Source of the DNA: Smithellaceae bacterium
GTDB taxonomy: Bacteria > Desulfobacterota > Syntrophia > Syntrophales > Smithellaceae
Direction of reading: 5' to 3'
DNA length: 64,000 bases
NCBI GenBank assembly: GCA_963682015.1
Contig: OY820932.1
Span: 3,210,386 to 3,274,385, forward strand
Shown here: in pieces, positions 1 through 64,000 of the stretch
Layout of the letters: each line of letters opens with the position of its first letter
Position numbering within the stretch: the first letter of the stretch is position 1
Notes under the pieces: generated by a model
Databases searched by the model: none
Seen by the model: only the letters and a program-made list of their open reading frames with translations
Told to the model about the DNA's origin: nothing
Program-made: the position numbers and the translations under genes

Positions 1-1097
1 AAACCCGAACGCTGGCGGATAATATCAATTATCTGGTCGAAGAATTGAAAGATAAGATCCGGCTGGCCAACGAAGAAAAAAGTAAACTGATGACTGCGCT
101 CACCAGCATTAACGAAGGCGTGATGATTCTGAACAACGATGAGCGGATAGAATTCCTGAGCCCGCCGCTGGCCGGTGTTCTTACAGGACCATACGAAGAT
201 TACCTGGGCAAGACTCTTCTGGAAGCTTTTCGCAACGCAGAACTGCAGAAGGCGTTTCAAAGCTTCAAGCAGACGGGTCACAGTGTCTCCCGCGAAATTG
301 AGCTGGGAATGGCCGATTCAGTGATTATGAGCGTCAGCCTTTCGGAAGTTCAGGGCCTTCCGGGTGAAGAAAAAATCATGATCGTTTTTCACGATGTGAC
401 CAGGTTGAAAAAACTGGAACGCATCCGGACGGACTTTGTGGCCAACGTAACTCACGAAATCCGTACGCCGCTCACGGCCATTATCGGCTATCTGGAAACC
501 ATGCAGTCGGGTGCGCTGAACCATCCCGATGACGGCAGACGGTTTATCGACATTATGCTCAAACAGGCGCAGAGGCTTCATCGTCTGGTCGAAGATTTGA
601 TGACGATATCCAAAATCGAACTGGGGGAAGTGATTCTTCATTTTGAAGAAGTGTCGCTTCCCGAAGCGACGGACAACGTGGTTTCTCTGCTGGATGCCCG
701 GGCTGAGGCCAAAGCCATACGGATTCAAAACCGGTTTCCTCGGAATCTTTTACCGATCAAAGCGGATCGGGACCGGCTCAGCCAGGTACTGGTCAATGTA
801 ATGGATAACGCCGTCAAGTTTACGCCGGAGGGAGGTCTGATCACGATTGACGCCGCAGAAAAATCCGGGTTCGTGGTCGTAACGATAGGCGATACGGGGA
901 TCGGTATCCCCCGGGAAGAGATTCAACGCCTCGGCGAACGTTTTTACCGTGTTGATAAGACACGATCCCGCGAACTGGGAGGTACGGGTCTGGGCCTTTC
1001 CATCGTCAAGCATTTAATGATCGCGCACGGCGGAAAAATGGAAATTGAAAGTCGGCTGGGGCACGGCACAAAAGTCTCTTTATTTTTTCCGCGGTGA
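1..1097 (+). CDS. Sensor histidine kinase, PhoR-like, 5' end cut by window edge
   Basis: Frame 3 is open from nt 3 (TRTLADNINYLVEEL...), so the ORF-track start at 45 (TTG) is internal. A PAS-like segment is followed by the H-box FVANVTHEIRTPLTAIIGYLE and ATPase G-boxes GDTGIGIP / GGTGLGLSIVK. Confidence 0.85.
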   Translation, partial: TRTLADNINYLVEELKDKIRLANEEKSKLMTALTSINEGVMILNNDERIEFLSPPLAGVLTGPYEDYLGKTLLEAFRNAELQKAFQSFKQTGHSVSREIELGMADSVIMSVSLSEVQGLPGEEKIMIVFHDVTRLKKLERIRTDFVANVTHEIRTPLTAIIGYLETMQSGALNHPDDGRRFIDIMLKQAQRLHRLVEDLMTISKIELGEVILHFEEVSLPEATDNVVSLLDARAEAKAIRIQNRFPRNLLPIKADRDRLSQVLVNVMDNAVKFTPEGGLITIDAAEKSGFVVVTIGDTGIGIPREEIQRLGERFYRVDKTRSRELGGTGLGLSIVKHLMIAHGGKMEIESRLGHGTKVSLFFPR

Positions 1098-1255
1098 CCA
1101 TGTAATCCTCACAGGGATGGACTTGTCGCCGATAAAAGTTCCAATGATAAGAAAACACGATGGCCCAGAGAACGGTTTTAACCGACTCCTGCGTTTGAGG
1201 AGAAGACAAAAAGGTCCAGACCATCAAGATGGCATTTCAGGAGATGGCCCTTTGT

Positions 1256-2500
1256 TTATCGCGGGGCAACCTGCGCGATCCGGCCCGTCAGGCGCCATCG
1301 GACAAACCAGCCCGCTAAAAAAAGCGTTAGAAGCGCTTCGGCCGCCACGGTGGAAATCGCCGCACCGGCGGCGAAATATCTCGGGATGAGGATCAAATTC
1401 AATCCCACCTGGACAACCGCGCACAGCATGGCCGAGAAAGCATAATATTTTTCCCCGTTCAGGGCGACCAGGCCTTCGGCAAGGATGAAATTCGGAAGCA
1501 GAAAGAGCAGCGCACAAAGGAGAACAGGAAGAATATCCGCCGAAGCGACGTATGCTTTTCCGAAGATCAGAACGATGATCGTGGGAGCGAAAAGGATGCC
1601 CGCCGCCGTGATGAGGATCGCCACGGCGATAACCCCGATCATGCTCCGGCCGAATTTGCGCGAAAAGGCAGCTTTGTCGAGCCAGCTTTGGCGCAGATAA
1701 CGGAAAAGCAAGTCGGCGATGGGCGCGGCTAAAACCGTCACCCCGTCCAGGAGCTGGCAGGCAGCGCCGTAATGTCCGACGAGGGCCAGATCAGGCTGCA
1801 GGTGTTTGAGCAGAACGATTCCGCTTTTGAAACGGACGACCGTCGCGCTGCTGATGATCATGATGGCGAGACAGGGCTTCCACATGTGCCATGGAGGCAA
1901 CGTCAGTTTTGGCCGGAAGATATATTTTCTGCCGATTCCGGTCGTCATCAGCAGAAGCTGGCCGATGATGAATCCGAAGAAAACTTTTTCCGGCGACGGC
2001 GGCGTGAACCGGATCAGGATAAAGGCGGGAAGAATAAGGAAGGTGTAAGCCTGAAAACGCCAGAGCGCCTCCCTGGTAAAAAAGCCTTCGCCTTTGAGGA
2101 GGGAGGAGACCATATTGGTCAAACACCGGCCGGCAAGATAGATAAAAGCGAGAATAAAAGCGGTTTTGTAAGCCGTCGCGGACAGAAGAATAACGGCCGA
2201 TCCCAGCAGCGTAACCAGTGCCACGTAACTGAAATATCCGGCGGCAAGCGCATCGGCGGTCAGGCCTGATGGTTCGGACGGCGCGACTTTTTCACGAAAC
2301 AGAATGACCTGGAACCCGCCGTCCTGAAGGATGGCGAACAAAGAGGCGATGGCCTGGATGTAGAGAAAAATCGCCAGCGAGGAGGGGCCCAGGCTCCGGG
2401 CGAGAAAGACCAGAAATATAAACATCACCGCCGCTCCGTAAGCTACGGAAAGCCACTGGCTGCCGATCATTCTGAAAAGTGACGGACGTGAATCATGCAT
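1256..2500 (-). CDS. Polysaccharide flippase-like (Wzx/MOP-type) polytopic membrane protein
   Basis: 414 aa, hydrophobic helices along the entire length. It is divergent from a sugar-nucleotide/glycosyltransferase operon. Assignment rests on architecture and context only. Confidence 0.6.
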   Translation of the reverse strand: MHDSRPSLFRMIGSQWLSVAYGAAVMFIFLVFLARSLGPSSLAIFLYIQAIASLFAILQDGGFQVILFREKVAPSEPSGLTADALAAGYFSYVALVTLLGSAVILLSATAYKTAFILAFIYLAGRCLTNMVSSLLKGEGFFTREALWRFQAYTFLILPAFILIRFTPPSPEKVFFGFIIGQLLLMTTGIGRKYIFRPKLTLPPWHMWKPCLAIMIISSATVVRFKSGIVLLKHLQPDLALVGHYGAACQLLDGVTVLAAPIADLLFRYLRQSWLDKAAFSRKFGRSMIGVIAVAILITAAGILFAPTIIVLIFGKAYVASADILPVLLCALLFLLPNFILAEGLVALNGEKYYAFSAMLCAVVQVGLNLILIPRYFAAGAAISTVAAEALLTLFLAGWFVRWRLTGRIAQVAPR

Positions 2501-2658
2501 TCGGACGGTCCTTTTTTGCGCACGGGAAGACTATTCAGGCCAAACCGACGTTTTTGTATCACAGGTGGAGGGAGAGTTCAGTTCTTTTTTGTTTTTTCAG
2601 CATCGGCACGTCTGCGGTGCCGAAGGACGCTGACGGGAAAACGCGTAATCAGTATTTC

Positions 2659-2687
2659 ATTGACATCTCACGCCATGCTTATTATAA
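2659..2687 (+). promoter_or_regulatory. sigma-70-like promoter candidate for the sugar operon
   Basis: TTGACA (2659-2664), 17-nt spacer, TATAAG (2682-2687), about 100 nt upstream of ATG 2789. Confidence 0.35.
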
Positions 2688-2788
2688 GCCGATCGGGTAT
2701 GATGCTCAATTGCATCTACTGTTTGCATTGTCTCTATAAAGCTTGAAACACATATCCATGGAATGAAGCATACAGGGCCGTTCAAAAA

Positions 2789-3775
2789 ATGGATTCCGGC
2801 ATCTTTCATCATAAAAAAATTCTGATTACCGGCGGGGCCGGCTATCTCGCGACGAATCTGATTGCGCAACTGCGTGAAACGGATTGTCTTGTTGTCCGGG
2901 TGGATCGCCCTGGCGTGCAACGGATTGCATTTGCCGGAAAGATTACCCTCCGGGATATTGAAGCCGACATCCGCGACGGCGCGGCATGGGAAGGGTGGCT
3001 TGACGGTGTGGATATGGTTTTCCATTTTGCCGCGCAAACAAGCGTGTATGTCGCCAGGCAGGATCCTCAGGCGGATCTGGCCGCCAATGTCCTCCCCATG
3101 TTGCATCTCCTGACAGCATGCAGGAAAAATAAATATTCTCCAATCGTCTTATTTTCGGGGACGGTTACCCAGGCCGGTTTGACAAACGTCCTGCCGGTGA
3201 ATGAGGATTATCCCGACCGTCCCGTGACGGTTTATGATCTTCATAAAGGCATGGCGGAAAGCTACCTGAAGCATTACACGCAAAATGGAATAGTAAAAGG
3301 GGCGGTCCTGAGGCTGTCGAATGTTTACGGTCCCGGACCGGTCAGTGGCAGCGCCGACCGCGGCGTGCTCAACAGCATGATACGGAAGGCTATCCGGGGA
3401 GAGGCGCTGACGGTATACGGCGACGGCGGATATCTGCGCGACTATGTGTTTATTGAAGACGTGTCGCAGGCCTTCCTGAGTGCGGCGGCATGTATTGACA
3501 ATCTTGTTGGCGGGCACTTTGTGATCGGCAGCGGTCAGGGGTACACCATCCGGCAGGCAGCCAATTTGGTGGCTGGAAGAACGTTCATCAAGGCCGGCGT
3601 ACGCGTTTCCGTCGTTACCGTTGATCCTCCGCCGGAGCTTTCATTGATTGAAACCCGCAATTTTGTCGCCGACGCCTCGCGTTTCGCATCATTAACCGGC
3701 TGGAAGGCGAAATGGACATTGACGGAAGGTCTTGACGCCAGCATCGCAGCGCTGATGGCCCGGGAGGAACAATAA
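2789..3775 (+). CDS. NAD(P)-dependent extended SDR, NDP-sugar epimerase / 4-ketoreductase candidate (EvaE-like role)
   Basis: Rossmann motif ITGGAGYLATNL and catalytic YDLHK (YxxxK). It lacks the TDEVYG-type signature of RmlB 4,6-dehydratases. First gene of the sugar operon. Confidence 0.75.
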   Translation: MDSGIFHHKKILITGGAGYLATNLIAQLRETDCLVVRVDRPGVQRIAFAGKITLRDIEADIRDGAAWEGWLDGVDMVFHFAAQTSVYVARQDPQADLAANVLPMLHLLTACRKNKYSPIVLFSGTVTQAGLTNVLPVNEDYPDRPVTVYDLHKGMAESYLKHYTQNGIVKGAVLRLSNVYGPGPVSGSADRGVLNSMIRKAIRGEALTVYGDGGYLRDYVFIEDVSQAFLSAAACIDNLVGGHFVIGSGQGYTIRQAANLVAGRTFIKAGVRVSVVTVDPPPELSLIETRNFVADASRFASLTGWKAKWTLTEGLDASIAALMAREEQ

Positions 3776-3779
3776 GCGG

Positions 3780-4961
3780 ATGAAAAAGCCATTTCTGGAT
3801 CTGAGCATGCAGCCGGTCACCAACGCGTATTTATCCGCCGGGGAAATCGCAGGTGAATTTCTCTATCCTTTGTCGATTGGTTTTGATGAAGAAACAAAGC
3901 TCGTTTCATTAATGGAATTTGTCAAGCCGCAGATGATGTTCAATGATACCTATGCTCACCGGGCGTCCATGTCGGCGACCATGCGAGAGTCATTTAAGGA
4001 GATTGCCTTATCCATAAAAAGGACATTCCGGCCTGCGGGAATCCTGGAAATCGGCAGCAATGACGGCGTTTTTATAAGACATTTCGACAAAGAGGAAGCC
4101 GTTGCCATAGAACCCTGCGGGAACCTGGCTGAAATCACCGAGACGATGGGATATAAAACCTATCCGGTATTCTGGAACAGGGAAACGGCCGGACACATTG
4201 TTGCCCGTCACGGGAAAATGGATGTGGTGTATGCCGCCAATACCATTTGCCATATCGAGGACTTGAAAGAGGTATTTGATGCCGTGTCTATGGTCCTGAA
4301 CGATTCCGGCGTTTTGATCTTTGAAGATCCTTCTTTGTATCATGTTTTGGAAAATACATCCTATGATCAGTTTTATGATGAACATGCGCATGTCTTTTCC
4401 GTCATTGCCTTAAAGAATATTCTCGGTAAAAGCCATTTTGAAATATTCCGCGTGGAAAATCTTTCCACCCATGGAGGGTCCAACCGCATTTATGCAAAAA
4501 AGATCTCAAACCCTTCCCGTGCGATAGACGAAAGTGTTCAGGCCAGTATTCAAAAAGAACTGGATGCTGAAATGGATAGAATAACCGCCTATGAATATTT
4601 TGCCGCGAGAGTGATGAAATCAAAAGAAGACCTCGTCGCATTGCTGACGGATATCAAACGGCAGGGGAAAAAAATTATCAGTTACGGGGCGACTTATAAA
4701 TCCGCGACCATTTTTAATTATTGCCGGATCGGGACCGGTCTGATCGATTACATTACGGATACGACCCCGAATAAACAGGGCAAACTGTCTCCCGGTATGC
4801 ATATCCCCATTGTGGCTCCCGAACAGGGATTTAATGACAGTGTGGACTATGCGTTCCTGGGTGCGTGGAACTTTTCTAAGGAAATTATGAACCGGGAAAA
4901 ATCATTTATTGAAAAAGGCGGAAAATTCATCACGCATGTTCCCTGTGTGAAAGTTTTATAG
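3780..4961 (+). CDS. SAM-dependent NDP-hexose C-methyltransferase (TylC3/EvaC-like)
   Basis: The N-terminal LDLSMQPVTNAYL box, SAM motif I ILEIGSNDGVF and a long C-terminal domain are typical of sugar C-methyltransferases. The N-terminal Cys zinc ribbon seen in many homologues is absent. Confidence 0.7.
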   Translation: MKKPFLDLSMQPVTNAYLSAGEIAGEFLYPLSIGFDEETKLVSLMEFVKPQMMFNDTYAHRASMSATMRESFKEIALSIKRTFRPAGILEIGSNDGVFIRHFDKEEAVAIEPCGNLAEITETMGYKTYPVFWNRETAGHIVARHGKMDVVYAANTICHIEDLKEVFDAVSMVLNDSGVLIFEDPSLYHVLENTSYDQFYDEHAHVFSVIALKNILGKSHFEIFRVENLSTHGGSNRIYAKKISNPSRAIDESVQASIQKELDAEMDRITAYEYFAARVMKSKEDLVALLTDIKRQGKKIISYGATYKSATIFNYCRIGTGLIDYITDTTPNKQGKLSPGMHIPIVAPEQGFNDSVDYAFLGAWNFSKEIMNREKSFIEKGGKFITHVPCVKVL

Positions 4962-4973
4962 GAGAGTAAGTTT

Positions 4974-5402
4974 ATGATCGAGCATCTGGTGAAGGAACAC
5001 AAAATTAAATTTCATGAAGACGATAGGGCGCAAAGAATTCAGGATGTGTATCAAGCGGGCATGTCCGACGCCCAGATCAATATCTCCCATATTCATTCTC
5101 CGGACCATATCATCGGCTGGCATTGCCACACCAAACAGACGGAATACTGGTTTGTGATTAAAGGCGCCTTGCAGGTCGGGCTTGCGCTGCCCGCGGAAAG
5201 CGGCAACAGCCCTGAAGTGAAATTTGAATATTTATCGGAGAAAAATCCCCGGACGCTGGAAATCCCGCCAGGCGTTCATCACGGATACAGGGCTTTAATT
5301 CCGGGCACCATTCTGATGTACTATATCACCGAAAAATATGAAAAGGTTTCCAAATATGACGACATCCGAACGCCGATAGGCGGTTTTAACGAGCAATGGT
5401 AA
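4974..5402 (+). CDS. RmlC-like cupin, NDP-4-keto-6-deoxyhexose 3,5(5)-epimerase family (short form)
   Basis: 142 aa with GWHCHTKQTEYWFVIKGALQV ... IPPGVHHGYRAL ... YYITEKY, matching the RmlC/EvaD beta-roll core. The N-terminus is shorter than in classical RmlC. Confidence 0.6.
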   Translation: MIEHLVKEHKIKFHEDDRAQRIQDVYQAGMSDAQINISHIHSPDHIIGWHCHTKQTEYWFVIKGALQVGLALPAESGNSPEVKFEYLSEKNPRTLEIPPGVHHGYRALIPGTILMYYITEKYEKVSKYDDIRTPIGGFNEQW

Positions 5403-5409
5403 GCGGCCC

Positions 5410-6699
5410 ATGACCCAATCAGCGGCAAATATCGAACCGATCATGACCTGGATGAGAGAAAGACAAAGCAGCGCGTCTTTTGAAGTCAAAGAAATTCCGC
5501 TGTCTGCGCTGGACGAATGGCATTATGATGACCAACAGGGAAGCCTGGTGCACCGTTCCGGAAAGTTTTTCAGCGTCAGAGGCATCGAAGTCGAAACCGA
5601 TTTCGGCTCCGTCTCTAAATGGAGACAGCCCATCATCAATCAGCCGGAAATAGGGATCCTGGGCCTTCTGTCCAGAAGGATTGACGGTAGACGACAGTAT
5701 CTGATGCAGGCGAAGATGGAGCCGGGAAACATCAATATCCTTCAGCTTTCACCGACCGTTCAGGCGACCCAAAGCAATTATTCGCGGGTTCATCGGGGGA
5801 AAAAGACAAACTATCTTGAATATTTCAATCATTCGTCGGGTTCCCGGGTGCTCATGGACAAACTGCAATATGAACAGGGCGGGCGGTTTTACCGGAAATT
5901 AAACAGGAACATTCTGATGGATATTCAAGACGACATTCCTGTTCTTGATGATTACTATTGGATGTCTTCGGCGCAAATCGCCTTACTTTTGAACATGAGC
6001 AATATTGTCAATATGGACAGCCGGTCGGTTCTGTCCTGCATGCTGAAGAAAGACAAAAAGGACTATCCGGTCAATACGGACCATCATATTTCAGCCTGGC
6101 TGTCCGCGATGAAAAACCGTCATCATCTGGAAACAAAATGGGTAGCCCTGGATAAACTGGAAGACTGGCATTTTCGCGATCATCATATTCAACACAGAGA
6201 TGAAAAGTATTTCACCGTTGTCGGCATAGAAACCAGAGCCAGCAACCGGGAGGTACAAAGCTGGAGGCAACCCATCTTTAAAGAAACCAACATCGGGTTG
6301 ACCGGCTTGATCATCAAAGAAATCAATCAAACGCCCCATTATCTAATGCAGGTCGTGCTGGAAGCGGGAAAAACGTCCGTTAAGCTGGCGCCGACGGTTC
6401 AGTGTTCGGACTATAAGAATAAAAGCGGGTCCGTTCCGTACATCGACCGTCTGTTGCATGACGGGGAAATTTTATATGACCAAATCCAGTCCGAAGAGGG
6501 AGGACGGTTTTATCATTTTCAAAACAGGAATATGGTGGTTAAAATAAAAGATGATCTGCAAGCTGAAGATCATTTTATATGGGTCACGCATAATAAGATC
6601 GTGGACTTGATCGATCAGGGGCATTTAAATATCGAAGCCAGGACGCTGATGGCCTGCTGGAACGCTTTAAACAATCATGGCGGATATCAATATGATTAA
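5410..6699 (+). CDS. NDP-hexose 2,3-dehydratase (EvaA/TylX3 family)
   Basis: Internal duplication characteristic of the family: WRQPIINQPEIGILGLL...LMQAKMEPGN...LSPTVQAT...EQGGRFY and WRQPIFKETNIGLTGLI...LMQVVLEAGK...LAPTVQCS...EEGGRFY. Confidence 0.85.
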   Translation: MTQSAANIEPIMTWMRERQSSASFEVKEIPLSALDEWHYDDQQGSLVHRSGKFFSVRGIEVETDFGSVSKWRQPIINQPEIGILGLLSRRIDGRRQYLMQAKMEPGNINILQLSPTVQATQSNYSRVHRGKKTNYLEYFNHSSGSRVLMDKLQYEQGGRFYRKLNRNILMDIQDDIPVLDDYYWMSSAQIALLLNMSNIVNMDSRSVLSCMLKKDKKDYPVNTDHHISAWLSAMKNRHHLETKWVALDKLEDWHFRDHHIQHRDEKYFTVVGIETRASNREVQSWRQPIFKETNIGLTGLIIKEINQTPHYLMQVVLEAGKTSVKLAPTVQCSDYKNKSGSVPYIDRLLHDGEILYDQIQSEEGGRFYHFQNRNMVVKIKDDLQAEDHFIWVTHNKIVDLIDQGHLNIEARTLMACWNALNNHGGYQYD

Positions 6700-7831
6700 A
6701 GTTTGGGATTATCTGGAAGAATATCATCTGCTGAGGGATGAAATCCTGAAAGCCGTTGACGGCGTTTTTAAAGGCGGCACGCTTGTTTTCGGACCGCGAG
6801 TCCGGGAATTTGAAGAAAAGTTTTCCGCCTATTGCGACTGCAAATATGGGATAGGGGTTGGAAACTGCACCGATGCGCTCTACATCGCCTTGAAAGCCCT
6901 GGGGATTGGACAGGGAGATGAAGTCATTACGGTTTCCAATACGGCCGTGCCGACGGTTGCCGCTATTGCCGGCGCGGGCGCCACGCCGGTGTTTGTAGAT
7001 ATCGACCCATATTCCCTGATGGATGTCAGCCTGCTGGAAAAGAGAGTAACGGAAAAAACCAAAGCTATCATCCCGGTTCATCTGTTCGGGCAAACCTGCG
7101 ATATGGACCCCATTGTGAAAATCGCGAAAAAATATTCGCTGAAAGTCATTGAAGACTGCGCTCAATCCCACGGCGCGCTGTACAAAGGGAAAAAGGCGGG
7201 GTCCATGGGGGATGTGGGGTGCTTTTCATTTTATCCGACCAAAATATTCGGCGCGTATGGCGACGGCGGTTTTATTTCGACCAATAACGAAGAGCTGCAT
7301 GACAAAATGAACCGGCTGAGGTTTTTTGGCATGGAAAGAAAAACCATGTCCACCGGGCATTGGAACGGAAAATATTATTCCCTTGACCATGGACCCGATA
7401 CCGTCAATTCCCGTCTGGATGAAGTTCACGCGGCCATCCTGCTTGTCAAACTGCCTCATCTGGATCAATGGATTGACCGGCGCAGAGAAATCGCCCGGAG
7501 ATACCAACAGGAATTTTCGGGAACCCGGCTCGAACTGCCGGAAGAAGCCCCCTGGAACCGTCACGGATATTATATTTATGTTGTCGCTCATCCGGACAGA
7601 GATTCAATCATGCGGGGACTGATTGAAAACGACATTCATCTCAATATCAGCTATCCCTGGCCCGTCCATATCATGGAAGGCTATCAATATCTCGGATGGA
7701 AAGAAGGAGACCTTCCCGTTACGGAACATAGAGCAAACAGGATATTTTCGCTTCCGATGTATCCGATGCTGACCGATGAAAAAATACAAACGGTCGTTGA
7801 TGTCTTAAAGAAGCTGCTGAAAAAATACTAA
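6692..7831 (+). CDS. DegT/DnrJ/EryC1/StrS-family PLP-dependent sugar aminotransferase
   Basis: Shows NCTDALYIAL, HLFGQ and the Schiff-base lysine context FSFYPTKIFGAYGDGG. The ORF opens at 6677, but ATG 6692 (MIKVWDYLEEY) overlaps the upstream stop (ATGATTAA) and is the likelier start. Confidence 0.9.
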   Translation: MIKVWDYLEEYHLLRDEILKAVDGVFKGGTLVFGPRVREFEEKFSAYCDCKYGIGVGNCTDALYIALKALGIGQGDEVITVSNTAVPTVAAIAGAGATPVFVDIDPYSLMDVSLLEKRVTEKTKAIIPVHLFGQTCDMDPIVKIAKKYSLKVIEDCAQSHGALYKGKKAGSMGDVGCFSFYPTKIFGAYGDGGFISTNNEELHDKMNRLRFFGMERKTMSTGHWNGKYYSLDHGPDTVNSRLDEVHAAILLVKLPHLDQWIDRRREIARRYQQEFSGTRLELPEEAPWNRHGYYIYVVAHPDRDSIMRGLIENDIHLNISYPWPVHIMEGYQYLGWKEGDLPVTEHRANRIFSLPMYPMLTDEKIQTVVDVLKKLLKKY

Positions 7832-7881
7832 TGAATAAAATGATTTTGAGTTTGCATATTTGATAAGCCCCGGTCGCCCGA

Positions 7882-8982
7882 ATGTCAAAAGACAGAGAAT
7901 ATCAGAAAACCGCGTCAACACCTTTTTTTTCAATAGGTATCACAACCTATGACAGGGTTGATATGCTCATTGACGCCATCAATTCCGTTCTGGGTCAGAC
8001 CTTCCATGACTATGAAGTCATGGTTTCCAATGACAATCCCGCAAGAACCTTGACCGGCGAAACTTTAGGCATTCATGATCCCCGGGTCGTCTTTATCAAC
8101 CAGACACATAATCTCGGCGAATTCCATAACATGGATTATTTATTGAAAGCCAGCCGGGGCGCCTATTTTACCTGGCTGGCGGACGATGATTATTATGCAC
8201 CCGGTTTCCTTCAAAACGTTTATGAAGCTCTGCGAGCAAGCGCCGATGCGCCGCCCTGCGTACTGACATCCTTTAAAATCAGTTACCGCAATCCGCGCTC
8301 TTTGCAGCATGGTGAAAAGGAAATTAAAAAGAAAAAAGTTCTGGTTTACAGCGGGCGGCGGTTTTTACAGGATTACTGGCAGGGCCGGATCAAAGTGATC
8401 GGCACAACGGGTTTTTTTACAAAACAATTTCTTATGGACAGCGGCGGTTTTAAAAAATTGACCCATCTGCCGATTGCGATTTTCAGTGAATATTTATTGA
8501 TCATGCAGATCAGTCTTCTGGAAAAAGTGCTGGTGATCGACGCCCCTTTAATCTGCCTGAGGGTGCATGACGGGTCGTGGTCGGAAAGCAACAGGGATTA
8601 TCAGTCGTCCCGGACGGCGGGTATAAACTTCTTGAAAGCGAGCATGGAAATCTTTCAATCCCCTCTGGCGGAGGAATATGATTACCGGAAAAATGTAACC
8701 GGCGCCATCAAGCTGATTCTGAAGACGGCAGCCCATACCAGCGCCAGAAGAAAAAACATCGTCATCGCCCTTTCGAATTTTTCATATTTAAGAGCTCTGA
8801 AGCCTTTGATCTGGGCGCTCAGGGGATCCGAATTCTTCCATCAGGCCGTCCGAAGTTACTTTTTCGCGTCAATGTGGTTCCTTCTGTATTTTCCGCGAGT
8901 CCTGCTGGTTACCGTCATGCCCGATTCCGTAAAGACTCGTGTCAGCAAAATGCGTTACGCCCTGCGTAGCAGGATGGCCTGA
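7882..8982 (+). CDS. Family-2 glycosyltransferase
   Basis: N-terminal FFSIGITTYDRVDMLIDAINSVLGQTFHDYEVMVSNDN and the acidic WLADDDYY motif (DxD). Confidence 0.8.
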   Translation: MSKDREYQKTASTPFFSIGITTYDRVDMLIDAINSVLGQTFHDYEVMVSNDNPARTLTGETLGIHDPRVVFINQTHNLGEFHNMDYLLKASRGAYFTWLADDDYYAPGFLQNVYEALRASADAPPCVLTSFKISYRNPRSLQHGEKEIKKKKVLVYSGRRFLQDYWQGRIKVIGTTGFFTKQFLMDSGGFKKLTHLPIAIFSEYLLIMQISLLEKVLVIDAPLICLRVHDGSWSESNRDYQSSRTAGINFLKASMEIFQSPLAEEYDYRKNVTGAIKLILKTAAHTSARRKNIVIALSNFSYLRALKPLIWALRGSEFFHQAVRSYFFASMWFLLYFPRVLLVTVMPDSVKTRVSKMRYALRSRMA

Positions 8983-9104
8983 AAGGATAACGCACGTCGT
9001 ATGGATTCACGAAAAAAAGTAACGATCCGCTGTATAAAGGCACAGGTCTTGGGACAGGCAAAAAGTCTCTTTATTTTTCCATTGTCGGAAAGTATAATAA
9101 AAAC

Positions 9105-9929
9105 ATGGAAAGTCAAATAGCTCAGGCCATCAAATTCAAATATCGGTTGGTTGCGCTTTTATGGTCCGATGAAAAGCCCGAAGGCGCTATGCAGTTTTCC
9201 GAAGGCAAATGGGGATGCGTCATGTGGCTGGTCGTTTCGGCAGCCAAGGGAAAACCGGCCGTGGCCGACGTCAAAACCTTCGGCTGTGTCGGCGGCGGTG
9301 TAGGGCTTGGATTCGGTAACCAGTATCTCAACTTTCCCGGCGGAGAAGAGGGATTCTGTTACTTCCTGTCTTCAGGAAATGCCGGCCGGTCCGGCGGTGC
9401 GGAACTGGCCGAGCAGATCAAGCCCTTCATGACCAGGGAAAGCCATGATAATTTTCTCCACGGCGAACGCTATATCCGGAATCCCGACGGTGTTCGAAAG
9501 TTTATCAGTTCTCTTCCGCTTACGGACATTCCCGCAAAATATGCTGTCTTCAAACCGCTTGACGCCGTTGATTTATCCAGGGAAAGACCGCAGACGGTTA
9601 TTTTCTTTGCCAATCCCGATCAGCTTTCCGCACTTACGGTGCTGGCTAATTATGGCCGCGGTGACAATGAAAACGTGGTCATGCCTTATGCCGCCGGTTG
9701 CCAGACGATCGGCATTTATCCTTACAGGGAAGCGAGGTCGGACCGGCCCCGCGCCGTGGTGGGATTAACCGATCTGTCCGCCCGCCTCTATGTCCGCAAA
9801 CAACTTGGCGAATCCCATTTTCTGACCTTTGCCGTTCCTTTTGCCTTGTTTGAAGAAATGGAAAAGAATGTTTCCGGATCCTTTCTTGAACGGCATACCT
9901 GGCAGGGATTACTCAAGACGGAAGATTAA
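9105..9929 (+). CDS. DUF169-family protein (function unknown)
   Basis: 274 aa. The N-terminal pattern LVALLWSDEKPEGA...KWGCVMW and the size fit DUF169 (COG2043) as I remember it. Not verifiable here. Confidence 0.5.
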   Translation: MESQIAQAIKFKYRLVALLWSDEKPEGAMQFSEGKWGCVMWLVVSAAKGKPAVADVKTFGCVGGGVGLGFGNQYLNFPGGEEGFCYFLSSGNAGRSGGAELAEQIKPFMTRESHDNFLHGERYIRNPDGVRKFISSLPLTDIPAKYAVFKPLDAVDLSRERPQTVIFFANPDQLSALTVLANYGRGDNENVVMPYAAGCQTIGIYPYREARSDRPRAVVGLTDLSARLYVRKQLGESHFLTFAVPFALFEEMEKNVSGSFLERHTWQGLLKTED

Positions 9930-9953
9930 AAATAACGGAAAAGGGAATGTCTT

Positions 9954-10856
9954 ATGAGAAAGAACATTGTCCGCTGCCTGATCGTGGCATGGTGTCTGGC
10001 GGCGCTGTTCGCTTGTCAGGATGACTCGCTGCCGGGGTACAATACTTATTCCGGGACTTACTGCATCACGGCTCGGGATCACATTCTGCAGATTCAGCAG
10101 ACAGGTCTCAGTGTCAGTTTTACACTGACGGCGGATACGCAGACGGTCACAGGATCAGGAACCGTGACCGGGAACAAGATGAAGCTTCAGGCAACAGTGG
10201 ACGGAAAGATACTGGCTCTGGTCCTGGCTTTTGCGGCGGACGGTAAAAGCTTTGTCGGGGAATTTACCCTGGACGGAATGACATCCGCATATGACGGAAC
10301 CAGGGGGAAGTGTCCGGATATTTATCCGTCGGGGGATATCTCATTGATCAGTCCCTATGTGAATTTTACGGACATGGCCTCTGTTCACAGGGGGTTTGGA
10401 TGCAGCGTGACCAGCCCGTGGCAGGAACACAGCGGCCTGGATGTTGTTCCGGCCGGTGATCTCAAGCCGTTTCGGGCGATGGCTTCCGGCAAGGTTGTCG
10501 ACATTACCCCTACCCGTTATCCGGGGAACAACAACTGGATGACCAGTGTCGTGGTGAAATACAATAACGCTTACAGAGTTCTCTATGCTTTTGAAAACCT
10601 GACGCCGAATGACGTGGATCGGGACATTCAACTGGCCAACCTGAATGTTTCCATCGGACAGATCATTGCCCAGGGAGATGTTCTGGGCAGACTGCACACG
10701 GTTGCCGGTACCTATTATCATGTTCATATTTCGCTGATAAAGAACGGAGAGAGAATCTGTCCCGAATCATATTTAACCGCCGATGCCCTTGAGGGCCTCT
10801 ATAATCTGATTCACGTGGAGTATCCGGATTTGCAGATGTGTTATGCATGTGAATGA
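9954..10856 (+). CDS. Lipoprotein with C-terminal M23 (LytM-type) metallopeptidase domain
   Basis: Signal peptide with lipobox-like LFAC. M23 motifs HSGLD (HxxxD) and YHVHIS (HxH). Confidence 0.65.
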   Translation: MRKNIVRCLIVAWCLAALFACQDDSLPGYNTYSGTYCITARDHILQIQQTGLSVSFTLTADTQTVTGSGTVTGNKMKLQATVDGKILALVLAFAADGKSFVGEFTLDGMTSAYDGTRGKCPDIYPSGDISLISPYVNFTDMASVHRGFGCSVTSPWQEHSGLDVVPAGDLKPFRAMASGKVVDITPTRYPGNNNWMTSVVVKYNNAYRVLYAFENLTPNDVDRDIQLANLNVSIGQIIAQGDVLGRLHTVAGTYYHVHISLIKNGERICPESYLTADALEGLYNLIHVEYPDLQMCYACE

Positions 10857-10925
10857 ACGGCTATCGAATGCGGGAAATTGCGAAAAGGAGTTTGCAAACC
10901 AGTCGGCTGTTCCGTAAGGGTCCTG

Positions 10926-11576
10926 TTACGGCAGGAGATTCTTAATAATGAAATCTTCAATCAGCTCGTCGACTTTTTTCCGGGAATATTTCCCTTCAAA
11001 TGTCCATCCACGTATGGCGACGCTGGCCAGCAGACAAAAAAGCATGCTGGATGTAAAAAATGTATCTTTGACTTGAAAGATTCCTTTTTTCACGCCATTG
11101 CGGATATAAGCTTCCGTCTGCCTGATCTGCCTGAGTTCCTGTTTCTTGGCTCGTTCCAGGTACTGAGGCGGCAGCAGGTGCGATTCACGGTACATCAACA
11201 TGATTTCGTTGTGAAATTCATGAATGTTTTTGAGAGCTACCCTTATATTGGTCTCCATCTGCTCCATTGGATCCTCAATGGTTGCGATTTCCGGTCCGTA
11301 GGAAGATTCTTCCACGGTTTCGTGATACGTATCGAAGACGAGGCAAAGAATATCTTCCTTCTTTTCGATGTAGTCATACAGGTTGCCCATGGCCAATCCG
11401 GTTGCTCTGGATATCTCGCGAATCGTTGTGTTTGCATACCCTTTTTTTATGAAAAGCTTTGCTGCTTTTTTCGCGATCAGCAGTTGCTTGTCTTTGACCA
11501 GTTTCGAGTTTTTAATCCTGCTGAACGTGGTCAATGACATCTTTTTCCCGCTGGTTTTCCTAATACTATTTTTCAT
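10926..11576 (-). CDS. TetR/AcrR-family transcriptional regulator
   Basis: HTH segment AAKLFIKKGYANTTIREISRATGLAMGNLYDYIEKKEDIL. The ORF extends to a TTG at 11627. ATG 11576 or ATG 11540 are the likelier starts. Confidence 0.85.
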   Translation of the reverse strand: MKNSIRKTSGKKMSLTTFSRIKNSKLVKDKQLLIAKKAAKLFIKKGYANTTIREISRATGLAMGNLYDYIEKKEDILCLVFDTYHETVEESSYGPEIATIEDPMEQMETNIRVALKNIHEFHNEIMLMYRESHLLPPQYLERAKKQELRQIRQTEAYIRNGVKKGIFQVKDTFFTSSMLFCLLASVAIRGWTFEGKYSRKKVDELIEDFIIKNLLP

Positions 11577-11908
11577 ACGGCCCTTTTCATGATGATACCC
11601 GCATTCGGATGGGGAAAGTATTTGCAATGCCTCTTCCCTTTCGACTCACCATTTTTCCCCATAGCAATTAATAAAAATAAAATAAAGATAATTTTCCCTT
11701 GCGCCGTAAAACAATGCATGGTAGGCCATTCACGAACTGGCAAAAGCGAGCGCCCGCTCTTATTTTTTCGATGGACGTGGATAGTTATTGAAACAAAAAG
11801 CAGAGCCCCGGAGATTTCAGTCACCGTCCCTTGTTTTTCTGTAAACGTCGGTTTTTCGGTCAAAAACCAGAGACACCGATAGAAAATAATCATGAGAGGA
11901 GATATAGA

Positions 11909-12781
11909 ATGGATCCTACCGTATCGATGTACATATCCCAGGGGATTCACGGGATAGCGTACGGGATGATATTGTTTTTGATTGCATCGGGATTGAACAT
12001 TATCTTTGGGATGATGGGGATTTTGAACATGGCCCACGCGGTGTTTTTCATGCTGGCGGCGTACATTTGTTACGCGGTGGTGGGGCTTACCGGGAGCTTC
12101 TGGGCGGGATTGCTGGTGGCTCCGTTGGTGACGGCGATGTTGGGCATCGTAATGGAGCGGGTGTTTTTGCGGACGGCGCACAAAGTGGGGCACTTTGGAG
12201 AACTGATTTTGACGATGGGCATCGGGAGCGTGATCGTGGCGGCCATCAAGAAGATCTGGGGGACGGAGAGCATGCCTCTGCAGGTACCGGATTTACTTCA
12301 GGGAATGGTGAACATTTTCGGGATATCCTACCCGATATACCGCCTGTTCGTGATCGGCCTGGCGCTGGTCATCCTGGTATTCATGATGCTGCTTTTGTAC
12401 CGGACGCGCCTGGGAAAGATCGTACGTGCGGCGGTGTCGGACCGGGACATGGTGAACGCTTTGGGGATCAACATCAATCTCGTGTTCATGTTCGTATTCG
12501 GAGTCGGCACATGGATGGCGGGAATCGCGGGTGTGGCCATTGCGCCGATTCTGACGGTGTTTCCGGGGCTGTCGGATCAGGTGGGGATGGACGCATTCAT
12601 CGTGGTGGTGACGGGCGGATTCGGGAGCCTGGCGGGGGCGTTTATCGTCTCGCTGATCTTCGGGCTTTTGAGCTCCTACGGCGTCCAGTTCGTGTCCCAG
12701 TTTGCGCCGGTTTTGATGGTGGTGTTCATGGCCATCGTCCTGGCGTTTCGCCCTAACGGACTATTTGGAGTGAAGGAATGA
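11909..12781 (+). CDS. livH: ABC transporter permease, LivH/HAAT family
   Basis: 290 aa polytopic protein. ATG 11909 follows GAGAGGAG and equals the start of the identical copy at 45110. The longer ORF from 11831 is probably not used. Confidence 0.9.
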   Translation: MDPTVSMYISQGIHGIAYGMILFLIASGLNIIFGMMGILNMAHAVFFMLAAYICYAVVGLTGSFWAGLLVAPLVTAMLGIVMERVFLRTAHKVGHFGELILTMGIGSVIVAAIKKIWGTESMPLQVPDLLQGMVNIFGISYPIYRLFVIGLALVILVFMMLLLYRTRLGKIVRAAVSDRDMVNALGININLVFMFVFGVGTWMAGIAGVAIAPILTVFPGLSDQVGMDAFIVVVTGGFGSLAGAFIVSLIFGLLSSYGVQFVSQFAPVLMVVFMAIVLAFRPNGLFGVKE

Positions 12782-13770
12782 CGACCATGAACAATAAAGC
12801 AAAAAACATAATTTTGTGGCTGATACTGCTGGCCTTTCTGGCCTTTTTCCCCAAACTGTTCGGAGTGTACTACACGAACATGGTGGTAACCTTCGCGATC
12901 TTCTCCGTATATGCTTTGTCGTTGAACATGCTGATGGGGTACACGGGACTGTTGAGTTTCGGACACGCCATGTTTTTCGGGTTTGGCGGCTACGGCACGG
13001 CGCTGGCATTGAAGCATATTGAAGGGATCGGGGTCTTTCCGGCCATCGGCATCGGCGTCCTGGCGGCGGCGGTCCTGGCCTTGATTTTGTGCCCCCTGGT
13101 GGTCCGGGTGAGCGGGACGGCATTCGCGATGCTGCATCTGGCGTTTGGACAACTGTTATACGTTCTGGCCCTGAAGTTATATCCGATTACGGGCGGAGAA
13201 GACGGGATCGCGAACTTTCCGGTACCGGGACTCTTTACCGAGAGCCTGAAGAGCTCCCCGGAACACATGTATTACCTGGCCATGATTGTCCTGGGATTCT
13301 GCGTCTGGCTGATGTGGTTTGTCACCAAGACCCCGTTTGGACAGATCCAGGTGGGGATCCGGGACAACGCCAAGAGAATCGACTACCTGGGCTACAAAGT
13401 GCCGCAGTCGAAAGCGGTGGTTTATACCCTGTCGGCGGTGTTTGCCGGCGTGGCGGGCTCCTTCTACGGCCTGTTCCACAACCTGGTATCGGCGGACGGC
13501 TCGCTGGGGATCGGGATGTCCTTTTCACCGATCGTCTGCATCATGATCGGAGGCGTGGGAAGCTTTTTCGGTCCGATGATGGGGACGGCGGTGTTTCAGC
13601 TCATCGACGAGTTGATCCTGCGGTACACGGAGAGCACGGAGCTGGTGATGGGCATCATCCTGGTTGCGGTGGTCATGTTTATGCCGATGGGCTTTACGGG
13701 ATTGTTTAAGATGGGATGGTTGAAGGTAAAAGCCCGGTTTGCCCCGAAAGCGAAGGAGAAGGCGTCATGA
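12778..13770 (+). CDS. livM: ABC transporter permease, LivM/HAAT family
   Basis: 330 aa polytopic protein whose start overlaps the livH stop (ATGA). Typical LivM core LSFGHAMFFGFGGY. Confidence 0.9.
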   Translation: MTTMNNKAKNIILWLILLAFLAFFPKLFGVYYTNMVVTFAIFSVYALSLNMLMGYTGLLSFGHAMFFGFGGYGTALALKHIEGIGVFPAIGIGVLAAAVLALILCPLVVRVSGTAFAMLHLAFGQLLYVLALKLYPITGGEDGIANFPVPGLFTESLKSSPEHMYYLAMIVLGFCVWLMWFVTKTPFGQIQVGIRDNAKRIDYLGYKVPQSKAVVYTLSAVFAGVAGSFYGLFHNLVSADGSLGIGMSFSPIVCIMIGGVGSFFGPMMGTAVFQLIDELILRYTESTELVMGIILVAVVMFMPMGFTGLFKMGWLKVKARFAPKAKEKAS

Positions 13771-14516
13771 ATAATATACTGGAGACAAAAGATTTAAAGC
13801 ACAGTTTCGGTCCGTTGAGAGTGCTGTTCGGGGTGGACCTGCAGATTGCGGAAGGGGAGCGACACGCGGTGATCGGCCCCAACGGCGCGGGGAAGACGAC
13901 CTTGTTCAACACCATTACAGGGACATACCACCCGACCCACGGCAAGGTATTCTTCAAGGGGAATGACATTACGGGATTTCCGCCGCACAAGCTGGCGAGA
14001 ATCGGGATCGGGCGTTCCTTTCAGATTACCAGTACCTTTACGTACCTGACGGCGTTTCAGAACATCCGCCTGGCGATTTTGTCGAAAGACGGGGTCCGGT
14101 TCAATCTGTTTCGGAAAGTGGACCGGATGGAGAAGCTGACGGAAGAGACCAACGCGATGCTCAAAAGGATCAACTTGTATGAAGACCGCAACGTGATGGC
14201 CTGCAACCTGTCGTACGGGAAGTCCAGAGCGCTGGAGATCAGCATGGCTCTGGCGACGGACCCGGAGCTGGTTCTGCTGGATGAGTTTGCGGCGGGGATG
14301 TCGAAGGAAGAGACGGCCGACGCGGTAGCCCTGATCCGGAATCTGACCCAGGGGAAGACCGTGGTGCTCATCGAGCACGATATGGACGTGGTGTTCAACC
14401 TGGCGGACCGGATCACCGTATTACATTACGGGAAGATCCTGGCGACGGGGAAGCCGGAAGAGATCCGGAACAATCAGGCTGTGAAAGACGCCTATCTGGG
14501 CGATCTGGAAGTATAA
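13767..14516 (+). CDS. livG: ABC transporter ATP-binding protein, LivG-like
   Basis: Walker A GPNGAGKTT, signature LSYGKSRALE, Walker B LVLLDE. ATG 13767 (MNNILETKDL) overlaps the livM stop. Confidence 0.9.
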   Translation: MNNILETKDLKHSFGPLRVLFGVDLQIAEGERHAVIGPNGAGKTTLFNTITGTYHPTHGKVFFKGNDITGFPPHKLARIGIGRSFQITSTFTYLTAFQNIRLAILSKDGVRFNLFRKVDRMEKLTEETNAMLKRINLYEDRNVMACNLSYGKSRALEISMALATDPELVLLDEFAAGMSKEETADAVALIRNLTQGKTVVLIEHDMDVVFNLADRITVLHYGKILATGKPEEIRNNQAVKDAYLGDLEV

Positions 14517-14583
14517 AGGATAAGATGAAACGGCTCTTTTTGCGAAGCCGTAGAAACCCTCTCAAAAATATGAGGAGACGCAT

Positions 14584-15300
14584 ATGTTACTGGAAGTAAA
14601 GAATCTAAACACTCACTATGGACCGAGCCACGTATTGCAGGGAATCAACCTGAGTATTGCGGACGGGGAGCTGGTGGCTCTTCTGGGAAGAAACGGGATG
14701 GGGAAGAGCACGACGTTGAAGAGCATCATGGGGATGGTGAAACCCACCTCCGGTTCCGTCATGTTTCAGGGGCAGGAGATTGCGGGTCTTCCTCCGTATA
14801 AGGTGGCCAGGGCAGGGATCGGCTATGTTCCCGAAGAGAGAAGAATCTTTCCGGAGCTGACCGTTTTGGACAATCTGCTTCTGGGGATTAAAGACGGGAA
14901 GGTCCGGAACCCGAACGATCCGAATACGTGGACGATCGAGCGGATTTTCCATCACTTTCCGAAGCTGGCGGAGCGGACGAATCAGGCGGGCGGACGACTC
15001 TCCGGCGGGGAGCAGCAGATGCTGTCGATCGGCCGGTCGCTGATGGGGAATCCGAAGTTATTGCTGGTGGATGAGCCGTCGGAGGGATTATCGCCGATCA
15101 TGGTGCAGGAAGTGCGCAACGTTCTGGCGGAGATCAACAAGGCCGGAGTGTCGGTGCTGCTGGTGGAGCATAACCTGAAGGTGGCTCTGTCCCTGGCGAA
15201 CCGGGTCTACCTGATGTCCAAGGCCTGCATCGGCTGCGAAGCCACCGCCACCGAAGTCAAAGACAACCATGAGCTCCGCGCTCAATATCTCGAAGCGTAA
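14584..15300 (+). CDS. livF: ABC transporter ATP-binding protein, LivF-like
   Basis: Walker A GRNGMGKST, signature LSGGEQQML, Walker B LLLVDEPS. Confidence 0.9.
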   Translation: MLLEVKNLNTHYGPSHVLQGINLSIADGELVALLGRNGMGKSTTLKSIMGMVKPTSGSVMFQGQEIAGLPPYKVARAGIGYVPEERRIFPELTVLDNLLLGIKDGKVRNPNDPNTWTIERIFHHFPKLAERTNQAGGRLSGGEQQMLSIGRSLMGNPKLLLVDEPSEGLSPIMVQEVRNVLAEINKAGVSVLLVEHNLKVALSLANRVYLMSKACIGCEATATEVKDNHELRAQYLEA

Positions 15301-15317
15301 CGCGTCGAGATATTTTC
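15284..15317 (+). terminator. Hairpin enclosing the livF stop codon (weak attenuator/terminator candidate, locus 1 only)
   Basis: AATATCTCGA (15284-15293) pairs perfectly with TCGAGATATT (15305-15314), and the inner GCG/CGC leaves TAA as the loop. TTTC follows. The right arm lies outside the repeat, so copy 2 lacks the hairpin. Confidence 0.4.
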
Positions 15318-15401
15318 ATGATTTCCGAAAGCAGGAGGGATGACCGCAATATATTTGGAAGCGTAACGTGCAAGAGAGCATGATCGTAATAAGGGGGAAG
15401 C

Positions 15402-16448
15402 ATGACAGCTGAAAACAGTAAGGTGATGAGCGTTCGTGATGCCATATCCAGATTTGTTCACGACGGCGATGAACTGGTAATCGGAAATTATACGGTCGGG
15501 AGTTGCGCGGAACTCGTTTATGAGGTTGTCCGCCAGGGACGCAGAGGATTGACCGTTTTTTCACAATCCGGGATTTTTGATGTGGAGGTCCTGGTCGGCG
15601 CGGGTTGCACCGATAAACTGATCAGCACTTACGTGTTGAGAGCTGGAGGGAAAAAAGGCGGATCGGCCGTGGAAAGGGCGCTGAATGCCGGAACCCTGCA
15701 GGTCGAAGACTATACAAACTTTCAGTACAATGCCCGGCTGGTGGCGGGCATGCATGGCTTTTCCTATATCCAGGTGCTGGAAGGCGCAATAGCGACGGAT
15801 ATTTTCAAGAAACGCAGCTTCATGGGAGAAAATAAATTTCGCATCATCAAGTGCCCCTATACGGGAAAAGATCAGTTGACGGTGCCGGCGGCCAATCCGG
15901 ATGTCTGCATCGTCCATGTACAGCGCTGCGACAGGTTTGGCAATGCGCAGTACTGGGGGGCTCTCGGCAGCGTCGCCGCCGCCGCACTGGCCAGCAAACG
16001 CATTATTGTTTCCTGCGAAGAAATCGTCGAACATGACATCATCCAATCTAGTCCTCACCTGACAATCATTCCCGCCTATCGCGTAGACGCAGTGTGTGAA
16101 GTTCCCTGGGGAGCCAACCCGACGGAAGTTCTCGGATACTATAATCTGGACCAGTTTATGTACGGATTGTTCCTGATGATGGACGGTACAGCCGATGGTT
16201 TGAAGGCTTGGATGGACGAATGGGTTTACGGCTGTGAGAACCGCGCCGCATATATCGATCACTATATTCAGAAATTCGGCAGCAGGAATCTGGATGGCCT
16301 CCGCTGCAAACCCTACTATTCAGCTCCGGCCAATTACGGAATTGCTTTCACCTCCCGTTGGACGAACGATGGAGTGGAACGCGCCATCGGAATGTCACTT
16401 TCGGAATTCGAACAGACATTAAGGGAAAGGGGGAAGCTCTATGAGTAA
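15402..16448 (+). CDS. Family-I CoA-transferase, subunit A (GctA-like)
   Basis: 348 aa with N-terminal MSVRDAISRFVHDGDELVIGN. Overlaps the subunit B gene. Paralogue at 48555-49601. Confidence 0.8.
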   Translation: MTAENSKVMSVRDAISRFVHDGDELVIGNYTVGSCAELVYEVVRQGRRGLTVFSQSGIFDVEVLVGAGCTDKLISTYVLRAGGKKGGSAVERALNAGTLQVEDYTNFQYNARLVAGMHGFSYIQVLEGAIATDIFKKRSFMGENKFRIIKCPYTGKDQLTVPAANPDVCIVHVQRCDRFGNAQYWGALGSVAAAALASKRIIVSCEEIVEHDIIQSSPHLTIIPAYRVDAVCEVPWGANPTEVLGYYNLDQFMYGLFLMMDGTADGLKAWMDEWVYGCENRAAYIDHYIQKFGSRNLDGLRCKPYYSAPANYGIAFTSRWTNDGVERAIGMSLSEFEQTLRERGKLYE

Positions 16449-17253
16449 ACCATATACGCTGCAGGAACTGCTGGTGATCGCGGTTGCAAGAGAAATTCAT
16501 GATTATGAGAATGTGATTCTGGGCGTCGGTCTGCCGACAACGGCGGGTGCCGTGGCCAAAGCCCTGTATGCGCCTCATGCGACACTGATGATGGAGTCCG
16601 GCATTATCGATTTTGAACCGCTTCTGCCGCTCAATCATATCGCCGACGCCCATTCCTGCCGGGGATTTTCCTACGCCACGGATCTGTTTTCCGCCTTTAC
16701 CATGACGTATCGTGGTTTCGTGGATGTCTGTTTCCTCGGCGTCGGGCAGGTCGATAAATACGGGAATCTGAACACCACCTGCATCGGCGACTACTATAAA
16801 CCGACCATGCGCCTGCCGGGTTCGGGCGGTGCGTGCGATTTTCTGTCCTACGCCAAGCGCACGGTTCTGACCATGCTGGGCGGCAATTTTGTGGAAAAGC
16901 TCGATTATTTCACATCACCCGGATACCTGGATGGCGGGAACAGCCGGGACGAATCGGGATTGTTCCCGAAAGGGACGGGACCGACCATGCTTCTTTCCAC
17001 CAAAGGTATTTTCCGTTTTGATTCCGTGACCAAAGAAATTTATCTGGCCCAGATTCATCCCCGGGTAACGCTGGAAGACGTGAAGAAAGACGTTCCCTGG
17101 GATTTGAAAATTTCTCCGGATTTGTCGGAAACGCCGCATCCCACGGACGAAGAAATAGATTTCATTCGCCGCTTCTCACCGGCTGCGTCAGCCGGGCGGG
17201 AACTGGCCATGGAATTGATGATTACGAATTTAATGAAGCAAAGCAAGGGGTGA
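16441..17253 (+). CDS. Family-I CoA-transferase, subunit B (GctB-like)
   Basis: 270 aa. LMMESGIIDF carries Glu52 in an ESG motif, at the position of the catalytic beta-subunit glutamate of glutaconate CoA-transferase. Confidence 0.8.
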   Translation: MSKPYTLQELLVIAVAREIHDYENVILGVGLPTTAGAVAKALYAPHATLMMESGIIDFEPLLPLNHIADAHSCRGFSYATDLFSAFTMTYRGFVDVCFLGVGQVDKYGNLNTTCIGDYYKPTMRLPGSGGACDFLSYAKRTVLTMLGGNFVEKLDYFTSPGYLDGGNSRDESGLFPKGTGPTMLLSTKGIFRFDSVTKEIYLAQIHPRVTLEDVKKDVPWDLKISPDLSETPHPTDEEIDFIRRFSPAASAGRELAMELMITNLMKQSKG

Positions 17254-17307
17254 TTCACGGCAGGCTCGCTATACGAGAACAATTAAATAGAAAGGAAGGT
17301 AGCGGAA

Positions 17308-18783
17308 ATGAGAAGAACTGGCAAAATGATTTTCATGATTTTGATGAGTGTTCTGCTTATCGGTACCCTGTCACTGGCCATGGCGGCGAAAGACGATAAA
17401 GCCTCAAAAGCGAAAGCTAAGGCAAAGGCTGCCAAGACACAGGTGATCCCTGCGGCGAAAGCTGCTTTTGATGCCAGCAAGATGGGCAACATGAGCGGCT
17501 GGGATCCCGCCAACTGGGTGAATCCCGAAGGCGATGTCGTTCGTCTGGCCATTATCTGGCCCCATTCAGGTCCCGGTGCATTCAACGGTCAAATGGCATG
17601 GCTGTGCGCTACCTTTGTAGCTTATGATATCAATCAACGCGGGGGTATTCTGGTCGACGGAAAAAAGAAAAAGATCGCTTTGATTAAAGCCGACAGTCAG
17701 TCCAACCCGGATATCGCCAAAAAAGTTTGCGAGAGAATGGTTCTTCAGGAAAAAGCAGATGTCCTCGTTGGCACATCGGGCAGCAATATCATGAAGATCA
17801 TCAATTCGGTCGGAGGCAAGTACAAAGTAATATCTTTAAATATTGCATCGCTGGCCGATGACCTTCAGGATGCAACCAATTTCTCCCGTTACGCTTTCAT
17901 GACATCCGATTCGGTGGACGCGGTGGGCCGCGGTGTGGCCTATTTTTACGGCCAGATTCGCAAGAAAGAGAAAAAGTTCTATATTCTCTGCCAGGATTAT
18001 TCCTTCGGTCGCGGTCTGGCCGATGGTTTCAAAAAGGGTTTGAAAGAATACTATCCGGAAGCGCAAATCGTGGGCGAAGATTACCATAAGCTTTTCCTTA
18101 CGGACTTTGCTCCCTACCTGACGAAAATCAAAGCAGCCGGTGCGGAAGTTATTTATACCGGGGACTGGACCCCGGATGCGGGTAACCTCTTGAAACAATC
18201 CCGTCAGATGGGCATTAATATCCCCTTTGCGAACATTTTCATGGATGAACCTCTCATGCTGTCGGAAGTCGGCGTGGAGGGGACCAAGGGCCTCATGAAT
18301 ATCAAACACTATGAGACAACAGGCGCGGCCTTCACCAGCCCCGGCATGAAGAAATACTACACGGCGTGGAACACCGAATGGAAAAAATTTACGGTGGCGC
18401 CCTTCAACAGCGTCACGTTTACCTGGCCGTGGGGCACGTTCGGTTTCTGGACGCAGCAACTTTACTGGTTCGTGAGCGTCATGGAGAGAGCCGGCAGTAC
18501 CAACGCGGAAAAGATCATTCCGGTTTTCGAGGGGGATTCCTACCAGTTTGTCAGCGGCCGCGTGGTCAAGATGCGTGCCTGCGATCACAAGGCCATCCAG
18601 GGATTCCGGATGTGCGAATTTGTTCCGCCCGATCAGCAGAAGGTGTCCATGAATATGCCGCCGTATTACTGGTCGAAACAGAGTTCGATGTGCGGTCCGA
18701 CCTGGGAAATTCCGGCGGAAAAAGTTCTGCCTTGGATGGATGATAAACTGGATCGCTGCAAGGGGAAGAACGGAGCCGAATAA
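17308..18783 (+). CDS. Periplasmic substrate-binding protein, LivK/Peripla_BP_6-like, long form (paralogue 1 of 3)
   Basis: Signal peptide MIFMILMSVLLIGTLSLAMA. Core LAIIWPHSGPGAFNG, YYGQIRKKEKKFYILCQDYSFGR and MRACDHK. 491 aa. Confidence 0.85.
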   Translation: MRRTGKMIFMILMSVLLIGTLSLAMAAKDDKASKAKAKAKAAKTQVIPAAKAAFDASKMGNMSGWDPANWVNPEGDVVRLAIIWPHSGPGAFNGQMAWLCATFVAYDINQRGGILVDGKKKKIALIKADSQSNPDIAKKVCERMVLQEKADVLVGTSGSNIMKIINSVGGKYKVISLNIASLADDLQDATNFSRYAFMTSDSVDAVGRGVAYFYGQIRKKEKKFYILCQDYSFGRGLADGFKKGLKEYYPEAQIVGEDYHKLFLTDFAPYLTKIKAAGAEVIYTGDWTPDAGNLLKQSRQMGINIPFANIFMDEPLMLSEVGVEGTKGLMNIKHYETTGAAFTSPGMKKYYTAWNTEWKKFTVAPFNSVTFTWPWGTFGFWTQQLYWFVSVMERAGSTNAEKIIPVFEGDSYQFVSGRVVKMRACDHKAIQGFRMCEFVPPDQQKVSMNMPPYYWSKQSSMCGPTWEIPAEKVLPWMDDKLDRCKGKNGAE

Positions 18784-18834
18784 AGACGAAACAACAGTTT
18801 GATGGTTTGTTAATCCCGAAACAAAGCCAACAAT

Positions 18835-18880
18835 AAGAGGGGGACTCAATCTTCAGTCGGATGAGTTCCCCTCTTTTTTT
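18835..18880 (+). terminator. Rho-independent terminator after the binding-protein gene
   Basis: AAGAGGGGGACTCA / TGAGTTCCCCTCTT stem (one mismatch) followed by TTTTTTT. Confidence 0.8.
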
Positions 18881-18903
18881 CAGGGTTGCCTTTTTCTCCC
18901 GGG

Positions 18904-18940
18904 AAAAAAGAGAGGGCTCATGTCCATCAGCATGAGCCCT
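18904..18940 (-). terminator. Rho-independent terminator of the convergent ACAD-SMP30-HBD operon
   Basis: AGGGCTCATG / CATGAGCCCT stem. The A-run 18904-18909 on the plus strand is the U-tract on the minus strand. Confidence 0.7.
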
Positions 18941-19035
18941 TCCGGGGAAGGAGCCCTAGGAGTGCGGGCCCCAAAAAAGTGTGAAAGCCGAAATCGGATT
19001 CACACATGAAAAGACCTGTTTGCCCGAATACGGTC

Positions 19036-20187
19036 TTATACTTTGATTTTGCCTTCTTTCATGGTCTGGGTCGGCTTGAAGATGTCCAGTTTGAATTTAC
19101 CGTAAAGCTCTTCGAGTTTTGCATTCAAAACGGGATAGCCGATGCTTTGTGCCAGGGCGAAGGGTCCAAAAGGCGATCCGCCACCGTTGGCCATGGCCAG
19201 GTCGATTTCTTTCGGATCATCACAGATTCCTTCTTCAAGAATCTTCGTGGCTTCATTGGCCTGCAGAGCGATCATGTGGTTGAGATCGAATTCTTTGGTC
19301 GCCTTGGCCGGATCGATGCTGGGACGTCCTGCCGACCAGTCGTAGAAGCCTTTGCCGGTTTTCTTGCCCAGGTTGCCCGATTTCATCATATCCACCAGGA
19401 CCTGAGGCGGCTTGTAATCGGGGGAAAGAACCCTGGACATGTATTCCAGGCCGTGAACGTTTACATCGATGCCGACATAATCCATGAGCTCAAACGGCGC
19501 CATGGGCATGAACGGTTTGAAGGCTGCGTCCAGTTCTTCCGGCGTCGGATGGCCGGCTTCCAGAATCTTGGACAAGAAAGCTCCGGCGGGGATGTTGACC
19601 CGGTTGTATATGAAGCCGGGAGAATCTTTTTTGACGATAACCGGTACTTTTTTGATCTTCTTGGCAATTTCGTAACCGATCTGAATGGCTTCGTCGCTGG
19701 TTTTTTCGCCTTTGATCACTTCCACCAGCTTCATCAAAATAGCCGGATTGAAGAAATGGTAACCGATGACTTTGTCCGGACGACCCGTGGCTTTGGCGAT
19801 TTCGGAGATGCTCATGTTGGAGGTATTGGAAGCCAGGATGGCATGCTTGGGGGCATACTTGTCGATTTCGGCAAACACGCTCTGCTTGAGTTCCAGCTTT
19901 TCCGGGACGGCTTCGATGATAAAATCCGCATCCTTGACGGCTTCTTTGAGATCCACCATCGGAATAAGACGCGCCATTGCGTCGTCATAAGCTTCCGGGG
20001 TCATTTTGCCTTTGGCTTTGAATTTATCGAAGCTGCCCTTAATGCCGGCCATGCCCCGATCCACAAATTTCTGGTCGATGTCGCGAAGAACAACCGTGTA
20101 GCCCCCCATCAGACAGCACGCGGCAATTCCGTGTCCCATGTCGCCGGCGCCGATCATGGCTATTTTTTTTACATCTTCTGCTTTCAT
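19036..20187 (-). CDS. 3-hydroxyacyl-CoA dehydrogenase (NAD-binding plus extended C-terminal domains)
   Basis: Rossmann motif KIAMIGAGDMGHGIA, followed by the FFNPA and PGFIYNR motifs typical of HBD/HADH. Confidence 0.85.
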   Translation of the reverse strand: MKAEDVKKIAMIGAGDMGHGIAACCLMGGYTVVLRDIDQKFVDRGMAGIKGSFDKFKAKGKMTPEAYDDAMARLIPMVDLKEAVKDADFIIEAVPEKLELKQSVFAEIDKYAPKHAILASNTSNMSISEIAKATGRPDKVIGYHFFNPAILMKLVEVIKGEKTSDEAIQIGYEIAKKIKKVPVIVKKDSPGFIYNRVNIPAGAFLSKILEAGHPTPEELDAAFKPFMPMAPFELMDYVGIDVNVHGLEYMSRVLSPDYKPPQVLVDMMKSGNLGKKTGKGFYDWSAGRPSIDPAKATKEFDLNHMIALQANEATKILEEGICDDPKEIDLAMANGGGSPFGPFALAQSIGYPVLNAKLEELYGKFKLDIFKPTQTMKEGKIKV

Positions 20188-20218
20188 TGAAAACTCCTTT
20201 CTTGTAGTTGAATCACTT

Positions 20219-21265
20219 TTATTTGGGGCCGGAGAAACGGCATTTCATTGCCTTTCCTCCGGCCTGTTCATGAGAAAACAAGGGCAGTCCGCACGCTGGC
20301 GCTTTAAAGGTCAAGATCGCGCCTCCCTTTTTCCCGGATGCGGTTATATAACCAATATTGGTTCCCGGCTGAAAGGCCAGGTTATAAGTTCTGTGATAAC
20401 CGCCGCCATACTCCGGAGGAATAAGGATTTTAGCCAGAGCCTTTCCCTGCGTGCTCATCACGATGACCCGGCCTGTTTCGGCCATGGCCTGGTAAATGTT
20501 GCCTTCCGCATCCACCGCATTCGAATCCGGCCAGCCCTGATGAGGGACAAAGCGATAGGCGCAGGATGGGATGATCTGACCGTCTACCTTTTCGCCATTT
20601 TCAAGATCAAACTTTTGCACGGTTCGGGTGGCCAGTGTTTCGGCCACCCAGAGAATTTTGCCATCCGGCGAAAGAGATACACCATTGGCGTTTCCCACGC
20701 GGTCGGACAATCGTTCGATCGTATCCGTCTGCGCCGTCAAACGGTAAATGCCCCCTGCCGGTTTTTTAGGATCTCCTTCATAACTGGTAAAATAAATATT
20801 TCCGTAACGGTCGAAAATCATGTCATCGGGTATCAACTGATGCCCCTGATAAACGGTTCGGATGGTCTGTAAAAGTTTTCCGCCGGGGGATACAACCACA
20901 ATATCGCCGCCCTGAAATCCGCATAAAAACAGACGGCCGTCCTTATGGATTTTAACGGATGCAAAGCCGCTGTGCCGCGGATCGTTATAAATCGTGGAGA
21001 TGGTCTTATCCGACATGCGGATTTTAAAAACTTTTCCTCCGCCTTCGACATCGACGAAATACAAATCCCCGTTGCGGTCGAAGGCCGGGCCTTCCAGCGC
21101 GGTTTGGGGGTTGTCGTTCACCTGAAGCCACAACGTTGCGCTGATGGTCGGGACATTGTTCATGTCCACATTGGTCGGTACCGGTGCGGAGGCGGTCAAC
21201 AAAAAGCAGATCAACACCGCGAAGGCGCCGGCTGTGGCGGTCCTGAGAATGTTGTCTGCTTTCAT
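20219..21265 (-). CDS. Exported SMP-30/gluconolactonase/LRE-like beta-propeller protein
   Basis: Signal peptide MKADNILRTATAGAFAVLICFLLTASA. Repeated ...DG.LYF / NG..L.PDG blades (FDRNGDLYFVD, FDRYGNIYFTS, ANGVSLSPDGKILWVAE). Confidence 0.65.
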   Translation of the reverse strand: MKADNILRTATAGAFAVLICFLLTASAPVPTNVDMNNVPTISATLWLQVNDNPQTALEGPAFDRNGDLYFVDVEGGGKVFKIRMSDKTISTIYNDPRHSGFASVKIHKDGRLFLCGFQGGDIVVVSPGGKLLQTIRTVYQGHQLIPDDMIFDRYGNIYFTSYEGDPKKPAGGIYRLTAQTDTIERLSDRVGNANGVSLSPDGKILWVAETLATRTVQKFDLENGEKVDGQIIPSCAYRFVPHQGWPDSNAVDAEGNIYQAMAETGRVIVMSTQGKALAKILIPPEYGGGYHRTYNLAFQPGTNIGYITASGKKGGAILTFKAPACGLPLFSHEQAGGKAMKCRFSGPK

Positions 21266-21303
21266 GTGGTGTTCTCCTTCAATACGCGGTTTTGCCTAAA
21301 TGC

Positions 21304-23109
21304 TTACAACTGCTCTTCGGGAAGATTGATCGCCGAAGTGTCTTCCAGTTTGATGATGCGTGCCCGGCCGAAAACCTGGGGCAGGAAGTTTCGGCAGTAG
21401 TAGCGTATGGTCTCGATCTTGCCGCTGTAGAAATTCCTGTCCGCTTCATCAAGCGAACCTTTGCCCAGTCTGCCCTTCGCGATGATGCCCTGCTCCAGGA
21501 GCAGATGGGCGATAGCTACTTCCGACATGCTGTCAAGGAATCGTGTCGAAGTGAAAGGTACCAGGTCGAGTTTTCCTTCCGCGAAATAACGGCCGTAGTT
21601 GGTGGCCAGTTCGATGATGGCTTGGAGTGCTTCCTTGAGGGTGGCGATTTCCGGGGCGAAGGTTGTGTCCATGGCATTTTTCTGGACAAAAGACATGATT
21701 TCGGCAATCCAGTCGCCGAAAACTTTTCCCTTGGACATGTTCAACTTGCGGCCCACCAGGTCGGCGGACTGAATGAAGGCTGTTCCGTCCCAGATGGAAA
21801 GGATCTTGCTGTCGCGCGTATACTGCTCCATTGGATATTCCTTGGTGAAGCCGTAGCCGCCCAGAATCTGGATGGCGTCGCGGCCCATTTCGAAAATCCG
21901 GTCGCCGCAGTAGCCTTTGACCAGCGGTGTGATCAGCTCGACGCGCTGATGCGCTTTTTTGCGTTCTTCTTCATTTGCGCCGTGAACGGCGATATCTTCC
22001 AGGAAGTAGGCCTGATAAACCAGCGCGCGCATGCCTTCGGTCAGGGCCTTGAGATTCATGAGCATACGGCGGATGTCGGCGTGATTGACGATGGGAACCC
22101 GCACGCCGTCGTTGCGGCCGAAGCGCGTGCCCTGAACACGTTCTTTGGCGTAAGCCAGCGCATTGGCGTACATATTGGCGCCAAAGGCCACGGCTTCCGC
22201 GCCGACGGCCATTCTCGCGCCGTTGACCATCTGGAACATATAGGCGAGTCCCATTCCCTCTTCGCCGATCAGGTGTCCGCGGCATTTGCCGTTTTCGCCG
22301 AAATTCAGGACGCTGGTGGCGGAAGCATTAAGCCCCATTTTATGTTCGATGCCGATGCAGGCCATGTCGTTTCGTTCGCCCAGCGTTCCGTCATCGTTCA
22401 CCCAGATTTTCGGCACGGCAAAGAGGGAAATGCCTTTTGCTCCGGCGGGTGCTCCTTCAATACGTGCGATGACCAGATGAATGATATTTTCCGTCAGATT
22501 GTGTTCGCCGGAGGTGATGAAAATTTTCGTTCCCTGGATTTTATAGTATTCGCCGTCCCGAATTGCTTTGGCGGCGACCATGTGGGCGTCGGAACCCACG
22601 CTGGGTTCGGTCAGGCACATCGTGCCGCACCAGGTGCCGTCATACATCTTCGGGCAGAAAAGGTCTTTGATCTTTTGGGATCCGAAGTTTTCAATCATCA
22701 TGCCGTTGCCCGGTCCCATGCCGGAGAAGTTGCAGAACCCGAAGTTGGCGCTCATGAAGAACTCGGAGGCTGCTTCAGCAATGATAAAAGGAAGACCCTG
22801 CCCGCCGTATTGTGCAGAGTTGCCCAGTGCGAACCAACCGCCCTCCCGGAAGACATCCCAGAGATGATGAAATGATTTCGGAACGGTAACGACGCCTTTG
22901 TCGAAATGGCAGCCTTCACGGTCGCCGTCCTGAAAGGTAGGCGCCAGTTCCGTTGCTGCGATTTTCTGCGCCTGTTTGAGGATCATGTCGAAATCCTCCA
23001 TGGTGAATCCTTTAAAAGCTTCAAAGCTTAAAAGTTTTTCCACTTTCAACTGTTCGTTCAGGACAAACCGGACATCCCGGTCGTCACGCTTGTAAAAATT
23101 CTGTCCCAT
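21304..23109 (-). CDS. Long-form acyl-CoA dehydrogenase (about 600 aa)
   Basis: Shows MCLTEPSVGSDA, FITSGEH and ILGGYGFTKEYPMEQYTRDSKILSIWDGT, plus a C-terminal extension. AGGAGGAG RBS before ATG 23109. Confidence 0.9.
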   Translation of the reverse strand: MGQNFYKRDDRDVRFVLNEQLKVEKLLSFEAFKGFTMEDFDMILKQAQKIAATELAPTFQDGDREGCHFDKGVVTVPKSFHHLWDVFREGGWFALGNSAQYGGQGLPFIIAEAASEFFMSANFGFCNFSGMGPGNGMMIENFGSQKIKDLFCPKMYDGTWCGTMCLTEPSVGSDAHMVAAKAIRDGEYYKIQGTKIFITSGEHNLTENIIHLVIARIEGAPAGAKGISLFAVPKIWVNDDGTLGERNDMACIGIEHKMGLNASATSVLNFGENGKCRGHLIGEEGMGLAYMFQMVNGARMAVGAEAVAFGANMYANALAYAKERVQGTRFGRNDGVRVPIVNHADIRRMLMNLKALTEGMRALVYQAYFLEDIAVHGANEEERKKAHQRVELITPLVKGYCGDRIFEMGRDAIQILGGYGFTKEYPMEQYTRDSKILSIWDGTAFIQSADLVGRKLNMSKGKVFGDWIAEIMSFVQKNAMDTTFAPEIATLKEALQAIIELATNYGRYFAEGKLDLVPFTSTRFLDSMSEVAIAHLLLEQGIIAKGRLGKGSLDEADRNFYSGKIETIRYYCRNFLPQVFGRARIIKLEDTSAINLPEEQL

Positions 23110-23188
23110 TCACTCCTCCTGAATTTATCTTATTGCCAGGTTGTTCTTTGGCTTGTTGGATTTCCAAAGATGATCAGGACATCAATTC

Positions 23189-23203
23189 GCATATTCCATG
23201 CCA
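23189..23203 (-). promoter_or_regulatory. sigma-54 (-24/-12) promoter of the ACAD-SMP30-HBD operon
   Basis: The minus strand reads TGGCAT-GGAAT-ATGC, with GG and GC at canonical spacing, about 80 nt upstream of ATG 23109. Confidence 0.75.
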
Positions 23204-23318
23204 ACTCCCGGTCACACCGGTGATCATCATATGTGTTTGAATATATGTAATTATTTTATTTTGTGGCGATTTGGAACCGGACGATTTTTGCGGCGCTGTC
23301 CGATTTATAAGTCTTTTG

Positions 23319-23335
23319 TGTCCTTAAAAGGGACA
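23319..23335. promoter_or_regulatory. Upstream activator dyad TGTCC-N7-GGACA
   Basis: TGTCCTTAAAAGGGACA sits inside the longer inverted repeat GTCTTTTGTGTCC...GGACAAAAGAC (23311-23341). Its centre is about 125 bp from the -24 GG. Confidence 0.65.
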
Positions 23336-23430
23336 AAAGACGACAACGTGTTTTGTTCTGGGACGCAGAGCCGGCAGCGTCAGGTTGAGAGGTTGCAGGT
23401 GATCAGGTAAGCGGGTACTGTTTTGAAAAT

Positions 23431-24045
23431 TTAATCAAGATATCCGGCTAGAGTGGACGGTTCGGGTACATCCCCGATGGTCTTGCCGTAATATGAAAAT
23501 TTTACGACCCTGTCCGGTTTAATGACGAATGCCGCGGGCAGTTGTGTTTCCCTGCCCTCGAATTTTTTGTGAAAATATCCCCGGCGCATCGCCCGTGCCG
23601 CAGCCATCAAACCCGCCGGGTGCAGATATTTCAACAGCCCTCCCGGCTCGACGGCATAAAGCTGAAAAATTTTCCCTTCCGGATCGCAAACGATATCGAA
23701 AGGCCAGTCTCCTTCATTCAACAAAGGCAACAGTGTTGCGGTTGAACTCTGGAGGAAAACAAAAACCCTGGCCCCTTTCTGCCTGAACAATTCGATCTCG
23801 TGTTTGAAATTTGCCATTTCCATCTGGCATACGGGGCAGCCGTGATACCTTAGAAAAACAAGGATTGCATACCGGTGCTGCGCGGTATGATAAAAATCCT
23901 GCGAGGATTTCCAGGGTGTGTCAAATCGGAAATTCGGCGCATTGTCGCCGGCTGTTATTTTTGCGAACAAAATACGGTTCCCCCTTATCACAGCGGATTT
24001 TCTCCTGAAACTATTAATGCATTGTTCTGTATTGTTCAAATACAT
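23431..24045 (-). CDS. AhpC/TSA-redoxin-like thiol-disulfide protein
   Basis: Thioredoxin-fold motif FLRYHGCPVCQME. ATG 24045 follows GGAGGAAG; the longer ORF to 24177 has no RBS. Confidence 0.7.
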   Translation of the reverse strand: MYLNNTEQCINSFRRKSAVIRGNRILFAKITAGDNAPNFRFDTPWKSSQDFYHTAQHRYAILVFLRYHGCPVCQMEMANFKHEIELFRQKGARVFVFLQSSTATLLPLLNEGDWPFDIVCDPEGKIFQLYAVEPGGLLKYLHPAGLMAAARAMRRGYFHKKFEGRETQLPAAFVIKPDRVVKFSYYGKTIGDVPEPSTLAGYLD

Positions 24046-24130
24046 TTTCTTACTTCCTCCTTCTCTATGAACGAAGGCTGTCCGGGGACAACTCACAGTG
24101 TTGTGATAGTTCAGAAGATGAGACACGCTG

Positions 24131-24147
24131 CGTCCTAAAACAGGACA
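24131..24147. promoter_or_regulatory. Upstream activator dyad (cGTCC-N7-GGACA)
   Basis: CGTCCTAAAACAGGACA, with its centre about 105 bp upstream of the -24 GG at 24244. Confidence 0.55.
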
Positions 24148-24242
24148 CGACCTGAAAAAACGCAACCTGTGTCCCATGCGGATTGTTTTTTAAATATTCA
24201 GTTTAATTAACATGTTGCAGATGGTTTCTGCAACACGGTTAA

Positions 24243-24257
24243 TGGCATGAAACATGC
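24243..24257 (+). promoter_or_regulatory. sigma-54 (-24/-12) promoter of the small exported-protein gene
   Basis: TGGCAT-GAAAC-ATGC, 36 nt before ATG 24293. Immediately preceded by the inverted repeat TGTTGCAG-N7-CTGCAACA (24213-24235). Confidence 0.7.
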
Positions 24258-24292
24258 TCTACCAATTCCAAAACTCTTGGAGGTGATGTTGT

Positions 24293-24793
24293 ATGTTGAA
24301 AATCAAATTTTCGGTTCTGGTTGCGGTAATACTGGCGGCTGCCGCATTTACCTGCCCCCTGTACGCAGCGGAGTATAAAAATGCGGAATTGGGATTCTCG
24401 GTTTCTTATCCGGACGTATTGGAAAAGCAGGCTCCGATCAAAGGGGCGATTTTCTATGCCATCGCCGCGACGAAGATGCCCTGGTTCACCGTAAGTCTTG
24501 TTGACGGCGCCGCATTCGAAGATACTTTTAAAGCGGCTTTTGCCGGTAATGCCGATTTCACCAAAATCGACATCAAGGCCGCCAAAGATGTTGCAACGGG
24601 CAGCGGCGTTAAAGCCAAGGTTTCCATTTTCAAGTATATGTTTCAGGATACGTATGAGTGCGAAGGCGTAACCCTTGGCGTTCAGAAGAACGGTAAGTGG
24701 ATCATCGTCTCCCTGGCGACGGTTCCGATGTATGATACTTCCTATAATCCGGACGACTACGAGAAATTGCTGAAGACATTTAAATTCAACTGA
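24293..24793 (+). CDS. Small exported protein, unknown function
   Basis: 166 aa with GGAGGTG RBS and signal peptide MLKIKFSVLVAVILAAAAFTCPLYA. I recognise no family motif. Confidence 0.6.
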   Translation: MLKIKFSVLVAVILAAAAFTCPLYAAEYKNAELGFSVSYPDVLEKQAPIKGAIFYAIAATKMPWFTVSLVDGAAFEDTFKAAFAGNADFTKIDIKAAKDVATGSGVKAKVSIFKYMFQDTYECEGVTLGVQKNGKWIIVSLATVPMYDTSYNPDDYEKLLKTFKFN

Positions 24794-24843
24794 TCATCCA
24801 ACCCTTCCTGTTTGAGCGGTCAACATTCGCGGAAAACCGCAGG

Positions 24844-24879
24844 GGCGCGGCATTTCAAGAAATGCCACGCCTTTTTTTA
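24844..24879 (+). terminator. Rho-independent terminator
   Basis: GCGCGGCATTTC / GAAATGCCACGC stem (one mismatch) followed by CTTTTTTTAT. Confidence 0.75.
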
Positions 24880-25047
24880 TTTGCCCGCTGGAAATGGTTT
24901 TTTTCAAGGGATGGAGCAGTCATGCGGATTGCTCTGAAACATTTCGGTTCCATCGGAGACGATTGAACCGGCATCCAAGAAAACGTGGAGGTAAAAGAGA
25001 TACCGGGCGAACAGGGTTATGTAAAACCTTGTTGAATTGTTAAAGTG

Positions 25048-25749
25048 CTAATGTGTCTGATGCCAGTTGTACTTCAGATAGTCTAAAGGGTGATGGTATT
25101 TATCGTCCAGATCTTTCAGTGTATGGCACTCGAGGCAATATGTTCCGTAATAAAAGAAAGGTTTGCCTCTTTCCGGCTGCCGTCGCACCGGTTCCGCTTT
25201 CATGACTTCGAAATGAAGATGGTCAAATTGCCAGCCGTATTGATTCAATTCGGCCCGGGTCATAAACCGGGCAATCGGGAGGGAGGGGTCAACTTCGTCG
25301 TTGTGCCTGACTTTAATTCCGGCAATATGCTCGTAAACCGTCCAGACCGGCATGGAATTTTCCGAAGAATGTCGGATGATAATCTGCGCAAAAGGGCCGT
25401 CATTTCTTAAACTGATGACTTTACCTCTTGCCGCGGGAAATACCGGTTCATCGATATAATTGGCGTTTGGCCTTTTGAGGTCGATGCCGGTGTGAAGATG
25501 AGCCGGAATGCCCGGGCGAGCCCGTCTTTCCGTTCCAAAGGTACCGATCGGAGTCAGTTTCACATCGTGCAGGGATTGACGATTCTCCGTACGGATCGGA
25601 AGATACCACGTCGTTATATTTATACCGGATGCCGGGACGGTTTCCTGACCGGAAAGCAGACCGGCCGGGACAAGCAGAAAAAGCGACAGCGCCGCAAATA
25701 TCAATTGAGCTGAACGGGTCTTTTTCAACTTTCTATAAGAATGCTTCAT
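25048..25749 (-). CDS. M23-family metallopeptidase, exported
   Basis: HLHTGIDL (HxxxD) and FDHLHFEV (HxH). ATG 25749 (MKHSYRKLKKTRSAQLIFAALSLFLLVPAG) gives a signal peptide. The ORF-track start at 25875 would overlap the GGDEF gene. Confidence 0.75.
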   Translation of the reverse strand: MKHSYRKLKKTRSAQLIFAALSLFLLVPAGLLSGQETVPASGINITTWYLPIRTENRQSLHDVKLTPIGTFGTERRARPGIPAHLHTGIDLKRPNANYIDEPVFPAARGKVISLRNDGPFAQIIIRHSSENSMPVWTVYEHIAGIKVRHNDEVDPSLPIARFMTRAELNQYGWQFDHLHFEVMKAEPVRRQPERGKPFFYYGTYCLECHTLKDLDDKYHHPLDYLKYNWHQTH

Positions 25750-25850
25750 CTCCAGCTCCAGCGCTGTTCTTCCTTTCTGATCTTTTTCAATCTCTTTATA
25801 AATCGGCCGGAGTGCGGAGAAGACCTGATTGCCCGAACAGGTTTTCAATC

Positions 25851-27020
25851 TTAAAGGGAAACTGACGAAACGCAATTTCGTCCTTTTTGCTTTGATTGAG
25901 CAAGTGCCTTTTCGGTTAACTGAATCAATTTATCCAGGGTGGCATCTTCAGGGAAAGAATCGGACACTCCAAAGCTTGCAGTAATATGGATGGCCTCTTT
26001 GTCCACAACAAACGCACGGTCTTCAACCAACTTCCGGAATCTTTCGGCAAAGGCCATGGCCTGTTCGAGGTTGGTGCTGGGTAAAAAAACCAGGAACTCA
26101 TCGCTTCCGATTCTTCCAAAGATGTCAAATGCTCTCAGATGATTTTGAATCAGGTTGGCAAATTCCATCAGGAGAGTGTCGCCGGCGCAGTCACCGTATT
26201 GATCATTTACCTTTTTGAAACCGTCAATATCGATCATGACCGTCGACAAATCGATCGCCGCCCTTCTCCTTCTGGCGAATTCCTGTGAGGCAAGGAATTC
26301 CAGGCCTCTTCTGTTCAGTACGCCGGTTACCGGATCGTTTACGGCCAGTTCTTTCTGACCGTAGGAAAGTCTCTGGGCGACCATCCAGAAAAACCCGAAA
26401 GATGAACCGATCATCAAAAAGATACAGGCGATAATAGAAAAGATGTGAACCGCCTCCGCCGGTATACCTGAATGAATCGGGCTTTCACCGGGTGTCCACA
26501 GCAGGCGGAACAGATGAAACAACCCGTAAACGGCAAACACCAGCGCTGTTGCCCGTGCCGGTAATCGCCAGGAAATATGAACATTACGGCTGAGTTCCCA
26601 GGTGCAGATGGCGCTTATGATCAGTTGAATGGCTGAATAAATGATCATGCGGGTGCTTTCTGATGGCCGGCCGTATGTGAAATACACAAGCAAAATCATT
26701 CCCGCTGCGATTGCCGCGAAGGTGACCGGATGGAACCGGTCCGAGCGATCAAGGAAACGGCGTGCACCCTCGTAAAAGAGGGCAATCGCGGCAATTTTCA
26801 AAGTGTCTGCCAGAACAATCGTCAGAAAATCGGGCAAAACATTCCGGTAACCCGACAGGAAAAACCCCGTGGCAAAAAAGGCGGCCGCGATGGTCAGGAA
26901 AGTGAACCCCTTAAACTGTTTTTGTGTAATGCCGAAAGCAAATAATCCAAGAGCATAGAAAGCCGCAATGGCGGTTACGACGAAACTCAAGATTTGCATA
27001 TCAAGGCGGATCGATTGCAT
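25851..27020 (-). CDS. Membrane-anchored GGDEF-domain protein with a degenerate active site (GSDEF)
   Basis: About 220 aa of TM helices, then DPVTGVLNRRG, DIDGFKKVND and RAFDIFGRIGSDEF. Confidence 0.8.
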   Translation of the reverse strand: MQSIRLDMQILSFVVTAIAAFYALGLFAFGITQKQFKGFTFLTIAAAFFATGFFLSGYRNVLPDFLTIVLADTLKIAAIALFYEGARRFLDRSDRFHPVTFAAIAAGMILLVYFTYGRPSESTRMIIYSAIQLIISAICTWELSRNVHISWRLPARATALVFAVYGLFHLFRLLWTPGESPIHSGIPAEAVHIFSIIACIFLMIGSSFGFFWMVAQRLSYGQKELAVNDPVTGVLNRRGLEFLASQEFARRRRAAIDLSTVMIDIDGFKKVNDQYGDCAGDTLLMEFANLIQNHLRAFDIFGRIGSDEFLVFLPSTNLEQAMAFAERFRKLVEDRAFVVDKEAIHITASFGVSDSFPEDATLDKLIQLTEKALAQSKQKGRNCVSSVSL

Positions 27021-27114
27021 CGCTGTTTACCTCCATGGTTGGTATTGATCTGGTCATAAATGACCGGTGACTGCCTGTGAAACTGCTGCCAGGAAAACCG
27101 CGTCTGACAATGTC

Positions 27115-29991
27115 CTACTGTCCAAGGACTTCCCGTACTTTGGATGCCAGATCTCTCAGATGAAACGGTTTGGCGATGAACTGTATGCCCTCGTCCAGAA
27201 TTCCTTGGCTGGCAATTACTTCTGACGTATATCCGGACATATACAAACACCTGAGGCCCGGTCTGATGGCACCAATCCGATCCGACATGTCCCGTCCGTT
27301 CATATCCGGCATGACCACATCGGTAAGGAGCAGGTCGATGTTCCCGCGGTATTCCCTGACCAGCCGGATGGCCTGATCCGCTTTACTGGCCGCCAGAACT
27401 TTGTAGCCCAGACCTTCCAGCATTTCCGTACTGAGGCTTAAAACCGACTCTTCGTCCTCCACGATCAGGATGGTTTCAGTGCCCCCCTGTATTTTTCTGA
27501 AGGGTTTGTCGTCCGTGATTTCCATGCTTTCATCCAGGTGACGGGGCAGATAAATCCTGAATGTTGTGCCCTGGCCGGGAGTGCTGTGCACATCAATAAA
27601 TCCGCCATTCTGTTTGACAACGCCGTATACGGTGGCCAGGCCGAGGCCGGTTCCCTGACCCTCTTTCTTGGTGGTGAAGAACGGCTCAAAGATATTCGCC
27701 AGTATTTCTTTTTCCATTCCATGGCCGGTGTCGCTGACCGCCAGCATGACATATTCACCGGGAATGCACTCCAGCCGGCCGGCGCAGAAGGCTTCATCGC
27801 ACGGCATGTTGGAGGTTTCGATCACGATCTGTCCCGCTTTATCAATGGCGTCGCGGCCATTCACCGCCAGGTTGGCCAAAAGCTGGTCGATCTGGGACGG
27901 GTCAATTCGCACTTTCCACAGGTTGTGACCCGGGTGCCAGGCCAGGTCAATATTTTCGCCGATCAGCCTCTGAAGCATTTTGAGCATGCCGGTTACCGTG
28001 TCGTTGAGATCCAGCACCTTGGGACTGATGGTCTGTTTACGGGCAAACGCCAGCAGCTGTCGGGTCAGATCCGCGGAACGCATTCCCGCGTTCATAATCT
28101 GCTGCAGGGTTTGATAAAGGGGTTCCGAGTGCTTGACTCTGTTCATGGCCATTTCCGTATTGCCGATGATTACGCTTAACATATTGTTGAAATCGTGGGC
28201 GACGCCTCCCGCCAGGCGTCCGACGGATTCTATCTTCTGCGCCTGGGTCAGCTGTGTTTCCAGCTGCTTCATTTCAGTTAAATCGATCAAAGAGACGACG
28301 CTTTCCCTGGTTTTGGGAATGACGGCAACGCTCATGAAGAGATCTTTGATTTCACCTTTTTTTGTTATGGCGCGCAATTCATAGGAAGGCGGTACAGATT
28401 CCGGGTCGATCGCACGCATTCTCTGATTGTTTTTAACTCTTTCCAGATCTTCCGGCAAAACAAACTCCGTCCAGCTGATCTTCCCTTGCATTTCCTGCTG
28501 AGAATAACCCACCAGGTCGGAAAATTTCTGGTTCGCCATGCGGATGGTCGTGTCTTCAGCGACGATGATATTGGCTGTCGCCGTACCTTCAAAGATGGTT
28601 CTGTAGCGCTCTTCGCTTGTCCGTAGAGCATCCACCGCCTGTTTGCGCTCGGTGATTTCATGCGCAACAACATCGGAAGCGACAATATGACCTTCGGCAT
28701 TGTAAATATTTTTATTGTGCAGATGAATCCATCGATGCGTGCCTGTTTTATCGATAATTTCATATTCCACGGTTTGCGGCACTGTTTCTCCCCGGCCCAT
28801 TTTTTCCAGGCGCTCCAAAAACACGACTCTGCTTGCTTCCGTCAGGAATTCGATGGGGCTGCGGGAGGCAAGTTCTTCGCGGCTGTAGCCTGTATGCTCA
28901 CAGAATACATCATTGGCCTTCAAAATTTTCCCGCTCTTGAAGTCAATCCGGTAGATGGCAACCGGAGAATTTTCAAAGAGCTGCCGGTAATTGGACTCGC
29001 TTTCTTTCAATGCTTCTTCCACCCGCTTGCGTTCAGAGATGTCGCGCACAATGGTGAGCTGCCGCTGATCATCCATCGGTGTGACGCGCACTTCAAAATG
29101 CTTCTGTCCGCTTTGCACATCCAGGGAATACTCCAGAACCTGCGTTTGTTTTGTTTCCTGCGCTTTTTCAAAGCAATGAAGAATTCGCTGGGCCAGGGCG
29201 ACGGGAAGAATTTCGGAAACGGATTTGCCAAGAAACTGCTCCGGTTCAACCGCCAGCAGGTTTTTGTCCGTGGCATGATAGTCGAGATAGATTCCCGCCC
29301 GGTCGAAGATAAACATGATATCCGGTATGGCTTCGAGGAAGGAGCGGTTTCTGATTTCACTCTCCCGCAGAGCCTTCTCCGTTTCCAATCGATCAGAAAA
29401 CTGCTTGTTGGCGATGTCCAGGGCGTTGTCCCGGTCGCTGAGCGCAATATTCAGCGTGCCGGCCGTCAGAATCAGGGCGAAGACAAATTGAATCCAGTCG
29501 GTAAGAGGAGAGTGGAGAAAGTATGGGGAAGGCAGCCAGCCGTACATGGCCATCAGGGCCAGTCCCAGACCCGCCGCACAGCTTGCCGAGGCAACCCAGA
29601 TAGTCGCCCTTTCTCCCAGAAGCAGACCGGCCCAGACCGTCGTGGAAACGAGAAAGACGATATTGATATTATCCAGGCCGCCGCCCAAAAAAAGGAAAAC
29701 AACAAGGCTGAACCATATGCCGATAATGGCGCAGAGGGCTGCCGGACGAGCATGCCCGTTGCGCATCAACAGCTTGGCCAGAATCATCGTCGTCGCCAGC
29801 GCCAGGATAAAGAGGAAACTGCCCAGTTTTCTCTGGTACAGTAAGAGGGTTGCAATCAGTCCGAAGCCCGTCACAATGGCGATAATCAGGATCACGCGAT
29901 TCAGCACGTTGTCCATGCTCACGACAATTTTCGGTATTGCATCGGAATTCTTTGTGACCGTATCCTGACTTTTCCGGGATGGATCTGTCAC
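27115..29991 (-). CDS. Hybrid sensor histidine kinase (polytopic N-terminus, 3 PAS, HisKA, HATPase, C-terminal receiver)
   Basis: H-box VAHDFNNMLSVIIGNTE, G-boxes DTGHGM / GTGLGLATVYG, receiver ILIVEDEE...LLLTDVVMPDMNG. Repeated PAS signatures with coiled linkers. Confidence 0.9.
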   Translation of the reverse strand: MTDPSRKSQDTVTKNSDAIPKIVVSMDNVLNRVILIIAIVTGFGLIATLLLYQRKLGSFLFILALATTMILAKLLMRNGHARPAALCAIIGIWFSLVVFLFLGGGLDNINIVFLVSTTVWAGLLLGERATIWVASASCAAGLGLALMAMYGWLPSPYFLHSPLTDWIQFVFALILTAGTLNIALSDRDNALDIANKQFSDRLETEKALRESEIRNRSFLEAIPDIMFIFDRAGIYLDYHATDKNLLAVEPEQFLGKSVSEILPVALAQRILHCFEKAQETKQTQVLEYSLDVQSGQKHFEVRVTPMDDQRQLTIVRDISERKRVEEALKESESNYRQLFENSPVAIYRIDFKSGKILKANDVFCEHTGYSREELASRSPIEFLTEASRVVFLERLEKMGRGETVPQTVEYEIIDKTGTHRWIHLHNKNIYNAEGHIVASDVVAHEITERKQAVDALRTSEERYRTIFEGTATANIIVAEDTTIRMANQKFSDLVGYSQQEMQGKISWTEFVLPEDLERVKNNQRMRAIDPESVPPSYELRAITKKGEIKDLFMSVAVIPKTRESVVSLIDLTEMKQLETQLTQAQKIESVGRLAGGVAHDFNNMLSVIIGNTEMAMNRVKHSEPLYQTLQQIMNAGMRSADLTRQLLAFARKQTISPKVLDLNDTVTGMLKMLQRLIGENIDLAWHPGHNLWKVRIDPSQIDQLLANLAVNGRDAIDKAGQIVIETSNMPCDEAFCAGRLECIPGEYVMLAVSDTGHGMEKEILANIFEPFFTTKKEGQGTGLGLATVYGVVKQNGGFIDVHSTPGQGTTFRIYLPRHLDESMEITDDKPFRKIQGGTETILIVEDEESVLSLSTEMLEGLGYKVLAASKADQAIRLVREYRGNIDLLLTDVVMPDMNGRDMSDRIGAIRPGLRCLYMSGYTSEVIASQGILDEGIQFIAKPFHLRDLASKVREVLGQ

Positions 29992-30471
29992 CTGTGCTTC
30001 TCCTTCAGCCGCCAGCAGTTCTGACCGGATAGAAAATCTGCACCGGATTGGTTGCGGGGTGTTAACGCGCCGTTAATATAACTGAATATCCGCCGGGATG
30101 TCCACTGGAATGTTGGTGATCCGGCGTATTTTGCCGTTTGAAGTTACTGACCTTACATTCCTTTGCCACAGAGAATCGTGTGAAAAAATCATGATTCATG
30201 GCCATCTCCGGAGCCGTTTTCGAAAGTACCGGACCGCCGATATTGGCTTGTGCTTCTTTTTCCGCGGAAGGTTCCGGTTCTGGCGGTTTTCGGGCTTGTG
30301 CATATTTCCACCGGTGTGCCTTCTTTATTTGTTACTTATTTTTGCCCAAAAGGAAGTAGCGATATTTCGTCTGGCATGAGAGGTCTTCAAATTTCTCACT
30401 GGCGCGACAAGCCGGTACGCCCCGAAATGACGGTGATAATATTTCTGATATCCGTGGTGTGATAAAAAATA

Positions 30472-30510
30472 AAGAAGCCCGGTGGGTTTCCCCGCCGGGC
30501 TTCTTTTGAA
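30472..30510 (-). terminator. Terminator hairpin downstream of the porin gene
   Basis: AAGAAGCCCGGTGGG / CCCGCCGGGCTTCTT stem flanked by A-run and T-run (bidirectional shape). Confidence 0.75.
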
Positions 30511-30532
30511 CCTTTGACCTTGAACCTGAGTT

Positions 30533-31984
30533 CTAGAAAGTCAACGTCAGCTTGTTGATGAACAGGTAGTTGTCGCGCACCTGATGCAAATCGCTCTCGC
30601 CTCTGTAATACTTGCCGGTGAACAGGTAACCGCCGCCCAGCATGTAAGAAAGGTTGTTGGTGATTTTATACGTTGCGGTCAGGTCCACTTCATAGCCGTA
30701 ATCATTGTACTTCCATGCGGCGGTGGGTTTCTTGTCCGCATTGGCGTATGAAAAGGTCGCCATAATGTCCAGGTTGTCGATCGGTTTTACACCGGCGATC
30801 AACTGGAAGAACCAGGCGTTCTGCATGGGAGCGTCAACATAACCATAGGTATATTTGGGGTTGAGAACATAGGAGCCTGCGTTGTAACCGGTAATCATTC
30901 CGGCCCAGTCGTTGCGCTCCGAGTTGAACATGACCAGACAGGGTTTGAATTCCCTGCCGCCGTTGAGATAGCCGCCTTCCGCCTTGTCCGTGGTTCCGGG
31001 ATCATCCCCCGACACATAGGCCGCGATACCTCCGACATAAACGAAACCGAAATCGGCAATCGCTTTAGCATATGCCTGCAGGTTGGTCAGCTTCATATCA
31101 TAATAATAGGGATGCTGACCCTCATACTTGATCCAGTCGCCTACAGCGTAATCCACTTCCGCTTCAAATTTAACCGGACCGATCTTACCTCTGATGTATG
31201 GCTCAAAGATATGGGCTACGTTGAGATAGCCGTAGTCGCTCCAGACCCAGCCGGTGGGGCCCAGCACCCATCCCGTATAGCCGCTTTTGCCCGAAGCATA
31301 ACGCGCATAATCATACATAAAGGCGATTTCCACGTTTTTAATACCGTAATAATGAACACCTATCTGGTATTCGTCATTGTCACGATCCGCCGTAAAAGGG
31401 GATGTGGAATTCTTAGCGGTGTAACTGTTATCGTTTATTTTAACTATCTGACCCCAGACATAGAGGTAGGCAGGCGCAAAATATTTGCCCCAGAAGAGCA
31501 GGCCCGCCGGTTTCCCGTTATTGGCAAAGTCCGGTCCCCATAACGCCTTTTCCTTATAACCGACTTTGAATTCACCGATGGGCGATACATAATGGACATA
31601 AGCTTCATCAAACGCGATGTTTTCGTTTTCAGCAAAGGTGCCCGCTGAATCCGGCGCCTCCGGCGCTGCCACCCAGGTTTTGGTTGTGGAATTATAAACC
31701 ATCGATGCCGACCGCGGAGCGCCCCAGGCTCTTTCCATGGCGTCAAAACGGGTGATCAGTTTCAGGCCCGGATGAACGATGAACTCCGTCTGAACGCGCA
31801 GCCGCTGATAGTAAAAAGCGGTGCTGACTCCGTCGCAGCCGGAATCTTTCATGACGGTTGTCTTATCCTGGTACATTCCGGCTGCATAAAACGATCCACT
31901 GAACTTTACATCAACCGCCGCGGCCGGCACGCTAAAGGCGATGATCAGTCCCAATGCAATCAAAACCAATCCAAATCTCTTCAT
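30533..31984 (-). CDS. Outer-membrane beta-barrel porin candidate
   Basis: ATG 31984 gives the signal peptide MKRFGLVLIALGLIIAFSVPAAA. Alternating amphipathic strands rich in Y/G/N, with the C-terminal LTLTF (terminal Phe) typical of OMPs. Confidence 0.65.
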   Translation of the reverse strand: MKRFGLVLIALGLIIAFSVPAAAVDVKFSGSFYAAGMYQDKTTVMKDSGCDGVSTAFYYQRLRVQTEFIVHPGLKLITRFDAMERAWGAPRSASMVYNSTTKTWVAAPEAPDSAGTFAENENIAFDEAYVHYVSPIGEFKVGYKEKALWGPDFANNGKPAGLLFWGKYFAPAYLYVWGQIVKINDNSYTAKNSTSPFTADRDNDEYQIGVHYYGIKNVEIAFMYDYARYASGKSGYTGWVLGPTGWVWSDYGYLNVAHIFEPYIRGKIGPVKFEAEVDYAVGDWIKYEGQHPYYYDMKLTNLQAYAKAIADFGFVYVGGIAAYVSGDDPGTTDKAEGGYLNGGREFKPCLVMFNSERNDWAGMITGYNAGSYVLNPKYTYGYVDAPMQNAWFFQLIAGVKPIDNLDIMATFSYANADKKPTAAWKYNDYGYEVDLTATYKITNNLSYMLGGGYLFTGKYYRGESDLHQVRDNYLFINKLTLTF

Positions 31985-32175
31985 TCTTCCCTCCAGTAAG
32001 GCTAAGTTCACTTCTCCGGCCTCCACATTCCAAAGACCGCTTCATGCGCTAATCTCCCGATAATAGTGAATATTTCACTTTCTCATGACTGCTTCCGCAG
32101 CGGGGATCAAGCACTACCTGATACCAGTCATCACTTTCGGACAATAAGTGCTGACTGACTTAACGGAAGGGCATA

Positions 32176-32190
32176 GCATGTTCCATGCCG
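32176..32190 (-). promoter_or_regulatory. sigma-54 (-24/-12) promoter of the porin gene
   Basis: The minus strand reads cGGCAT-GGAAC-ATGC, about 190 nt upstream of ATG 31984. Confidence 0.6.
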
Positions 32191-32329
32191 AGCAGCCGTT
32201 TCACGAATCTGTGTTTTATGTTGTTGATTATACTTTGTTATTTTTATAGATGGCGGTTTGTAAACAGTTAGGAATCATGAAGTGTCCTATTTTGAGACCA
32301 ATGATGTATCTTTTACAATGTTCCTGGTT

Positions 32330-32360
32330 GAATTTGTGTCCTATAATAGGACACAAATTC
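32330..32360. promoter_or_regulatory. Perfect 31-bp palindrome containing the TGTCC-N7-GGACA dyad (activator site, possibly also the esterase terminator)
   Basis: GAATTTGTGTCCTAT-A-ATAGGACACAAATTC. Its centre is about 156 bp from the porin -24 GG, and it overlaps the esterase stop codon (32359-32361) by 2 nt. A weaker half-matching site lies at 32283-32299. Confidence 0.7.
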
Positions 32361-33924
32361 AACCCATCTTTTCCAAATCATCCATGAAATCACATTCCTT
32401 GTTCTTGATATTTTTTTCAGTGGTAATCGGGTTATTCAGCATAAGACAGGCTTCATTTTCTGTCTCGTAGCGCGGCCAGCGGATGGCGCCGCTGCCGTTC
32501 GGATCACCATTTCTTGCAAAACGCACCCAGTAATCCATGACCCGGTCCGATAGCATTTTATCTTCGTTTTCCATACCCGGCAGAGCCATGAAGTGAAAGA
32601 CATAAGGGAGTTCTGCGGCGTGATAACATCCGAAGCGTTCTTTCCAGTCCGGAATGCCGGGAATCATGTAAAGGAAGAATTTAGGAGACATGGCAAAAAG
32701 GTAGCGGTATGTATTCGGCTGAACGAGAGACATGCTGCGAGACGAATGCCTTGCGCCGCAAAGGAATCCGCTTTCCCAGAGCTGACTGACGGCCTGCGCC
32801 GCTGTCTGCATATCCCGGGCGTCAAAATAATCAAGCACTTTATTTGCTGCCGGACCCAGGACACGTTTCATATAATTTTTATATCCGTCCAGATCCGGGT
32901 TGTTTAAGAAGGCCAGAAATTGAAACAGGGTTCCTTCGTCCAGCGTGGTGCCGCAAAGGAAGGGAACGTTATGCTGCAGACCTTTTCGGAAAATTTCTCC
33001 CGGTGCGTCCGTTATCACCCGGCCGTCGATGATCTGGTGATTGATCATCCAGCTTCCGGAAATGCCCGCGCCGGTGATGTCGTTTTCAATGGTTTTGAAC
33101 CATTCGTTCACCAGCTTCCCGGCGGGCAGTGCCCGCATTTTTTCCACCACGCCTTTGTCACCGGTCAGTCCCAGTGCTTTGGCATACTTCCTTCCCAGTG
33201 ATTCGGCGCTCGCCAGATGACCGTTTGGCTCAGCCAGCTTTCTCAGGAGCCGGGGAGTATTTCCGCCGCTCTGGACGATAGCCCGGTGGAAAAGACCCGC
33301 GGCCAGGGGGGAGCTCATCAGGGCAATAATGCTTGCTCCTCCGGCGGATTCACCAAACAGGGTCACAAGTTCCGGATTGCCGCCGAATGCCCGGATGTTG
33401 GCCCTGACCCAGTGCAGAGCCTGGATTTGATCCAGCAGGCCATAGTTGCCGGAACAATAATTTAAAGATTCTTTCGAAAGTTCGGGATGGGCAAAAAAAC
33501 CCAGGATGTTCATTCGGTAATTGATGGTAACAACGATTACTCCCCTGCGAGCCAGAGGTGCGCCGTCAAAAATCGGCATCGATCCGGCTCCCGTGCTGAA
33601 TCCTCCCCCGTGGATCCAGACCATGACGGGGTTTCCGGCGGGTGTCGTTGTTTCCGGCGCCCAGATATTCAGATAAAGGCAATCCTCGCTCATGGGACCG
33701 GGAGCGGGGCCAAGTGCTTCATTTTGAATGCAGACGGGACCGAATTGAAAGGCTTCTAACGGTTTCTGACGGGAGAGGGGCGGTTCAGGCGGTCTCCAGC
33801 GGAGGTTTTCCACGGGAGGAGTGGCATAGGGTATGCCCCTGAAGACGGCAATCCCCTGAATAATTTTCCCGATAACCGGACCTTCCTGCGTTTCAACAAT
33901 CTTGTGCAGTATCTCTTTTTCCAT
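32359..33924 (-). CDS. Type-B carboxylesterase/lipase family protein (cytoplasmic)
   Basis: IHGGGF oxyanion motif and nucleophile elbow FGESAGGAS. 521 aa, no signal peptide. Confidence 0.9.
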   Translation of the reverse strand: MEKEILHKIVETQEGPVIGKIIQGIAVFRGIPYATPPVENLRWRPPEPPLSRQKPLEAFQFGPVCIQNEALGPAPGPMSEDCLYLNIWAPETTTPAGNPVMVWIHGGGFSTGAGSMPIFDGAPLARRGVIVVTINYRMNILGFFAHPELSKESLNYCSGNYGLLDQIQALHWVRANIRAFGGNPELVTLFGESAGGASIIALMSSPLAAGLFHRAIVQSGGNTPRLLRKLAEPNGHLASAESLGRKYAKALGLTGDKGVVEKMRALPAGKLVNEWFKTIENDITGAGISGSWMINHQIIDGRVITDAPGEIFRKGLQHNVPFLCGTTLDEGTLFQFLAFLNNPDLDGYKNYMKRVLGPAANKVLDYFDARDMQTAAQAVSQLWESGFLCGARHSSRSMSLVQPNTYRYLFAMSPKFFLYMIPGIPDWKERFGCYHAAELPYVFHFMALPGMENEDKMLSDRVMDYWVRFARNGDPNGSGAIRWPRYETENEACLMLNNPITTEKNIKNKECDFMDDLEKMG

Positions 33925-34001
33925 TTTCCACTTTATTCAATCAAGGTTCTTGCACCGGTTGGTCACTTCACAGACCGACGGCTGCAATCCGTAAACATCC
34001 A

Positions 34002-34016
34002 GCATATAACATGCCA
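34002..34016 (-). promoter_or_regulatory. sigma-54 (-24/-12) promoter of the carboxylesterase gene
   Basis: The minus strand reads TGGCAT-GTTAT-ATGC, about 80 nt upstream of ATG 33924. Confidence 0.65.
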
Positions 34017-34075
34017 TCGGGATGCCGGTACGTTTTTTCGTTTCAGCAAACCATGTGAATATATCGCAATGCGTG

Positions 34076-34091
34076 TGGCACCGACTTTGCA
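34076..34091 (+). promoter_or_regulatory. sigma-54 (-24/-12) promoter of the CocE/NonD hydrolase gene
   Basis: TGGCAC-CGACT-TTGCA is a perfect match to the canonical TGGCAC-N5-TTGCW, 68 nt before ATG 34159. Confidence 0.8.
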
Positions 34092-34158
34092 AGTAACGCA
34101 ACTTTAGTTTTTTGCCAGGATCATCAAAGCATCAGAGCGAATTTTGTCAGGAGGAATA

Positions 34159-36168
34159 ATGAAAAAGCAAGCTTTATTGAAGTCCTTTGTTCTGATCTGT
34201 TTCAGTTTGATTCTTTGTCAGTATGGATGCAGTCAAATATCGACGACAACCTTAGCACGTCAAAGTACCTATTTTACCTATTCCGGTTATTCGGAAAAAC
34301 AATACAAAAGTTCGACCAAATTGTCGCGATTTCTTGAGATGCAGGACGGCGTCAAACTGGCCGTAGACGTCTATCTGCCGGCTGACGGTCCTAAAAACGG
34401 CCCGTTTCCGACGGTCTTTATATTTACTCCGTATGGCCGGGCTTTGATCAATCCGAAACTGGGCAAGATTGTGTCCGGTCATTTCGAAACACCGAAGTTT
34501 CTGGCCTACGGGTACGCCGTTGTCATTGCGGATTTTCGCGGAACCGGCGCATCATTTGGAACGTTTTTATTCTCGGATTTGCATATCGGCAAAGACGCCA
34601 GGGAAATTATCGACTGGATTGCCGGTCAGTCATGGAGTGACGGCAGAGTGGGGATGATCGGTCAATCCTTTGTCGGGTACAGCCAGCTTGTGGCGGCTGC
34701 GCAAAAACCAAAAGCGTTGAAAGCTATCATTCCGGAAGTGATCAATTTTGAGGTGTATTCGGAAACGATTCGCCCCGGGGGCATTTTCCTGCAAGACTGG
34801 GTTCTTGGTTACGATAAATATCTGGGCACACGAAATTTAAACGGATTCGATGGAATGGTCCTGCCCGCAGCTCCGGTGATCGATGAGGACGGAGACGGTG
34901 AACTGGCCGATGAAATCCCGTTGATGACCAAGGGAGATCCGACCACTTTCCTGGATGACGGTCCTCCGACATATGCTGATGGAATTGTTCGCAAAGACAA
35001 TTATTATTATCGTGCTACGCTGGATCATACAAAGAATATGGCCTATAAGCTCTATGCCGAATACTTTCCTTATTGGGACACCGTGGATCCGGCGTTTCCG
35101 GATCAGACAGCCAGGAAGGGCAGCTCCGGTGCTCAGCTTAGAAACATTGCCGATGCCGGTATTCCCGTGTTACATCTGGGCGGCTGGTTTGACGGTTACA
35201 CCACGGGGACATTCAAGCTTCATGCAACACTTGCCCCGCATTCGACGTCAAGAGTCATTATGGCGCCCCGGTTTCATATCGGAATGCCCAGCGCCTACAG
35301 AGAGTATTTTTCCTATCAGGAAAATCTCTATAACCAGTTGTTTGTCGAAAAGCTCCGTTTCCTGGACCGGTATCTCAAAAATATCCCGAACGGCATCGAT
35401 CAACAGGATCCTGTTTATATTTATGTCATGAACAAAGGCTGGAGAGCCGAAAAGGAATGGCCGCTGGCGCGTCAGAAGATGACGGATTATTTCATGAGTG
35501 CCGAACACCGTCTGTCCACAACGCCTGCCGCCGAAGGATCTGATGATTACCGGGTCGATTTCACTCACAGATCGGCTTTCGGCAGCAACGATTCCTCACG
35601 ATTGCTTCTGGTTACTACGCCCGACAGGCTGATGATCCGAACGGCTCAGGACCTGAAAACGCTCAACTATGATACCCCCGCGCTGGAGACGGATATGGAA
35701 GTGACCGGCCATCCGATCATCCATCTCTGGGTGTCGTCCAATCAGAAAGACGGCGACTTTCATGTCTATCTGACGGATGTCGATCAAAACGGACAGTCCA
35801 TATATGTGACCGAAGGGAGGTTGCGGGCGGGTTGGAAAAACCTGCAAAACGCCGACGATCAGGTCAGCGGCGGTTTCAAGGTTCTGCCGGTATTGCCGTG
35901 GCATGGATACGCAAAAAGCCAGTATGTCGTGAATCCGCTGGCCAATAATCAGGTGATCAAACTGGAATTTGATCTGATGCCGACCTCGTGGGTTTTTAAG
36001 AAGGGACATAAAATTCGTGTAGCCATCGCCGGCGCGGACATCGGGAACTTTGAGCTGAATCCCGTGCTGGCGCCGCACAACAAAGCAAGCGAAGCGCCGA
36101 AGACCACCATTACCGTTCATCGAACGGGGGTTTACCCGTCGAAAATCGTTCTTCCGGTAATTCAATAA
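34159..36168 (+). CDS. CocE/NonD-family (S15 X-Pro dipeptidyl-peptidase-like) alpha/beta hydrolase, exported or anchored
   Basis: AGGAGGA RBS before ATG 34159, N-terminal hydrophobic signal MKKQALLKSFVLICFSLILCQYGC, nucleophile elbow GQSFVGYS, and a C-terminal jelly-roll-sized domain. Confidence 0.8.
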   Translation: MKKQALLKSFVLICFSLILCQYGCSQISTTTLARQSTYFTYSGYSEKQYKSSTKLSRFLEMQDGVKLAVDVYLPADGPKNGPFPTVFIFTPYGRALINPKLGKIVSGHFETPKFLAYGYAVVIADFRGTGASFGTFLFSDLHIGKDAREIIDWIAGQSWSDGRVGMIGQSFVGYSQLVAAAQKPKALKAIIPEVINFEVYSETIRPGGIFLQDWVLGYDKYLGTRNLNGFDGMVLPAAPVIDEDGDGELADEIPLMTKGDPTTFLDDGPPTYADGIVRKDNYYYRATLDHTKNMAYKLYAEYFPYWDTVDPAFPDQTARKGSSGAQLRNIADAGIPVLHLGGWFDGYTTGTFKLHATLAPHSTSRVIMAPRFHIGMPSAYREYFSYQENLYNQLFVEKLRFLDRYLKNIPNGIDQQDPVYIYVMNKGWRAEKEWPLARQKMTDYFMSAEHRLSTTPAAEGSDDYRVDFTHRSAFGSNDSSRLLLVTTPDRLMIRTAQDLKTLNYDTPALETDMEVTGHPIIHLWVSSNQKDGDFHVYLTDVDQNGQSIYVTEGRLRAGWKNLQNADDQVSGGFKVLPVLPWHGYAKSQYVVNPLANNQVIKLEFDLMPTSWVFKKGHKIRVAIAGADIGNFELNPVLAPHNKASEAPKTTITVHRTGVYPSKIVLPVIQ

Positions 36169-36201
36169 TACCCGAGGAGATTCACAATCAGCCCGTGAAA
36201 A

Positions 36202-36228
36202 AGCCCGGCGGAAAAATTCCGCCGGGCT
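36202..36228. terminator. Bidirectional terminator hairpin between convergent genes
   Basis: AGCCCGGCGG / CCGCCGGGCT, a perfect 10-bp stem with an A-run before it and a T-containing tail after it. Confidence 0.7.
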
Positions 36229-36297
36229 CTATCTTAACTAACAGCCAACAATCTGACAGCCTGCCGATTGTCACGGATATGCAGCCGGTTGAAAGGA

Positions 36298-38331
36298 TCA
36301 GGGTTCGTAAAGATGATGTTCCTTGAGCTTCCGGTACAGGGAGCTGCGGGCGATTTTCATTTTTTGCGCCATTTCTTTCTTGGAGAGATTCATGCCGAGC
36401 ATCTTTTTCAGAATCTGATATTCGATATCCTTGGGCGCTTCCAGATTATAATGCATGTCCAGGGATTTCTGATTTTGCAGAATTTCCGGGGGGATCAGAT
36501 CCATCGTTAATTCATCCGTTGTGACATAATGCATCATCCGCTCGATGACGTTCTGCAACTCGCGGATGTTGCCCGGCCAGGAATAGTTCATAAACTTGTC
36601 GATGAGTTTCGGGTCGATTTTTTTGATGACCTTTCCCATTGTTCCCGCCGTCTTCCTGACGAATAAATCGACCAGCATCGGAATATCGTCGATTCGTTCA
36701 CTGAGCGGAACCATCTGGATGGTGAAAACATTAAGCCTGTAAAACAGGTCTTCACGGAAGGTTCCCTTTTCGATTTCCTTTCTCAGATCCTTGTTGGTGG
36801 CGGCAATGATACGGACATCAACCGGACGAACCTTTTCGCCGCCGATGCGCATGATCGACTTGTCTTCAATGACGCGCAGCAGAACCGCCTGCAGTTCGAG
36901 CGGCGTTTCCGCGATTTCGTCCAGAAAGATGGTGCCGCCGTCGGCCAGTTCAAACTTTCCCTGGCTGCCGCCCCGGCGTGAACCGGTAAAGGCGCCTTCC
37001 ATGTGTCCAAAAAGTTCGCTGGTAATCAGATCCCTGGGGATGGCGGCGCAGTTGATGGCCACGTAAGGACCGGTCTTCCGCGGGCTGGCGTTGTGGATGG
37101 CCTGGGAGATGATGTCTTTGCCCGTGCCGCTTTTTCCCAGAAGCAGAATATTGGAATTGCTTTGCGAAACCATCTTGGCCTGATTGATGGTTTCCAGGAA
37201 GCGGGGATTCTGTCCGCAGATATCCTCAAAGTTTAAACTCGCCCTGGCGCCGATCATCTTGGTGACGAGCGACTTGGCCCGCTTGATTTCGTTGAGGATA
37301 AGAATTTTTCCGATCATCTCTCCGCTGTGGCTGAGAATCGGATTGCATGTGAGGGTGTATTCGTTGGCCTGGTTGTTGGTCGTGATTCGCACTTCCACAT
37401 CGGTGAGCGCTTCGCTGCGGTTGAGAAGGTTCAAAAAACGCTCGTTCTGGACACCGAAGACGCTCCGGATATGTTTTCCCTCAATGCGCCGGAATTGCAG
37501 AGAGAACATTTTCTGGGCGCTTTCATTGACCAGCGTGATGAACCCCTGATTGTCGATGGTGATCAGAGCTTCCGGGATAGAAGAAATGACGGTTTTCTGG
37601 AAGCTGGAAGCCAGATGGCTTTCCGCCAGCGCCCTCTGTACCCGCAGATCGTTTTCGACGGCCTTGGCGGTGGATACCGTCATGCCCAGATAGGAATTGC
37701 GGGTTTTGTTATAGCGGGTCACAAGCGAGATTCCGCCGATAAACTTTCCGGTCGGATCGAAAATCGGCGCGCCGCATGTGGAATAGGAATGATAATATTT
37801 GCAGTAGTGCTGGGTTGCATGGATCATGATGGGTCGCTGCGTTTCCACAACGGTTCCCGCGCCGTTAGTGCCCGCTTCCCGTTCGGTCCACGAAGCGCCT
37901 TCACAGATATATTTTTCGTGGATAAACTTAAGAACTTCTTCGTCCCCGGTAATGACCAGAACGATTGCTTCACGATCAAAAAGAGTGACGGTGAAGTTTT
38001 CGTCGACAAAACGATTCAGGTTTTCCATGAAAGGGATGCTGCTCGAAATCAGGGTCTCGTTTTCCTTCAGGCGCTCTTGAAGTTCTCTGGGAGGGAGGAC
38101 CTTTTGAACAACCCTCACCGAGGGATTCAATCCGTACTGAATACTTCTCAGCCAGGAATCCTTGATTTCCGGTGTTACAATGGAGGCGTCTATGTTTTCG
38201 GGGTTCGTGGTAATTTTATTCCACTCAACCAGTGTCTGCCGGGCTCTTTCTTCGAAATCCCACAAAAGGGGTTTTTCTTGGGAGATTTTCTGGGTGAAAC
38301 CGACGTGATAAATGCTGTTGGGTTCTTTCAT
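36298..38331 (-). CDS. sigma-54-dependent enhancer-binding protein, AcoR-like (GAF-like sensor, PAS, AAA+, Fis-type HTH)
   Basis: Walker A GKSGTGKD, GAFTGS loop, ELFGHMEGAFTG, and C-terminal HTH MAQKMKIARSSLYRKLKEH. The ORF opens at 38361, but ATG 38331 has an AGGGA RBS. Confidence 0.9.
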   Translation of the reverse strand: MKEPNSIYHVGFTQKISQEKPLLWDFEERARQTLVEWNKITTNPENIDASIVTPEIKDSWLRSIQYGLNPSVRVVQKVLPPRELQERLKENETLISSSIPFMENLNRFVDENFTVTLFDREAIVLVITGDEEVLKFIHEKYICEGASWTEREAGTNGAGTVVETQRPIMIHATQHYCKYYHSYSTCGAPIFDPTGKFIGGISLVTRYNKTRNSYLGMTVSTAKAVENDLRVQRALAESHLASSFQKTVISSIPEALITIDNQGFITLVNESAQKMFSLQFRRIEGKHIRSVFGVQNERFLNLLNRSEALTDVEVRITTNNQANEYTLTCNPILSHSGEMIGKILILNEIKRAKSLVTKMIGARASLNFEDICGQNPRFLETINQAKMVSQSNSNILLLGKSGTGKDIISQAIHNASPRKTGPYVAINCAAIPRDLITSELFGHMEGAFTGSRRGGSQGKFELADGGTIFLDEIAETPLELQAVLLRVIEDKSIMRIGGEKVRPVDVRIIAATNKDLRKEIEKGTFREDLFYRLNVFTIQMVPLSERIDDIPMLVDLFVRKTAGTMGKVIKKIDPKLIDKFMNYSWPGNIRELQNVIERMMHYVTTDELTMDLIPPEILQNQKSLDMHYNLEAPKDIEYQILKKMLGMNLSKKEMAQKMKIARSSLYRKLKEHHLYEP

Positions 38332-38360
38332 TATACCGATTCCCTGCCTGTTTGAAATCA

Positions 38361-38407
38361 TGTCCGATGTTGGGACGTTTTATGGTTTCATGTTCCCTTA
38401 TCGGACA
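38361..38407. promoter_or_regulatory. Two tandem activator dyads (TGTCC-GATGTTG-GGACg and TGTtC-CCTTATC-GGACA)
   Basis: Sites at 38361-38377 and 38391-38407 have centres 30 bp apart, about 156 and 126 bp upstream of the -24 GG at 38525. An A/T-rich tract (38455-38515) lies between the sites and the promoter. Confidence 0.65.
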
Positions 38408-38523
38408 CCTGGCGTCTTATAATCGTACAGGAATTAGAGCACAGGCAAACTTCAAAAACAAGCAATTAATTAATTTCTTATTTATTTCAATATATTACAA
38501 AAATAAATATCAGGATACCCGAC

Positions 38524-38538
38524 TGGCATGGATGATGC
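38524..38538 (+). promoter_or_regulatory. sigma-54 (-24/-12) promoter of the thiolase-ACAD-transport-CoA-transferase operon
   Basis: TGGCAT-GGATG-ATGC, about 90 nt before ATG 38629, divergent from the activator gene. Confidence 0.75.
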
Positions 38539-38628
38539 TCAGGAAGCATCCGAGAAACTGTTCGAGTCCTGAAAATGGATAAAGATCGACGTGAAAATGC
38601 GATCCAAAATATAAAACTAGGAGGAAAC

Positions 38629-39846
38629 ATGAGTAAGAGAGATGTAGTGTTTATTGACGGCGTGCGCACCGCTTTCGGTACGTTTGGAAAGACCCTGCGA
38701 AATTTCACGATGGAGCAGTTGGGCGGTATTGCCATGAAAGGTCTTGTTGAAAAAACAAAGATTCTGGAAAAGGGCGGCGCAGTCGACGCCGTTTATTTGG
38801 GATCAGCCATTGGAGCTACCTCCGCGATGAACCCGGCCCGCTGGATTTCGCTGGCTGGAGGTCTTCCTCTGAGCACGTCGGCGTCATACGTTGAAATGCA
38901 GTGCGGTTCGGCAATCGATTCCATCAACCATGCGGCATTCAGGATTCTGGCCGGCCATGCCGACATCATGATCGCTGGCGGATCGGAATCTTACAGCCAG
39001 TGCTGCGCAAAATTCCCCATGTCCACCGAACCCTTTAAGATGATTCCTCCGCTGCCGATTGCCCCGTCTCTTTCCCCGACGCTGGATCCGGCGACATCCA
39101 ACATGGGATTGACGGCGGAAGCATTGCAGAAAATGTACAATATTTCCCGCCAGATGCAGGATGAATTCGGTCTGCGCAGCCAGGTGCTGGCCAAGAAGGG
39201 TATCGATGCCGGTTACTTTGTCGATGAAATTGTTTCCGTGATGGTTCCCCAGGGCAAAAAAAATCCGCCGCTGGAGTTCAAGGTGGACGAACATCCCCGC
39301 ATGACGTCCATGGAAGCCCTGACCAAACTGCCGCCTGCGTTCATTAAAGAAGGAACCGTCACGGCGGGCAACTCTTCCGGCCGTAACGACGGCGCTGCCT
39401 TTGTCCTGATGATGACCCTGGAGAAGGCGGAGCAGCTGGGCTACAAACCGATGGCCAAGTGGCTGGCCGGCGGTGACTACGGCGTTGATCCCAAAATCAT
39501 GGGCATCGGGCCGGCTTACGCAGTGCCGATCGCACTCAAGCGTGCCGGCAGAAAGATTTCGGAAATGGACGTTCTGGAATGCAACGAAGCGTTTGCCGTG
39601 CAGAATCTGGCCGTGGCCGCGGAACTCGAAAAGCAGACCGGTGAAAAAGTGGATTGCTTCAGCGATAAATGGAATCCCAACGGCGGTGCTATTGCTTTCG
39701 GTCATCCCAACGGAGCATCGGGCGCCCGTCTGTGCATCTTCACCATGAAGGAACTCATCCGCAGAGGCGCCAGATATGGTTGCTTCAGCTCCTGCTGCGG
39801 CGGCGGCCTGGGTGTGGCAACGGTGATTGAGAATTTACAGCGTTAA
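38629..39846 (+). CDS. Thiolase (acetyl-CoA C-acyltransferase family)
   Basis: AGGAGG RBS before ATG 38629. Nucleophile context EMQCGSAIDS, C-terminal NPNGGAIAFGHPNGASGARL and CCGGGLG. Confidence 0.9.
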   Translation: MSKRDVVFIDGVRTAFGTFGKTLRNFTMEQLGGIAMKGLVEKTKILEKGGAVDAVYLGSAIGATSAMNPARWISLAGGLPLSTSASYVEMQCGSAIDSINHAAFRILAGHADIMIAGGSESYSQCCAKFPMSTEPFKMIPPLPIAPSLSPTLDPATSNMGLTAEALQKMYNISRQMQDEFGLRSQVLAKKGIDAGYFVDEIVSVMVPQGKKNPPLEFKVDEHPRMTSMEALTKLPPAFIKEGTVTAGNSSGRNDGAAFVLMMTLEKAEQLGYKPMAKWLAGGDYGVDPKIMGIGPAYAVPIALKRAGRKISEMDVLECNEAFAVQNLAVAAELEKQTGEKVDCFSDKWNPNGGAIAFGHPNGASGARLCIFTMKELIRRGARYGCFSSCCGGGLGVATVIENLQR

Positions 39847-39862
39847 TCCGGTAGTTTCAGAA

Positions 39863-39941
39863 GCAGCGCCGGGCCGCCGCCCGGCGCTGCCCTACCCGTG
39901 ACCTCTTCCCTTTTTCCAACTCCCTTGAAAAGGGGAAGAGG
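39863..39941 (+). terminator. Two consecutive intercistronic hairpins (attenuator or mRNA-stability candidates)
   Basis: GCAGCGCCGGG / CCCGGCGCTGC (39863-39890), then CCTCTTCCC...GGGAAGAGG (39902-39941). Neither has a clean U-tract. Confidence 0.4.
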
Positions 39942-40027
39942 CTTTCCATATCGTAAACAAGGTTAAACGGCATGAGGGCATGGTGAAGACCAAAGAATCC
40001 GGAGATGCACCGGCTTTAAGAGGCGGC

Positions 40028-41839
40028 ATGGCAGAAAAGTTTATCAGCGAGCGAAACCTGAAGTTCCTGCTCTATGAGGTTTTTGACGCGGAATCTCTGC
40101 TGCGTTATCCGCGTTACGCCGATCACAGCAGGCGTGTTTTCGATATGGTTTTCGATGCGGCCATGGAAATCGGCCAAACCGTCTTCAGGCCGATCCATGC
40201 GGAGATGGACCGTAATGAGCCCGGGTATGCCAACGGGAAAGTCAATGTGCACCCCGCGATTCGGGAGATGTTGCGGGAAATGGGCGCCGGCGGGTGGATA
40301 GCACCGACGACGAGTTACCAGTTCGGCGGGCAACAGCTTCCTTTCATGGTGGGGCTGATGATTCCCAACAGCATCTTCGGCGCGGCCAACTATTCGGCGA
40401 GCGTTTTTCCCGGCCTTACCGCGGGGGCTGCGGCGTTGATCATGACGTATGGAACGAAAGAACTGCAAAAAACTTACCTTCCGAAAATGACGGCCGGCGA
40501 ATGGCAGGGAACGATGGCGATTACGGAACCACAGGCTGGAAGTTCCCTGTCGGATATTGCGACGGAAGCCCGGCCCACCCCGCAGGGGCATTACCGGATC
40601 CGGGGAAGGAAGGTTTTTATCGCCGCGGGAGATCATGACGGAGTGGATAATGTCGTTCACCTGATGCTGGCCAGGATTCAGGATGCACCGGCGGGAGTGA
40701 AGGGTATCTCGCTCTTTTTGGTTCCCAAAAAACGGGTCAACGAAAACGGGGATCTCGCTTTGAATGATGTCCGGTGCACAGGAGTGTATCGCAAACTGGG
40801 TTACCGCGGCTGTCCGACCGTCGGGCTGAGTTTCGGCGAAAACGATGATTGCCGGGGGTGGCTGGTAGGTCCGGCCAACAAAGGACTGGCCTGCATGTTC
40901 ATGATGATGAATATCTCCCGCCTGGATGTGGGCATCGGCGCCTCCGCGATCGCCTCGGCCGCCTATTATGCTTCGCTTGCGTATGCTCAGGAAAGAGTTC
41001 AGGGCAGAAGGCTTGCTTCCAAGGATCCGCTTTCGCCCCAGATTCCTGTTATTCAGCATCCCGATGTCCGGCGGATGCTGCTTTGCCAGAAAGCCGTGGT
41101 GGAAGGTTCGCAGTCTTTGCTGATGTACTGCTGCCGCCTGTATGATCTGTCTCTGGCGGCCGGCGGCCAGGAAAAGGAAGATGCCCGGCGGCTTCTGGAG
41201 CTGCTCACTCCCGTGGTGAAAAGTTATCCGTCGGAAATGAGCGTTGTATCCTGCAACCTTGCTCTGCAGATCCTTGGCGGCTATGGTTATTGCGACGGGT
41301 ACTCGCTGGAGCAGTACTACCGTGACACGAGGATTCATCCCATCCACGAAGGTATAACGGCCATTCAGGGGCAGGATCTGCTGGGTCGCAAAATGACCGC
41401 GGAAAAAGGGAAAGCCGCCAGACTTTATTATCAGACGGTCGGAAAGACCATCCGGGAAGCCATAACGGTGCCGGACCTGAAAATATACGCACAGGATATG
41501 GAAAAGGCTCTGTACAGACTGGAACAGGTGACGGAGTATCTTTTCGGTCTGGCGGCGCAGGGCAATGTGGAACTTTTCCTGGCCGACGCCACGTTGTACC
41601 TTGATTTCTTCGGTATCGTTACGATGGGCTGGCAGTGGCTGTTGCAGGCCATCGTGGCCAGAAAGGCGCTCGGCCGGCGCACCGAGCTTTCCGCTGAAGA
41701 CAATTTTTATGAAGGCAAACTCAGCGCCTGCCGCTACTTTTTTGTCTACGAACTTCCCAAAATCGAAAGCCTGGCGATTACGCTTACCAAAGGCAGCAGC
41801 CTGACCGTCGATATGAAGACGGAAAACTTTGAAGAATGA
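40028..41839 (+). CDS. Long-form acyl-CoA dehydrogenase (paralogue of 21304-23109)
   Basis: Shows MAITEPQAGSSLSD, FIAAGDHD and ILGGYGYCDGYSLEQYYRDTRIHPIHEGI. ATG 40028 (MAEKFISERNLKFLLYEVF) is the likely start. Confidence 0.9.
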   Translation: MAEKFISERNLKFLLYEVFDAESLLRYPRYADHSRRVFDMVFDAAMEIGQTVFRPIHAEMDRNEPGYANGKVNVHPAIREMLREMGAGGWIAPTTSYQFGGQQLPFMVGLMIPNSIFGAANYSASVFPGLTAGAAALIMTYGTKELQKTYLPKMTAGEWQGTMAITEPQAGSSLSDIATEARPTPQGHYRIRGRKVFIAAGDHDGVDNVVHLMLARIQDAPAGVKGISLFLVPKKRVNENGDLALNDVRCTGVYRKLGYRGCPTVGLSFGENDDCRGWLVGPANKGLACMFMMMNISRLDVGIGASAIASAAYYASLAYAQERVQGRRLASKDPLSPQIPVIQHPDVRRMLLCQKAVVEGSQSLLMYCCRLYDLSLAAGGQEKEDARRLLELLTPVVKSYPSEMSVVSCNLALQILGGYGYCDGYSLEQYYRDTRIHPIHEGITAIQGQDLLGRKMTAEKGKAARLYYQTVGKTIREAITVPDLKIYAQDMEKALYRLEQVTEYLFGLAAQGNVELFLADATLYLDFFGIVTMGWQWLLQAIVARKALGRRTELSAEDNFYEGKLSACRYFFVYELPKIESLAITLTKGSSLTVDMKTENFEE

Positions 41840-41994
41840 GATGGATGCGATGGACAGCGCGGTGGTTGCTGGTCCTGTGGAAAGGTTTTTGTCCTGGGCC
41901 GGATGGTTGCAGGGGGAAAAGCGAAGGAGGAGATGAAGTGATACAGGAACAGGGGACAATCAATAGATTGCCGATGAAAACAACGGGAGGAGAA

Positions 41995-43440
41995 ATGAAC
42001 ATGAAACAATACGTAAAGAAATTTGTGGTTCTGGTGCTGACAGGTCTGTTGTTTTTGGGGGTGTTTGCGGGCATGGCGCACGCGGCGGCCAAAGATCATT
42101 TTGGGAAGCCCGATGCTTCCTTTGATCTCGCTAAAATGCCGGATATGTCCGATTATGATCCAAACCATCCGGTGATTCCGCACGGGGATACGATTAAAAT
42201 TGCTATTGTGGCCGCATTTTCCGGCCCTGCCGCGATTAACGGGCAAATTGATTTTATCTGCATGCAGTGGGTTGCCCATGCCATTAATAAAAGAGGCGGC
42301 ATTCTGGTGGATGGCAAGAAGAAGCTGGTGGAAATCATCAAGGCGGACAACATGTCCAATCCGGATGCCACGAAGAAAGTCTGTGAACGGATGGTGCTTC
42401 ATGAAAAAGTGCATGTTCTCATGGGAACGCACGGCAGCCACCTGATGAAAATCATCAATCAAACGGCCCAAAAGTACAATGTGCTTTCTGTATCGTTCGC
42501 GTCGAATTCAGATGAACTTCAGGATGCCGCGAACTTCAGCAGCAACGCCTTTATGTCCACCATGTCCGTTTCGCAGATCGGTCGCGGCCTGGCTTACTAC
42601 TATGGCCAGATCCGCAAGAAAGAAAAAAAGTTCTACATCCTGTGCCAGGATTATTCGTTTGGCCGCAGCATGGCCGAAAGTTTTAAAAAAGGTCTGAAGG
42701 AATACTATCCTGAAGCGCAAATTGTGGGTGAAGATTTTCATAAGCTGTTCCTGACGGATTATGCGCCATATTTAACGAAAATCAAAGCCTCCGGTGCGGA
42801 AGTCATCTTTACCGGCGACTGGCTGCCTGATGCCGGCATTCTGCTGAAACAGGCGCGCCAGATGGCAATCAACCTGCCCTTTGCCAATGTTTACGTGGAT
42901 GATCCGATCACGCTCGGCGAACTCGGTGTCGAAAAAACGGAAGGCCTGATCAACATCACCCAGTATGGAACTGAAAACCCGGCATTCAAATCAAAAGATG
43001 AAATCCGCAATGCCAAAATGTGGAACGATTTATGGAAGACCAAATGGAAAGCCCCCTACAATTCACTGATGTATGAATGGGTTGGCGGAAGCATCGGCCA
43101 CTACCAGGAGCAAATCGCCTGGCTGATATCGGTAATGGAACGGGCCGGGAGCACCAGTCCGGACAAAATTATGAAAGTATGGGAAGGGGACGTCTATAAG
43201 TTCGGCAACGGCAAGGTCGTGAAGATGAGGGCCTGCGATCACAAAATCATCCAGGATTTTCATGTCTATGAATACGTTCGCCCGGAGAAGCAGAGAGTAT
43301 CCATGAACATTCCGCCTTATTACTGGTCCAAAACGCACTCGGCGGGAGGTCCGGTGCATGTGATTCCGGCTGAAAAAGTATTGCCCTGGATGGATCAGAA
43401 GCTGGATCGCTGCAAGGGCAAAAACGAGTGGGGTGAGTAG
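41995..43440 (+). CDS. Periplasmic substrate-binding protein, LivK-like long form (paralogue 2 of 3)
   Basis: Signal peptide MNMKQYVKKFVVLVLTGLLFLGVFAGMAHA. Shares YYGQIRKKEKKFYILCQDYSFGR and MRACDHK...LDRCKGKN with the other two. The start could also be 42001 or 41974. Confidence 0.85.
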   Translation: MNMKQYVKKFVVLVLTGLLFLGVFAGMAHAAAKDHFGKPDASFDLAKMPDMSDYDPNHPVIPHGDTIKIAIVAAFSGPAAINGQIDFICMQWVAHAINKRGGILVDGKKKLVEIIKADNMSNPDATKKVCERMVLHEKVHVLMGTHGSHLMKIINQTAQKYNVLSVSFASNSDELQDAANFSSNAFMSTMSVSQIGRGLAYYYGQIRKKEKKFYILCQDYSFGRSMAESFKKGLKEYYPEAQIVGEDFHKLFLTDYAPYLTKIKASGAEVIFTGDWLPDAGILLKQARQMAINLPFANVYVDDPITLGELGVEKTEGLINITQYGTENPAFKSKDEIRNAKMWNDLWKTKWKAPYNSLMYEWVGGSIGHYQEQIAWLISVMERAGSTSPDKIMKVWEGDVYKFGNGKVVKMRACDHKIIQDFHVYEYVRPEKQRVSMNIPPYYWSKTHSAGGPVHVIPAEKVLPWMDQKLDRCKGKNEWGE

Positions 43441-43450
43441 GAAGAAACCA

Positions 43451-43487
43451 GGGTGCGGTAAAGACATTTTACCTCACCCTTTTTTTT
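43451..43487 (+). terminator. Rho-independent terminator/attenuator between the two binding-protein genes
   Basis: GGGTGCGGTAAA / TTTACCTCACCC stem (one mismatch) followed by TTTTTTTT. Confidence 0.7.
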
Positions 43488-43538
43488 GTTTATCCGTTGC
43501 CGGAGTGCGGAAGCGGAGAGAAAGGAGAGTAGAAGTCG

Positions 43539-45002
43539 ATGAAGCGGTTGGGTGTGGTTTTGGGGGCGTTTGTTCTGAGTACGTTGTTTATTTTATTGGT
43601 GGCGGCAAATCCGTCCGTATCGTCTGCGGCACCGAAGAAGGCAGCGCCGTCTAAAGCGTCCAAGGCTGTGACGCCACCGCTGGTGGATTATAAAACGTTT
43701 CCGGATATGTCGGACTTTGATCCCAATCATCCGGTGGTTCCTCACGGGGATACCGTCAAAATCGCGGTCGTGGCGCCGTTTTCCGGTCCGGCCGTCATCA
43801 ACGGTCAGATCGGGTTTATGGCGATCCAGTGGGCGGCCCATGCCGTCAATAAAAAAGGCGGCATTATGATCGACGGCAAAAAGAAACTGATTGAAATTAT
43901 CAAGGCGGACAACCAGTCCCACCCGGACGCGACCAAAAAAGTATGTGAACGCATGGTGCTTCAGGAGAAGGTTCATGTGCTGATGGGCACCAACGGCAGC
44001 AACCTGATGAAAATCATTAATCAGACAGCGCAGAAATACAATGTGCTTGCCGTGAATTATGCCTCTCATGGCGACGAACTGATGGACGCTACCAACTTCA
44101 ACCGCAACTCTTTCATGACGACCATGTCCGTTTCGCAGATCGGTCGGGGGCTTGCCTATTATTACGGGCAGATCCGCAAGAAGGAAAAGAAGTTTTATAT
44201 TCTGTGCCAGGATTATTCGTTCGGGCGGGGCATGGCCAGGAGCTTCAAGGACGGTTTGAAGGAATACTACCCCGAAGCGCAGCTGGTCGGCGAAGATTAT
44301 CACCGCCTGTTTCTGACGGACTACGCGCCCTTTCTGACCAAGATCAAGGCATCCGGCGCGGAAGTCATTTATACGGGCGACTGGATGCCGGATGCGGGCA
44401 ATCTGCTCAAGCAATCCCGTCAGATGGGAATCAGACTGCCTTTTGCCCACCTCTTTCTGGATGAACCCAATATGCTGGCTGAAGTCGGCGTGGAGGGAAC
44501 CGAGGGACTGGTGCAGATCAGCCAGTATGGCAGGAGCAATCCCGTTTTCCAGACCAGGGACGAAATTAAATATCACATGATGTGGCACGGGCTTTGGGAA
44601 ACCAGGTGGAAGGCCCCCTATAACACCATTTTGTATGAATGGGGCCTTGGCAATATGGCGCATCAGATGGAGCAGGCCCTGTGGCTGTTCTCCGTGCTCA
44701 ACCGCGCACAGAGCACAGACCCGGAAAAAGTCATCAGGGTCTGGGAAGGCGATACATACAAATTCATGGGCGGCAAAGTTGTAAAGATGAGAGCCTGCGA
44801 TCACAAGATCATCGAAGATTTTCACGTGTATGAATACGTACGACCCGATCAACAGAAAATCAACATGAATATTCCGCCGTATTACTGGTTCAAGAATACA
44901 TCGGCTGCGGGCCCCGTATCGCATATCCCGTCGGACAAAGTATTGCCCTGGATGGACCGTAATCTGGATCGCTGCAAGAACAAAAACGAATGGGGAGATT
45001 GA
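43539..45002 (+). CDS. Periplasmic substrate-binding protein, LivK-like long form (paralogue 3 of 3)
   Basis: Signal peptide MKRLGVVLGAFVLSTLFILLVAANPSVSSA, with the same conserved blocks as paralogues 1 and 2. Confidence 0.85.
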   Translation: MKRLGVVLGAFVLSTLFILLVAANPSVSSAAPKKAAPSKASKAVTPPLVDYKTFPDMSDFDPNHPVVPHGDTVKIAVVAPFSGPAVINGQIGFMAIQWAAHAVNKKGGIMIDGKKKLIEIIKADNQSHPDATKKVCERMVLQEKVHVLMGTNGSNLMKIINQTAQKYNVLAVNYASHGDELMDATNFNRNSFMTTMSVSQIGRGLAYYYGQIRKKEKKFYILCQDYSFGRGMARSFKDGLKEYYPEAQLVGEDYHRLFLTDYAPFLTKIKASGAEVIYTGDWMPDAGNLLKQSRQMGIRLPFAHLFLDEPNMLAEVGVEGTEGLVQISQYGRSNPVFQTRDEIKYHMMWHGLWETRWKAPYNTILYEWGLGNMAHQMEQALWLFSVLNRAQSTDPEKVIRVWEGDTYKFMGGKVVKMRACDHKIIEDFHVYEYVRPDQQKINMNIPPYYWFKNTSAAGPVSHIPSDKVLPWMDRNLDRCKNKNEWGD

Positions 45003-45041
45003 TCCTTCGGGGGGGAATCAATGGATCGAGTCGTGAAACAT

Positions 45042-45080
45042 GCGGATGATGCAGGTGCTCTGCGGAGCCGCATCATCCGC
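45042..45080 (+). other. Intercistronic stem-loop between the binding-protein gene and livH (copy 2)
   Basis: GCGGATGATGC / GCATCATCCGC, perfect 11-bp arms with a 17-nt loop containing an inner GCTC/GAGC pair. No U-tract. Confidence 0.5.
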
Positions 45081-45109
45081 AAAACCATACAGGGAAAGGA
45101 AGTATAAGA

Positions 45110-45982
45110 ATGGATCCTACCGTATCGATGTACATATCCCAGGGGATTCACGGGATAGCGTACGGGATGATATTGTTTTTGATTGCATCGGGATTGAACA
45201 TTATCTTTGGGATGATGGGGATTTTGAACATGGCCCACGCGGTGTTTTTCATGCTGGCGGCGTACATTTGTTACGCGGTGGTGGGGCTTACCGGGAGCTT
45301 CTGGGCGGGATTGCTGGTGGCTCCGTTGGTGACGGCGATGTTGGGCATCGTAATGGAGCGGGTGTTTTTGCGGACGGCGCACAAAGTGGGGCACTTTGGA
45401 GAACTGATTTTGACGATGGGCATCGGGAGCGTGATCGTGGCGGCCATCAAGAAGATCTGGGGGACGGAGAGCATGCCTCTGCAGGTACCGGATTTACTTC
45501 AGGGAATGGTGAACATTTTCGGGATATCCTACCCGATATACCGCCTGTTCGTGATCGGCCTGGCGCTGGTCATCCTGGTATTCATGATGCTGCTTTTGTA
45601 CCGGACGCGCCTGGGAAAGATCGTACGTGCGGCGGTGTCGGACCGGGACATGGTGAACGCTTTGGGGATCAACATCAATCTCGTGTTCATGTTCGTATTC
45701 GGAGTCGGCACATGGATGGCGGGAATCGCGGGTGTGGCCATTGCGCCGATTCTGACGGTGTTTCCGGGGCTGTCGGATCAGGTGGGGATGGACGCATTCA
45801 TCGTGGTGGTGACGGGCGGATTCGGGAGCCTGGCGGGGGCGTTTATCGTCTCGCTGATCTTCGGGCTTTTGAGCTCCTACGGCGTCCAGTTCGTGTCCCA
45901 GTTTGCGCCGGTTTTGATGGTGGTGTTCATGGCCATCGTCCTGGCGTTTCGCCCTAACGGACTATTTGGAGTGAAGGAATGA
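45110..45982 (+). CDS. livH: ABC transporter permease, LivH/HAAT family (identical to 11909-12781)
   Basis: Identical translation to copy 1. GGGAAAGGAAG RBS lies outside the repeat. Confidence 0.9.
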   Translation: MDPTVSMYISQGIHGIAYGMILFLIASGLNIIFGMMGILNMAHAVFFMLAAYICYAVVGLTGSFWAGLLVAPLVTAMLGIVMERVFLRTAHKVGHFGELILTMGIGSVIVAAIKKIWGTESMPLQVPDLLQGMVNIFGISYPIYRLFVIGLALVILVFMMLLLYRTRLGKIVRAAVSDRDMVNALGININLVFMFVFGVGTWMAGIAGVAIAPILTVFPGLSDQVGMDAFIVVVTGGFGSLAGAFIVSLIFGLLSSYGVQFVSQFAPVLMVVFMAIVLAFRPNGLFGVKE

Positions 45983-46971
45983 CGACCATGAACAATAAAG
46001 CAAAAAACATAATTTTGTGGCTGATACTGCTGGCCTTTCTGGCCTTTTTCCCCAAACTGTTCGGAGTGTACTACACGAACATGGTGGTAACCTTCGCGAT
46101 CTTCTCCGTATATGCTTTGTCGTTGAACATGCTGATGGGGTACACGGGACTGTTGAGTTTCGGACACGCCATGTTTTTCGGGTTTGGCGGCTACGGCACG
46201 GCGCTGGCATTGAAGCATATTGAAGGGATCGGGGTCTTTCCGGCCATCGGCATCGGCGTCCTGGCGGCGGCGGTCCTGGCCTTGATTTTGTGCCCCCTGG
46301 TGGTCCGGGTGAGCGGGACGGCATTCGCGATGCTGCATCTGGCGTTTGGACAACTGTTATACGTTCTGGCCCTGAAGTTATATCCGATTACGGGCGGAGA
46401 AGACGGGATCGCGAACTTTCCGGTACCGGGACTCTTTACCGAGAGCCTGAAGAGCTCCCCGGAACACATGTATTACCTGGCCATGATTGTCCTGGGATTC
46501 TGCGTCTGGCTGATGTGGTTTGTCACCAAGACCCCGTTTGGACAGATCCAGGTGGGGATCCGGGACAACGCCAAGAGAATCGACTACCTGGGCTACAAAG
46601 TGCCGCAGTCGAAAGCGGTGGTTTATACCCTGTCGGCGGTGTTTGCCGGCGTGGCGGGCTCCTTCTACGGCCTGTTCCACAACCTGGTATCGGCGGACGG
46701 CTCGCTGGGGATCGGGATGTCCTTTTCACCGATCGTCTGCATCATGATCGGAGGCGTGGGAAGCTTTTTCGGTCCGATGATGGGGACGGCGGTGTTTCAG
46801 CTCATCGACGAGTTGATCCTGCGGTACACGGAGAGCACGGAGCTGGTGATGGGCATCATCCTGGTTGCGGTGGTCATGTTTATGCCGATGGGCTTTACGG
46901 GATTGTTTAAGATGGGATGGTTGAAGGTAAAAGCCCGGTTTGCCCCGAAAGCGAAGGAGAAGGCGTCATGA
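45979..46971 (+). CDS. livM: ABC transporter permease, LivM/HAAT family (identical to 12778-13770)
   Basis: Identical translation to copy 1. Confidence 0.9.
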   Translation: MTTMNNKAKNIILWLILLAFLAFFPKLFGVYYTNMVVTFAIFSVYALSLNMLMGYTGLLSFGHAMFFGFGGYGTALALKHIEGIGVFPAIGIGVLAAAVLALILCPLVVRVSGTAFAMLHLAFGQLLYVLALKLYPITGGEDGIANFPVPGLFTESLKSSPEHMYYLAMIVLGFCVWLMWFVTKTPFGQIQVGIRDNAKRIDYLGYKVPQSKAVVYTLSAVFAGVAGSFYGLFHNLVSADGSLGIGMSFSPIVCIMIGGVGSFFGPMMGTAVFQLIDELILRYTESTELVMGIILVAVVMFMPMGFTGLFKMGWLKVKARFAPKAKEKAS

Positions 46972-47717
46972 ATAATATACTGGAGACAAAAGATTTAAAG
47001 CACAGTTTCGGTCCGTTGAGAGTGCTGTTCGGGGTGGACCTGCAGATTGCGGAAGGGGAGCGACACGCGGTGATCGGCCCCAACGGCGCGGGGAAGACGA
47101 CCTTGTTCAACACCATTACAGGGACATACCACCCGACCCACGGCAAGGTATTCTTCAAGGGGAATGACATTACGGGATTTCCGCCGCACAAGCTGGCGAG
47201 AATCGGGATCGGGCGTTCCTTTCAGATTACCAGTACCTTTACGTACCTGACGGCGTTTCAGAACATCCGCCTGGCGATTTTGTCGAAAGACGGGGTCCGG
47301 TTCAATCTGTTTCGGAAAGTGGACCGGATGGAGAAGCTGACGGAAGAGACCAACGCGATGCTCAAAAGGATCAACTTGTATGAAGACCGCAACGTGATGG
47401 CCTGCAACCTGTCGTACGGGAAGTCCAGAGCGCTGGAGATCAGCATGGCTCTGGCGACGGACCCGGAGCTGGTTCTGCTGGATGAGTTTGCGGCGGGGAT
47501 GTCGAAGGAAGAGACGGCCGACGCGGTAGCCCTGATCCGGAATCTGACCCAGGGGAAGACCGTGGTGCTCATCGAGCACGATATGGACGTGGTGTTCAAC
47601 CTGGCGGACCGGATCACCGTATTACATTACGGGAAGATCCTGGCGACGGGGAAGCCGGAAGAGATCCGGAACAATCAGGCTGTGAAAGACGCCTATCTGG
47701 GCGATCTGGAAGTATAA
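46968..47717 (+). CDS. livG: ABC transporter ATP-binding protein, LivG-like (identical to 13767-14516)
   Basis: Identical translation to copy 1. Confidence 0.9.
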   Translation: MNNILETKDLKHSFGPLRVLFGVDLQIAEGERHAVIGPNGAGKTTLFNTITGTYHPTHGKVFFKGNDITGFPPHKLARIGIGRSFQITSTFTYLTAFQNIRLAILSKDGVRFNLFRKVDRMEKLTEETNAMLKRINLYEDRNVMACNLSYGKSRALEISMALATDPELVLLDEFAAGMSKEETADAVALIRNLTQGKTVVLIEHDMDVVFNLADRITVLHYGKILATGKPEEIRNNQAVKDAYLGDLEV

Positions 47718-47784
47718 AGGATAAGATGAAACGGCTCTTTTTGCGAAGCCGTAGAAACCCTCTCAAAAATATGAGGAGACGCAT

Positions 47785-48501
47785 ATGTTACTGGAAGTAA
47801 AGAATCTAAACACTCACTATGGACCGAGCCACGTATTGCAGGGAATCAACCTGAGTATTGCGGACGGGGAGCTGGTGGCTCTTCTGGGAAGAAACGGGAT
47901 GGGGAAGAGCACGACGTTGAAGAGCATCATGGGGATGGTGAAACCCACCTCCGGTTCCGTCATGTTTCAGGGGCAGGAGATTGCGGGTCTTCCTCCGTAT
48001 AAGGTGGCCAGGGCAGGGATCGGCTATGTTCCCGAAGAGAGAAGAATCTTTCCGGAGCTGACCGTTTTGGACAATCTGCTTCTGGGGATTAAAGACGGGA
48101 AGGTCCGGAACCCGAACGATCCGAATACGTGGACGATCGAGCGGATTTTCCATCACTTTCCGAAGCTGGCGGAGCGGACGAATCAGGCGGGCGGACGACT
48201 CTCCGGCGGGGAGCAGCAGATGCTGTCGATCGGCCGGTCGCTGATGGGGAATCCGAAGTTATTGCTGGTGGATGAGCCGTCGGAGGGATTATCGCCGATC
48301 ATGGTGCAGGAAGTGCGCAACGTTCTGGCGGAGATCAACAAGGCCGGAGTGTCGGTGCTGCTGGTGGAGCATAACCTGAAGGTGGCTCTGTCCCTGGCGA
48401 ACCGGGTCTACCTGATGTCCAAGGCCTGCATCGGCTGCGAGGCCACCGCCACCGAAGTCAAAGACAACCATGAGCTCCGCGCTCAATATCTCGAAGCGTA
48501 A
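47785..48501 (+). CDS. livF: ABC transporter ATP-binding protein, LivF-like (identical protein to 14584-15300)
   Basis: Identical translation. One synonymous difference (GAG at 48439-48441 versus GAA at 15238-15240). Confidence 0.9.
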   Translation: MLLEVKNLNTHYGPSHVLQGINLSIADGELVALLGRNGMGKSTTLKSIMGMVKPTSGSVMFQGQEIAGLPPYKVARAGIGYVPEERRIFPELTVLDNLLLGIKDGKVRNPNDPNTWTIERIFHHFPKLAERTNQAGGRLSGGEQQMLSIGRSLMGNPKLLLVDEPSEGLSPIMVQEVRNVLAEINKAGVSVLLVEHNLKVALSLANRVYLMSKACIGCEATATEVKDNHELRAQYLEA

Positions 48502-48554
48502 CAGGAGAGACGGAGTCAGGGCGGCAGTCCGTTTGAGTAAAGGAGAAGAGATCA

Positions 48555-49601
48555 ATGAGCAACAATGGAGATAAACGGATGAGCGCGAGAGAGGCCGTGG
48601 AACGGTTTGTCCACGACGGAGACACGCTCATCGTAGGAAACTATACCATCAGCATCGCGTTTGGCCTGATCTATGAAGTGGCCAGACAACGGAAGAAAGG
48701 ACTGACGTTGTGCTCGCAGTCGGGACATCTGAGCGACGAGATTCTGATGGCCGCCGGATGCGTCGATCGTCTCGTGACGGCCTATGTGATGAATGCGGGA
48801 ACGATGGAAGGGGATTATCCGGTTGGTCGCGCCCTGAAGCAGGGTAAGCTGCAAATCGAAGATTATACAAACTTTCAATACAATGCGCGTCTGGTTGCCG
48901 GAATGCACGGGTACAGCTTCATGCAGGTGCTGGAGGGCATCCTGCATACGGATGTCTATAAAAAGCGGGGGTTCATGGGGGAGAATAAATTCAAGGTCAT
49001 CTCCTGTCCGTTTACCGGGAAAGACACGGTGCTTGTGCCTGCTTTGAATCCGGACGTTTGTATTGTCCATGTCCAGCGGGCCGACAAATTCGGCAACGCA
49101 CAGTACTGGGGGGCGATGGGCAGCGTCCAGGCAGCGGCGCTGGCCAGCAAAAAGATCATCGTTTCCTGTGAAGAAATCGTGGAACATGATGTCATTGCTT
49201 CCAGCCCGCATTTTACGATCATTCCTGGTTTCCGGGTCGATGCCGTGGTGGAGATGCCCTGGGGAGCGCATCCCGGAGAAGTGGTCGGCCACTACAATAC
49301 CGATAAGGTAGCCATGGCGGTGATGGGCGCGGGATTGCTTACGGAAGAAGGCAGCAAGGCATGGCTTGATGAGTGGGTTTATAAATGTCCGGATCAGAAA
49401 GCCTACATGAAACAATATATATCGATTTTCGGAATGGACGTCATCAACGGCATCAAGGCGCGGTCTTACTATTCCGCGCCGGCGAATTACGGTTCGGCGT
49501 TTACGACGGTCTGGGATGAAAACCGTCTGGAGCGGACGATGGGAGTGACGCTTGCGGAACTGGAACAGATCATGAAGGAGAAGGGGGTGCTGTATGAGTA
49601 A
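48555..49601 (+). CDS. Family-I CoA-transferase, subunit A (GctA-like), paralogue 2
   Basis: 348 aa, co-linear with 15402-16448 without gaps by eye, with many substitutions. Confidence 0.8.
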   Translation: MSNNGDKRMSAREAVERFVHDGDTLIVGNYTISIAFGLIYEVARQRKKGLTLCSQSGHLSDEILMAAGCVDRLVTAYVMNAGTMEGDYPVGRALKQGKLQIEDYTNFQYNARLVAGMHGYSFMQVLEGILHTDVYKKRGFMGENKFKVISCPFTGKDTVLVPALNPDVCIVHVQRADKFGNAQYWGAMGSVQAAALASKKIIVSCEEIVEHDVIASSPHFTIIPGFRVDAVVEMPWGAHPGEVVGHYNTDKVAMAVMGAGLLTEEGSKAWLDEWVYKCPDQKAYMKQYISIFGMDVINGIKARSYYSAPANYGSAFTTVWDENRLERTMGVTLAELEQIMKEKGVLYE

Positions 49602-50439
49602 GCCCTATACATTAAATGAGCTGCTGATCATTGCCGTGGCCCGGGAAATCCACGATTACGAAAACGTGGTCCTGGGTGTGGGCATTCCCATGACCTCGGG
49701 CGCGCTGGCAAAGAACATCTTCGCGCCGCATGCGAACCTGATCATGGAATCGGGAATCATCGATTTCACACCCACCGTGCCGATGAACAACGTGGCGGAC
49801 TGCATGTCCTGCCGGGGATTTTCCTGCGCGACGGATCTGTTTTCCACCTTTACGATGACCTACCGGGGATTTGTAGATGTGTGCTTCCTGGGAGTGGCCC
49901 AGGTGGACAAATACGGAAACCTGAACACGACCGTCATCGGGGACTACGATCACCCCAGCGTTCGGCTGCCGGGTTCGGGCGGGGCGGCGGATTTCATATC
50001 GTATGCCAAAAGGACGATTCTGACCATGCGGGGAGGCGAATTTGTGGAAAAACTGCACTACATGACCTCTCCGGGGTATCTGGACGGAGGAGACAGCCGG
50101 GAGAAAACCGGGCATTTTACGCCGGGGAGCGGGCCGACCAGGCTCATCAGCACACAGGGGATATTTGAATTCGATCCGGTGACGAAAGAGATGTTTCTTT
50201 CCCGGATTCATCCGGGGGTAAAACTGGAAGCGGTGAAAAAGAAGATTCCGTGGGATTTGAAGGTATCTCCCGACTTAACGCAGACGGAGCGTCCGAAGGA
50301 TGAAGAAATCGATTTCATCCGGAGGTATTTTCCGACGGAATCGGTCGGGAAGAACCTGATGTGGGAAATCGCCACGACCAGTTTCCAGAAGCGGTTTAAC
50401 GTGGCGAGTCCCGCCGTGACAACCGAAGAAAAGAAATAA
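49594..50439 (+). CDS. Family-I CoA-transferase, subunit B (GctB-like), paralogue 2
   Basis: 281 aa. LIMESGIIDF retains the ESG glutamate. Has a C-terminal tail not present in paralogue 1. Confidence 0.8.
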   Translation: MSKPYTLNELLIIAVAREIHDYENVVLGVGIPMTSGALAKNIFAPHANLIMESGIIDFTPTVPMNNVADCMSCRGFSCATDLFSTFTMTYRGFVDVCFLGVAQVDKYGNLNTTVIGDYDHPSVRLPGSGGAADFISYAKRTILTMRGGEFVEKLHYMTSPGYLDGGDSREKTGHFTPGSGPTRLISTQGIFEFDPVTKEMFLSRIHPGVKLEAVKKKIPWDLKVSPDLTQTERPKDEEIDFIRRYFPTESVGKNLMWEIATTSFQKRFNVASPAVTTEEKK

Positions 50440-50515
50440 ACGGGCGCCGGACGGATAGTCGGCGGCTGTGATAAAACAATGAACAAATTTGAAAACCATA
50501 CAGGAGGATGTACGC

Positions 50516-51265
50516 ATGAGATTAAAAGATAAAGTGGCAATTGTAACGGGATCAGGCCAGGGAATCGGCGAAGGGATCGTTCTTCGTTTCGTGGAAGAAG
50601 GCGCGAAGGTGATCGTGAATGATGTGGTGGAAGCCAATGCAAAAGCCGTCGTCGAGAAAGTGAAGGCGATGGGCGGCCAGGCGATCGCCGTTTGCGGCAG
50701 CGTGGGCGACCGCGCGGTGGTCCAGAACATGGTGGATACGGCCGTAAAGGAATTCGGCACGCTGGATATTATCGTCAACAACGCCGGCATCACCCGCGAC
50801 GCCATGCTGCACAAGATGGAAGACAAGCAGTGGGATGCGGTGATTGCCGTCAATTTAACCGGCGTGTATTACGGCATTCAGTGCGCGGGCCGGGTCATGC
50901 GGGACCGCGGCTACGGGAAGATCATCAATATTTCCTCGACGAGCGCGCTGGGCAACCCGGGTCAGCTCAATTACGCCGCATCGAAAGCCGGCGTCATCGG
51001 CATGACCAAGACGGCGGCCAAGGAGCTGGGGCCGAAAAACATCAACGTCAACGCCATCGCACCGGGGATGATCTGGACGGACATGATGAAGAACATGCCG
51101 GCCAATGTGCTTGCGCAAATTGATGCGACCCTGCCGTTTGTGGTTCCGCTGAACCGGAAAGGCTCGCCCCGGGACATCGCCAATCTGGCGCTTTTCCTGG
51201 CTTGCGAGGAAAGTCAGTTTATCACCGGGCAGATCATCTTCTGCGACGGTGGAATGAAAATGTAA
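50516..51265 (+). CDS. Short-chain dehydrogenase/reductase (FabG-like) 1 of 3
   Basis: TGSGQGIG, NNAG and YAASKAG. AGGAGGA RBS before ATG 50516. Confidence 0.85.
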   Translation: MRLKDKVAIVTGSGQGIGEGIVLRFVEEGAKVIVNDVVEANAKAVVEKVKAMGGQAIAVCGSVGDRAVVQNMVDTAVKEFGTLDIIVNNAGITRDAMLHKMEDKQWDAVIAVNLTGVYYGIQCAGRVMRDRGYGKIINISSTSALGNPGQLNYAASKAGVIGMTKTAAKELGPKNINVNAIAPGMIWTDMMKNMPANVLAQIDATLPFVVPLNRKGSPRDIANLALFLACEESQFITGQIIFCDGGMKM

Positions 51266-51287
51266 CTCAACAAGGAAGGAAAATAAA

Positions 51288-52076
51288 ATGAAACTGCAAG
51301 ATCTATACAGCTTGAAAGGTAAAGTTGCTTTGGTAACGGGTGGCGGCCGCGGAATCGGGAAATTCATTTCCACGGGGCTGGCCGAGGCAGGGGCCAATCT
51401 GGTTATCGCTTCCAGAAAAATGAAAAACCTGGAAGATACGGCAAAAGAACTGGAAGCCCAGTTTGGCGTCAATGTGCTGCCGGTGGCCGCGAACATGGAA
51501 AAACCGGAAGAGATTGACGGTGTGGTCAAGGCCGCCATGGATCGTTTCGGGCGGATCGATGTTCTGGTGAACAACGCCGGGTATACCTGGGGCGCTCCGA
51601 CGCTGTCGTATCCGCTGGAACGCTGGGATCAGGTGTTCAACATTAATGTCCGCGGCGTCTGGATTCTGACCCAGAAAGTGGCGAATATCATGAAAAATCA
51701 GGGCGGCGGTAACATTATTAACGTGTCGTCAACCATGTCTTTCCGCGGGTCGCTGGAAGTTGCGCATCCCGCCGTGGCCTACAATTCATCCAAGGCGGCC
51801 ATCAACCTGCTGACGATGAATCTGGCCGTGAAGCTTGCGCCTTACAAGATTCGCGTCAACGCGATTGCACCGGGCTACTTCAAGACGGACATGATGGCCC
51901 ATATGGAAAAACCGGAAATGAAGGACATGCTGGAATTGAGTTTGAATTTTATCCCCCTGCACCGCGGCGGAGACATGGACGACATGAAAGGCGTGGCTGT
52001 ATTTCTGGCCTCCGAGGCGTCGGCCTTCATTACGGGAGCGATTCTGCTGGTCGACGGCGGGTCGCTGGCACAATAA
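51288..52076 (+). CDS. Short-chain dehydrogenase/reductase 2 of 3
   Basis: TGGGRGIG, NNAG and YNSSKAA. Confidence 0.85.
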   Translation: MKLQDLYSLKGKVALVTGGGRGIGKFISTGLAEAGANLVIASRKMKNLEDTAKELEAQFGVNVLPVAANMEKPEEIDGVVKAAMDRFGRIDVLVNNAGYTWGAPTLSYPLERWDQVFNINVRGVWILTQKVANIMKNQGGGNIINVSSTMSFRGSLEVAHPAVAYNSSKAAINLLTMNLAVKLAPYKIRVNAIAPGYFKTDMMAHMEKPEMKDMLELSLNFIPLHRGGDMDDMKGVAVFLASEASAFITGAILLVDGGSLAQ

Positions 52077-52093
52077 CAAGGCAGGAGTCCTGA

Positions 52094-52900
52094 ATGAAAA
52101 ATTTTTCACATTTTAATCTTGAAGACAAAGTGGCGCTGATTACAGGAGCCAGCCGGGGCATCGGTCGGTCCGCCGCGCTGGCGTTTGCCAGAGCCGGGGC
52201 ATCCGTGGCGCTTGTCAGTCGCAAGCAGGAAGACCTGGACAAAGTAGCCGAGGAAATCCGGGCCGAAGGCGGCAAGGCGCTGCCGGTGGCGGCGCATGTG
52301 GGTAAAATAGACGACATCCGCAGACTGGTGGACAGAGTGGTTGCCGAACTCGGACAGATTAACATTCTGGTGAACAATGCCGGTGGAGTACCTGCCACGG
52401 CTCTATGCCTGGATGTTGAGGAACGGCTGTGGGATACGGTAACAAATCTGAATCTCAAGGGCGTGTATTTTTTAAGCCAGGCGGCGGCCCGTGTCATGAA
52501 GGAACAGGGCGGCGGCAAGATCATCAATGTCGCTTCCACCAGCGCCTTCAAACCCGAGTATAAAAATGGCATCTACTCCATGTCCAAGGCGGCCGTTGTC
52601 ATGATGACCAAGTCCATGGCGCTGGAGCTTGCGGAGTTTAATATCCGGGTCAATGCGATTGCGCCGGGACCGATCATGACGAAACTCTTATCCAATACAT
52701 GGTCCGGTCTGCCGGAAGAATACTCCAAAATGGTGCAGGATTACCTGGCCAATACCACGCCGGTGGGAAGGATCGGCGATCCCAAAGAGATCGACGGCGC
52801 CATGCTGTACCTGGCATCCGATGCGTCAAGCTATACCACCGGCCAGACGATCGTCATCGACGGAGGGATGCTCTTGGGTAACAAGGTCGAGAGAAGATAG
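52094..52900 (+). CDS. Short-chain dehydrogenase/reductase 3 of 3
   Basis: TGASRGIG, NNAG and YSMSKAA. Confidence 0.85.
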   Translation: MKNFSHFNLEDKVALITGASRGIGRSAALAFARAGASVALVSRKQEDLDKVAEEIRAEGGKALPVAAHVGKIDDIRRLVDRVVAELGQINILVNNAGGVPATALCLDVEERLWDTVTNLNLKGVYFLSQAAARVMKEQGGGKIINVASTSAFKPEYKNGIYSMSKAAVVMMTKSMALELAEFNIRVNAIAPGPIMTKLLSNTWSGLPEEYSKMVQDYLANTTPVGRIGDPKEIDGAMLYLASDASSYTTGQTIVIDGGMLLGNKVERR

Positions 52901-52970
52901 ACAAAAACCGCCCTGTGCAGGGGCGGCATTCCTGAAAGAAATTCAGGTTAATCAAAAAGGAGAATCATCC

Positions 52971-53798
52971 ATGTCAGAAGAAAAAAAATTTAACGATGTC
53001 GTGATCGAAAAAGTTGCCGACGGAAATTACGCGGTGGTTTCCATAAACCGGCCTGATAAGCTCAACTCCCTTTCCACCGACACCCTCCGGGAGATTTCAG
53101 AAGCTCTGGACATGCTGGCGGTTGATTCCGCTGTCCGTTGCGTGGTGCTGCGCGGAACCAGGAACTTCACCAAGAAGCCGGCATTCTCCGCGGGAGCGGA
53201 TCTGGCGGCGCCCATGCCCGGCGGCCTGAATTACACGGTTCCCGTGCACAACGATCTTTTCATGCAGATCAAGCATAAATATTATGATCTGATTGAAGCT
53301 TTCCCCAAACCGCTCATCGCGGCGGTGGACGGTTATGCATTTGGCGGCGGGTGCGAGCTGACGCTGGTATGCGATCTGGTGATCGCATCCAAACGCAGCG
53401 AGTTCGGATTCCCCGAAATCAAACGCGGTATTTTCCCGGCCAACGGCGGTACACAGAGAATGGTACAGCACATCGGCATGGCCAGAACCAAACTGATGAT
53501 TTATTCGGCCGCTAATTTTTCAGCGGAAAAGATGATGGAATGGGGATATGTGGCCGATGTGGTCGAAGTGGACAAATTCGAGGAAGAGGTCCACAAACTT
53601 GCTTCGATGATCGGCAAAGGCCCTACCACGTCCTACTATGTCATCAAGAAATGCATGAATTACGGAACGCAGGTTCCCCGGAATGTCGGCCTGGTCTTTG
53701 AACAGATGGCCTTCGGCCTCAATTCCACTTCGCCGGATGTCGTGGAAGGCGTCACAGCTTTTTTCAGCAAAAAGGCGCCCGACTTCAAGGGTTTTTAG
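52971..53798 (+). CDS. Enoyl-CoA hydratase/isomerase (crotonase) family protein
   Basis: ATG 52971 (MSEEKKFNDVVIEKV) follows AAGGAGAA. Crotonase motifs FSAGADL and AVDGYAFGGGCELTLVCD. Confidence 0.85.
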   Translation: MSEEKKFNDVVIEKVADGNYAVVSINRPDKLNSLSTDTLREISEALDMLAVDSAVRCVVLRGTRNFTKKPAFSAGADLAAPMPGGLNYTVPVHNDLFMQIKHKYYDLIEAFPKPLIAAVDGYAFGGGCELTLVCDLVIASKRSEFGFPEIKRGIFPANGGTQRMVQHIGMARTKLMIYSAANFSAEKMMEWGYVADVVEVDKFEEEVHKLASMIGKGPTTSYYVIKKCMNYGTQVPRNVGLVFEQMAFGLNSTSPDVVEGVTAFFSKKAPDFKGF

Positions 53799-53942
53799 TC
53801 CGGGGGTTCCCGCAAAGCCGAAAAGGGCGGGAGACGGGCTGAGATAAAAACACGGAATCATCCCGGGCAGTTTTTGAAATTGTCCGGGCTTTTCTTCTCT
53901 CAAAAAAAGGTTTGGCGGGAATGAAAAGTCACGAACGAGGTT

Positions 53943-55364
53943 ATGATGAAGCATTTCAGAAAAGAACAGGATTCCCTGGGTGTACGCGAAGTTCCCTCCA
54001 ACCGTTATTACGGTATACAAACCTTGCGGGCTCTGGAAAATTTTGACCTTACGGGTATTCCCGTCGGCAGATATCCGCAAATGGTCGTATCGCTGGCGAT
54101 GGTAAAGAAAGCCGCGGCCCTGACCAATCAGGATCTGGATTTATTGCCTGCGGAAATTGCCGCCGCGATTGTCCAGGCCTGTGACGAGATCATCGCAGGC
54201 AAACTGCATGAAGAGTTTGTTGTGGATGTCATCCAGGGCGGAGCCGGAACCTCCACCAACATGAATGCCAATGAGGTCATCGCCAACCGTGCGCTGGAAA
54301 TCCTGGGGCTGGAAAAGGGTCGTTACGACATGCTCCACCCTCTAAACCACGTTAATTTATCGCAGTCCACCAATGACGTGTATCCCACGTCCCTGCGCAT
54401 TACGCTCAGCCGTATGATGGACGATCTCATGCGTGAGATGGAAGTTCTGCATGCCGCTTTCCGGGAAAAATCTCTGGAGTTTGCGGATGTCATCAAAATC
54501 GGCCGTACACAGCTCCAGGATGCCGTGCCCATCACACTGGGACTGGAATTCGGCGCCTGGGCCACGATGGTGGGTGAAGACATCTGCAGAGTCGGCGAAG
54601 CACAGTCCCTCATCCGGGAAATCAATCTGGGCGCAACGGCCGTGGGCACGGGACTGAATTCACATCCGGATTACGCCAAAACCGTTACCTCCAGACTCCG
54701 TGATCTGAGCGGAGTTCCCGTGGTCATGTCCGTCAATCTGCTGGAAGCCACTCAGGACGCAGGCGCGTATGTGCAGCTCTCCGGCGTGCTGAAAAGGATT
54801 GCGGTGAAGCTGTCCAAGATATGCAACGATCTGCGTTTGCTTTCATCCGGTCCGCGGGCCGGATTCAATGAAATCAACCTTCCGCCCATGGCTCCCGGAT
54901 CGACCATCATGCCGGGTAAAGTCAATCCGATTATTCCGGAAGTTGTCAATCAGATCGCCTTTGAAGTGATGGGGGCCGATCTGACCGTCTCCGTGGCGGC
55001 GGAAGCCGGACAGCTGGAACTCAATGCCATGGAGCCGATCATTGCTTACAAACTGTTTACGTCCCTTGACCTGCTGGGGCGCGCCTGCCGTGTGCTGGCC
55101 CAGCGATGTGTAAAAGGGATAACCGCAAACCGGGAAGTCTGTCGCCGCATGGTGGAAAACAGTGCAAGTCTTGCGACCGCTCTGAATCCTGTTTTGGGAT
55201 ACGAAAAATCTGCCGCAATTGCACATGAGGCCATTGCCGCGGGAAAAACCGTTTATCAGATTGTTCTCCAGAACGGGTACTTGAGCAAAGCTGACCTGGA
55301 TGAACTCCTTTCCCCGGAAAACATGACCCGTCCCGGATCGATCTCCAGAAAGGCCGGCTTATAA
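53943..55364 (+). CDS. aspA: Aspartate ammonia-lyase (aspartase/fumarase class II superfamily, AspA-like)
   Basis: Shows EQDSLGVREVPSNRYYGIQTLRALENF, QGGAGTSTNMNANEV and the signature GSTIMPGKVNPIIPEVVNQ. The N-terminal and NP..PEV blocks resemble AspA more than FumC. Confidence 0.75.
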   Translation: MMKHFRKEQDSLGVREVPSNRYYGIQTLRALENFDLTGIPVGRYPQMVVSLAMVKKAAALTNQDLDLLPAEIAAAIVQACDEIIAGKLHEEFVVDVIQGGAGTSTNMNANEVIANRALEILGLEKGRYDMLHPLNHVNLSQSTNDVYPTSLRITLSRMMDDLMREMEVLHAAFREKSLEFADVIKIGRTQLQDAVPITLGLEFGAWATMVGEDICRVGEAQSLIREINLGATAVGTGLNSHPDYAKTVTSRLRDLSGVPVVMSVNLLEATQDAGAYVQLSGVLKRIAVKLSKICNDLRLLSSGPRAGFNEINLPPMAPGSTIMPGKVNPIIPEVVNQIAFEVMGADLTVSVAAEAGQLELNAMEPIIAYKLFTSLDLLGRACRVLAQRCVKGITANREVCRRMVENSASLATALNPVLGYEKSAAIAHEAIAAGKTVYQIVLQNGYLSKADLDELLSPENMTRPGSISRKAGL

Positions 55365-56399
55365 ATAGCGAGTCAAAGACTCCCGGATATGACCATCCCT
55401 GCCAACGGTTCTTTCGGCCGTGATCATGGAATTCAAAACTGCCTCTTCTGAGCATTCGGCAACCGCCTGGAAAACGGTATCCAGACATTCCTCGTCAAGC
55501 ATCTTGATATCGATGACGCCCCGCTTTTCGTAATGCTTGATTCTTTGGGCCGTGGAAAAGGCAAGTACAATCTCTCCGCTTCCGGTCGCTATATCATTGC
55601 CTGTCCTGGCAACTCCGACTTCCGCTCTCCTTGCGATCCTTTTCAACTGGCGGCTGGTCATGGGAAGATCCGTGGCAATGATCATGATGAGAGAACCTTT
55701 GTCCGCTGAAGGTTTGCCTTCTTTCTGATTTGCGGCAATTTCCGCTCCCGCCTTCCGACCTGCTACCGTTAAATTCTCCAGTTTGCCCATATTGGTCAGC
55801 ACCAGCATTCCGACCATGTAGTTCTTTCCGCCTATCCGGATCAGTCTGGAAGCTGAACCGATTCCTCCTTTGAGTTTATAACAGGACATACCCGTTCCTG
55901 CGCCGACGGCGCCTTCCGGAAAGTCCGCAGCCGCGTTTTCAATGGCGGAGTCTATATCGCTGCTGCCGACATGCATTCCCCGGATATCATTCAAATAGGA
56001 ATCGTTGCATTCGAATACCACCGGGTTGACTGTCCCTGTTTTGTCTCCGATATCCGTATTTTGAGCGAGCATGTACTGAATGATACCATTGATCGCCGTT
56101 CCGACCCCGAATGTATTGGTCAGCAGAACGGGGGTTTCCAGTGTTCCCAGTTCATCGACCTGAATCAGGCCGGCGCTTTTCCCGAAGCCGTTGATGACAT
56201 GGACGGCCGCGATCAATTTTTCCTGAAAAGTATTCCCGCTGTGAGGAATGAGGGCTGTGACGCCGGTATTTACATCCCCTTTTTTTATGGTGGCGTGGCC
56301 CACCCGCACCCCTTCGACATCGGTGATTGCATTTCGTTGTCCCGTCGGCAGTTTGCCGATCACGATACCAAAATCCCTTATCCTTCTTTGTTCCAGCAC
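55359..56399 (-). CDS. DmpA/BapA-type (peptidase S58, P1 family) aminopeptidase
   Basis: N-terminal RIRDFGIVIGKLPTGQRNAITDVEGVRVGHATI...NTGVTALIP is typical of L-aminopeptidase/D-esterase DmpA-like Ntn hydrolases. Confidence 0.8.
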   Translation of the reverse strand: MLEQRRIRDFGIVIGKLPTGQRNAITDVEGVRVGHATIKKGDVNTGVTALIPHSGNTFQEKLIAAVHVINGFGKSAGLIQVDELGTLETPVLLTNTFGVGTAINGIIQYMLAQNTDIGDKTGTVNPVVFECNDSYLNDIRGMHVGSSDIDSAIENAAADFPEGAVGAGTGMSCYKLKGGIGSASRLIRIGGKNYMVGMLVLTNMGKLENLTVAGRKAGAEIAANQKEGKPSADKGSLIMIIATDLPMTSRQLKRIARRAEVGVARTGNDIATGSGEIVLAFSTAQRIKHYEKRGVIDIKMLDEECLDTVFQAVAECSEEAVLNSMITAERTVGRDGHIRESLTRYL

Positions 56400-56413
56400 A
56401 ACCTATCCTTTAC

Positions 56414-57844
56414 TTAGAGATCGTTCAGATCGGGTTTTTCTTTTGTCGGTTTCCCATCCGGTCCGACATAAACTCTTCCCCATCCCGTGAAAATTGCCGC
56501 AAACATTACGATGAACAGCATCCAGGCGTAAAATACCCAGGGCGTGATGGAAAGAGGGCTCAAAAACGGCACTCCGGCAAAGTCCTGACTGGCCTGCTTG
56601 GATAGCCCGCTGGCAAACAAAACACCCACGGACCATGGAACGGAGTAAACAAGGGTGCAGGCAAAGGTGTCCACAATCACGGCTCTTCTGTAGGGGTGAA
56701 GTTTGAATTTCTCGCCCAGCGGTTTGGAAAAAGACAAGCCGACGGCCAGGATCGCCGGCGCGTTAATGCTCATCAGCGCGGAAAAAATCAATTCCAGAAA
56801 CGCCGAGGCAAGCTCAAAACCGACGATGGATTTTCTGACAACTTTGCGGCCGAAAGCGACCAGGGCGTCCCCGCCGCCGCCGTCCAGCATGACCTGTATG
56901 CCGGCGGAAAGAAGAATCACCAGAATCGACAGATCCGCCATCCAGCCGGAAACCCCTTTCAATATAGCGCCGTCCGTCACGGAAAAAATTCCCGAAAATG
57001 TATTCAGTCCCGTGATCAGGGCGAAAACAATGCTTGATGCAATTCCCAGGATCAGCGCAAAGATGATGTTCGTGGTTTTAATCGCAGAGTAGATGGTAAT
57101 CGCGGCAGGAATAAACATGACCAGCCCCACGGGATTCATGTGTTTGGCGAGCGTCTCATAGGGAACGGCGGCCGTGGATCCTTTAAAGAAGTAGCCGAGA
57201 ATGAGCATCAGCACAATGGCAAGTCCCGCCGACGTCAGACCAAATCTTGCTCTCGTCTTGACAACGCCTCCAACATCGGTGTCCTGACTGGTTGCCGATG
57301 CGATGGTCGTATCGGATATCGCCGCCATATTGTCCCCGAATGCTCCGCCGCCGATAATCGCGCCGGCCAGGAGCAACGGATGCGCTCCCAGCAGCACACC
57401 CGCCGGATAAAGAACCGCCATGCCGGCCGCAATGGTTCCGAATCCGGTTCCGGCTGCCGTTCCAAATGTGGCGCAGGCGATGAAGGTAACCACGGCAAAC
57501 ATCGTGCCGCTCGCGCCGGTCTTCATGGCCAGCCACAACAGACCGTCCACCATTCCCGATGATCTCATGACGGATGCAAAGATGCCCGCAAAAATCCAAG
57601 CGGCCACCGGCATCAGTGCGACTTTCGCGGACATCCCCTTGATGATGGTCAGCCCGTACAGTTCTTTGTCCCTGGCCAGGAAAAAAGTAATGATAATACC
57701 CGTCAGAATGCCGATCCACATGGCCTGGATCGTCACTTCTTTCATGGTGAAAGCGATGACCACCGCAACGATGACGAATGTGATTATCGGAACAAAAGAT
57801 GAAAAAGCTGATCCGTATAAGGTGAGTTTCTTTTCCTGCTCCAT
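56414..57844 (-). CDS. NhaC-family (Na+/H+ antiporter-like) polytopic transporter
   Basis: 476 aa, about 12 TM helices. Family resemblance only; substrate unknown. Confidence 0.6.
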   Translation of the reverse strand: MEQEKKLTLYGSAFSSFVPIITFVIVAVVIAFTMKEVTIQAMWIGILTGIIITFFLARDKELYGLTIIKGMSAKVALMPVAAWIFAGIFASVMRSSGMVDGLLWLAMKTGASGTMFAVVTFIACATFGTAAGTGFGTIAAGMAVLYPAGVLLGAHPLLLAGAIIGGGAFGDNMAAISDTTIASATSQDTDVGGVVKTRARFGLTSAGLAIVLMLILGYFFKGSTAAVPYETLAKHMNPVGLVMFIPAAITIYSAIKTTNIIFALILGIASSIVFALITGLNTFSGIFSVTDGAILKGVSGWMADLSILVILLSAGIQVMLDGGGGDALVAFGRKVVRKSIVGFELASAFLELIFSALMSINAPAILAVGLSFSKPLGEKFKLHPYRRAVIVDTFACTLVYSVPWSVGVLFASGLSKQASQDFAGVPFLSPLSITPWVFYAWMLFIVMFAAIFTGWGRVYVGPDGKPTKEKPDLNDL

Positions 57845-57941
57845 TGAAAAACCTCCAGTGTTTCTACTGAATCTCTAGCTGGCAATCCATGCATCCGGAT
57901 TTTCTGCCTGCGCAATCTATCCACGCGGTTACCGGTTATCC

Positions 57942-58649
57942 TCAACGGGCTTCCTCAACGGCTCGTTCCGCCAGCAGGGCAAGAGGGTCGATGACCGGGA
58001 CGGACAGATCGCCGTCTGCCAGTACCAGCGGTATCTCCGTGCAGCCAGCGATGATTGCCTGCGCACCGCGGCGGATCAAGGTTTCAGCCGCTTCACGGAT
58101 AAGTGTTTTTGAGGCGGCGGAAGGTCCGTCGGCCTTGACGCTGTATATCGCTTTCATAATGTTTGATATCTGTATATCCTTGGCGGGAGTAATCAGCTCC
58201 AAGCTTGCGGCGTCGCACGCCTCATTGAAAAGACCGGATTGGATCGTACCGGAGGTTGCCAGTAAACCGATTTTCCGGATGCCGGGATACTGAACGACCG
58301 CATGATTAATGGTTTCCTTTACAACGTGCAGGATGGGCGTCGATATCTGTTCCTGCAGTCTTGAATGGAAAAAGTGGGCGGTTACACAGGGAATAACGAT
58401 AAAATCAACGTGCGCCGTTAAAAGAAGCTTCGCGCTTTCCACCATCATCGGCAGGGGATCCGTGCCGTTTTCCAGGATGGCCCTGGTTCTGTCGGGAATT
58501 TTGGGGTTGTTCACAATAACGATGCGGGGATGATCCTGATCGTCTGCAACCTTTGCCGCTTTTACGATTTTATCGAAAAGGTTGACAGTCGCTGCGGGGC
58601 CCATCCCACCAAGAATTCCGATTGTTTTCCTGTAGTGCATTATCGACAA
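57942..58649 (-). CDS. Aspartate racemase (Asp/Glu/hydantoin racemase family)
   Basis: Shows IGILGGMGPAATVNLF plus two catalytic Cys contexts, IVIPCVTAHFF and IAGCTEIPLV. Confidence 0.8.
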   Translation of the reverse strand: MSIMHYRKTIGILGGMGPAATVNLFDKIVKAAKVADDQDHPRIVIVNNPKIPDRTRAILENGTDPLPMMVESAKLLLTAHVDFIVIPCVTAHFFHSRLQEQISTPILHVVKETINHAVVQYPGIRKIGLLATSGTIQSGLFNEACDAASLELITPAKDIQISNIMKAIYSVKADGPSAASKTLIREAAETLIRRGAQAIIAGCTEIPLVLADGDLSVPVIDPLALLAERAVEEAR

Positions 58650-59040
58650 TTCGCTTGTGCCGTATCTTGTTGCTGAAATTTTGTCTCTTTTTGAGCCACA
58701 GTATACGGCATGCCCCCTTCATTGTTTAATCCGACCCTCTGTTTCATTTTCTGTGCCAGCAGGCAGGCCGGGGGAAAATGATGGTATTTAGTTGATTGTA
58801 TTTGGTATTTTATTAATAGTTGTTTTTTTATGAGATTAAAGTCCGATTGTTTGTGTCCTTTTTTGGTACACTGCTCGTTTGGCAAATGCGTTTTTTGTGC
58901 AAAGCAATGTCTTATGTTGGGACATATAACAACGGAAAAATATCTCTCCGTATGCCGTTCCCCTTCATATAGCGGATGCTGCGACGGATAAAAATTCATA
59001 TGTTATCTCATCAGCCTGTGCTCTGATGTGTCAGATCGCG

Positions 59041-59057
59041 TGTCCCATTATTGAACA
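59041..59057. promoter_or_regulatory. Activator dyad (TGTCC-N7-GaACA) upstream of the D-aminoacylase operon
   Basis: TGTCCCATTATTGAACA, with its centre about 158 bp from the -24 GG at 59207. Weaker sites lie at 58908-58924 (TGTCt-TATGTTG-GGACA) and 58854-58870 (TGTCC-TTTTTTG-GtACA). Confidence 0.5.
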
Positions 59058-59205
59058 CTTCAAGTATCGAAAGCCTTTTCCAGTCAGTAAAAATTTTTGA
59101 ATTATGGAGAACCCGATTGTCTGATGAATTGTAAATGAATAAAGATATTACTGAAATCGATCTACGAAAAATCCTGCAACGGAATCAGTGAATGGAACAC
59201 TTTTC

Positions 59206-59220
59206 TGGCATAAAAAGTGC
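59206..59220 (+). promoter_or_regulatory. sigma-54 (-24/-12) promoter of the D-aminoacylase operon
   Basis: TGGCAT-AAAAA-GTGC, 64 nt before ATG 59284. Confidence 0.65.
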
Positions 59221-59283
59221 CGTATACATACAGGTTTATAAAAAGTCTCTGATAAACAAATACAAGCGGGAGGACTGAAGAAA

Positions 59284-60969
59284 ATGACTTGCAAAAGCCA
59301 GGACAAGCAAACGGATGTCACCAGGAGAACCTTTTTGAAGCAGACGGCAAAAGCGGCCGCCACGCTTAGTGTGGCGGGGAGCCTGCCTTTTTTCACTACG
59401 GTAACCGCATCCGCCTCGTCCGACCGGGATTTCGATATCCTGATCAAGGGCGGAACAATTTACGATGGTACACTGAAAAAGCCCCGGGTGGCCGATATCG
59501 CCATCAAAGGTGACCGGATCGTTGCCATCGGTAATCTGGCGAAAGCACAGGCGGTAAAAATCATCGACGCCAGAGGTCTTGCAGTGACTCCCGGGTTTAT
59601 CGATGTCCATACCCATTCCGACATGGCCTTCCAGATCATGAATCCCAAGTATTTCTCCAAAGCTTCACCCATGCTGAAAGGGAACTACAATTACATATAC
59701 CAGGGCGTCACCACGGTGGTAACGGGCAATTGTGGAATGGGAATTCCCAGAACTGATCAGTGGTTCGACATGGTCAAGGCGCTGAATTTCGGGACGAATG
59801 CGGCCCATCTGGCGCCTCACGGGGCAATCCGCGCGGAACTTCTCGGCACCGACCAGCCGGTGGAATTGACGTCGGCCCAGCTCGAAGCGATGAAAAAGCG
59901 GATTGCCGAAGAAATGGAAAAGGGTGCTGTCGGTCTTTCGACGGGGTTGGAGTATGCTCCGGGGCTGTTATCGACGACCGGTGAATTGATCGAACTCGCC
60001 AGGGTGACGGCCCGCATGGGAAGAATCTTTACGACTCATATGCGCGATGAAAGCGGTACCATTGGTCCGGATGGTGTGCCGGCGGTCGTTCATTCCCTGG
60101 AAGAGGCCATCGAAATCGGCAAAAAGGCCGGCATTTCCGTTGAAGTCTCGCATTTTAAAATCGCGGCGCCGACGAACAAAACCCCGGCGTCACGAATTCT
60201 GGGCATGATCGAAAAAGCGCGCCGCGAAGGCGTCGATATCAGCGCCGATCAGTATCCGTATAACGCCGGGTCCACCTATATCACCGCCCTGATTCCGAAA
60301 AAATTCCAGGGAAACGACTACGGCGTCAAACCCGAATTCAAGACGCCGGAGGGGCGTCGCGCCATTAAAGAAGCCATTGAAAAGACTTTTACCTACCTGC
60401 CTCCGGAAAAAGTGCTCATCGCCTTTGCCTGGGGCTACAAGCAGTTTGAGGGAAAAACGCTCACGGAAATAGGAGAAATGGAGGGCAAGAGCCCGTCGGA
60501 AGCCTATGTGGATCTGGTCTGCCAGAAGGTGTGTCCAACGGGTGTATTCTTTTCTCAGGACATGCCGGTTGTAGAGGAGATCCTGAAGCAGGAGACGGTG
60601 ATTACCGCATCGGACGGCGGGACGTTCATGATCGGCATGCTCAAGCCGCATCCGCGATGTTACGCAACGTATCCCCGTAAACTCCGTATGGTCGCCCTCG
60701 ACAATCAATGGATGAGCGTCGAGAAAGCCATCCGCACGATGACATCTCTGCCCGCCGAGAAATTTCGCATCAAAAACCGCGGAAAAATCGAAAAGGGATA
60801 TTTTGCCGATGTCGCGCTCATCGACCTGGCAAACTTCAGGGATACCGCGACCTACCTCGATCCGCATCAGTATGCCACAGGGGTGAAGCACCTGCTGGTA
60901 AACGGTGTTTGGGGGATTGCGGACGGCAAAGCCACCGGTCAGGGCGGCGGCGTGGCGCTGAAGAGCTGA
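59284..60969 (+). CDS. N-acyl-D-amino-acid deacylase (D-aminoacylase) family amidohydrolase, Tat-exported, paralogue 1
   Basis: Twin-arginine signal TRRTFLKQTAKAAATLSVAG. Shows DILIKGGTIYDG, PGFIDVHTHSD, GLSTGLEYAPG, HMRDE, VSHFK and ADQYPYNAGST. Confidence 0.85.
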   Translation: MTCKSQDKQTDVTRRTFLKQTAKAAATLSVAGSLPFFTTVTASASSDRDFDILIKGGTIYDGTLKKPRVADIAIKGDRIVAIGNLAKAQAVKIIDARGLAVTPGFIDVHTHSDMAFQIMNPKYFSKASPMLKGNYNYIYQGVTTVVTGNCGMGIPRTDQWFDMVKALNFGTNAAHLAPHGAIRAELLGTDQPVELTSAQLEAMKKRIAEEMEKGAVGLSTGLEYAPGLLSTTGELIELARVTARMGRIFTTHMRDESGTIGPDGVPAVVHSLEEAIEIGKKAGISVEVSHFKIAAPTNKTPASRILGMIEKARREGVDISADQYPYNAGSTYITALIPKKFQGNDYGVKPEFKTPEGRRAIKEAIEKTFTYLPPEKVLIAFAWGYKQFEGKTLTEIGEMEGKSPSEAYVDLVCQKVCPTGVFFSQDMPVVEEILKQETVITASDGGTFMIGMLKPHPRCYATYPRKLRMVALDNQWMSVEKAIRTMTSLPAEKFRIKNRGKIEKGYFADVALIDLANFRDTATYLDPHQYATGVKHLLVNGVWGIADGKATGQGGGVALKS

Positions 60970-61056
60970 AGGAAGTTTAAATGGAAGTTAAAAGGCGCCT
61001 GTTTGTTTAAATGGAACAAGAAGAGTGAATCACCTGATGGTTAAGGATGTTCATTC

Positions 61057-62742
61057 ATGAAGGATGAAAATCAGGAAAAGAGAATGAACATCAACAGAAG
61101 AACGTTTTTAAGACAATCGGCCAGAACGGCCGCGGCGTTAACCGCAGCGGGAAGCCTGCCTTTTTTTCACTCGATAACGGCATCCGCTTCGTCGGACCGT
61201 GCTTTCGACATCCTGATCAGAGGAGGAACCGTTTATGACGGAACCCTGAAGGCGCCTGTGGTTGCCGACATCGGCATTAAAAGCGACCGGATTGCCGCCA
61301 TTGGAAGTCTGGCAAAAGCGCAGGCAGTGAAGGTCATTGATGCGCGAGGCCTTGCGGTCACTCCGGGTTTTATCGATGTTCATACCCACTGTGACATGAG
61401 CTTTCAGGCTATGAATCCCGATGATCTTTCCGGTGCACCGCCGGAGTTCAGAGGCAACCTCAACTATGCTTACCAGGGCGTTACGACGGTGATCACGGGC
61501 AATTGCGGTCTGGGGATTCCCAGCACCGATCAATGGTTGGATGTTGTAAAGAAGATTTCCTTCGGGACCAATGTTGCGCACTTGGCGCCCCATGGGGAAA
61601 TCCGCGCAAAACTTTTCGGCGTCCATCAACCCGCCGAATTAACGCCGGCGCAGTTGGAAACTTTTCTGCGAAGAATGACCGAGGAACTGGAGAACGGCGC
61701 GATCGGTTTTTCGACGGGCCTGGAATATGCCCCGGGGTTTTTTTCCGGCACCCGTGAGCTCATCGAGCTCGCCAGGGCAACGGCCCGCAGGGGAAAAGTC
61801 TACGTGACGCATGTGCGCAATGAAACGGGCGCCGTCGGCCGGGAGGGCAAGCCGGCGGTTGTCTCCGCTCTGGAAGAGGCCGTGCTGATCGGCAAAAAGG
61901 CCGGCATTCCCGTGGAAGTGTCCCACCTGAAGGTTATGGCTCCCAATAACACCATTCCGGCATCCATGATTCTGGATGTCGTCGAGAAGGCCAGGGGCGA
62001 AGGACTGGACATCCATGCCGATCAGTATCCTTACGATGCCGGTTCCACTTATATCACCCACCTGATTCCCGACAAGTTCAAAGCCAATGACCAGAGTCTC
62101 AAAAACGAATTCCGAACGGAAAAGGGATTTCTGGAAATCCGCAAGGCGCTGGAAGCCACTTTTTCCTGCCTGCCCGCGGGAAAAATTCTCATCGCCAATT
62201 ACCCGGCAAAGCCTGAACTGGAGGGAAAGACCGTTGCCGAAATCGCCCGCATCCGGGGGAAATCCCCTGCGGACTGCTATGTGGATATGGTCTGCGAACC
62301 GGTATGTCCCATGGGCATTTTCTTTGCGCAGAACATGAACATCGTCAGGGAAATCATGAAGCGGGACGATATCCTCACTGCATCGGACGGGGAGACATAC
62401 GCAAAGGGTGTGTTTAAACCTCACCCCAGAGTTTACGGCGCATTTCCACGTAAGCTCCGCATGGTTGCCCTGGACAGTAAATGGATGACGGTTCAGGCGG
62501 CCATTCGCACCATGACATCGCTGCCCGCTGAAAAATTCCATCTTAAAAGCAGAGGGAAAATCGAAGAAGGATTTTTTGCCGACATCGCTGTCATCGATCT
62601 GGCCAGTTTCAGGGATGTTGCAACCTATCTCGATCCACATCAGTATGCCCAAGGCGTCAGACACCTGCTGATCAACGGCGTTGTCGCCATTACGGATGGT
62701 GTGGCGACCGGCGCTGGCGGCGGCGTGGCCTTGAAATTCTAA
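61057..62742 (+). CDS. N-acyl-D-amino-acid deacylase family amidohydrolase, Tat-exported, paralogue 2
   Basis: Twin-arginine signal NRRTFLRQSARTAAALTAAG. Same 561-aa length and motif set (PGFIDVHTHCD, HVRNE, VSHLK, ADQYPYDAGST). Confidence 0.85.
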   Translation: MKDENQEKRMNINRRTFLRQSARTAAALTAAGSLPFFHSITASASSDRAFDILIRGGTVYDGTLKAPVVADIGIKSDRIAAIGSLAKAQAVKVIDARGLAVTPGFIDVHTHCDMSFQAMNPDDLSGAPPEFRGNLNYAYQGVTTVITGNCGLGIPSTDQWLDVVKKISFGTNVAHLAPHGEIRAKLFGVHQPAELTPAQLETFLRRMTEELENGAIGFSTGLEYAPGFFSGTRELIELARATARRGKVYVTHVRNETGAVGREGKPAVVSALEEAVLIGKKAGIPVEVSHLKVMAPNNTIPASMILDVVEKARGEGLDIHADQYPYDAGSTYITHLIPDKFKANDQSLKNEFRTEKGFLEIRKALEATFSCLPAGKILIANYPAKPELEGKTVAEIARIRGKSPADCYVDMVCEPVCPMGIFFAQNMNIVREIMKRDDILTASDGETYAKGVFKPHPRVYGAFPRKLRMVALDSKWMTVQAAIRTMTSLPAEKFHLKSRGKIEEGFFADIAVIDLASFRDVATYLDPHQYAQGVRHLLINGVVAITDGVATGAGGGVALKF

Positions 62743-62771
62743 ATTTTGAATAACACGGAATTGGAGGTAAA

Positions 62772-63683
62772 ATGAAACGCATTGCAGCATTATCGGTCGT
62801 CGGATTTTTATTTGCGTATTTGCTCGTTGCTTCTTCAGCATCGGCCTGCACCATATTTTCAATCAGCTACGGTCAAAAGGTGTTTTTCGCGGGGAACGAA
62901 GACCAGAGGCCGCAAAACAGCGCCTCCTGGCTGTTCGTGGATAAAAGAGGCCCTCTCGGCGTTGTGTATTTTGCGACGCCCTGGGAAAAATGGCCCATTG
63001 TGATGGAGGCGGGCATTAATGAGAAGGGGTTATGTTACGATCAAAACTGGATACCGGCGGAGAAGCTCAACAGTCATCCGGAAAAGATTCTGGCAAAAGA
63101 CCATCCATCCTGGCAGATGATGAGGGAGTGCGCAAGCGTTGAAGAAGTCATAGCGTCATACCGGAAATACAACTGGGGCGGTCACTGGGGCGGCATCATC
63201 GATTTTCAGATCCACTTTGCGGATAAGACGGGTGATGCGGTCATTTTATATCCCGGCAGTGATGGCGAGATGACTCATATCCGGAAACCCGTAAAGAACA
63301 GTTATCTGGTTTCCTCCAACTTCAACGTCCGACTGGTGCAGGAAGGAGACTTTTCCAGAAGCATGTCCTGGGTGGGCTGGGACCGGTATAACACGGCCGA
63401 CAGGATGCTGGCCCGGATAAAATCGGAAAAAGACCTGACTGTAAAAACAGTGGCCGCCGTTCTGGACGCAGCCCATCAGTCCGATGGCTCCCGTTCCTCG
63501 ACGATCTACTCCGAACTCTATGATCCGCAGAATCTGCGCATCTATTTATTTTACAATTCCCGGTTCGACACCGCCTATGTTCTGGATGTTGCTACCGAGC
63601 TGGCAAAAACCAAAGGCAGTTTCCGTCGGGTTCCTCTTAAGGACCTGATTCTGGATAAAGATATCGTGAAAGAGAAAATATAG
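62772..63683 (+). CDS. Exported Cys-Ntn hydrolase (linear amide C-N hydrolase, choloylglycine-hydrolase/C45-like)
   Basis: Signal peptide ...LLVASSASA followed directly by CTIFS, so Cys would become residue 1 after cleavage, as in Ntn hydrolases. Confidence 0.55.
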   Translation: MKRIAALSVVGFLFAYLLVASSASACTIFSISYGQKVFFAGNEDQRPQNSASWLFVDKRGPLGVVYFATPWEKWPIVMEAGINEKGLCYDQNWIPAEKLNSHPEKILAKDHPSWQMMRECASVEEVIASYRKYNWGGHWGGIIDFQIHFADKTGDAVILYPGSDGEMTHIRKPVKNSYLVSSNFNVRLVQEGDFSRSMSWVGWDRYNTADRMLARIKSEKDLTVKTVAAVLDAAHQSDGSRSSTIYSELYDPQNLRIYLFYNSRFDTAYVLDVATELAKTKGSFRRVPLKDLILDKDIVKEKI

Positions 63684-63695
63684 AGGAGGTAAGAA

Positions 63696-64000
63696 ATGAA
63701 AAGGACTTGTTCATTAACGTTAGGTGTTTTCCTGATTGTTTTTTTATTGCCTTATGCGGTACTGGGCCAGACGCAACGCACTTATAAATTCCCCGATGCC
63801 GAAGCCACCGATCCCGTGAAACTGGGCTGGATGACCGGTTTTCCGCCGCCGCCCGAAAAATGTGTGAGGATGTTCAATCTCAGTCATTACCACTTTCCCC
63901 GGACACGATGGTCGTTTTCCCACTGGCGTGAATTGCTGCCCACGAAAAATGTTTTCCGAGGAACCGGTGCCGTTTCACCTCTGAAAGCCCGGTTGAAGGA
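63696..64000 (+). CDS. Exported protein, probable beta-lactamase-fold serine hydrolase (N-terminal fragment, runs off window)
   Basis: GAGGAGG RBS and signal peptide MKRTCSLTLGVFLIVFLLPYAVLG, with no stop codon to nt 64000. FPRTRWSFSHWRELLPTKNVFRG resembles the N-terminal block of NylB/D-aminopeptidase-like serine hydrolases. Not in the ORF track because it lacks a stop. Confidence 0.45.
   Translation, partial: MKRTCSLTLGVFLIVFLLPYAVLGQTQRTYKFPDAEATDPVKLGWMTGFPPPPEKCVRMFNLSHYHFPRTRWSFSHWRELLPTKNVFRGTGAVSPLKARLK

Follow-up and report, generated by a model that had tools for sequence, protein, structure and literature searches.

The question raised by this locus is how two copies of a four-gene transporter core in one Smithellaceae genome came to be almost identical in DNA, while the paralogous genes beside them are far apart. 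The window, that is, the whole 64,000-nucleotide stretch of contig OY820932.1 that was analysed, contains two such loci, A and B, with the following features.

11906-15301, forward strand: repeat copy A, a livH-livM-livG-livF-like HAAT ABC importer core, locus A (exact comparison)
45107-48502, forward strand: repeat copy B, the same four genes as copy A, locus B (exact comparison)
11909-12781 (copy B 45110-45982), forward strand: livH-like permease (PF02653 BPD_transp_2, E 1e-34)
12778-13770 (copy B 45979-46971), forward strand: livM-like permease (PF02653, E 4e-38)
13716-14516 (copy B 46917-47717), forward strand: livG-like ATPase (PF00005 and PF12399 BCA_ABC_TP_C)
14584-15300 (copy B 47785-48501), forward strand: livF-like ATPase (PF00005, E 4e-33)
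15402-17253, forward strand: CoA-transferase subunits A (15402-16448) and B (16441-17253), locus A (PF01144)
17308-18783, forward strand: binding protein, locus A (Peripla_BP_6, PF13458)
36298-38361, reverse strand: sigma-54 enhancer-binding activator, transcribed away from the locus B operon (PF00158 and others)
38575-41839, forward strand: thiolase and acyl-CoA dehydrogenase, head of the locus B operon
41836-43440 and 43539-45002, forward strand: two binding proteins, locus B (Peripla_BP_6, PF13458)
48555-50439, forward strand: CoA-transferase subunits A and B, locus B (PF01144)
50489-53798, forward strand: three short-chain dehydrogenases and one enoyl-CoA hydratase, further 3' in locus B

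In exact comparison, the two copies, always offset by 33,201, align without indels over 3,396 bp and differ at one base (99.97% identity), while in 100-bp bins at the same offset the identity outside the tract is 16-34%, which equals random. The exact run begins at 11906, 3 nt 5' of the livH ATG (11909), and ends at 15301, 1 nt past the livF TAA (15298-15300). The sole difference, A15240 versus G48441 on the forward strand, falls on the third base of a livF codon (GAA/GAG, both Glu) and is synonymous. Among 11 aligned relatives this codon is CAG in seven and GAG in one, which weakly suggests that G is probably the ancestral base. Identity covers all synonymous sites as well as the 67-nt livG-livF spacer, all eight ORFs of the two copies are intact, and no further near-identical repeat was found elsewhere within the window.

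The genes next to the tract are of a different kind. Between locus A and locus B, CoA-transferase subunit A is 59.8% identical in amino acids and 67.0% in nucleotides, and subunit B 70.0% and 70.7%, respectively. The three Peripla_BP_6 binding proteins share 56-69% of their amino acids pairwise (56-60% between that of locus A and the two of locus B, and 69% between the latter two), and the flanking paralogues overall show 56-70% protein and 66-72% DNA identity. A sequence-only reading of the window had described the indel-free near-identity at this offset, the single synonymous difference, the limits just outside livH and livF, and the diverged flanking paralogues, all of which were borne out. 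Its further description of the flanks as co-linear stands for the CoA-transferase pairs but not for the binding proteins, which are encoded 3' of the CoA-transferases at locus A and 5' of livH at locus B.

By its Pfam domains, two BPD_transp_2 permeases followed by two ABC ATPases, together with the three PF13458 proteins nearby, the cassette belongs to the HAAT family (TC 3.A.1.4, LivHMGF/BraDEFG-like). True LivHMGF or UrtBCDE equivalogs are not encoded, and all four proteins score under the curated NCBIfam cut-offs: permease 1 reaches 186 against 250 for UrtB and 72 against 379 for LivH, permease 2 reaches 133 against 296 for UrtC, the first ATPase 240 against 304 for UrtD and 208 against 362 for LivG, and the second ATPase 231 against 286 for UrtE and 187 against 441 for LivF. 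For this cassette, livHMGF is thus a family-level label only. The livG-like ORF overlaps livM by 55 nt and its start codon is uncertain. The gene context suggests that carboxylic acids, not amino acids, might be the substrates, because CoA-transferase, thiolase, acyl-CoA dehydrogenase, hydratase and dehydrogenase genes adjoin the cores.

Orthologues of each locus occur in Smithellaceae/Syntrophaceae relatives and carry their own core in the corresponding position. Orthologues of the locus A CoA-transferase pair occur at 89-94% in loci L081-85, and CoA-transferase A is 89-91% identical in amino acids across the A-type loci L081-85 and L094, each of which has a core. The locus B pair has orthologues at 89-94% in L018 and L164, both with a core, and at 89% for both subunits in L161. 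Gene order is conserved in the A-type loci L081-85, L094 and L095-100 and in the B-type loci L018, L164 and, with a scar, L161. The orthologous cores are 77-82% identical in DNA to that of the window, and their flanking genes mostly 81-86%. Because core-bearing orthologues of both loci are only about 80% identical, both loci and their cores are old and the 99.97% identity recent, and conserved synteny with own cores argues for recent homogenisation, not recent duplication. The paralogous window copies are thus more similar to each other than either is to its orthologues.

In some relatives the core is lost. At L161/L162, seen in two independent samples, a scar is left in which the start of livH is fused to the end of livF, and in L167, which has no core, the binding protein is directly followed by the CoA-transferase. 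Such loci show that the core is dispensable at a locus. No other retrieved genome combined an A-type with a B-type locus; P0189 and P0040, which share a contig, are differently organised and have no related core beside them.

Trees were built by neighbour-joining with bootstrap on projected tblastn alignments, not by maximum likelihood. The locus B CoA-transferases branch outside all A-type ones with 99-100% bootstrap, and those of the two locus types are deep paralogues. One core clade (100%) unites the window core with those of B-type L018, CoA-transferase-less L001 and A-type L081-85 and L095-100, and it is nested among other A-type cores. The cores therefore cluster by lineage and not by locus type, in conflict with the CoA-transferase tree. 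Within the clade, the window core groups with L001/L018 in the protein tree (94% bootstrap), while DNA gives no support.

Contig OY821638.1, from a relative, carries cores L001 and L018, which are 92.3% identical, with tracts of 99-100% beside stretches of 65-89%. Their longest identical run is 520 bp, whereas in permutations it averaged 76 and never exceeded 228 (P<=2e-4), and L018 is less similar to its own orthologue L164 (84.8%) than to L001. The similarity begins at the livH ATG; 5' of it, the binding-protein genes share about 65-70% identity. This unmistakable mosaic shows homologous conversion operating on the cassette in OY821638.1.

Taken together, it is quite probable that the two copies are real paralogous HAAT-family cores in two old uptake-and-activation loci of a syntrophic bacterium, loci that have become functionally differentiated, and that the cores were homogenised very recently by intragenomic gene conversion. 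The sequence-only reading had proposed gene conversion or replacement of the core between older paralogous loci, and had suggested comparing related genomes and core with flank phylogenies. The proposal gains support from the positions already occupied in relatives, where orthologous loci carry their own diverged cores, from the conflict between trees, and from the mosaic tracts in a relative. Its idea of one translocator shared by several binding proteins fits the orthologous loci that keep binding proteins without a core. As there is no internal mosaic between the window copies, which are identical throughout, conversion in the window is argued from context and not from breakpoints.

Mechanistically, non-reciprocal homologous recombination would have overwritten one copy with the other. 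The core might be a generic translocator, interchangeable in that several diverged binding proteins could use it, and overwriting would therefore be neutral or favoured, while conversion of the binding-protein or CoA-transferase genes would abolish specificity. Moreover, the roughly 67-72% DNA identity of the flanking genes would now be too low for recombination. The 5' end of livH and the 3' end of livF are conserved in all locus types, with the first ~45 nt and the last ~25 nt, respectively, as some of the best-conserved stretches in the cassette; the intergenic DNA adjoining the tract is unrelated between the loci. The tract would thus end at gene ends because usable inter-locus homology stops there. 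It is unusual for one conversion event to run to the very last homologous base at both ends, and repeated events fit such a tract better; the event in the window may be one episode of ongoing concerted evolution of the cassette in this lineage and not a single unique event. As for direction, the window core is about 80% identical in DNA to both L081-85 and L001/L018, and at the 177 sites that separate these two groups it has 88 A-like and 73 B-like states, interleaved over the four genes; the base after the stop codon and the polarity of the single-nucleotide difference are too weak to polarise the transfer.

Three further features lie in the surroundings of the copies.

11741-11765, forward strand: terminator-like hairpin AAAAGCGAGCGCCCGCTCTT in the interval between the upstream gene and copy A, conserved in A-type orthologues
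15302-15409, forward strand: at the right edge of copy A, a tandemly duplicated and diverged junction made up of livF 3' end, spacer and CoA-transferase 5' start
38524-38538, forward strand: sigma-54 promoter-like site TGGCATGGATGATGC, 5' of the thiolase gene (pattern match with 2 mismatches)

Immediately 5' of each copy, the sequence, with the livH ribosome-binding region, is orthologous to that of the same locus type in core-bearing relatives, and the hairpin has exact matches of 19-21 nt 5' of livH in L081, L083, L082 and L085. Copy A is preceded by this terminator and a private leader, while copy B lies within the operon adjoining the sigma-54 activator, which holds the same position in the orthologous loci L161 and L167; the two copies might be differentially regulated. 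Matches to the sigma-54 pattern are not above chance window-wide, the site at 38524 being suggestive by position only, and the region 5' of copy A contains no match. A scan for sigma-70 promoters and terminators round locus A gave background level, and no Rfam family was found in the window.

At the right edge of copy A, a 21-nt remnant of the livF 3' end (GCAATATATTTGGAAGCGTAA, 15346-15366) lies inside the duplicated junction. The junction units 15280-15345 and 15346-15409 match at 43 of 68 columns with a score of 15, compared with -9.7 +/- 4.0 for shuffles, none of 2000 reaching 15. The closest A-type orthologues have a gap of just 35-43 bp there, without the second unit, and the 44-nt spacer after copy A gave only short matches at chance level in all fetched loci. 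The duplicated junction shows that more than simple conversion has shaped the right edge of copy A.

This edge bears on a rival history, namely a one-off duplicative re-insertion or cassette replacement into a core-less or very diverged locus, with partly illegitimate joining and no ongoing conversion. The duplicated junction with its older livF remnant looks like a replacement scar, the tract spans the whole cassette exactly, and core-less B-type loci exist (L161, L167). However, the tail of the junction unit looks like an A-type spacer followed by the start of CoA-transferase A, and not like the DNA downstream in locus B, and for that reason the scar cannot stem from a B-to-A transfer. In addition, copy B has no scar on either side and copy A none on its left, the 5' regions orthologous to core-bearing relatives of each locus type indicate continuous occupancy, and the mosaic in OY821638.1 shows homologous conversion acting on the cassette, all of which makes a one-off replacement unlikely. 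A mobile element or cassette (IS, transposon, integron) was rejected: Pfam detected no transposase or integrase domains in or beside the repeat, no inverted or direct repeats bracket the tract, and the edge sequences differ and show no target-site duplication.

An assembly or polishing artefact, in which the cores differ more than shown, or just one exists, and the consensus made them identical, seems to us less likely still. Near-perfect identity that stops at the borders of a multi-kb repeat is a classic sign of collapse or cross-polishing, the source is seemingly uncultured (its closest database sequences are MAGs at 80-94% amino acid identity), and the assembly of one relative, L164, has 11 single-base insertions in livH/livM that resemble long-read errors. 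Yet both copies lie on one contiguous 64-kb stretch with intact ORFs, each between unique and differently organised flanks; the one base that differs argues against copy-pasting; and polishing cannot raise about 80% to 100% across 3.4 kb, which means that any two copies evened out by assembly or polishing must have been nearly identical beforehand. Moreover, an independent complete MAG has 99-100% tracts in the same cassette. Extreme purifying selection, keeping anciently duplicated cores identical without recombination, deserves almost no credence. It would agree with core proteins that are more conserved across locus types than the CoA-transferases, and with tblastn, in which LivH outscores the binding proteins and cross-type CoA-transferases across related loci. 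Nevertheless, selection alone is already refuted by the identity at every synonymous site and in the livG-livF spacer, and orthologous cores about 20% apart in DNA indicate that synonymous sites are free to change.

If recent gene conversion is accepted for the window, recombination and selection would act differently on neighbouring genes of one operon, with the translocator homogenised and the specificity genes far apart. A wider proposal, whose chances we put slightly below even, is that in Smithellaceae/Syntrophaceae the core might be a generic, exchangeable engine module, kept uniform per genome by recurrent cassette-limited conversion and subject to loss, borrowing and, over evolutionary time, swapping between locus types. 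One sequence type of translocator would then be common to several substrate-specific catabolic loci, each with binding proteins, CoA-transferase and beta-oxidation genes. If so, concerted evolution would act family-wide at the level of modules, within operons that otherwise diverge; the docking surface between binding protein and permease would stay constant while ligand specificity diversifies, and the interface would have to suit binding proteins of 56-69% identity. Annotation should then not tie each binding protein solely to the adjacent permease genes, and transporter cores in these syntrophs would be unusable as phylogenetic or substrate markers of their loci. Since one base alone tells the copies apart, they are also a practical caution for anyone assembling MAGs or mapping reads in transcriptomics and proteomics.

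Concerted evolution by gene conversion is known in prokaryotes from tufA/tufB and rRNA operons. It has also been described for amoCAB, haoAB and cycAB in Nitrosomonadales (Wang and Chen, 2018, PMC6053082). As in those operons (PMC6053082), paralogues of the same genome hardly differ, whether at synonymous or at non-synonymous sites, the copies stand in conserved synteny across species, ruling out recent duplication, the subunit genes of one complex are homogenised together, and the pattern recurs in related genomes. Unlike in those operons, only an inner module is homogenised here, with neighbouring paralogues at 56-70% amino acid identity. Long-term persistence is documented for amo and tuf, while the liv-like pattern is seen in two genomes only. 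The text of the Nitrosomonadales survey (PMC6053082) contains neither "ABC" nor "transporter", and the literature search returned general work on concerted evolution and nothing on this cassette or on homogenised ABC cores. A limonene-enrichment paper that names Smithellaceae has no relation to these loci. The present case adds a clean new example to a process already known and does not represent a new kind of system.

The multi-kb near-identical direct repeat, its copies 33 kb apart, resembles the product of segmental or transposon/IS-mediated duplication, but it lacks mobility genes, terminal repeats and target-site duplications, and both sites are already occupied in relatives. In the LivJ/LivK-LivHMGF system of Escherichia coli and the HisJ/ArgT-HisQMP system of Salmonella, several binding proteins serve one ABC translocator. 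The present loci are similar in their HAAT-type layout, in which two permeases and two ATPases are accompanied by several paralogous binding proteins that differ in specificity, and L161 and L167, with binding proteins and no core, imply sharing of a translocator encoded elsewhere, as in LivJ/LivK-type systems. The proteins here, in contrast to those of E. coli, are not LivHMGF equivalogs, and where LivHMGF and HisQMP are encoded by a single translocator operon, this genome has two near-identical copies under different upstream regions.

An exact comparison of segments 11906-15301 (copy A, in locus A) and 45107-48502 (copy B, in locus B) revealed 3,396 bp shared at an offset of 33,201, with zero indels and one mismatch, A15240/G48441, at a synonymous third codon position (GAA/GAG), and thereby bears out the near-identical livHMGF duplication with constant offset and single synonymous SNP described in the sequence-only reading. 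The exact run opens 3 nt 5' of the livH ATG (11909) and closes 1 nt past the livF TAA (15298-15300), and beyond the tract, identity at the same offset is 16-34%, i.e., random (100-bp bins). In a repeat search of the whole window, no second near-identical segment was found, and the remaining paralogous stretches are 68-78% identical. The two loci are built as follows.

Locus A, upstream: terminator-like hairpin and private leader
Locus A, 11906-15301: livHMGF-like core
Locus A, downstream: CoA-transferase A and B, then one Peripla_BP_6 binding protein
Locus B, upstream: divergent sigma-54 activator, then thiolase, acyl-CoA dehydrogenase and two binding proteins
Locus B, 45107-48502: livHMGF-like core
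Locus B, downstream: CoA-transferase A and B, three short-chain dehydrogenases and enoyl-CoA hydratase

The four-gene segment is the core of a HAAT-family importer, consisting of two BPD_transp_2 permeases, an ABC ATPase with the branched-chain C-terminal motif and a second ABC ATPase (Pfam). The name "livHMGF" denotes the family and no more, since none of the four core proteins reached the NCBIfam cut-offs for true LivHMGF or UrtBCDE. Flanking paralogues are old and diverged, as the same reading had held: between loci A and B, protein and DNA identities are 59.8% and 67.0% for CoA-transferase A and 70.0% and 70.7% for CoA-transferase B; the binding proteins of the window share 56-69% protein identity. 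The gene context suggests carboxylic acid uptake and CoA activation rather than amino acid transport.

Large acyl-CoA dehydrogenases with Acyl-CoA_dh_C lie near the two loci in opposite orientation, at 21304-23109(-) and 39980-41839(+); a 41-nt stretch of the two genes is 76% complementary, so the paralogy of the two regions reaches past the transporter genes. Sites of the form TGGCAT/C-N5-(T/A)TGC, found at 23189-23203(-), 24243-24257(+), 34002-34016(-), 34076-34090(+), 38524-38538(+) and 59206-59220(+), closely precede operon starts (acyl-CoA dehydrogenase, carboxylesterase, S15 peptidase, thiolase, amidohydrolases). Their positions hint that the activator at 36298-38361 is surrounded by a sigma-54 regulon; the window-wide count of the pattern shows no excess over chance. 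Tandem amidohydrolase-family paralogues at 59284-60969 and 61057-62742 (561 aa each, about 71-73% DNA identity) are an ordinary diverged tandem duplicate, in contrast to the homogenised core. In addition, 2789-8982 holds a deoxysugar/glycan biosynthesis cluster (NAD-dependent epimerase/dehydratase, C-methyltransferase, NDP-hexose 2,3-dehydratase, DegT-type aminotransferase and family-2 glycosyltransferase), with a G+C content of about 47-48%, below that of the rest of the window (51.7%).

The nearest public-genome sequences come from Smithellaceae/Syntrophaceae MAGs, the best being the complete-chromosome MAG OY821638.1, and no protein identical to the window's was on record among those looked up. 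The A-type gene order (core, A-type CoA-transferase, A-type binding protein) was found in many relatives; in the closest of these loci, L081-85 and L094, CoA-transferases are 89-94% and core proteins 80-91% identical to the window's. The B-type loci L018 (OY821638.1) and L164 reproduce the gene order of locus B in full, with the core at the same place, and their CoA-transferases are also 89-94% identical to the window's. At the DNA level, the window core matches cores of either locus type at 77-82% identity; for most flanking orthologues the figure is 81-86%. Since A-type and B-type orthologues each carry an approximately 80%-identical core, both positions held homologous cassettes long before the present identity. 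From these alignments, the window copies, differing at 1 of 3,396 sites, appear to have been recently homogenised, not simply duplicated. As side observations, L164 has four binding-protein genes in tandem, and its livH and livM (6600-8440) carry 11 disrupting single-base insertions when compared with L018, which could be long-read homopolymer errors or true pseudogenes. RF02005 and RF00029 group II intron RNA domains occur at 4305-4846(-) of L093, a metagenome contig, a few kb upstream of an A-type locus.

The two copies are preceded by unique leaders, at 11770-11905 (copy A) and 45003-45106 (copy B). Upstream of each window copy, the DNA has its orthologue in the corresponding region of loci of that copy's own type: GGGAAAGGAAGT upstream of copy B is common to L018 and L164, and the leader of copy A with its conserved terminator hairpin is common to L081-85. 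The flanks are therefore native, and the cassette alone is shared. The palindromic, terminator-like AAAAGCGAGCGCCCGCTCTT with its T-run (11741-11765) is exact (19-21 nt) upstream of livH in L081-85, and the surrounding intergenic DNA has diverged in A-type orthologues. DNA just outside the cassette is either unrelated between the two loci or 67% identical. All locus types show strong conservation of the opening 45 nt of livH and the final ~25 nt of livF, and the identity profile peaks in the first 150-nt bin of the cassette. Identity up to the limit of homology on both sides would be explained more easily by repeated overlapping conversions than by one event.

Directly 3' of copy A, 15302-15409 is a diverged tandem duplication of the livF 3' end, spacer and CoA-transferase A start (43/68 columns match, far above shuffles), which holds a 21-nt livF-end remnant (15346-15366); GAAGCGTAACG is present twice, at 15291 and 15357. 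In the closest A-type orthologues this junction is single and spans 35-43 bp, and the duplicated form is absent there and at copy B. As both units are A-type-like, they are not the trace of a B-to-A transfer; they may stem from an older event of unequal recombination at locus A, or be a scar left when an A-type-like donor replaced the cassette at an earlier time. In more distant A-type loci (L005 12497-12745, L093 9767-10000, and the equivalents in L003 and L011), the livF-to-CoA-transferase spacer is 220-250 bp long, conserved and hairpin-rich, e.g., GATACTCCATGA...CATGGAGTATCGCATGAATCATTCCGATGGGGG; it has no Rfam match and could be an uncharacterised regulatory or repeat element.

In OY821638.1, ~109 kb separates the oppositely oriented cores L001 and L018. 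Their overall identity of 92.3% is a patchwork in which 99-100% tracts alternate with 65-89% stretches. They differ at 255 of 3,324 aligned sites, and their longest identical run is 520 bp (permuted mean 76, maximum 228; 5,000 trials). Their similarity begins at the livH ATG, the bases immediately 5' differ, and the upstream binding-protein genes are about 65-70% identical. Moreover, L018 is nearer to its paralogue L001 than to its orthologue L164 (84.8%). The pattern points to conversion caught in the act.

Neighbour-joining of concatenated CoA-transferase subunits placed the B-type pair (window B and L018) outside all A-type sequences, distant ones included (99-100% bootstrap); window A joins L081-85 (87%) and next L095-100 (98%). 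The tree of concatenated core proteins instead united the window, B-type L018, the CoA-transferase-less L001 and L007, and A-type L081-85 and L095-100 in a 100% clade nested among other A-type cores. Given this conflict, the core tracks lineage and the flanks track locus type, the hallmark of concerted evolution or of repeated exchange of the cassette. Informative sites in the window core are interleaved (88 A-like, 73 B-like) and favour neither direction of transfer. With both loci old and the trees in conflict, the earlier proposal of recent conversion or replacement of the core between two older loci is supported.

An assembly artefact is an unlikely source of the identity, as each copy has unique flanks and intact ORFs, one SNP separates the copies, and an independent mosaic occurs in another assembly. 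Selection alone is excluded because the identity also covers synonymous and spacer sites. One-off re-insertion or replacement of the cassette is possible, though less parsimonious.

Some related loci lack the core. L161, on a 3.2-Mb contig, has B-type gene order and a CoA-transferase A 89% identical to the window B copy, with merely 240 bp between the second binding-protein gene and CoA-transferase. In this gap (9762-10000), the livH ribosome-binding region and ~18 nt of livH are joined to the last ~38 nt of livF, which marks a deletion scar; L162 (605-843), from an independent sample, has the same scar sequence. The fusion lies at a ACAACAAC-like microhomology, and what remains is similar to the core of the L005 type rather than to that of the window type. 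In L167 (85%; 9906-10000), the order is binding protein, strong terminator hairpin, CoA-transferase, and neither a scar nor a core trace lies in between; this locus has one binding protein only and is without short-chain dehydrogenases. A tree of the B-type CoA-transferases groups L161 with L167 as sister to window B, L018 and L164. On these gene orders, the core is dispensable at an individual locus. Where no core lies next to them, binding proteins must depend on a translocator from another locus, which supports interchangeability of the translocator.

A single translocator serving several binding proteins is classical, as for LivJ/LivK and HisJ/ArgT. Concerted evolution of whole operons for complex subunits has been described in prokaryotes, e.g., for amoCAB, haoAB and cycAB (PMC6053082), in a survey whose text contains neither "ABC" nor "transporter". 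What is notable in the window is that homogenisation is restricted to the inner module, with the rest of the operons diverging. The present case unites operon concerted evolution of the amoCAB kind with translocator sharing of the LivJ/LivK and HisJ/ArgT kind.

Follow-up and report, generated by a model that had tools for sequence, protein, structure and literature searches.

The question raised by this locus is whether the sigma-54 promoters scattered among its genes belong to one regulon, and which protein would activate them. Within the window (the whole 64-kb stretch of DNA that was analysed), about six gene blocks are likely to form a Smithellaceae-type sigma-54 catabolic regulon under the one enhancer-binding protein encoded there (36298-38331). 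The proposed wiring is well supported, yet of an ordinary kind in bacterial gene control. The seven -24/-12 strings of the original prediction were all confirmed in position and strand; the list was incomplete, as an eighth candidate with a non-canonical -12 element, ahead of a racemase operon, had been missed.

23188-23203, minus strand: acyl-CoA dehydrogenase promoter TGGCATGGAATATGCG, gene start 79 nt downstream
24243-24258, plus strand: exported-protein promoter TGGCATGAAACATGCT, score 8/8, kept in four loci
32175-32190, minus strand: porin-like gene promoter CGGCATGGAACATGCT, gene (30533-31984) 191 nt downstream
34001-34016, minus strand: esterase promoter TGGCATGTTATATGCT, score 8/8, type-B carboxylesterase gene (32359-33924) 77 nt downstream
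34076-34091, plus strand: promoter TGGCACCGACTTTGCA of an S15/CocE-type lipoprotein hydrolase (gene 34144/34159-36168)
38524-38539, plus strand: thiolase promoter TGGCATGGATGATGCT, score 8/8, thiolase start 36 nt downstream
59206-59221, plus strand: amidohydrolase promoter TGGCATAAAAAGTGCC with GTGC as -12 element, 63 nt upstream of the first amidohydrolase
58743-58758, minus strand: candidate eighth promoter TGGCACAGAAAATGAA with GA instead of GC at -12, racemase about 103 nt downstream

Promoters were scored by GG-N10-GC plus eight flanking consensus positions. Six sites in the window scored 7 or more, compared with 1.16 in block shuffles (maximum of 4 in 200 shuffles); all six lay in the intergenic 9.9% of the window, in the correct orientation and with a start codon 35-191 nt downstream. 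The exact string TGGCAT-N5-ATGC occurred five times against 0.32 expected, and 0 of 100 shuffles reached five, in agreement with the earlier estimate of well under one chance match. The fifth of these strings (33822-33836, plus strand), absent from the earlier list, was rejected as a chance match within the esterase gene; the opposite strand codes for the conserved GIPYA motif of the esterase. The amidohydrolase promoter is a weak match (5/8); both strands show GG and GC doublets, and the core leaves the orientation unfixed. It is kept as TGGCATGGAAAGTGCC upstream of the orthologous gene in three other genomes. The racemase candidate lacks the near-invariant -12 C and is kept as TGGCATGGAAAATGT in the alignment with the related loci L165 and L168. 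An rpoN gene was absent from the 64-kb window.

The promoters are accompanied by dyads with the consensus RTGTCC-N7(AT-rich)-GGACAY (17-19 bp). Six sites had been reported as TGTCC-N7-GGACA; those at 23319 and 32337 are exact (0.04 expected, and the only exact ones), and those at 24131, 38361, 38391 and 59041 carry one mismatch each. The listed sites are real, the sites at 58854 and 58908 had been overlooked, and there are usually two to three dyads per promoter. Distances below are from dyad centre to -24 GG.

23297-23365, acyl-CoA dehydrogenase promoter: dyads 23319-23335 (exact, 125.5 bp), 23349-23365 (weak, 155.5 bp) and 23297-23313 (one good half, 103.5 bp)
24131-24147, exported-protein promoter: dyad CGTCCTAAAACAGGACA (105.5 bp)
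32283-32353, porin promoter: dyads 32337-32353 (exact, 156.5 bp) and 32283-32299 (weaker, 102.5 bp)
38361-38429, thiolase promoter: dyads 38361-38377 (156.5 bp), 38391-38407 (126.5 bp) and 38413-38429 (weaker, 104.5 bp) (CGTCTTATAATCGTACA)
58854-58924, racemase candidate promoter: new dyads 58854-58870 (105.5 bp) and 58908-58924 (159.5 bp)
59041-59057, amidohydrolase promoter: dyad TGTCCCATTATTGAACA (158.5 bp)

With up to one mismatch, 14 dyad sites were found in the window, eight of them intergenic (6.3 kb, about 10% of the window), and all eight intergenic sites lie in spacers with a sigma-54 promoter. A dyad weight matrix, the training set of which included the window dyads, gave eight matches of at least 16 bits in the 64-kb window versus one in 1.95 Mb of unrelated loci (shuffle mean 0.07). 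Three orthologous amidohydrolase loci outside the matrix training (L165, L167 and L168), which served as an untrained test, show dyads at 155.5-158.5 bp.

The dyad-to-promoter distances given previously (125.5, 105.5, 156.5, 156.5/126.5 and 158.5 bp) were correct. Each promoter assigned to the regulon has one to three dyads ahead of it, their centres about 104, 126 or 156 bp from the -24 GG. Across at least 20 promoter copies the distances fall into three classes of 102.5-106.5, 125.5-130.5 and 148.5-160.5 bp. The predicted helical phasing at 10.5 bp was borne out: the Rayleigh p is about 0.008 with the six originally listed distances and 0.001 (Monte Carlo 0.002) with all eleven window sites. 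Given centre-to-centre spacings of 22 and 30 bp, all sites would share one helix face. About 35 bp ahead of the GG there is an IHF-like element of WATCAA type; in one orientation and at 33.5-36.5 bp it was found at 11 promoters out of 22 (four promoter families), and the eighth candidate promoter also has it.

24205-24217: IHF-like site of the exported-protein promoter
32217-32229: IHF-like site AATCAACAACATA of the porin promoter
38485-38497: IHF-like site TTTCAATATATTA of the thiolase promoter
58785-58797: IHF-like site of the racemase candidate promoter, centre 34.5 bp from the GG

Conservation of the dyads upstream of orthologous operons was assessed in about five related genomes, the orthologous sites being non-independent observations; promoters, dyads and spacing are kept in four to five of them. 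The acyl-CoA dehydrogenase promoter recurs as an identical 16-mer in L161 and L162 and as near variants in L163 and L164, and its three-dyad block is kept in the alignment of four genomes. In L161-L164 the exported-protein promoter has a dyad at 102.5-105.5 bp and another at about 156 bp. The porin promoter is likewise kept: L001 has GGGCATAAAATGTGCT and both dyads, and L163 has CGGCACAGAACATGCT and one dyad, at 160.5 bp. The thiolase promoter is kept as TGGCACGGATGATGCT in L001, L081 and L163, and all three of its dyads persist in L001 and L163, with the adjoining AT-rich DNA diverged. Racemase dyads lie again at 105.5/159.5 bp in L165 and at 104.5/148.5 bp in L168. A single dyad pair in L162 serves two divergent promoters symmetrically, at 125.5/155.5 bp to each, and a dyad pair is likewise shared in L165. 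That chance and the shared ancestry of close genomes produced this pattern is an already disfavoured and the least probable explanation; the relatives are indeed few and related, and the intergenic alignments are 63-75% identical overall, but the observed counts far exceed the shuffle expectations, the same architecture occurs at six non-homologous spacers of one genome, and the DNA between promoter and dyad blocks has diverged, with indels, while the distances hold.

The 32337 dyad is embedded in a 39-bp palindrome (32326-32364) beginning at the stop codon of the esterase gene; the palindrome was flagged as terminator-like on the plus strand, and the 38361 dyad was flagged too. A role of the dyads as hairpins in RNA or DNA, be it as terminators, attenuators or REP-like elements, with their proximity to promoters incidental, is nevertheless very improbable: the arms are just 5-6 bp and not G+C-rich, a T-run is missing at most sites, no gene ends at 32326 on the flagged strand, terminator-like matches are no commoner than in shuffles, and Rfam gave no matches. 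Moreover, L001 lacks the long arms but keeps the 17-bp dyad, and it is the arm sequence, the same at every site, which is conserved rather than pairing.

As upstream activator sites, the dyads would be bound by the adjacent enhancer-binding protein from one helix face; enrichment, conservation, family motif and synteny all speak for this part of the original prediction. Its claim that the window holds a single such gene agrees with a six-frame scan, which gave one GAFTGA-like loop.

36298-38331, minus strand: enhancer-binding protein gene, 677 aa (Pfam PF00158, E=8e-67; AAA_lid_14, PAS, GAF)

The start at 38331 was set by alignment to L001. The protein consists of a GAF/MimR_N-like domain, a PAS domain, the AAA+ sigma-54 activator domain and a C-terminal Fis-type HTH; 'AcoR-like' holds for this domain architecture and for nothing beyond it. 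Its L1 loop, which contacts sigma-54, reads GAFTGS, not GAFTGA (GSFTGS in orthologues). Scores against NCBIfam equivalogs were under every cut-off. The ligand-type sensory domains and the lack of a receiver domain suggest that a small molecule, not phosphorylation, is the probable signal for the activator. The two dyads reported at its 5' end (38361 and 38391) are present, with a weaker third at 38413; lying 30-98 bp upstream of its own start codon, these thiolase-promoter dyads make autoregulation likely.

The nearest characterised relatives are AdhR/AorR-type regulators of Clostridia, whose upstream sites are pairs or triplets of TGT-N11-ACA, and the loop and HTH could be aligned with those of AdhR-type homologues. 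Full-length Firmicute homologues (35-39% identity) are positioned upstream of Fe-ADH or AOR genes, and two or three 17-bp TGTnn-N7-nnACA dyads lie in the interval from the activator gene to the sigma-54 promoter. These dyads match the published AdhR and AorR motif class, for which site-promoter distances of 100-250 bp upstream have been reported (PMC6615313); AdhR bound three such sites in EMSA, and all three were needed (PMC7017808). It is improbable that the promoters are real but the dyads serve as operators for another regulator (a repressor or global regulator, for instance) with its gene elsewhere. The TGT-N11-ACA class is short and generic, and two sigma-54 promoters of the cluster have no dyad at all; however, spacings fixed at some 104, 126 and 156 bp are enhancer territory and not that of promoter-overlapping operators, the activator gene has two to three dyads at its 5' end in three genomes, distant homologues carry the same 17-bp dyad type beside their own genes (AdhR binding such sites; PMC6615313, PMC7017808), and no other DNA-binding regulator was found among the window genes scanned.

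Control by the local activator is also consistent with gene order, since units scattered across the window are contiguous in L163 (activator, esterase, porin-like gene, acyl-CoA dehydrogenase, 3-hydroxyacyl-CoA dehydrogenase, exported protein, amidohydrolase and AAT, side by side). In L166 the amidohydrolase is fused behind a CoA-transferase-SDR-hydratase operon.

The single stimulon originally proposed is supported for the dyad-bearing promoters; those of the esterase and S15 genes, without a dyad, cannot be tied to the local activator. Both are strong and conserved (the esterase promoter is kept in L001 and L163, and the L001 equivalent of the S15 promoter drives an extra gene of 933 aa), and, lacking a dyad, they require one or more further activators or a different way of activation. 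There is an even chance that two or more sigma-54 regulons overlap here, with the esterase, the S15 gene and possibly the amidohydrolase or racemase pair answering to a second activator from outside. No dyad, inverted repeat, IHF-like site or shared upstream motif was found at the two promoters in three genomes, the -12 element of the S15 promoter is of another type (TTGCA), and the L165 S15 gene lies behind a MalT-type regulator and has no sigma-54 promoter. On the other hand, the L163 esterase promoter begins 45 bp past the activator stop codon, which suggests linkage, and the porin dyads lie directly 3' of the esterase gene in three genomes and could act from about 1.6 kb; NtrC-type enhancers have been shown to act at about this distance. 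For the remaining six units, such a second regulon does not conflict with the main explanation.

For these six units, activator dimers are proposed to bind the 17-19-bp dyads via the C-terminal HTH. As in the mechanism established for such activators, three neighbouring dimers would serve as a template for the AAA+ hexamer, which DNA bending at the IHF-like site would carry to the closed sigma-54 holoenzyme complex; ATP hydrolysis would then open the promoter. The genes concerned are as follows.

19036-23109, minus strand: acyl-CoA dehydrogenase (21304-23109), then SGL lactonase (20219-21265), then 3-hydroxyacyl-CoA dehydrogenase (19036-20187)
24293-24793, plus strand: exported protein of 166 aa, 35 nt downstream of its promoter
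38575-55364, plus strand: gene run downstream of the thiolase promoter (Pfam and NCBIfam)
55359-58640, minus strand: racemase (57942-58640), NhaC (56414-57844), peptidase S58 (55359-56399)
59284-63683, plus strand: two TAT-signal D-aminoacylase-like amidohydrolases (59284-60969, 61057-62742), then an AAT/Ntn-type hydrolase (62772-63683)

The long run encodes a thiolase, a long acyl-CoA dehydrogenase, two solute-binding proteins and an LivHMGF-type ABC transporter, followed by a two-subunit CoA-transferase, three SDRs, an enoyl-CoA hydratase and an aspartate ammonia-lyase. Its extent as one operon (38575-55364) is inferred: hairpins 3' of the thiolase and SBP2 genes and a terminator-like site (53862-53888) could stop transcription, which makes read-through along the run uncertain. 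The regulon would comprise the thiolase to hydratase genes of this run (acyl-CoA dehydrogenase, solute-binding proteins, ABC transporter, CoA-transferase and SDRs included), the acyl-CoA dehydrogenase, lactonase and 3-hydroxyacyl-CoA dehydrogenase unit, the PsbP-fold exported protein, the porin-like protein, the two periplasmic amidohydrolases with the Ntn-type hydrolase and, probably, the aspartate-type racemase with NhaC and the S58 peptidase.

The regulon appears to serve the breakdown of an ester- or amide-linked compound. The gene content hints at periplasmic hydrolysis of ester- or amide-linked conjugates, after which the acid part might be imported, activated by the CoA-transferase and beta-oxidised, and a (D-)aspartate-type part might pass through racemase and aspartase. 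Some homologues of the porin-like protein carry Porin_4; the exported 166-aa protein, predicted to have a PsbP/DcrB-like fold, has only 11 homologues.

Enrichment, conservation and geometry, together with precedent at the level of the activator family, support the original prediction of a sigma-54 regulon in the window. The regulon is of a well-known type of control system and does not change the understanding of sigma-54. The gene map was assembled from open reading frames and Pfam matches and leaves an intergenic remainder of 6,311 bp (9.9%) of the window. The seven -24/-12 strings first listed were all found where they had been placed, and an eighth candidate was added.

Candidate sigma-54 promoters of the window, named by the downstream gene
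23188, acyl-CoA dehydrogenase promoter
24243, exported-protein promoter
32175, porin promoter
34001-34016 (-), esterase promoter
34076-34091 (+), S15-hydrolase promoter
38524, thiolase promoter
58743-58758 (-), eighth candidate promoter TGGCACAGAAAATGAA, ~103 nt upstream of the racemase start
59206, amidohydrolase promoter

The exact string TGGCAT-N5-ATGC occurs five times in the window (0.32 expected), and four of these occurrences are listed promoters. The fifth (33822-33836 (+)), which the original prediction did not list, is assigned to chance; it lies within the carboxylesterase gene, and its opposite strand encodes conserved GIPYA codons. When each GG-N10-GC was rated on eight flanking consensus positions, six sites scored at least 7/8, compared with 1.16 in block shuffles (maximum 4, 200 shuffles); all six were intergenic and oriented to a start codon 35-191 nt away. 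The GG and GC doublets are exactly 10 nt apart in 7/7 listed sites, in a context of the TGGCAC-N5-TTGCW-like class, and the promoters are intergenic, gene-facing and kept at orthologous genes. The local consensus is TGGCAT(G)-N4-ATGC(T), with ATGC rather than TTGC at -12, so that the promoter core is nearly palindromic. The element at 59206 matches 5/8 flanking positions and carries GG and GC doublets on both strands. Its reverse orientation was judged less likely and rejected as the main reading: the dyads would then lie downstream, and the 155-158 bp spacing suits the plus strand only. Also rejected was 24161-24176 (-) (TGGGACACAGGTTGCG) as promoter of the AhpC-type gene: it scores 5/8, reads as a dyad half-site in reverse and would have the 24131 dyad on its downstream side. 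The rpoN gene is not within the 64-kb window.

Regarding the proposed upstream activator site, the six dyads first reported were all present at their positions, two of them (23319 and 32337) matching TGTCC-N7-GGACA exactly and four with one mismatch. These two are the only exact matches in the window (0.04 expected). With at most one mismatch allowed, 14 sites were found, eight of them intergenic, and all eight lie in spacers bearing a sigma-54 promoter; among them are 58854 and 58908, which were absent from the earlier list. The wider consensus is RTGTCC-N7-GGACAY with an AT-rich spacer. At a threshold of 16 bits, a symmetrised weight matrix matched eight times in the window and once in unrelated bacterial loci totalling 1.95 Mb, with a shuffle mean of 0.07. 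Weaker intergenic matches were found at 32283 (13.7 bits), 23349 (12.7) and 38413 (10.8), together with a good half-site at 23297, and all four are conserved in relatives. In the terms of the TGT-N11-ACA class, one to three copies stand at 102-160 bp from the -24 GG (measured from the dyad centre, as are all distances below) and a few at 182-346 bp. A reading of the dyads as terminators was unsupported; Rfam gave zero matches across the window. At the esterase stop codon, the 32337 dyad is lengthened into a 39-bp near-perfect palindrome (32326-32364, 97% self-complementary) with 14-bp arms around the 7-bp spacer; its counterpart in the related locus L001 has the 17-bp dyad only. The one-mismatch dyads at 4009 and 7582 are coding and due to chance; they lie within an ordinary deoxy-sugar/polysaccharide biosynthesis cluster at 2789-8982 (epimerase, C-methyltransferase, 2,3-dehydratase, DegT aminotransferase, GT2).

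The distances from dyad centre to -24 GG given in the original prediction proved correct on remeasurement, and the helical phasing proposed for those six held at 10.5 bp (Rayleigh p ~0.008). For all eleven window sites the corresponding value was 0.001; Monte Carlo simulation with the best period left free between 10 and 11 bp gave 0.008 for the six distances and 0.002 for the eleven sites. The recurring layout consists of up to three dyads at ~156, 126 and 104 bp from the GG, with centre spacings of ~30 and 22 bp. Between dyads and promoter stands a conserved block of the type TAT(T/A)ATCAA. A scan for IHF-like sites (WATCAANNNNTTR, at most one mismatch) found matches at 11 of 22 promoters in four promoter families, all facing the same way and with their centres 33.5-36.5 bp from the GG. 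This points to IHF without proving it, the pattern being degenerate and the DNA AT-rich.

The activator, i.e., the enhancer-binding protein encoded at 36298-38331 (-), has one close orthologue (82% identity), in locus L001 of the Smithellaceae MAG OY821638.1 (L081 is the same sequence); the remaining full-length relatives are from Firmicutes, at 35-39% identity. Because scans of genomes and metagenomes yielded activator orthologues in only one other species, the other loci holding orthologous units (L161-L168) were reached through the exported 166-aa protein and the amidohydrolase. In alignments of orthologous spacers, promoter and dyads are kept and the DNA between them has diverged with indels. 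The dyad distances in relatives were as follows.

Dyad distances at orthologous promoters
Thiolase promoter, L001: 104.5, 126.5 and 156.5 bp
Thiolase promoter, L163: 103.5, 125.5 and 155.5 bp (103.5 taken from sequence reading)
Acyl-CoA dehydrogenase promoter, four loci: 125.5-128.5 and 155.5-158.5 bp
Exported-protein promoter, L161-L164: 102.5-105.5 bp (four loci) and ~156 bp (three loci)
Porin-like gene promoter: 106.5 and 151.5 bp in L001, 160.5 bp in L163
Amidohydrolase promoter, three loci: 155.5-158.5 and 202.5-209.5 bp

The three amidohydrolase loci lay outside the training set of the matrix and therefore serve as an independent check. In L163, units that are dispersed in the window stand contiguous, in the order thiolase (reverse strand), activator, esterase, porin-like gene, acyl-CoA dehydrogenase, 3-hydroxyacyl-CoA dehydrogenase (HADH), exported protein, amidohydrolase, AAT and a beta-lactamase-family gene; in L166 the CoA-transferase-SDR-hydratase genes are followed by a fused-on amidohydrolase. 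In L162 two divergent promoters share a single dyad pair, at 125.5 and 155.5 bp from either of them. L161 (5959-5974, TGGCATGGATGATGCT) and L162 (5055-5070, TGGCATGAATGATGCT) have an additional divergent sigma-54 promoter, which drives a 727-aa ADP-forming acyl-CoA synthetase gene absent from the window and has its dyads in common with the acyl-CoA dehydrogenase promoter. An AhpC/TSA-family gene (23431-24045) lies between the dyads of two regulon promoters in the window only; the relatives have the exported-protein gene next to the dehydrogenase operon and reading in its direction, so that both an insertion and a local inversion distinguish the window.

Measured to the amidohydrolase promoter, the dyads at 58854 and 58908 stand at 291.5 and 345.5 bp; to the minus-strand element at 58743-58758, at 105.5 and 159.5 bp. 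An IHF-like site is centred 34.5 bp from the GG of this element. L165 and L168 both conserve the element, as TGGCATGGAAAATGT, and their dyads stand at 105.5/159.5 bp (L165) and 104.5/148.5 bp (L168). The -12 doublet of the window element is GA (GT in relatives) and not GC, which places it outside the strict class definition. Conservation and geometry argue that the element is used as a promoter of the racemase operon. If active, promoters of this type (ATGA/ATGT) would be natural -12-defective sigma-54 promoters that are still enhancer-dependent. The 104/126/156 rule, the 35-bp IHF-like site, the divergently shared dyads and this conserved -12-defective candidate promoter all go beyond the original prediction.

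The esterase and S15-hydrolase promoters are both strong, and both are conserved. In three genomes, a matrix scan, a search for inverted repeats and one for shared 9-mers turned up no dyad, inverted repeat or shared upstream motif at them, and the IHF scan no IHF-like site. Either these promoters are under another activator, or the local activator reaches them from the porin dyads ~1.6 kb off. The paralogous transporter cluster at 11.9-18.8 kb has no upstream sigma-54 promoter or dyad in the window scan.

The activator is a protein of 677 aa with GAF, PAS, sigma-54 AAA+ (PF00158, E=8.4e-67) and AAA_lid_14 domains, and its translation contains the Walker-region motifs GKSGTGKD and FLDEI. Its gene is, as first supposed, the sole enhancer-binding protein gene of the window; a simple scan found no sigma-70 promoter for it. 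The sigma-54-contact loop (window position 36996, residue ~445) reads GAFTGS, and GSFTGS in L001 and L163, the canonical form being GAFTGA; F and T are retained in both variants. GAFTGA variants other than GAFTGS have been reported as tolerated (PMC6615313). The C-terminus, taken as a Fis-type HTH, aligns with the HTH of AdhR-type homologues (ARSSLYRKLK vs SRNTLYxKMK). Pfam HTH_8 gave no match to the window activator at E <=0.001; the related L164 activator gene, fragmented there, bears PF02954.

Among NCBIfam equivalogs the activator stayed below every cut-off (DhaR 390/551, PrdR 390/795 and NifA 290/529 bits; likewise NtrC, PrpR and AtoC). Equivalog naming of the activator and the amidohydrolases was rejected, all scores being sub-cut-off. 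AcoR-, DhaR-, PrdR- and MimR-type regulators likewise have an N-terminal GAF-like domain plus PAS, and the L163 orthologue has a precomputed match to PF26965 MimR_N. The earlier label 'AcoR-like' holds only for the GAF-like plus PAS architecture; against it stand the sub-cut-off DhaR and PrdR scores and the absence of acoABCL, dha or prd genes near the activator gene. For clostridial AcoR, a different upstream-site motif has been reported (PMC6615313).

In the Firmicute loci, the activator homologue is followed by a sigma-54 promoter and a gene for an iron-type alcohol dehydrogenase or an aldehyde:ferredoxin oxidoreductase, which identifies these homologues as AdhR/AorR-type regulators. Between activator gene and promoter stand pairs or triplets of 17-bp TGTnn-N7-nnACA dyads, e.g., TGTCCTAAAAATGAGCA, TGTTC-N7-GAACA and TGTCATAAAAGCGAACA. 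Exact TGTCC-N7-GGACA sites are absent from the Firmicute homologue loci (a one-mismatch site stands beside the L083 activator gene); stray matches in four other Firmicute loci are far from the activator gene. Common to window and Firmicute loci is only the looser TGTnn-N7-nnACA class. Nie et al. described a TGT-N10-12-ACA class for 15 clostridial activator groups, in which several upstream sites are often present, usually 100-250 bp away (PMC6615313). In EMSA and mutagenesis experiments by Yang et al., AdhR bound three sites and needed every one (PMC7017808). From the family-wide class and these published sites, the window dyad is regarded as the local version of a family-wide site. There is precedent for a three-site array, which could template a hexamer.

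Among the closest known systems are AdhR and AorR of Clostridium (PMC7017808, PMC6615313), activators of adhA and aor, which share the GAF-PAS-AAA+-HTH order, 35-39% identity over residues 56-674, similar recognition helices and two or three 17-bp dyads ~100-250 bp from a -24/-12 promoter. The genes for AdhR and AorR each immediately precede one target gene, for an alcohol dehydrogenase or an aldehyde oxidoreductase; the window activator is divergent from its first target and has six or more predicted units over 40 kb, arms of TGTCC/GGACA and a GAFTGS loop. No adhA or aor gene is its sole adjacent target; its predicted targets are the thiolase, beta-oxidation genes, hydrolases, the porin and others. 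The window activator is a homologue, not an orthologue, of AdhR/AorR.

NifA acts from TGT-N10-ACA upstream sites, with IHF at nif promoters. It is named as an analogue in PMC6615313. NifA is a GAF activator whose TGT...ACA dyads stand ~100-150 bp upstream and must lie on the right face of the helix, with a bend made by IHF between them and the promoter; the window system resembles it in these points, its IHF site being putative. NifA differs in its N10 spacer (N11 here), the score of 290 vs 529 bits and the catabolic targets of the window activator. With NtrC at glnAp2 and XylR at Pu, assembly of the active AAA+ oligomer starts at several neighbouring dimer sites, looping is IHF-assisted (Pu), and the sites can function at a distance and in either orientation. 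This freedom of orientation recalls the dyads shared by divergent promoter pairs here. The window activator differs from NtrC, which is a response regulator that is phosphorylated, and from XylR, whose effector domain is of V4R type; the dyad sequences are unrelated. The sigma-54 regulon of Desulfovibrio has reportedly been reconstructed comparatively. Comparative reconstructions also exist for Clostridiales (PMC6615313) and Geobacter (PMC2725144). They reason in the same way, from an activator with its upstream-site motif, a -24/-12 promoter and conservation across genomes, but the gene content of the window regulon is unlike all three. No sigma-54 regulon work on Smithellaceae or Syntrophales (Smithella, Syntrophus) was found in the literature searched.

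Operon extents were inferred from strand and spacing. Read-through may be limited by hairpins that follow the thiolase and SBP2 genes and by a terminator-like site ahead of the aspartase gene. The predicted products of regulon and neighbouring genes are the following.

Predicted products of regulon and neighbouring genes
Envelope: porin-like outer-membrane protein; PsbP/DcrB-fold periplasmic protein
Hydrolases: two TAT-signal D-aminoacylase-like amidohydrolases; AAT/Ntn-type hydrolase
Other hydrolases: S15 lipoprotein hydrolase; type-B carboxylesterase; SGL-type lactonase
Uptake: two solute-binding proteins and a Liv-type ABC transporter
CoA-linked and related enzymes: two-subunit CoA-transferase; three SDRs; enoyl-CoA hydratase; thiolase; two long acyl-CoA dehydrogenases; 3-hydroxyacyl-CoA dehydrogenase
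Amino acid genes and neighbours: aspartate-type racemase; aspartate ammonia-lyase (above the AspA cut-off); S58 aminopeptidase; NhaC

Relatives additionally carry beta-lactamase-family hydrolases, an M20 peptidase, a dCache chemoreceptor and a GntP permease. The racemase (57942-58640) scores above the NCBIfam cut-off for 'cysteate racemase CuyB' (240 vs 190 bits) as well as for the general aspartate-racemase subfamily; aspartate seems the more likely substrate because the operon partner in relatives is aspartase. Our tentative guess from this gene content, substrate included, is a conjugate-degradation pathway: ester- or amide-linked conjugates would be hydrolysed in the periplasm, the acid part would be taken up, activated with CoA and passed through beta-oxidation, and a (D-)aspartate-type part would be routed via racemase and aspartase. 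We hold it possible, but rather improbable, that the whole forms a hitherto undescribed, lineage-restricted pathway of syntrophic Smithellaceae for conjugates of (D-)aspartate and organic acids, under one ligand-sensing activator and with a rigid geometry of three dimers plus a bend at six or more promoters, including one without the -12 C.

The analysis gives a regulon-level annotation for uncultured anaerobic syntrophs, where most genes of this set are 'hypothetical' or generic hydrolases, and ties eight transcription units, including an 11-member protein family, into one testable response. Further members in Smithellaceae genomes can be sought with the dyad matrix combined with the fixed spacing rule, and the rigid geometry, with a dyad pair serving divergent promoters, is a clear natural example of enhancer layout.

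The exported 166-aa protein (24293-24793), which has the strongest promoter, has 11 homologues among 5.8 billion proteins, all from one lineage, and a predicted PsbP/DcrB/LpqN-like fold (pLDDT 74, TM ~0.56-0.59). A large PAS-rich hybrid histidine kinase is encoded between or next to regulon units in three genomes (window 25851-29991, L161 1-3238, L162 1-2697), adjoined in the window by a GGDEF protein; it lacks its own sigma-54 promoter and dyad and may feed into the regulon's response. A direct duplication of 3.4 kb (11894-15301 and 45094-48502, 99.85% identity) covers livHMGF-type ABC permease/ATPase genes in two clusters that are paralogous. Identity falls to 68-73% in the CoA-transferase and binding-protein genes that flank it, which suggests that gene conversion took place recently, or possibly that the assembly is at fault here.

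Follow-up and report, generated by a model that had tools for sequence, protein, structure and literature searches.

A gene island of a Smithellaceae bacterium that probably processes D-amino-acid conjugates outside the cell and converts D-aspartate to fumarate

Introduction

What might an uncultured anaerobic bacterium of the Smithellaceae (Syntrophales) do with a set of exported amide hydrolases encoded next to an aspartate racemase and an aspartase? The question arises from a 64,000-nucleotide stretch of its genome (here, the window), in which a preliminary description had called eight genes and read them as a route for N-acyl-D-aspartate or D-amino-acid peptides, running from periplasmic deacylation or cleavage and import by an NhaC-type transporter to racemization and an aspartase. 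All eight calls were borne out in coordinates and family (Table 1), that of the last gene, which is cut by the window end, through its orthologs, as were the export signals of the hydrolases and the cytoplasmic location of the remaining enzymes; the observation is thus confirmed, and its interpretation is partly supported. What is shown for this locus is the families and export signals of its proteins, their catalytic residues, the synteny with related genomes, and the conservation of regulatory motifs.

Table 1. Genes and regulatory features of the island, in window coordinates
Feature	Position	Strand	Basis
Terminator-like hairpin, 12-bp stem, T-rich tail, separating aspA from the enoyl-CoA hydratase gene	53862..53888	+	Also conserved in L085
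3.9-kb inverted segment (aspA, S58, NhaC) relative to sister genome L085	53934..57862		blastn against L085
aspA, aspartate ammonia-lyase, 473 aa	53943..55364	+	TIGR00839 above cutoff; SS-loop
S58 (DmpA/BapA-type) self-processing Ntn aminopeptidase, cytoplasmic, 346 aa	55359..56399	-	Pfam 398 bits; 2DRH; 1B65; Gly/Ser site
NhaC-family (IT superfamily) secondary transporter, 476 aa	56414..57844	-	Pfam PF03553
PLP-independent two-Cys racemase, aspartate racemase family, 235 aa	57942..58649	-	HMMs; 1JFL; Cys motifs; aspA coupling in relatives
Conserved hairpin TGCCGTAT...ATACGGCA, predicted racemase leader	58658..58710	-	z = -2.0
Sigma-54-type promoter TGGCACAGAAAATG, facing racemase operon	58745..58758	-	Conserved
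Dyad TGTCC-N7-GGTACA, putative enhancer-binding-protein site	58854..58870		Motif
Dyad TGTCT-N7-GGACA, within ~130-bp stretch absent from relatives	58908..58924		Motif
Dyad TGTCC-N7-GAACA; perfect GTGTCC-N7-GGACAC at same site in L085 and L005	59041..59057		Motif
Sigma-54-type promoter TGGCATAAAAAGTGC, facing deacylase operon; core near-invariant in 4 genomes	59206..59220	+	Conserved
D-aminoacylase-family metallo-amidohydrolase 1, Tat-exported, 561 aa	59284..60969	+	HMMs; motifs; 1M7J alignment
D-aminoacylase-family metallo-amidohydrolase 2, Tat-exported, 561 aa, 65% identity to first	61057..62742	+	HMMs; motifs
Exported Cys-Ntn hydrolase, penicillin V acylase/bile salt hydrolase fold, 303 aa	62772..63683	+	Structure model; signal peptide
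Putative exported S12/beta-lactamase-fold serine hydrolase, 5' end (101 codons), cut by window end	63696..64000	+	Ortholog identity

Exported hydrolases

In each of the two D-aminoacylase-family enzymes, described earlier as Tat dependent, a twin-arginine motif, (T)RRTFL[KR], accompanies an ASA|S cleavage site, and the twin-arginine motif recurs in 94 of their 120 closest homologs. Both proteins also hold all of the metal and catalytic motifs, which align to 1M7J, namely, DVHTH, GNCG, THxR[DN]E, VSH[FL]K, and ASDG (comprising HxH, the bridging Cys, two His, and Asp), together with the motifs YPY (residue 324) and PHPR (residue 455), whose Tyr and Arg form the alpha-carboxylate site, or c-site (PMC12149444). 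Since YPY and PHPR are conserved, an amino-acid leaving group is implied. The specificity position, or r-site, which is Leu298 in A. faecalis and a basic Arg295 in Bordetella Bb3285 (PMC12149444), falls in both proteins inside an unaligned insertion of ~33 residues that follows YPYxAGSTYI, and a preference for N-acyl-D-Asp is not supported.

Characterized D-aminoacylases fall into one amidohydrolase subgroup with these proteins (226 and 189 bits) and share the HxH, bridging Cys, two His, catalytic Asp, and YPY/Arg alpha-carboxylate site. In contrast, they measure ~480 rather than ~561 residues, and the enzymes described here are set apart from them by a Tat signal peptide, by the insertion at the side-chain site, and by an operon that also encodes Ntn and S12 hydrolases. 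The characterized enzymes are known as intracellular proteins. The family includes N-acyl-D-Asp deacylases, and the natural role of its characterized members receives little discussion in the literature consulted (PMC12149444).

The gene that follows had been called a Cys-Ntn C-N hydrolase, in agreement with a structure model (pLDDT, 89.9) that Foldseek matches to penicillin V acylase (PVA) and bile salt hydrolase (BSH) folds with a probability of 1.0. The signal peptide ends at ASA|C, with a nearly invariant Cys26-Thr27 directly after it; its cleavage would expose Cys26 at the predicted mature N terminus. Profile matches are weak, with scores of 24.3 for AAT (cutoff, 23.2) and 37 for C45_proenzyme (cutoff, 85). 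Known PVA/BSH-type hydrolases, including the periplasmic PVA of Pectobacterium (PDB 4WL2), have the same alpha-beta-beta-alpha Ntn fold and, in common with our protein, an N-terminal Cys that signal-peptide cleavage would expose, but they are only 13 to 17% identical to our protein, which Pfam puts weakly in AAT/C45 and not in CBAH.

For the beta-lactamase-fold serine hydrolase at the edge of the window, Pfam gave no match to the 101 N-terminal residues available there. The call is instead based on orthologs: over this stretch the protein is 68 to 79% identical to the N termini of 438-residue PF00144 proteins that have an SVTK (SxxK) motif and are encoded at the corresponding place of three related genomes.

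Racemase, aspartase, and transporter

The assignment of an aspartate-type racemase was upheld by TIGR00035 (asp_race; 208 bits; cutoff, 93), by the P. horikoshii aspartate racemase 1JFL as the best solved structure (195 bits), and by both catalytic Cys motifs, PCVTAH and GCTE. The NCBIfam equivalog for cysteate racemase, NF052483, scores higher, at 240 bits (cutoff, 190). Around related racemases, the most frequent neighbor is an SDF transporter of the acidic-amino-acid type (18/80 loci).

The product of aspA is an aspartase, as proposed, and not a fumarase. It passes both TIGR00839 (686.7 bits; cutoff, 681.2) and PRK12273 (726; cutoff, 510) and contains the SS-loop GSTIMPGKVN, whereas its score against the fumarase model fumC (fumC_II) is only 475, below the cutoff of 665. 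The racemase gene and aspA are neighbors in the sister genomes L084 and L085, overlap by 4 bp as one operon in L005, and lie side by side in metagenomic relatives as well (85% and 66% identity), all of which strengthens the suggested branch from D-aspartate via L-aspartate to fumarate. Catabolic precedent comes from a marine isolate in which an aspartate racemase was shown to act in the catabolic use of D-aspartate (PMC6965332). Like the racemases of such marine bacteria and the P. horikoshii AspR, the enzyme here is of the PLP-independent two-Cys type and would convert D-aspartate to L-aspartate as an entry to catabolism; unlike them, the racemase is genetically coupled, here and in relatives, to an aspartase and to exported amide hydrolases, and the host is an anaerobic syntroph.

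In the window itself, an inversion cuts aspA off from the racemase promoter and leaves it directly behind the terminator-like hairpin; coexpression of aspA in this genome is not supported. The order of aspA, S58, and NhaC genes in L005 is that of L085.

The DmpA/BapA-type aminopeptidase was identified correctly, with 398 bits against Pfam Peptidase_S58, 386 bits against 2DRH, and 224 bits against DmpA (1B65); the Gly249|Ser250 autoprocessing site of DmpA aligns with KG|SLIMIIATD, and no signal peptide was found in the protein, as expected of a cytoplasmic enzyme. Fold family and self-processing site are thus those of the S58 beta-aminopeptidases DmpA (Ochrobactrum anthropi) and BapA, but the closest solved relative is the uncharacterized P. 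horikoshii PH0078 (2DRH), and the gene is paired with that of an NhaC-family transporter. No role for it in a D-aspartate route is evident.

As for the transporter, the NhaC label holds at the level of the family only (PF03553, 45 bits; cutoff, 23) and not for an ortholog of the NhaC Na+/H+ antiporter, given 37 bits against the 370-bit cutoff of the equivalog TIGR00931. In 24 to 34 of 80 genomes, its subfamily adjoins sigma-54 two-component systems and OrtB-like enzymes rather than Asp genes; these neighbors do not point to D-aspartate as its substrate. The subfamily is mostly linked to such two-component systems and to OrtA/OrtB-like genes, S58 genes adjoin it in only 5 of 80 loci, and the partners of the NhaC-S58 pair differ in other phyla. 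We consider the protein to be probably an amino-acid or small-amide importer.

Regulation and sister genomes

The earlier observation that the D-aminoacylase operon carries the promoter and dyad of a regulon proved to reflect a real and shared architecture. Judged by motif, several operons have -24 GG/-12 GC elements and upstream dyads in common, as predicted for a sigma-54 regulon. There are 13 TGGCAY-N6-TG sites versus 4.6 expected, and intergenic dyads of the TGTCC-N7-GGACA type lie at 23319, 24131, 32337, 38361, 38391, 58854, 58908, and 59041. In the region that separates the racemase and deacylase operons, four genomes retain both of the predicted divergent promoters together with two of the dyads.

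The island as a whole is kept but rearranged in its sister genomes (L001/L084, which are one contig, L005, and L085). An obligatory linkage of its modules is not supported: the deacylase-Ntn-beta-lactamase trio, which is found in close relatives only, occurs in L086 without racemase or aspA. Genomes with the racemase-aspA pair carry both deacylase types, whereas L086, with no such pair near its deacylase, has a type 1 copy only. The proposed link between the deacylases and the adjacent uptake and CoA-transferase/beta-oxidation genes holds. The same genes lie directly upstream in sister genomes, and in L086 and L087 deacylase homologs are encoded within beta-oxidation/ABC operons, that of L087 being a CoA-ligase/beta-oxidation operon.

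At the downstream end of the hydrolase operon, two relatives have a DsdX-like permease gene and dsdA, for D-serine dehydratase, which strengthens the D-amino-acid theme. In L085, DsdA (644 bits; cutoff, 246) is encoded downstream of the beta-lactamase gene beside a GntP permease whose 454 bits against DsdX, its best model, fall short of the 618-bit cutoff; L084 has the same GntP-PALP pair in the same position. The arrangement resembles the E. coli dsdXA D-serine locus, in which a GntP-family permease gene also neighbors a PALP gene, but in the relatives the pair follows an exported hydrolase operon. No such pair is visible in the window, whose end falls within the beta-lactamase-fold gene.

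Discussion

The explanation that we favor, with a probability of about 50%, is that these genes form one arm of a catabolic island under sigma-54 control, made up of exported hydrolysis, acyl oxidation, a D-aspartate branch, and a separate NhaC-S58 module; its substrates, direction of flux, and coexpression are what we infer. The exported module of two zinc amidohydrolases, Cys-Ntn amidase, and S12 hydrolase would most likely cut amide bonds in conjugates that have D-amino acids at their end or elsewhere in the molecule, with N-acyl-D-amino acids, L-Xaa-D-Xaa peptides, and lipopeptide or cell-wall debris as candidate substrates. The products of the adjacent genes for a LIV-type ABC transporter, a CoA-transferase, and beta-oxidation would take up and oxidize the acyl moiety. 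Released D-aspartate would be racemized and the resulting L-aspartate split by the aspartase into fumarate and ammonium. Sister genomes may handle D-serine as well, by the DsdX-like permease and DsdA. The probable function of the conserved NhaC-S58 module is uptake of a small amino-acid derivative and release of an N-terminal D- or beta-aminoacyl group. This explanation is weakened by the ~33-residue insertion in the deacylase specificity pocket, the trio without Asp genes in L086 and its restriction to close relatives, the neighbors of NhaC, the absence of an evident role for S58 in an Asp route, the cysteate racemase score, and the inversion of aspA.

Some of the same facts would suit a locus of independent modules placed together under one regulator, which we regard as unlikely, if the best of the alternatives. 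Here, the hydrolases and beta-oxidation enzymes would act on some acyl-amide or ester without a D-amino acid, as the L086 trio and the L087 operon could suggest, the racemase and aspartase on free environmental D-aspartate, and NhaC-S58, a pair found in unrelated contexts, on an unrelated small amide; shuffling by inversion and insertion agrees with such independence. However, the alpha-carboxylate motifs are conserved, the divergent operons have dyads in common in four genomes, and the clustering survives the rearrangements.

Somewhat less likely still is a narrow version of the route in the preliminary description, dedicated to N-acyl-D-aspartate and with D-Asp imported by NhaC. The coupling of racemase and aspartase in relatives, the N-acyl-D-Asp deacylases within the family, and the co-occurrence of both deacylase types with racemase-aspA are in its favor. 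Against these stand a sequence in which nothing indicates a pocket for acidic side chains, a pair of DsdX-like permease gene and dsdA in relatives that indicates more than one D-amino acid, NhaC neighbors that do not point to Asp, and the S58, Ntn, and S12 hydrolases, which have no role in the scheme.

We give little credence to a breakdown of nonribosomal lipopeptides, antibiotics, or bile-acid-type amidates, serving detoxification and carbon supply, with the hydrolases as D-stereospecific peptidase, acylase, and esterases. An S12 hydrolase, a PVA/BSH-fold acylase, D-aminoacylases, a carboxylesterase, an S15 hydrolase, an outer-membrane beta-barrel, and beta-oxidation genes do all lie under a common set of promoter and dyad motifs, but the idea draws purely on this assortment of families, the metal-dependent bile salt hydrolases described in 2026 fall into another Amidohydro_3 subgroup (PMC13081988), and the host is an environmental syntroph. 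Very improbable is a sulfonate-metabolic locus with a cysteate racemase: although NF052483 outscores asp_race and the CuyB-CuyA pathway of Bilophila wadsworthia combines a racemase of the same family with a transporter alongside, no CuyA-type D-cysteate sulfo-lyase gene was found in the window region or the relatives' loci, the partner lyase encoded next to the racemase is an aspartase, and CuyB itself belongs to the aspartate racemase family, the CuyB study reporting no test of it on Asp (PMC11193023).

Returning to the catabolic island, its parts are already-known catabolic components, and the gene orders and promoters of the sister genomes support both the D-amino-acid theme and the branch from D-aspartate to fumarate. 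Taken together, this Smithellaceae bacterium probably possesses a coregulated gene island that removes acyl or peptide groups extracellularly from D-amino-acid conjugates and converts the D-aspartate set free to fumarate.

Aspartase and racemase genes of the island

All eight genes that the preliminary description had called in the island (window 53943-64000) were found where it had placed them. Its choice of an aspartase over a fumarase was borne out, as the aspA product scored 686.7 bits with NCBIfam's equivalog for aspartate ammonia-lyase, above its cut-off of 681.2, fell below the cut-offs of the fumarase models and retains the SS-loop. The racemase is of the two-Cys type, with both motifs present, and its nearest solved structure is the aspartate racemase of P. 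horikoshii (195 bits). Cysteate is a possible alternative substrate, the top NCBIfam equivalog being the cysteate racemase CuyB (240 bits, cut-off 190). CuyB itself belongs to the aspartate racemase family and is partnered by the sulfo-lyase CuyA; no aspartate assay of CuyB is reported in the available part of that paper (PMC11193023). Since CuyA is absent from the locus and the partner is an aspartase, we interpret the product as an aspartate racemase. Growth on D-aspartate via a catabolic aspartate racemase has been shown for a marine isolate (PMC6965332).

Among 80 metagenomic loci of racemase relatives, aspA adjoins the racemase gene only in the two nearest (85% and 66% identity) and not at identities of 59% or less; the commonest neighbor is an SDF-type transporter (18 loci). 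A CuyA-like cluster was sought in the same 80 loci and none emerged.

Features of the window, in order of position
Feature	Position	Strand	Remark
NDP-hexose 2,3-dehydratase gene	5410-6699		456 bits
Duplication, first copy	11894-15301		3.4 kb
Beta-strand-rich protein gene	30533-32026	-	497 aa
Dyad before this gene	32337-32353		perfect TGTCC-N7-GGACA
Type-B carboxylesterase	32359-33924		cytoplasmic
Sigma-54-type promoter	34003		precedes carboxylesterase gene
Sigma-54-type promoter	34076		precedes S15 hydrolase gene
S15 hydrolase	34144-36168		X-Pro dipeptidyl-peptidase/CocE-type
GAF-PAS sigma-54 activator	36298-38361		candidate regulator
Sigma-54-type promoter	38524		precedes thiolase/beta-oxidation operon
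Duplication, second copy	45094-48502		3.4 kb
Terminator-like hairpin	53862-53888		common to L085
Inverted segment	53934-57862		aspA-S58-NhaC
aspA	53943-55364	+	473 aa
S58 peptidase	55359-56399	-	346 aa
NhaC-family transporter	56414-57844	-	476 aa
Racemase	57942-58649	-	235 aa
ORF, probably not a gene	58640-58999	-	119 aa
Leader hairpin	58658-58710	-	predicted 5' leader of racemase operon
Sigma-54-type promoter	58745-58758	-	precedes racemase operon
Segment with ~130 bp missing from three relatives	58880-59035
Extra dyad	58908-58924		within this segment
Sigma-54-type promoter	59206-59220		precedes deacylase operon
Recurring decamer	59218		after -12 element of deacylase promoter
First deacylase	59284-60969		561 aa
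Second deacylase	61057-62742		561 aa
Cys-Ntn hydrolase	62772-63683		303 aa

Exported deacylases and their partner hydrolases

The two deacylases, 65% identical to one another, both bear a twin-arginine motif together with the cleavage site ASA↓S, and comparison with structures showed all D-aminoacylase metal, catalytic and alpha-carboxylate motifs to be kept. D-aminoacylases have been in use for decades to resolve D-amino acids; those characterized are generally described as intracellular and are about 480 aa long, compared with 561 aa for the enzymes of the island. The natural substrates and cellular role of D-aminoacylases are little discussed in a review of the field, which lists the characterized Alcaligenes enzymes P94211 and P94212 and assigns the side-chain determinant to Leu298 in A. 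faecalis or to Arg295 in the N-acyl-D-Glu deacylase of Bordetella (PMC12149444). In both island enzymes this position falls within an insertion of ~33 residues that follows YPYxAGSTYI and is unalignable to the structures, so that a preference for acidic substrates is neither supported nor excluded. The insertion differs strongly between the paralogues, and the deacylases form two orthologue groups. Both types occur in genomes with the racemase-aspA pair and the first type only in L086, the locus of a more remote homologue, which points weakly to a link between the second type and the aspartate branch.

Two other identities were considered for the deacylases. Metal-dependent bile salt hydrolases form a subgroup resembling N-substituted formamide deformylase (NfdA) (PMC13081988), and this assignment was rejected because D-aminoacylases matched and no NfdA-like or 3ICJ structure was among the matches. 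The carbohydrate de-N-acetylase OngB (PDB 9KB1) is not favored either, being a weaker match (157 bits) with chitin-oxidation genes absent.

The Ntn hydrolase gave weak matches to AAT/C45 models, and comparison of its structure model, built on 35 homologues (pLDDT 89.9), with solved structures of penicillin V acylase and bile salt hydrolase gave match probabilities of 1.0; Cys26-Thr27, directly after the signal peptide, is almost invariant. The last gene is broken off by the window end after 101 codons and has no Pfam match, but these 101 residues share 68-79% identity with the N-terminal parts of PF00144 proteins of 438 aa, bearing an SVTK motif, that are encoded at this position in three related genomes. 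As Ntn hydrolase homologues at ≤50% identity are adjoined by neither deacylase nor beta-lactamase-fold genes, the trio of deacylase, Ntn hydrolase and beta-lactamase-fold (S12) hydrolase is lineage specific.

The NhaC-family transporter and the S58 peptidase

The S58 product matches Pfam Peptidase_S58 (398 bits), its KG↓SLIMIIATD aligning with the DmpA self-cleavage site Gly249↓Ser250, and no signal peptide was found in it. The transporter is a member of the NhaC/IT superfamily at family level, with a score (37 bits) far below the cut-off of the NhaC antiporter equivalog (370). Its subfamily was followed in 80 genomes. Common in its neighborhood are a sigma-54 response regulator (34 loci), a sensor kinase bearing an SBP_bac_3 domain of amino-acid type (30) and an OrtB-like PLP enzyme (24). 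S58 adjoins it in 5 of the 80 loci, an Asp-racemase-like gene in five Marinomonas loci, and the Firmicutes loci that pair it with S58 have the OrtB-like gene too. The cargo is probably an amino acid or a small derivative. The preliminary description had implied D-aspartate for this transporter, a claim that is not supported, as nothing singles out D-aspartate.

As judged by gene neighborhoods, the NhaC subfamily with the sigma-54 response regulator, the SBP_bac_3 kinase and OrtA/OrtB-like (2-amino-4-ketopentanoate thiolase-like) proteins is a conserved module in its own right (L004, L009 and L012-L060; 24-34 of 80 genomes). Its hosts are mostly amino-acid-fermenting Firmicutes, plus a Spirochaete, and the remaining ornithine-pathway genes are absent from these loci.

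Gene order in related genomes

The cluster proved to be conserved elsewhere, in rearranged form, in loci of sister genomes (L001/L084 on one contig, L005 and L085), all relatives being MAGs or metagenome contigs; the nearest genome is a Smithellaceae MAG whose transporter is 95% identical. These loci keep CoA-transferase, SDR and enoyl-CoA hydratase genes upstream, followed by the NhaC, S58, aspA and racemase genes and then the deacylase operon. Relative to L085, with which L005 agrees in gene order, the aspA-S58-NhaC segment of the window is inverted; a search of the breakpoints revealed no inverted repeats. As a consequence of the inversion, racemase and aspA adjoin on one strand in the relatives, overlapping by 4 bp in L005, while in the window the racemase leads an operon with NhaC and S58, and aspA stands alone directly after a terminator-like hairpin. 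In effect, the inversion swaps the genes behind a sigma-54 promoter with those behind the hairpin. L084 has an insertion between S58 and aspA comprising a MalT-like regulator, an S15 hydrolase and the second deacylase. The annotation starts this deacylase too late, and MNRRSFLKK upstream of that start brings back the Tat motif. The clustering has outlasted both inversion and insertions, which speaks for the island genes being functionally linked.

In L084 and L085 the operon runs on past the point where the window ends, in the order deacylase(s), Ntn hydrolase, a dCache chemoreceptor whose place varies, one or two beta-lactamase-fold genes, then an SDR, a permease of the GntP family, a PALP enzyme and a second chemoreceptor, with an M20 amidohydrolase additionally at its end in L085. 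The L085 PALP enzyme passed both NCBIfam equivalogs for D-serine ammonia-lyase (644 bits, cut-off 246; 631 bits, cut-off 368), and the top model for the permease was the D-serine transporter DsdX (454 bits, under the 618-bit cut-off). This predicted dsdA and DsdX-like pair lends independent support to a D-amino-acid theme and shows it to be broader than D-aspartate. The first of the two chemoreceptors, a dCache_1 methyl-accepting protein encoded inside the relatives' deacylase operon at varying position (L085 8154-9914; L084 12890-14650; L005 17083-18843), is not found in the window; it lacks the usual amino-acid-binding motif, with KRPFW alone as a near match.

More remote homologues place the deacylases in other company. 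In L086 the same Ntn hydrolase and beta-lactamase-fold genes come after a 71% identical deacylase, and before it lie genes for a sigma-54 activator, a carboxylesterase and beta-oxidation; within 10 kb there is neither a racemase or aspA gene nor one for NhaC or S58. The L087 homologue (61% identical, with a Tat motif) lies in an operon with SDR, enoyl-CoA hydratase, thiolase, LIV-type ABC transporter, CoA ligase and acyl-CoA dehydrogenase genes. By these contexts, the steady partner of the exported deacylases is acyl-chain uptake and oxidation, which supports the earlier proposal that the released acyl group passes to the adjacent uptake and oxidation genes.

Promoters, dyads and the racemase leader

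The window holds 13 sigma-54-type -24/-12 sites against 4.6 expected, a number that no shuffle reached. TGTCC-N7-GGACA dyads (≤1 mismatch) lie in the intergenic regions of the sigma-54-type operons listed in the table, among them 38361 and 38391; three, at 58854, 58908 and 59041, fall in a 204-bp stretch of the racemase/deacylase intergenic region. In a four-genome alignment of this region both promoters and two dyads are kept, and one dyad is a perfect GTGTCC-N7-GGACAC in L085 and L005. At the level of sequence, the earlier statement that the D-aminoacylase operon has the regulon's promoter and dyad thus holds. The GAF-PAS sigma-54 activator encoded in the window is the obvious candidate regulator.

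The predicted racemase leader contains a conserved hairpin, TGCCGTAT...ATACGGCA (folding z-score -2.0), whose decamer TGCCGTATAC recurs at the deacylase promoter. A search of 53000-64000 against Rfam at E ≤ 1 gave no match, riboswitches included. The ORF on the minus strand here has no family match and overlaps the conserved promoter/dyad region.

Other features of the window

The S15 hydrolase, which has a lipoprotein-like signal and lies inside the Asp/deacylase cluster in L084, and the type-B carboxylesterase each have a sigma-54-type promoter before them. Both probably belong to the same regulon. Downstream of the carboxylesterase gene, the 497-aa protein has no Pfam match; its signal peptide, richness in beta-strands and C-terminal Phe make it a probable outer-membrane channel. 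L086 has a 461-aa gene without Pfam match at the equivalent position, a positional counterpart only.

The two copies of the 3.4-kb duplication share 99.85% identity and span the ABC permease and ATPase genes in a pair of paralogous uptake/CoA-transferase operons. Identity drops to 68-72% in the flanking CoA-transferase and binding-protein genes, suggesting that gene conversion or duplication took place recently. At the far window end, the NDP-hexose 2,3-dehydratase gene suggests a cluster for deoxysugar biosynthesis that has no connection with the island.

A working model for the island

Sequence and synteny lead us to a general scheme to which we give a probability of about 0.5. Conjugates would enter the periplasm, perhaps via the putative beta-barrel protein, and the Tat-exported deacylases, Cys-Ntn amidase and S12 hydrolase would split them into fatty or other acyl groups and D-amino acids or short peptides, a step that we infer from family, export signals and the intact alpha-carboxylate site. 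By synteny, the acyl part would be taken up by the LIV-type ABC transporter, activated by CoA-transferase and oxidized. D-aspartate would be racemized and deaminated to fumarate and ammonium, in keeping with the enzyme families and with the operon coupling in relatives. The NhaC-S58 pair may bring in a small D- or beta-aminoacyl compound and trim it.

The narrower version of the preliminary description, an island for N-acyl-D-aspartate, strikes us as unlikely. A shade less likely again, taken with all its steps, is the proposal that the island serves a syntroph in salvaging D- and beta-linked residues that accumulate in aged proteins, peptidoglycan and lipopeptide debris. The D-aminoacylases and the Ntn and S12 hydrolases would free C-terminal or N-acylated D-residues in the periplasm, S58 would strip N-terminal D- or beta-(iso)aspartyl groups in the cytoplasm, D-aspartate would yield fumarate and D-serine pyruvate, and the amino-acid-derived fumarate could be an internal electron sink for acyl beta-oxidation. 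If true, such conjugates would be fermentable without a hydrogen-consuming partner, and D-aminoacylases would have a first defined physiological role.

All parts of the island come from known families. Our literature search found no paper linking D-aminoacylases to Smithellaceae and no published description of exported D-aminoacylase-like enzymes clustered with racemase-aspartase or dsdA; judged by its genes and their order, the island is a new arrangement of known parts, so far limited to one family of uncultured anaerobes. What it would offer is a concrete, testable physiological context for D-aminoacylase-like enzymes, one that is conserved and apparently co-regulated: predicted exported enzymes with a racemase-aspartase pair and beta-oxidation genes alongside, to which relatives add a DsdX-like permease and dsdA. 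As such, it bears on D-amino-acid recycling by uncultured anaerobes.
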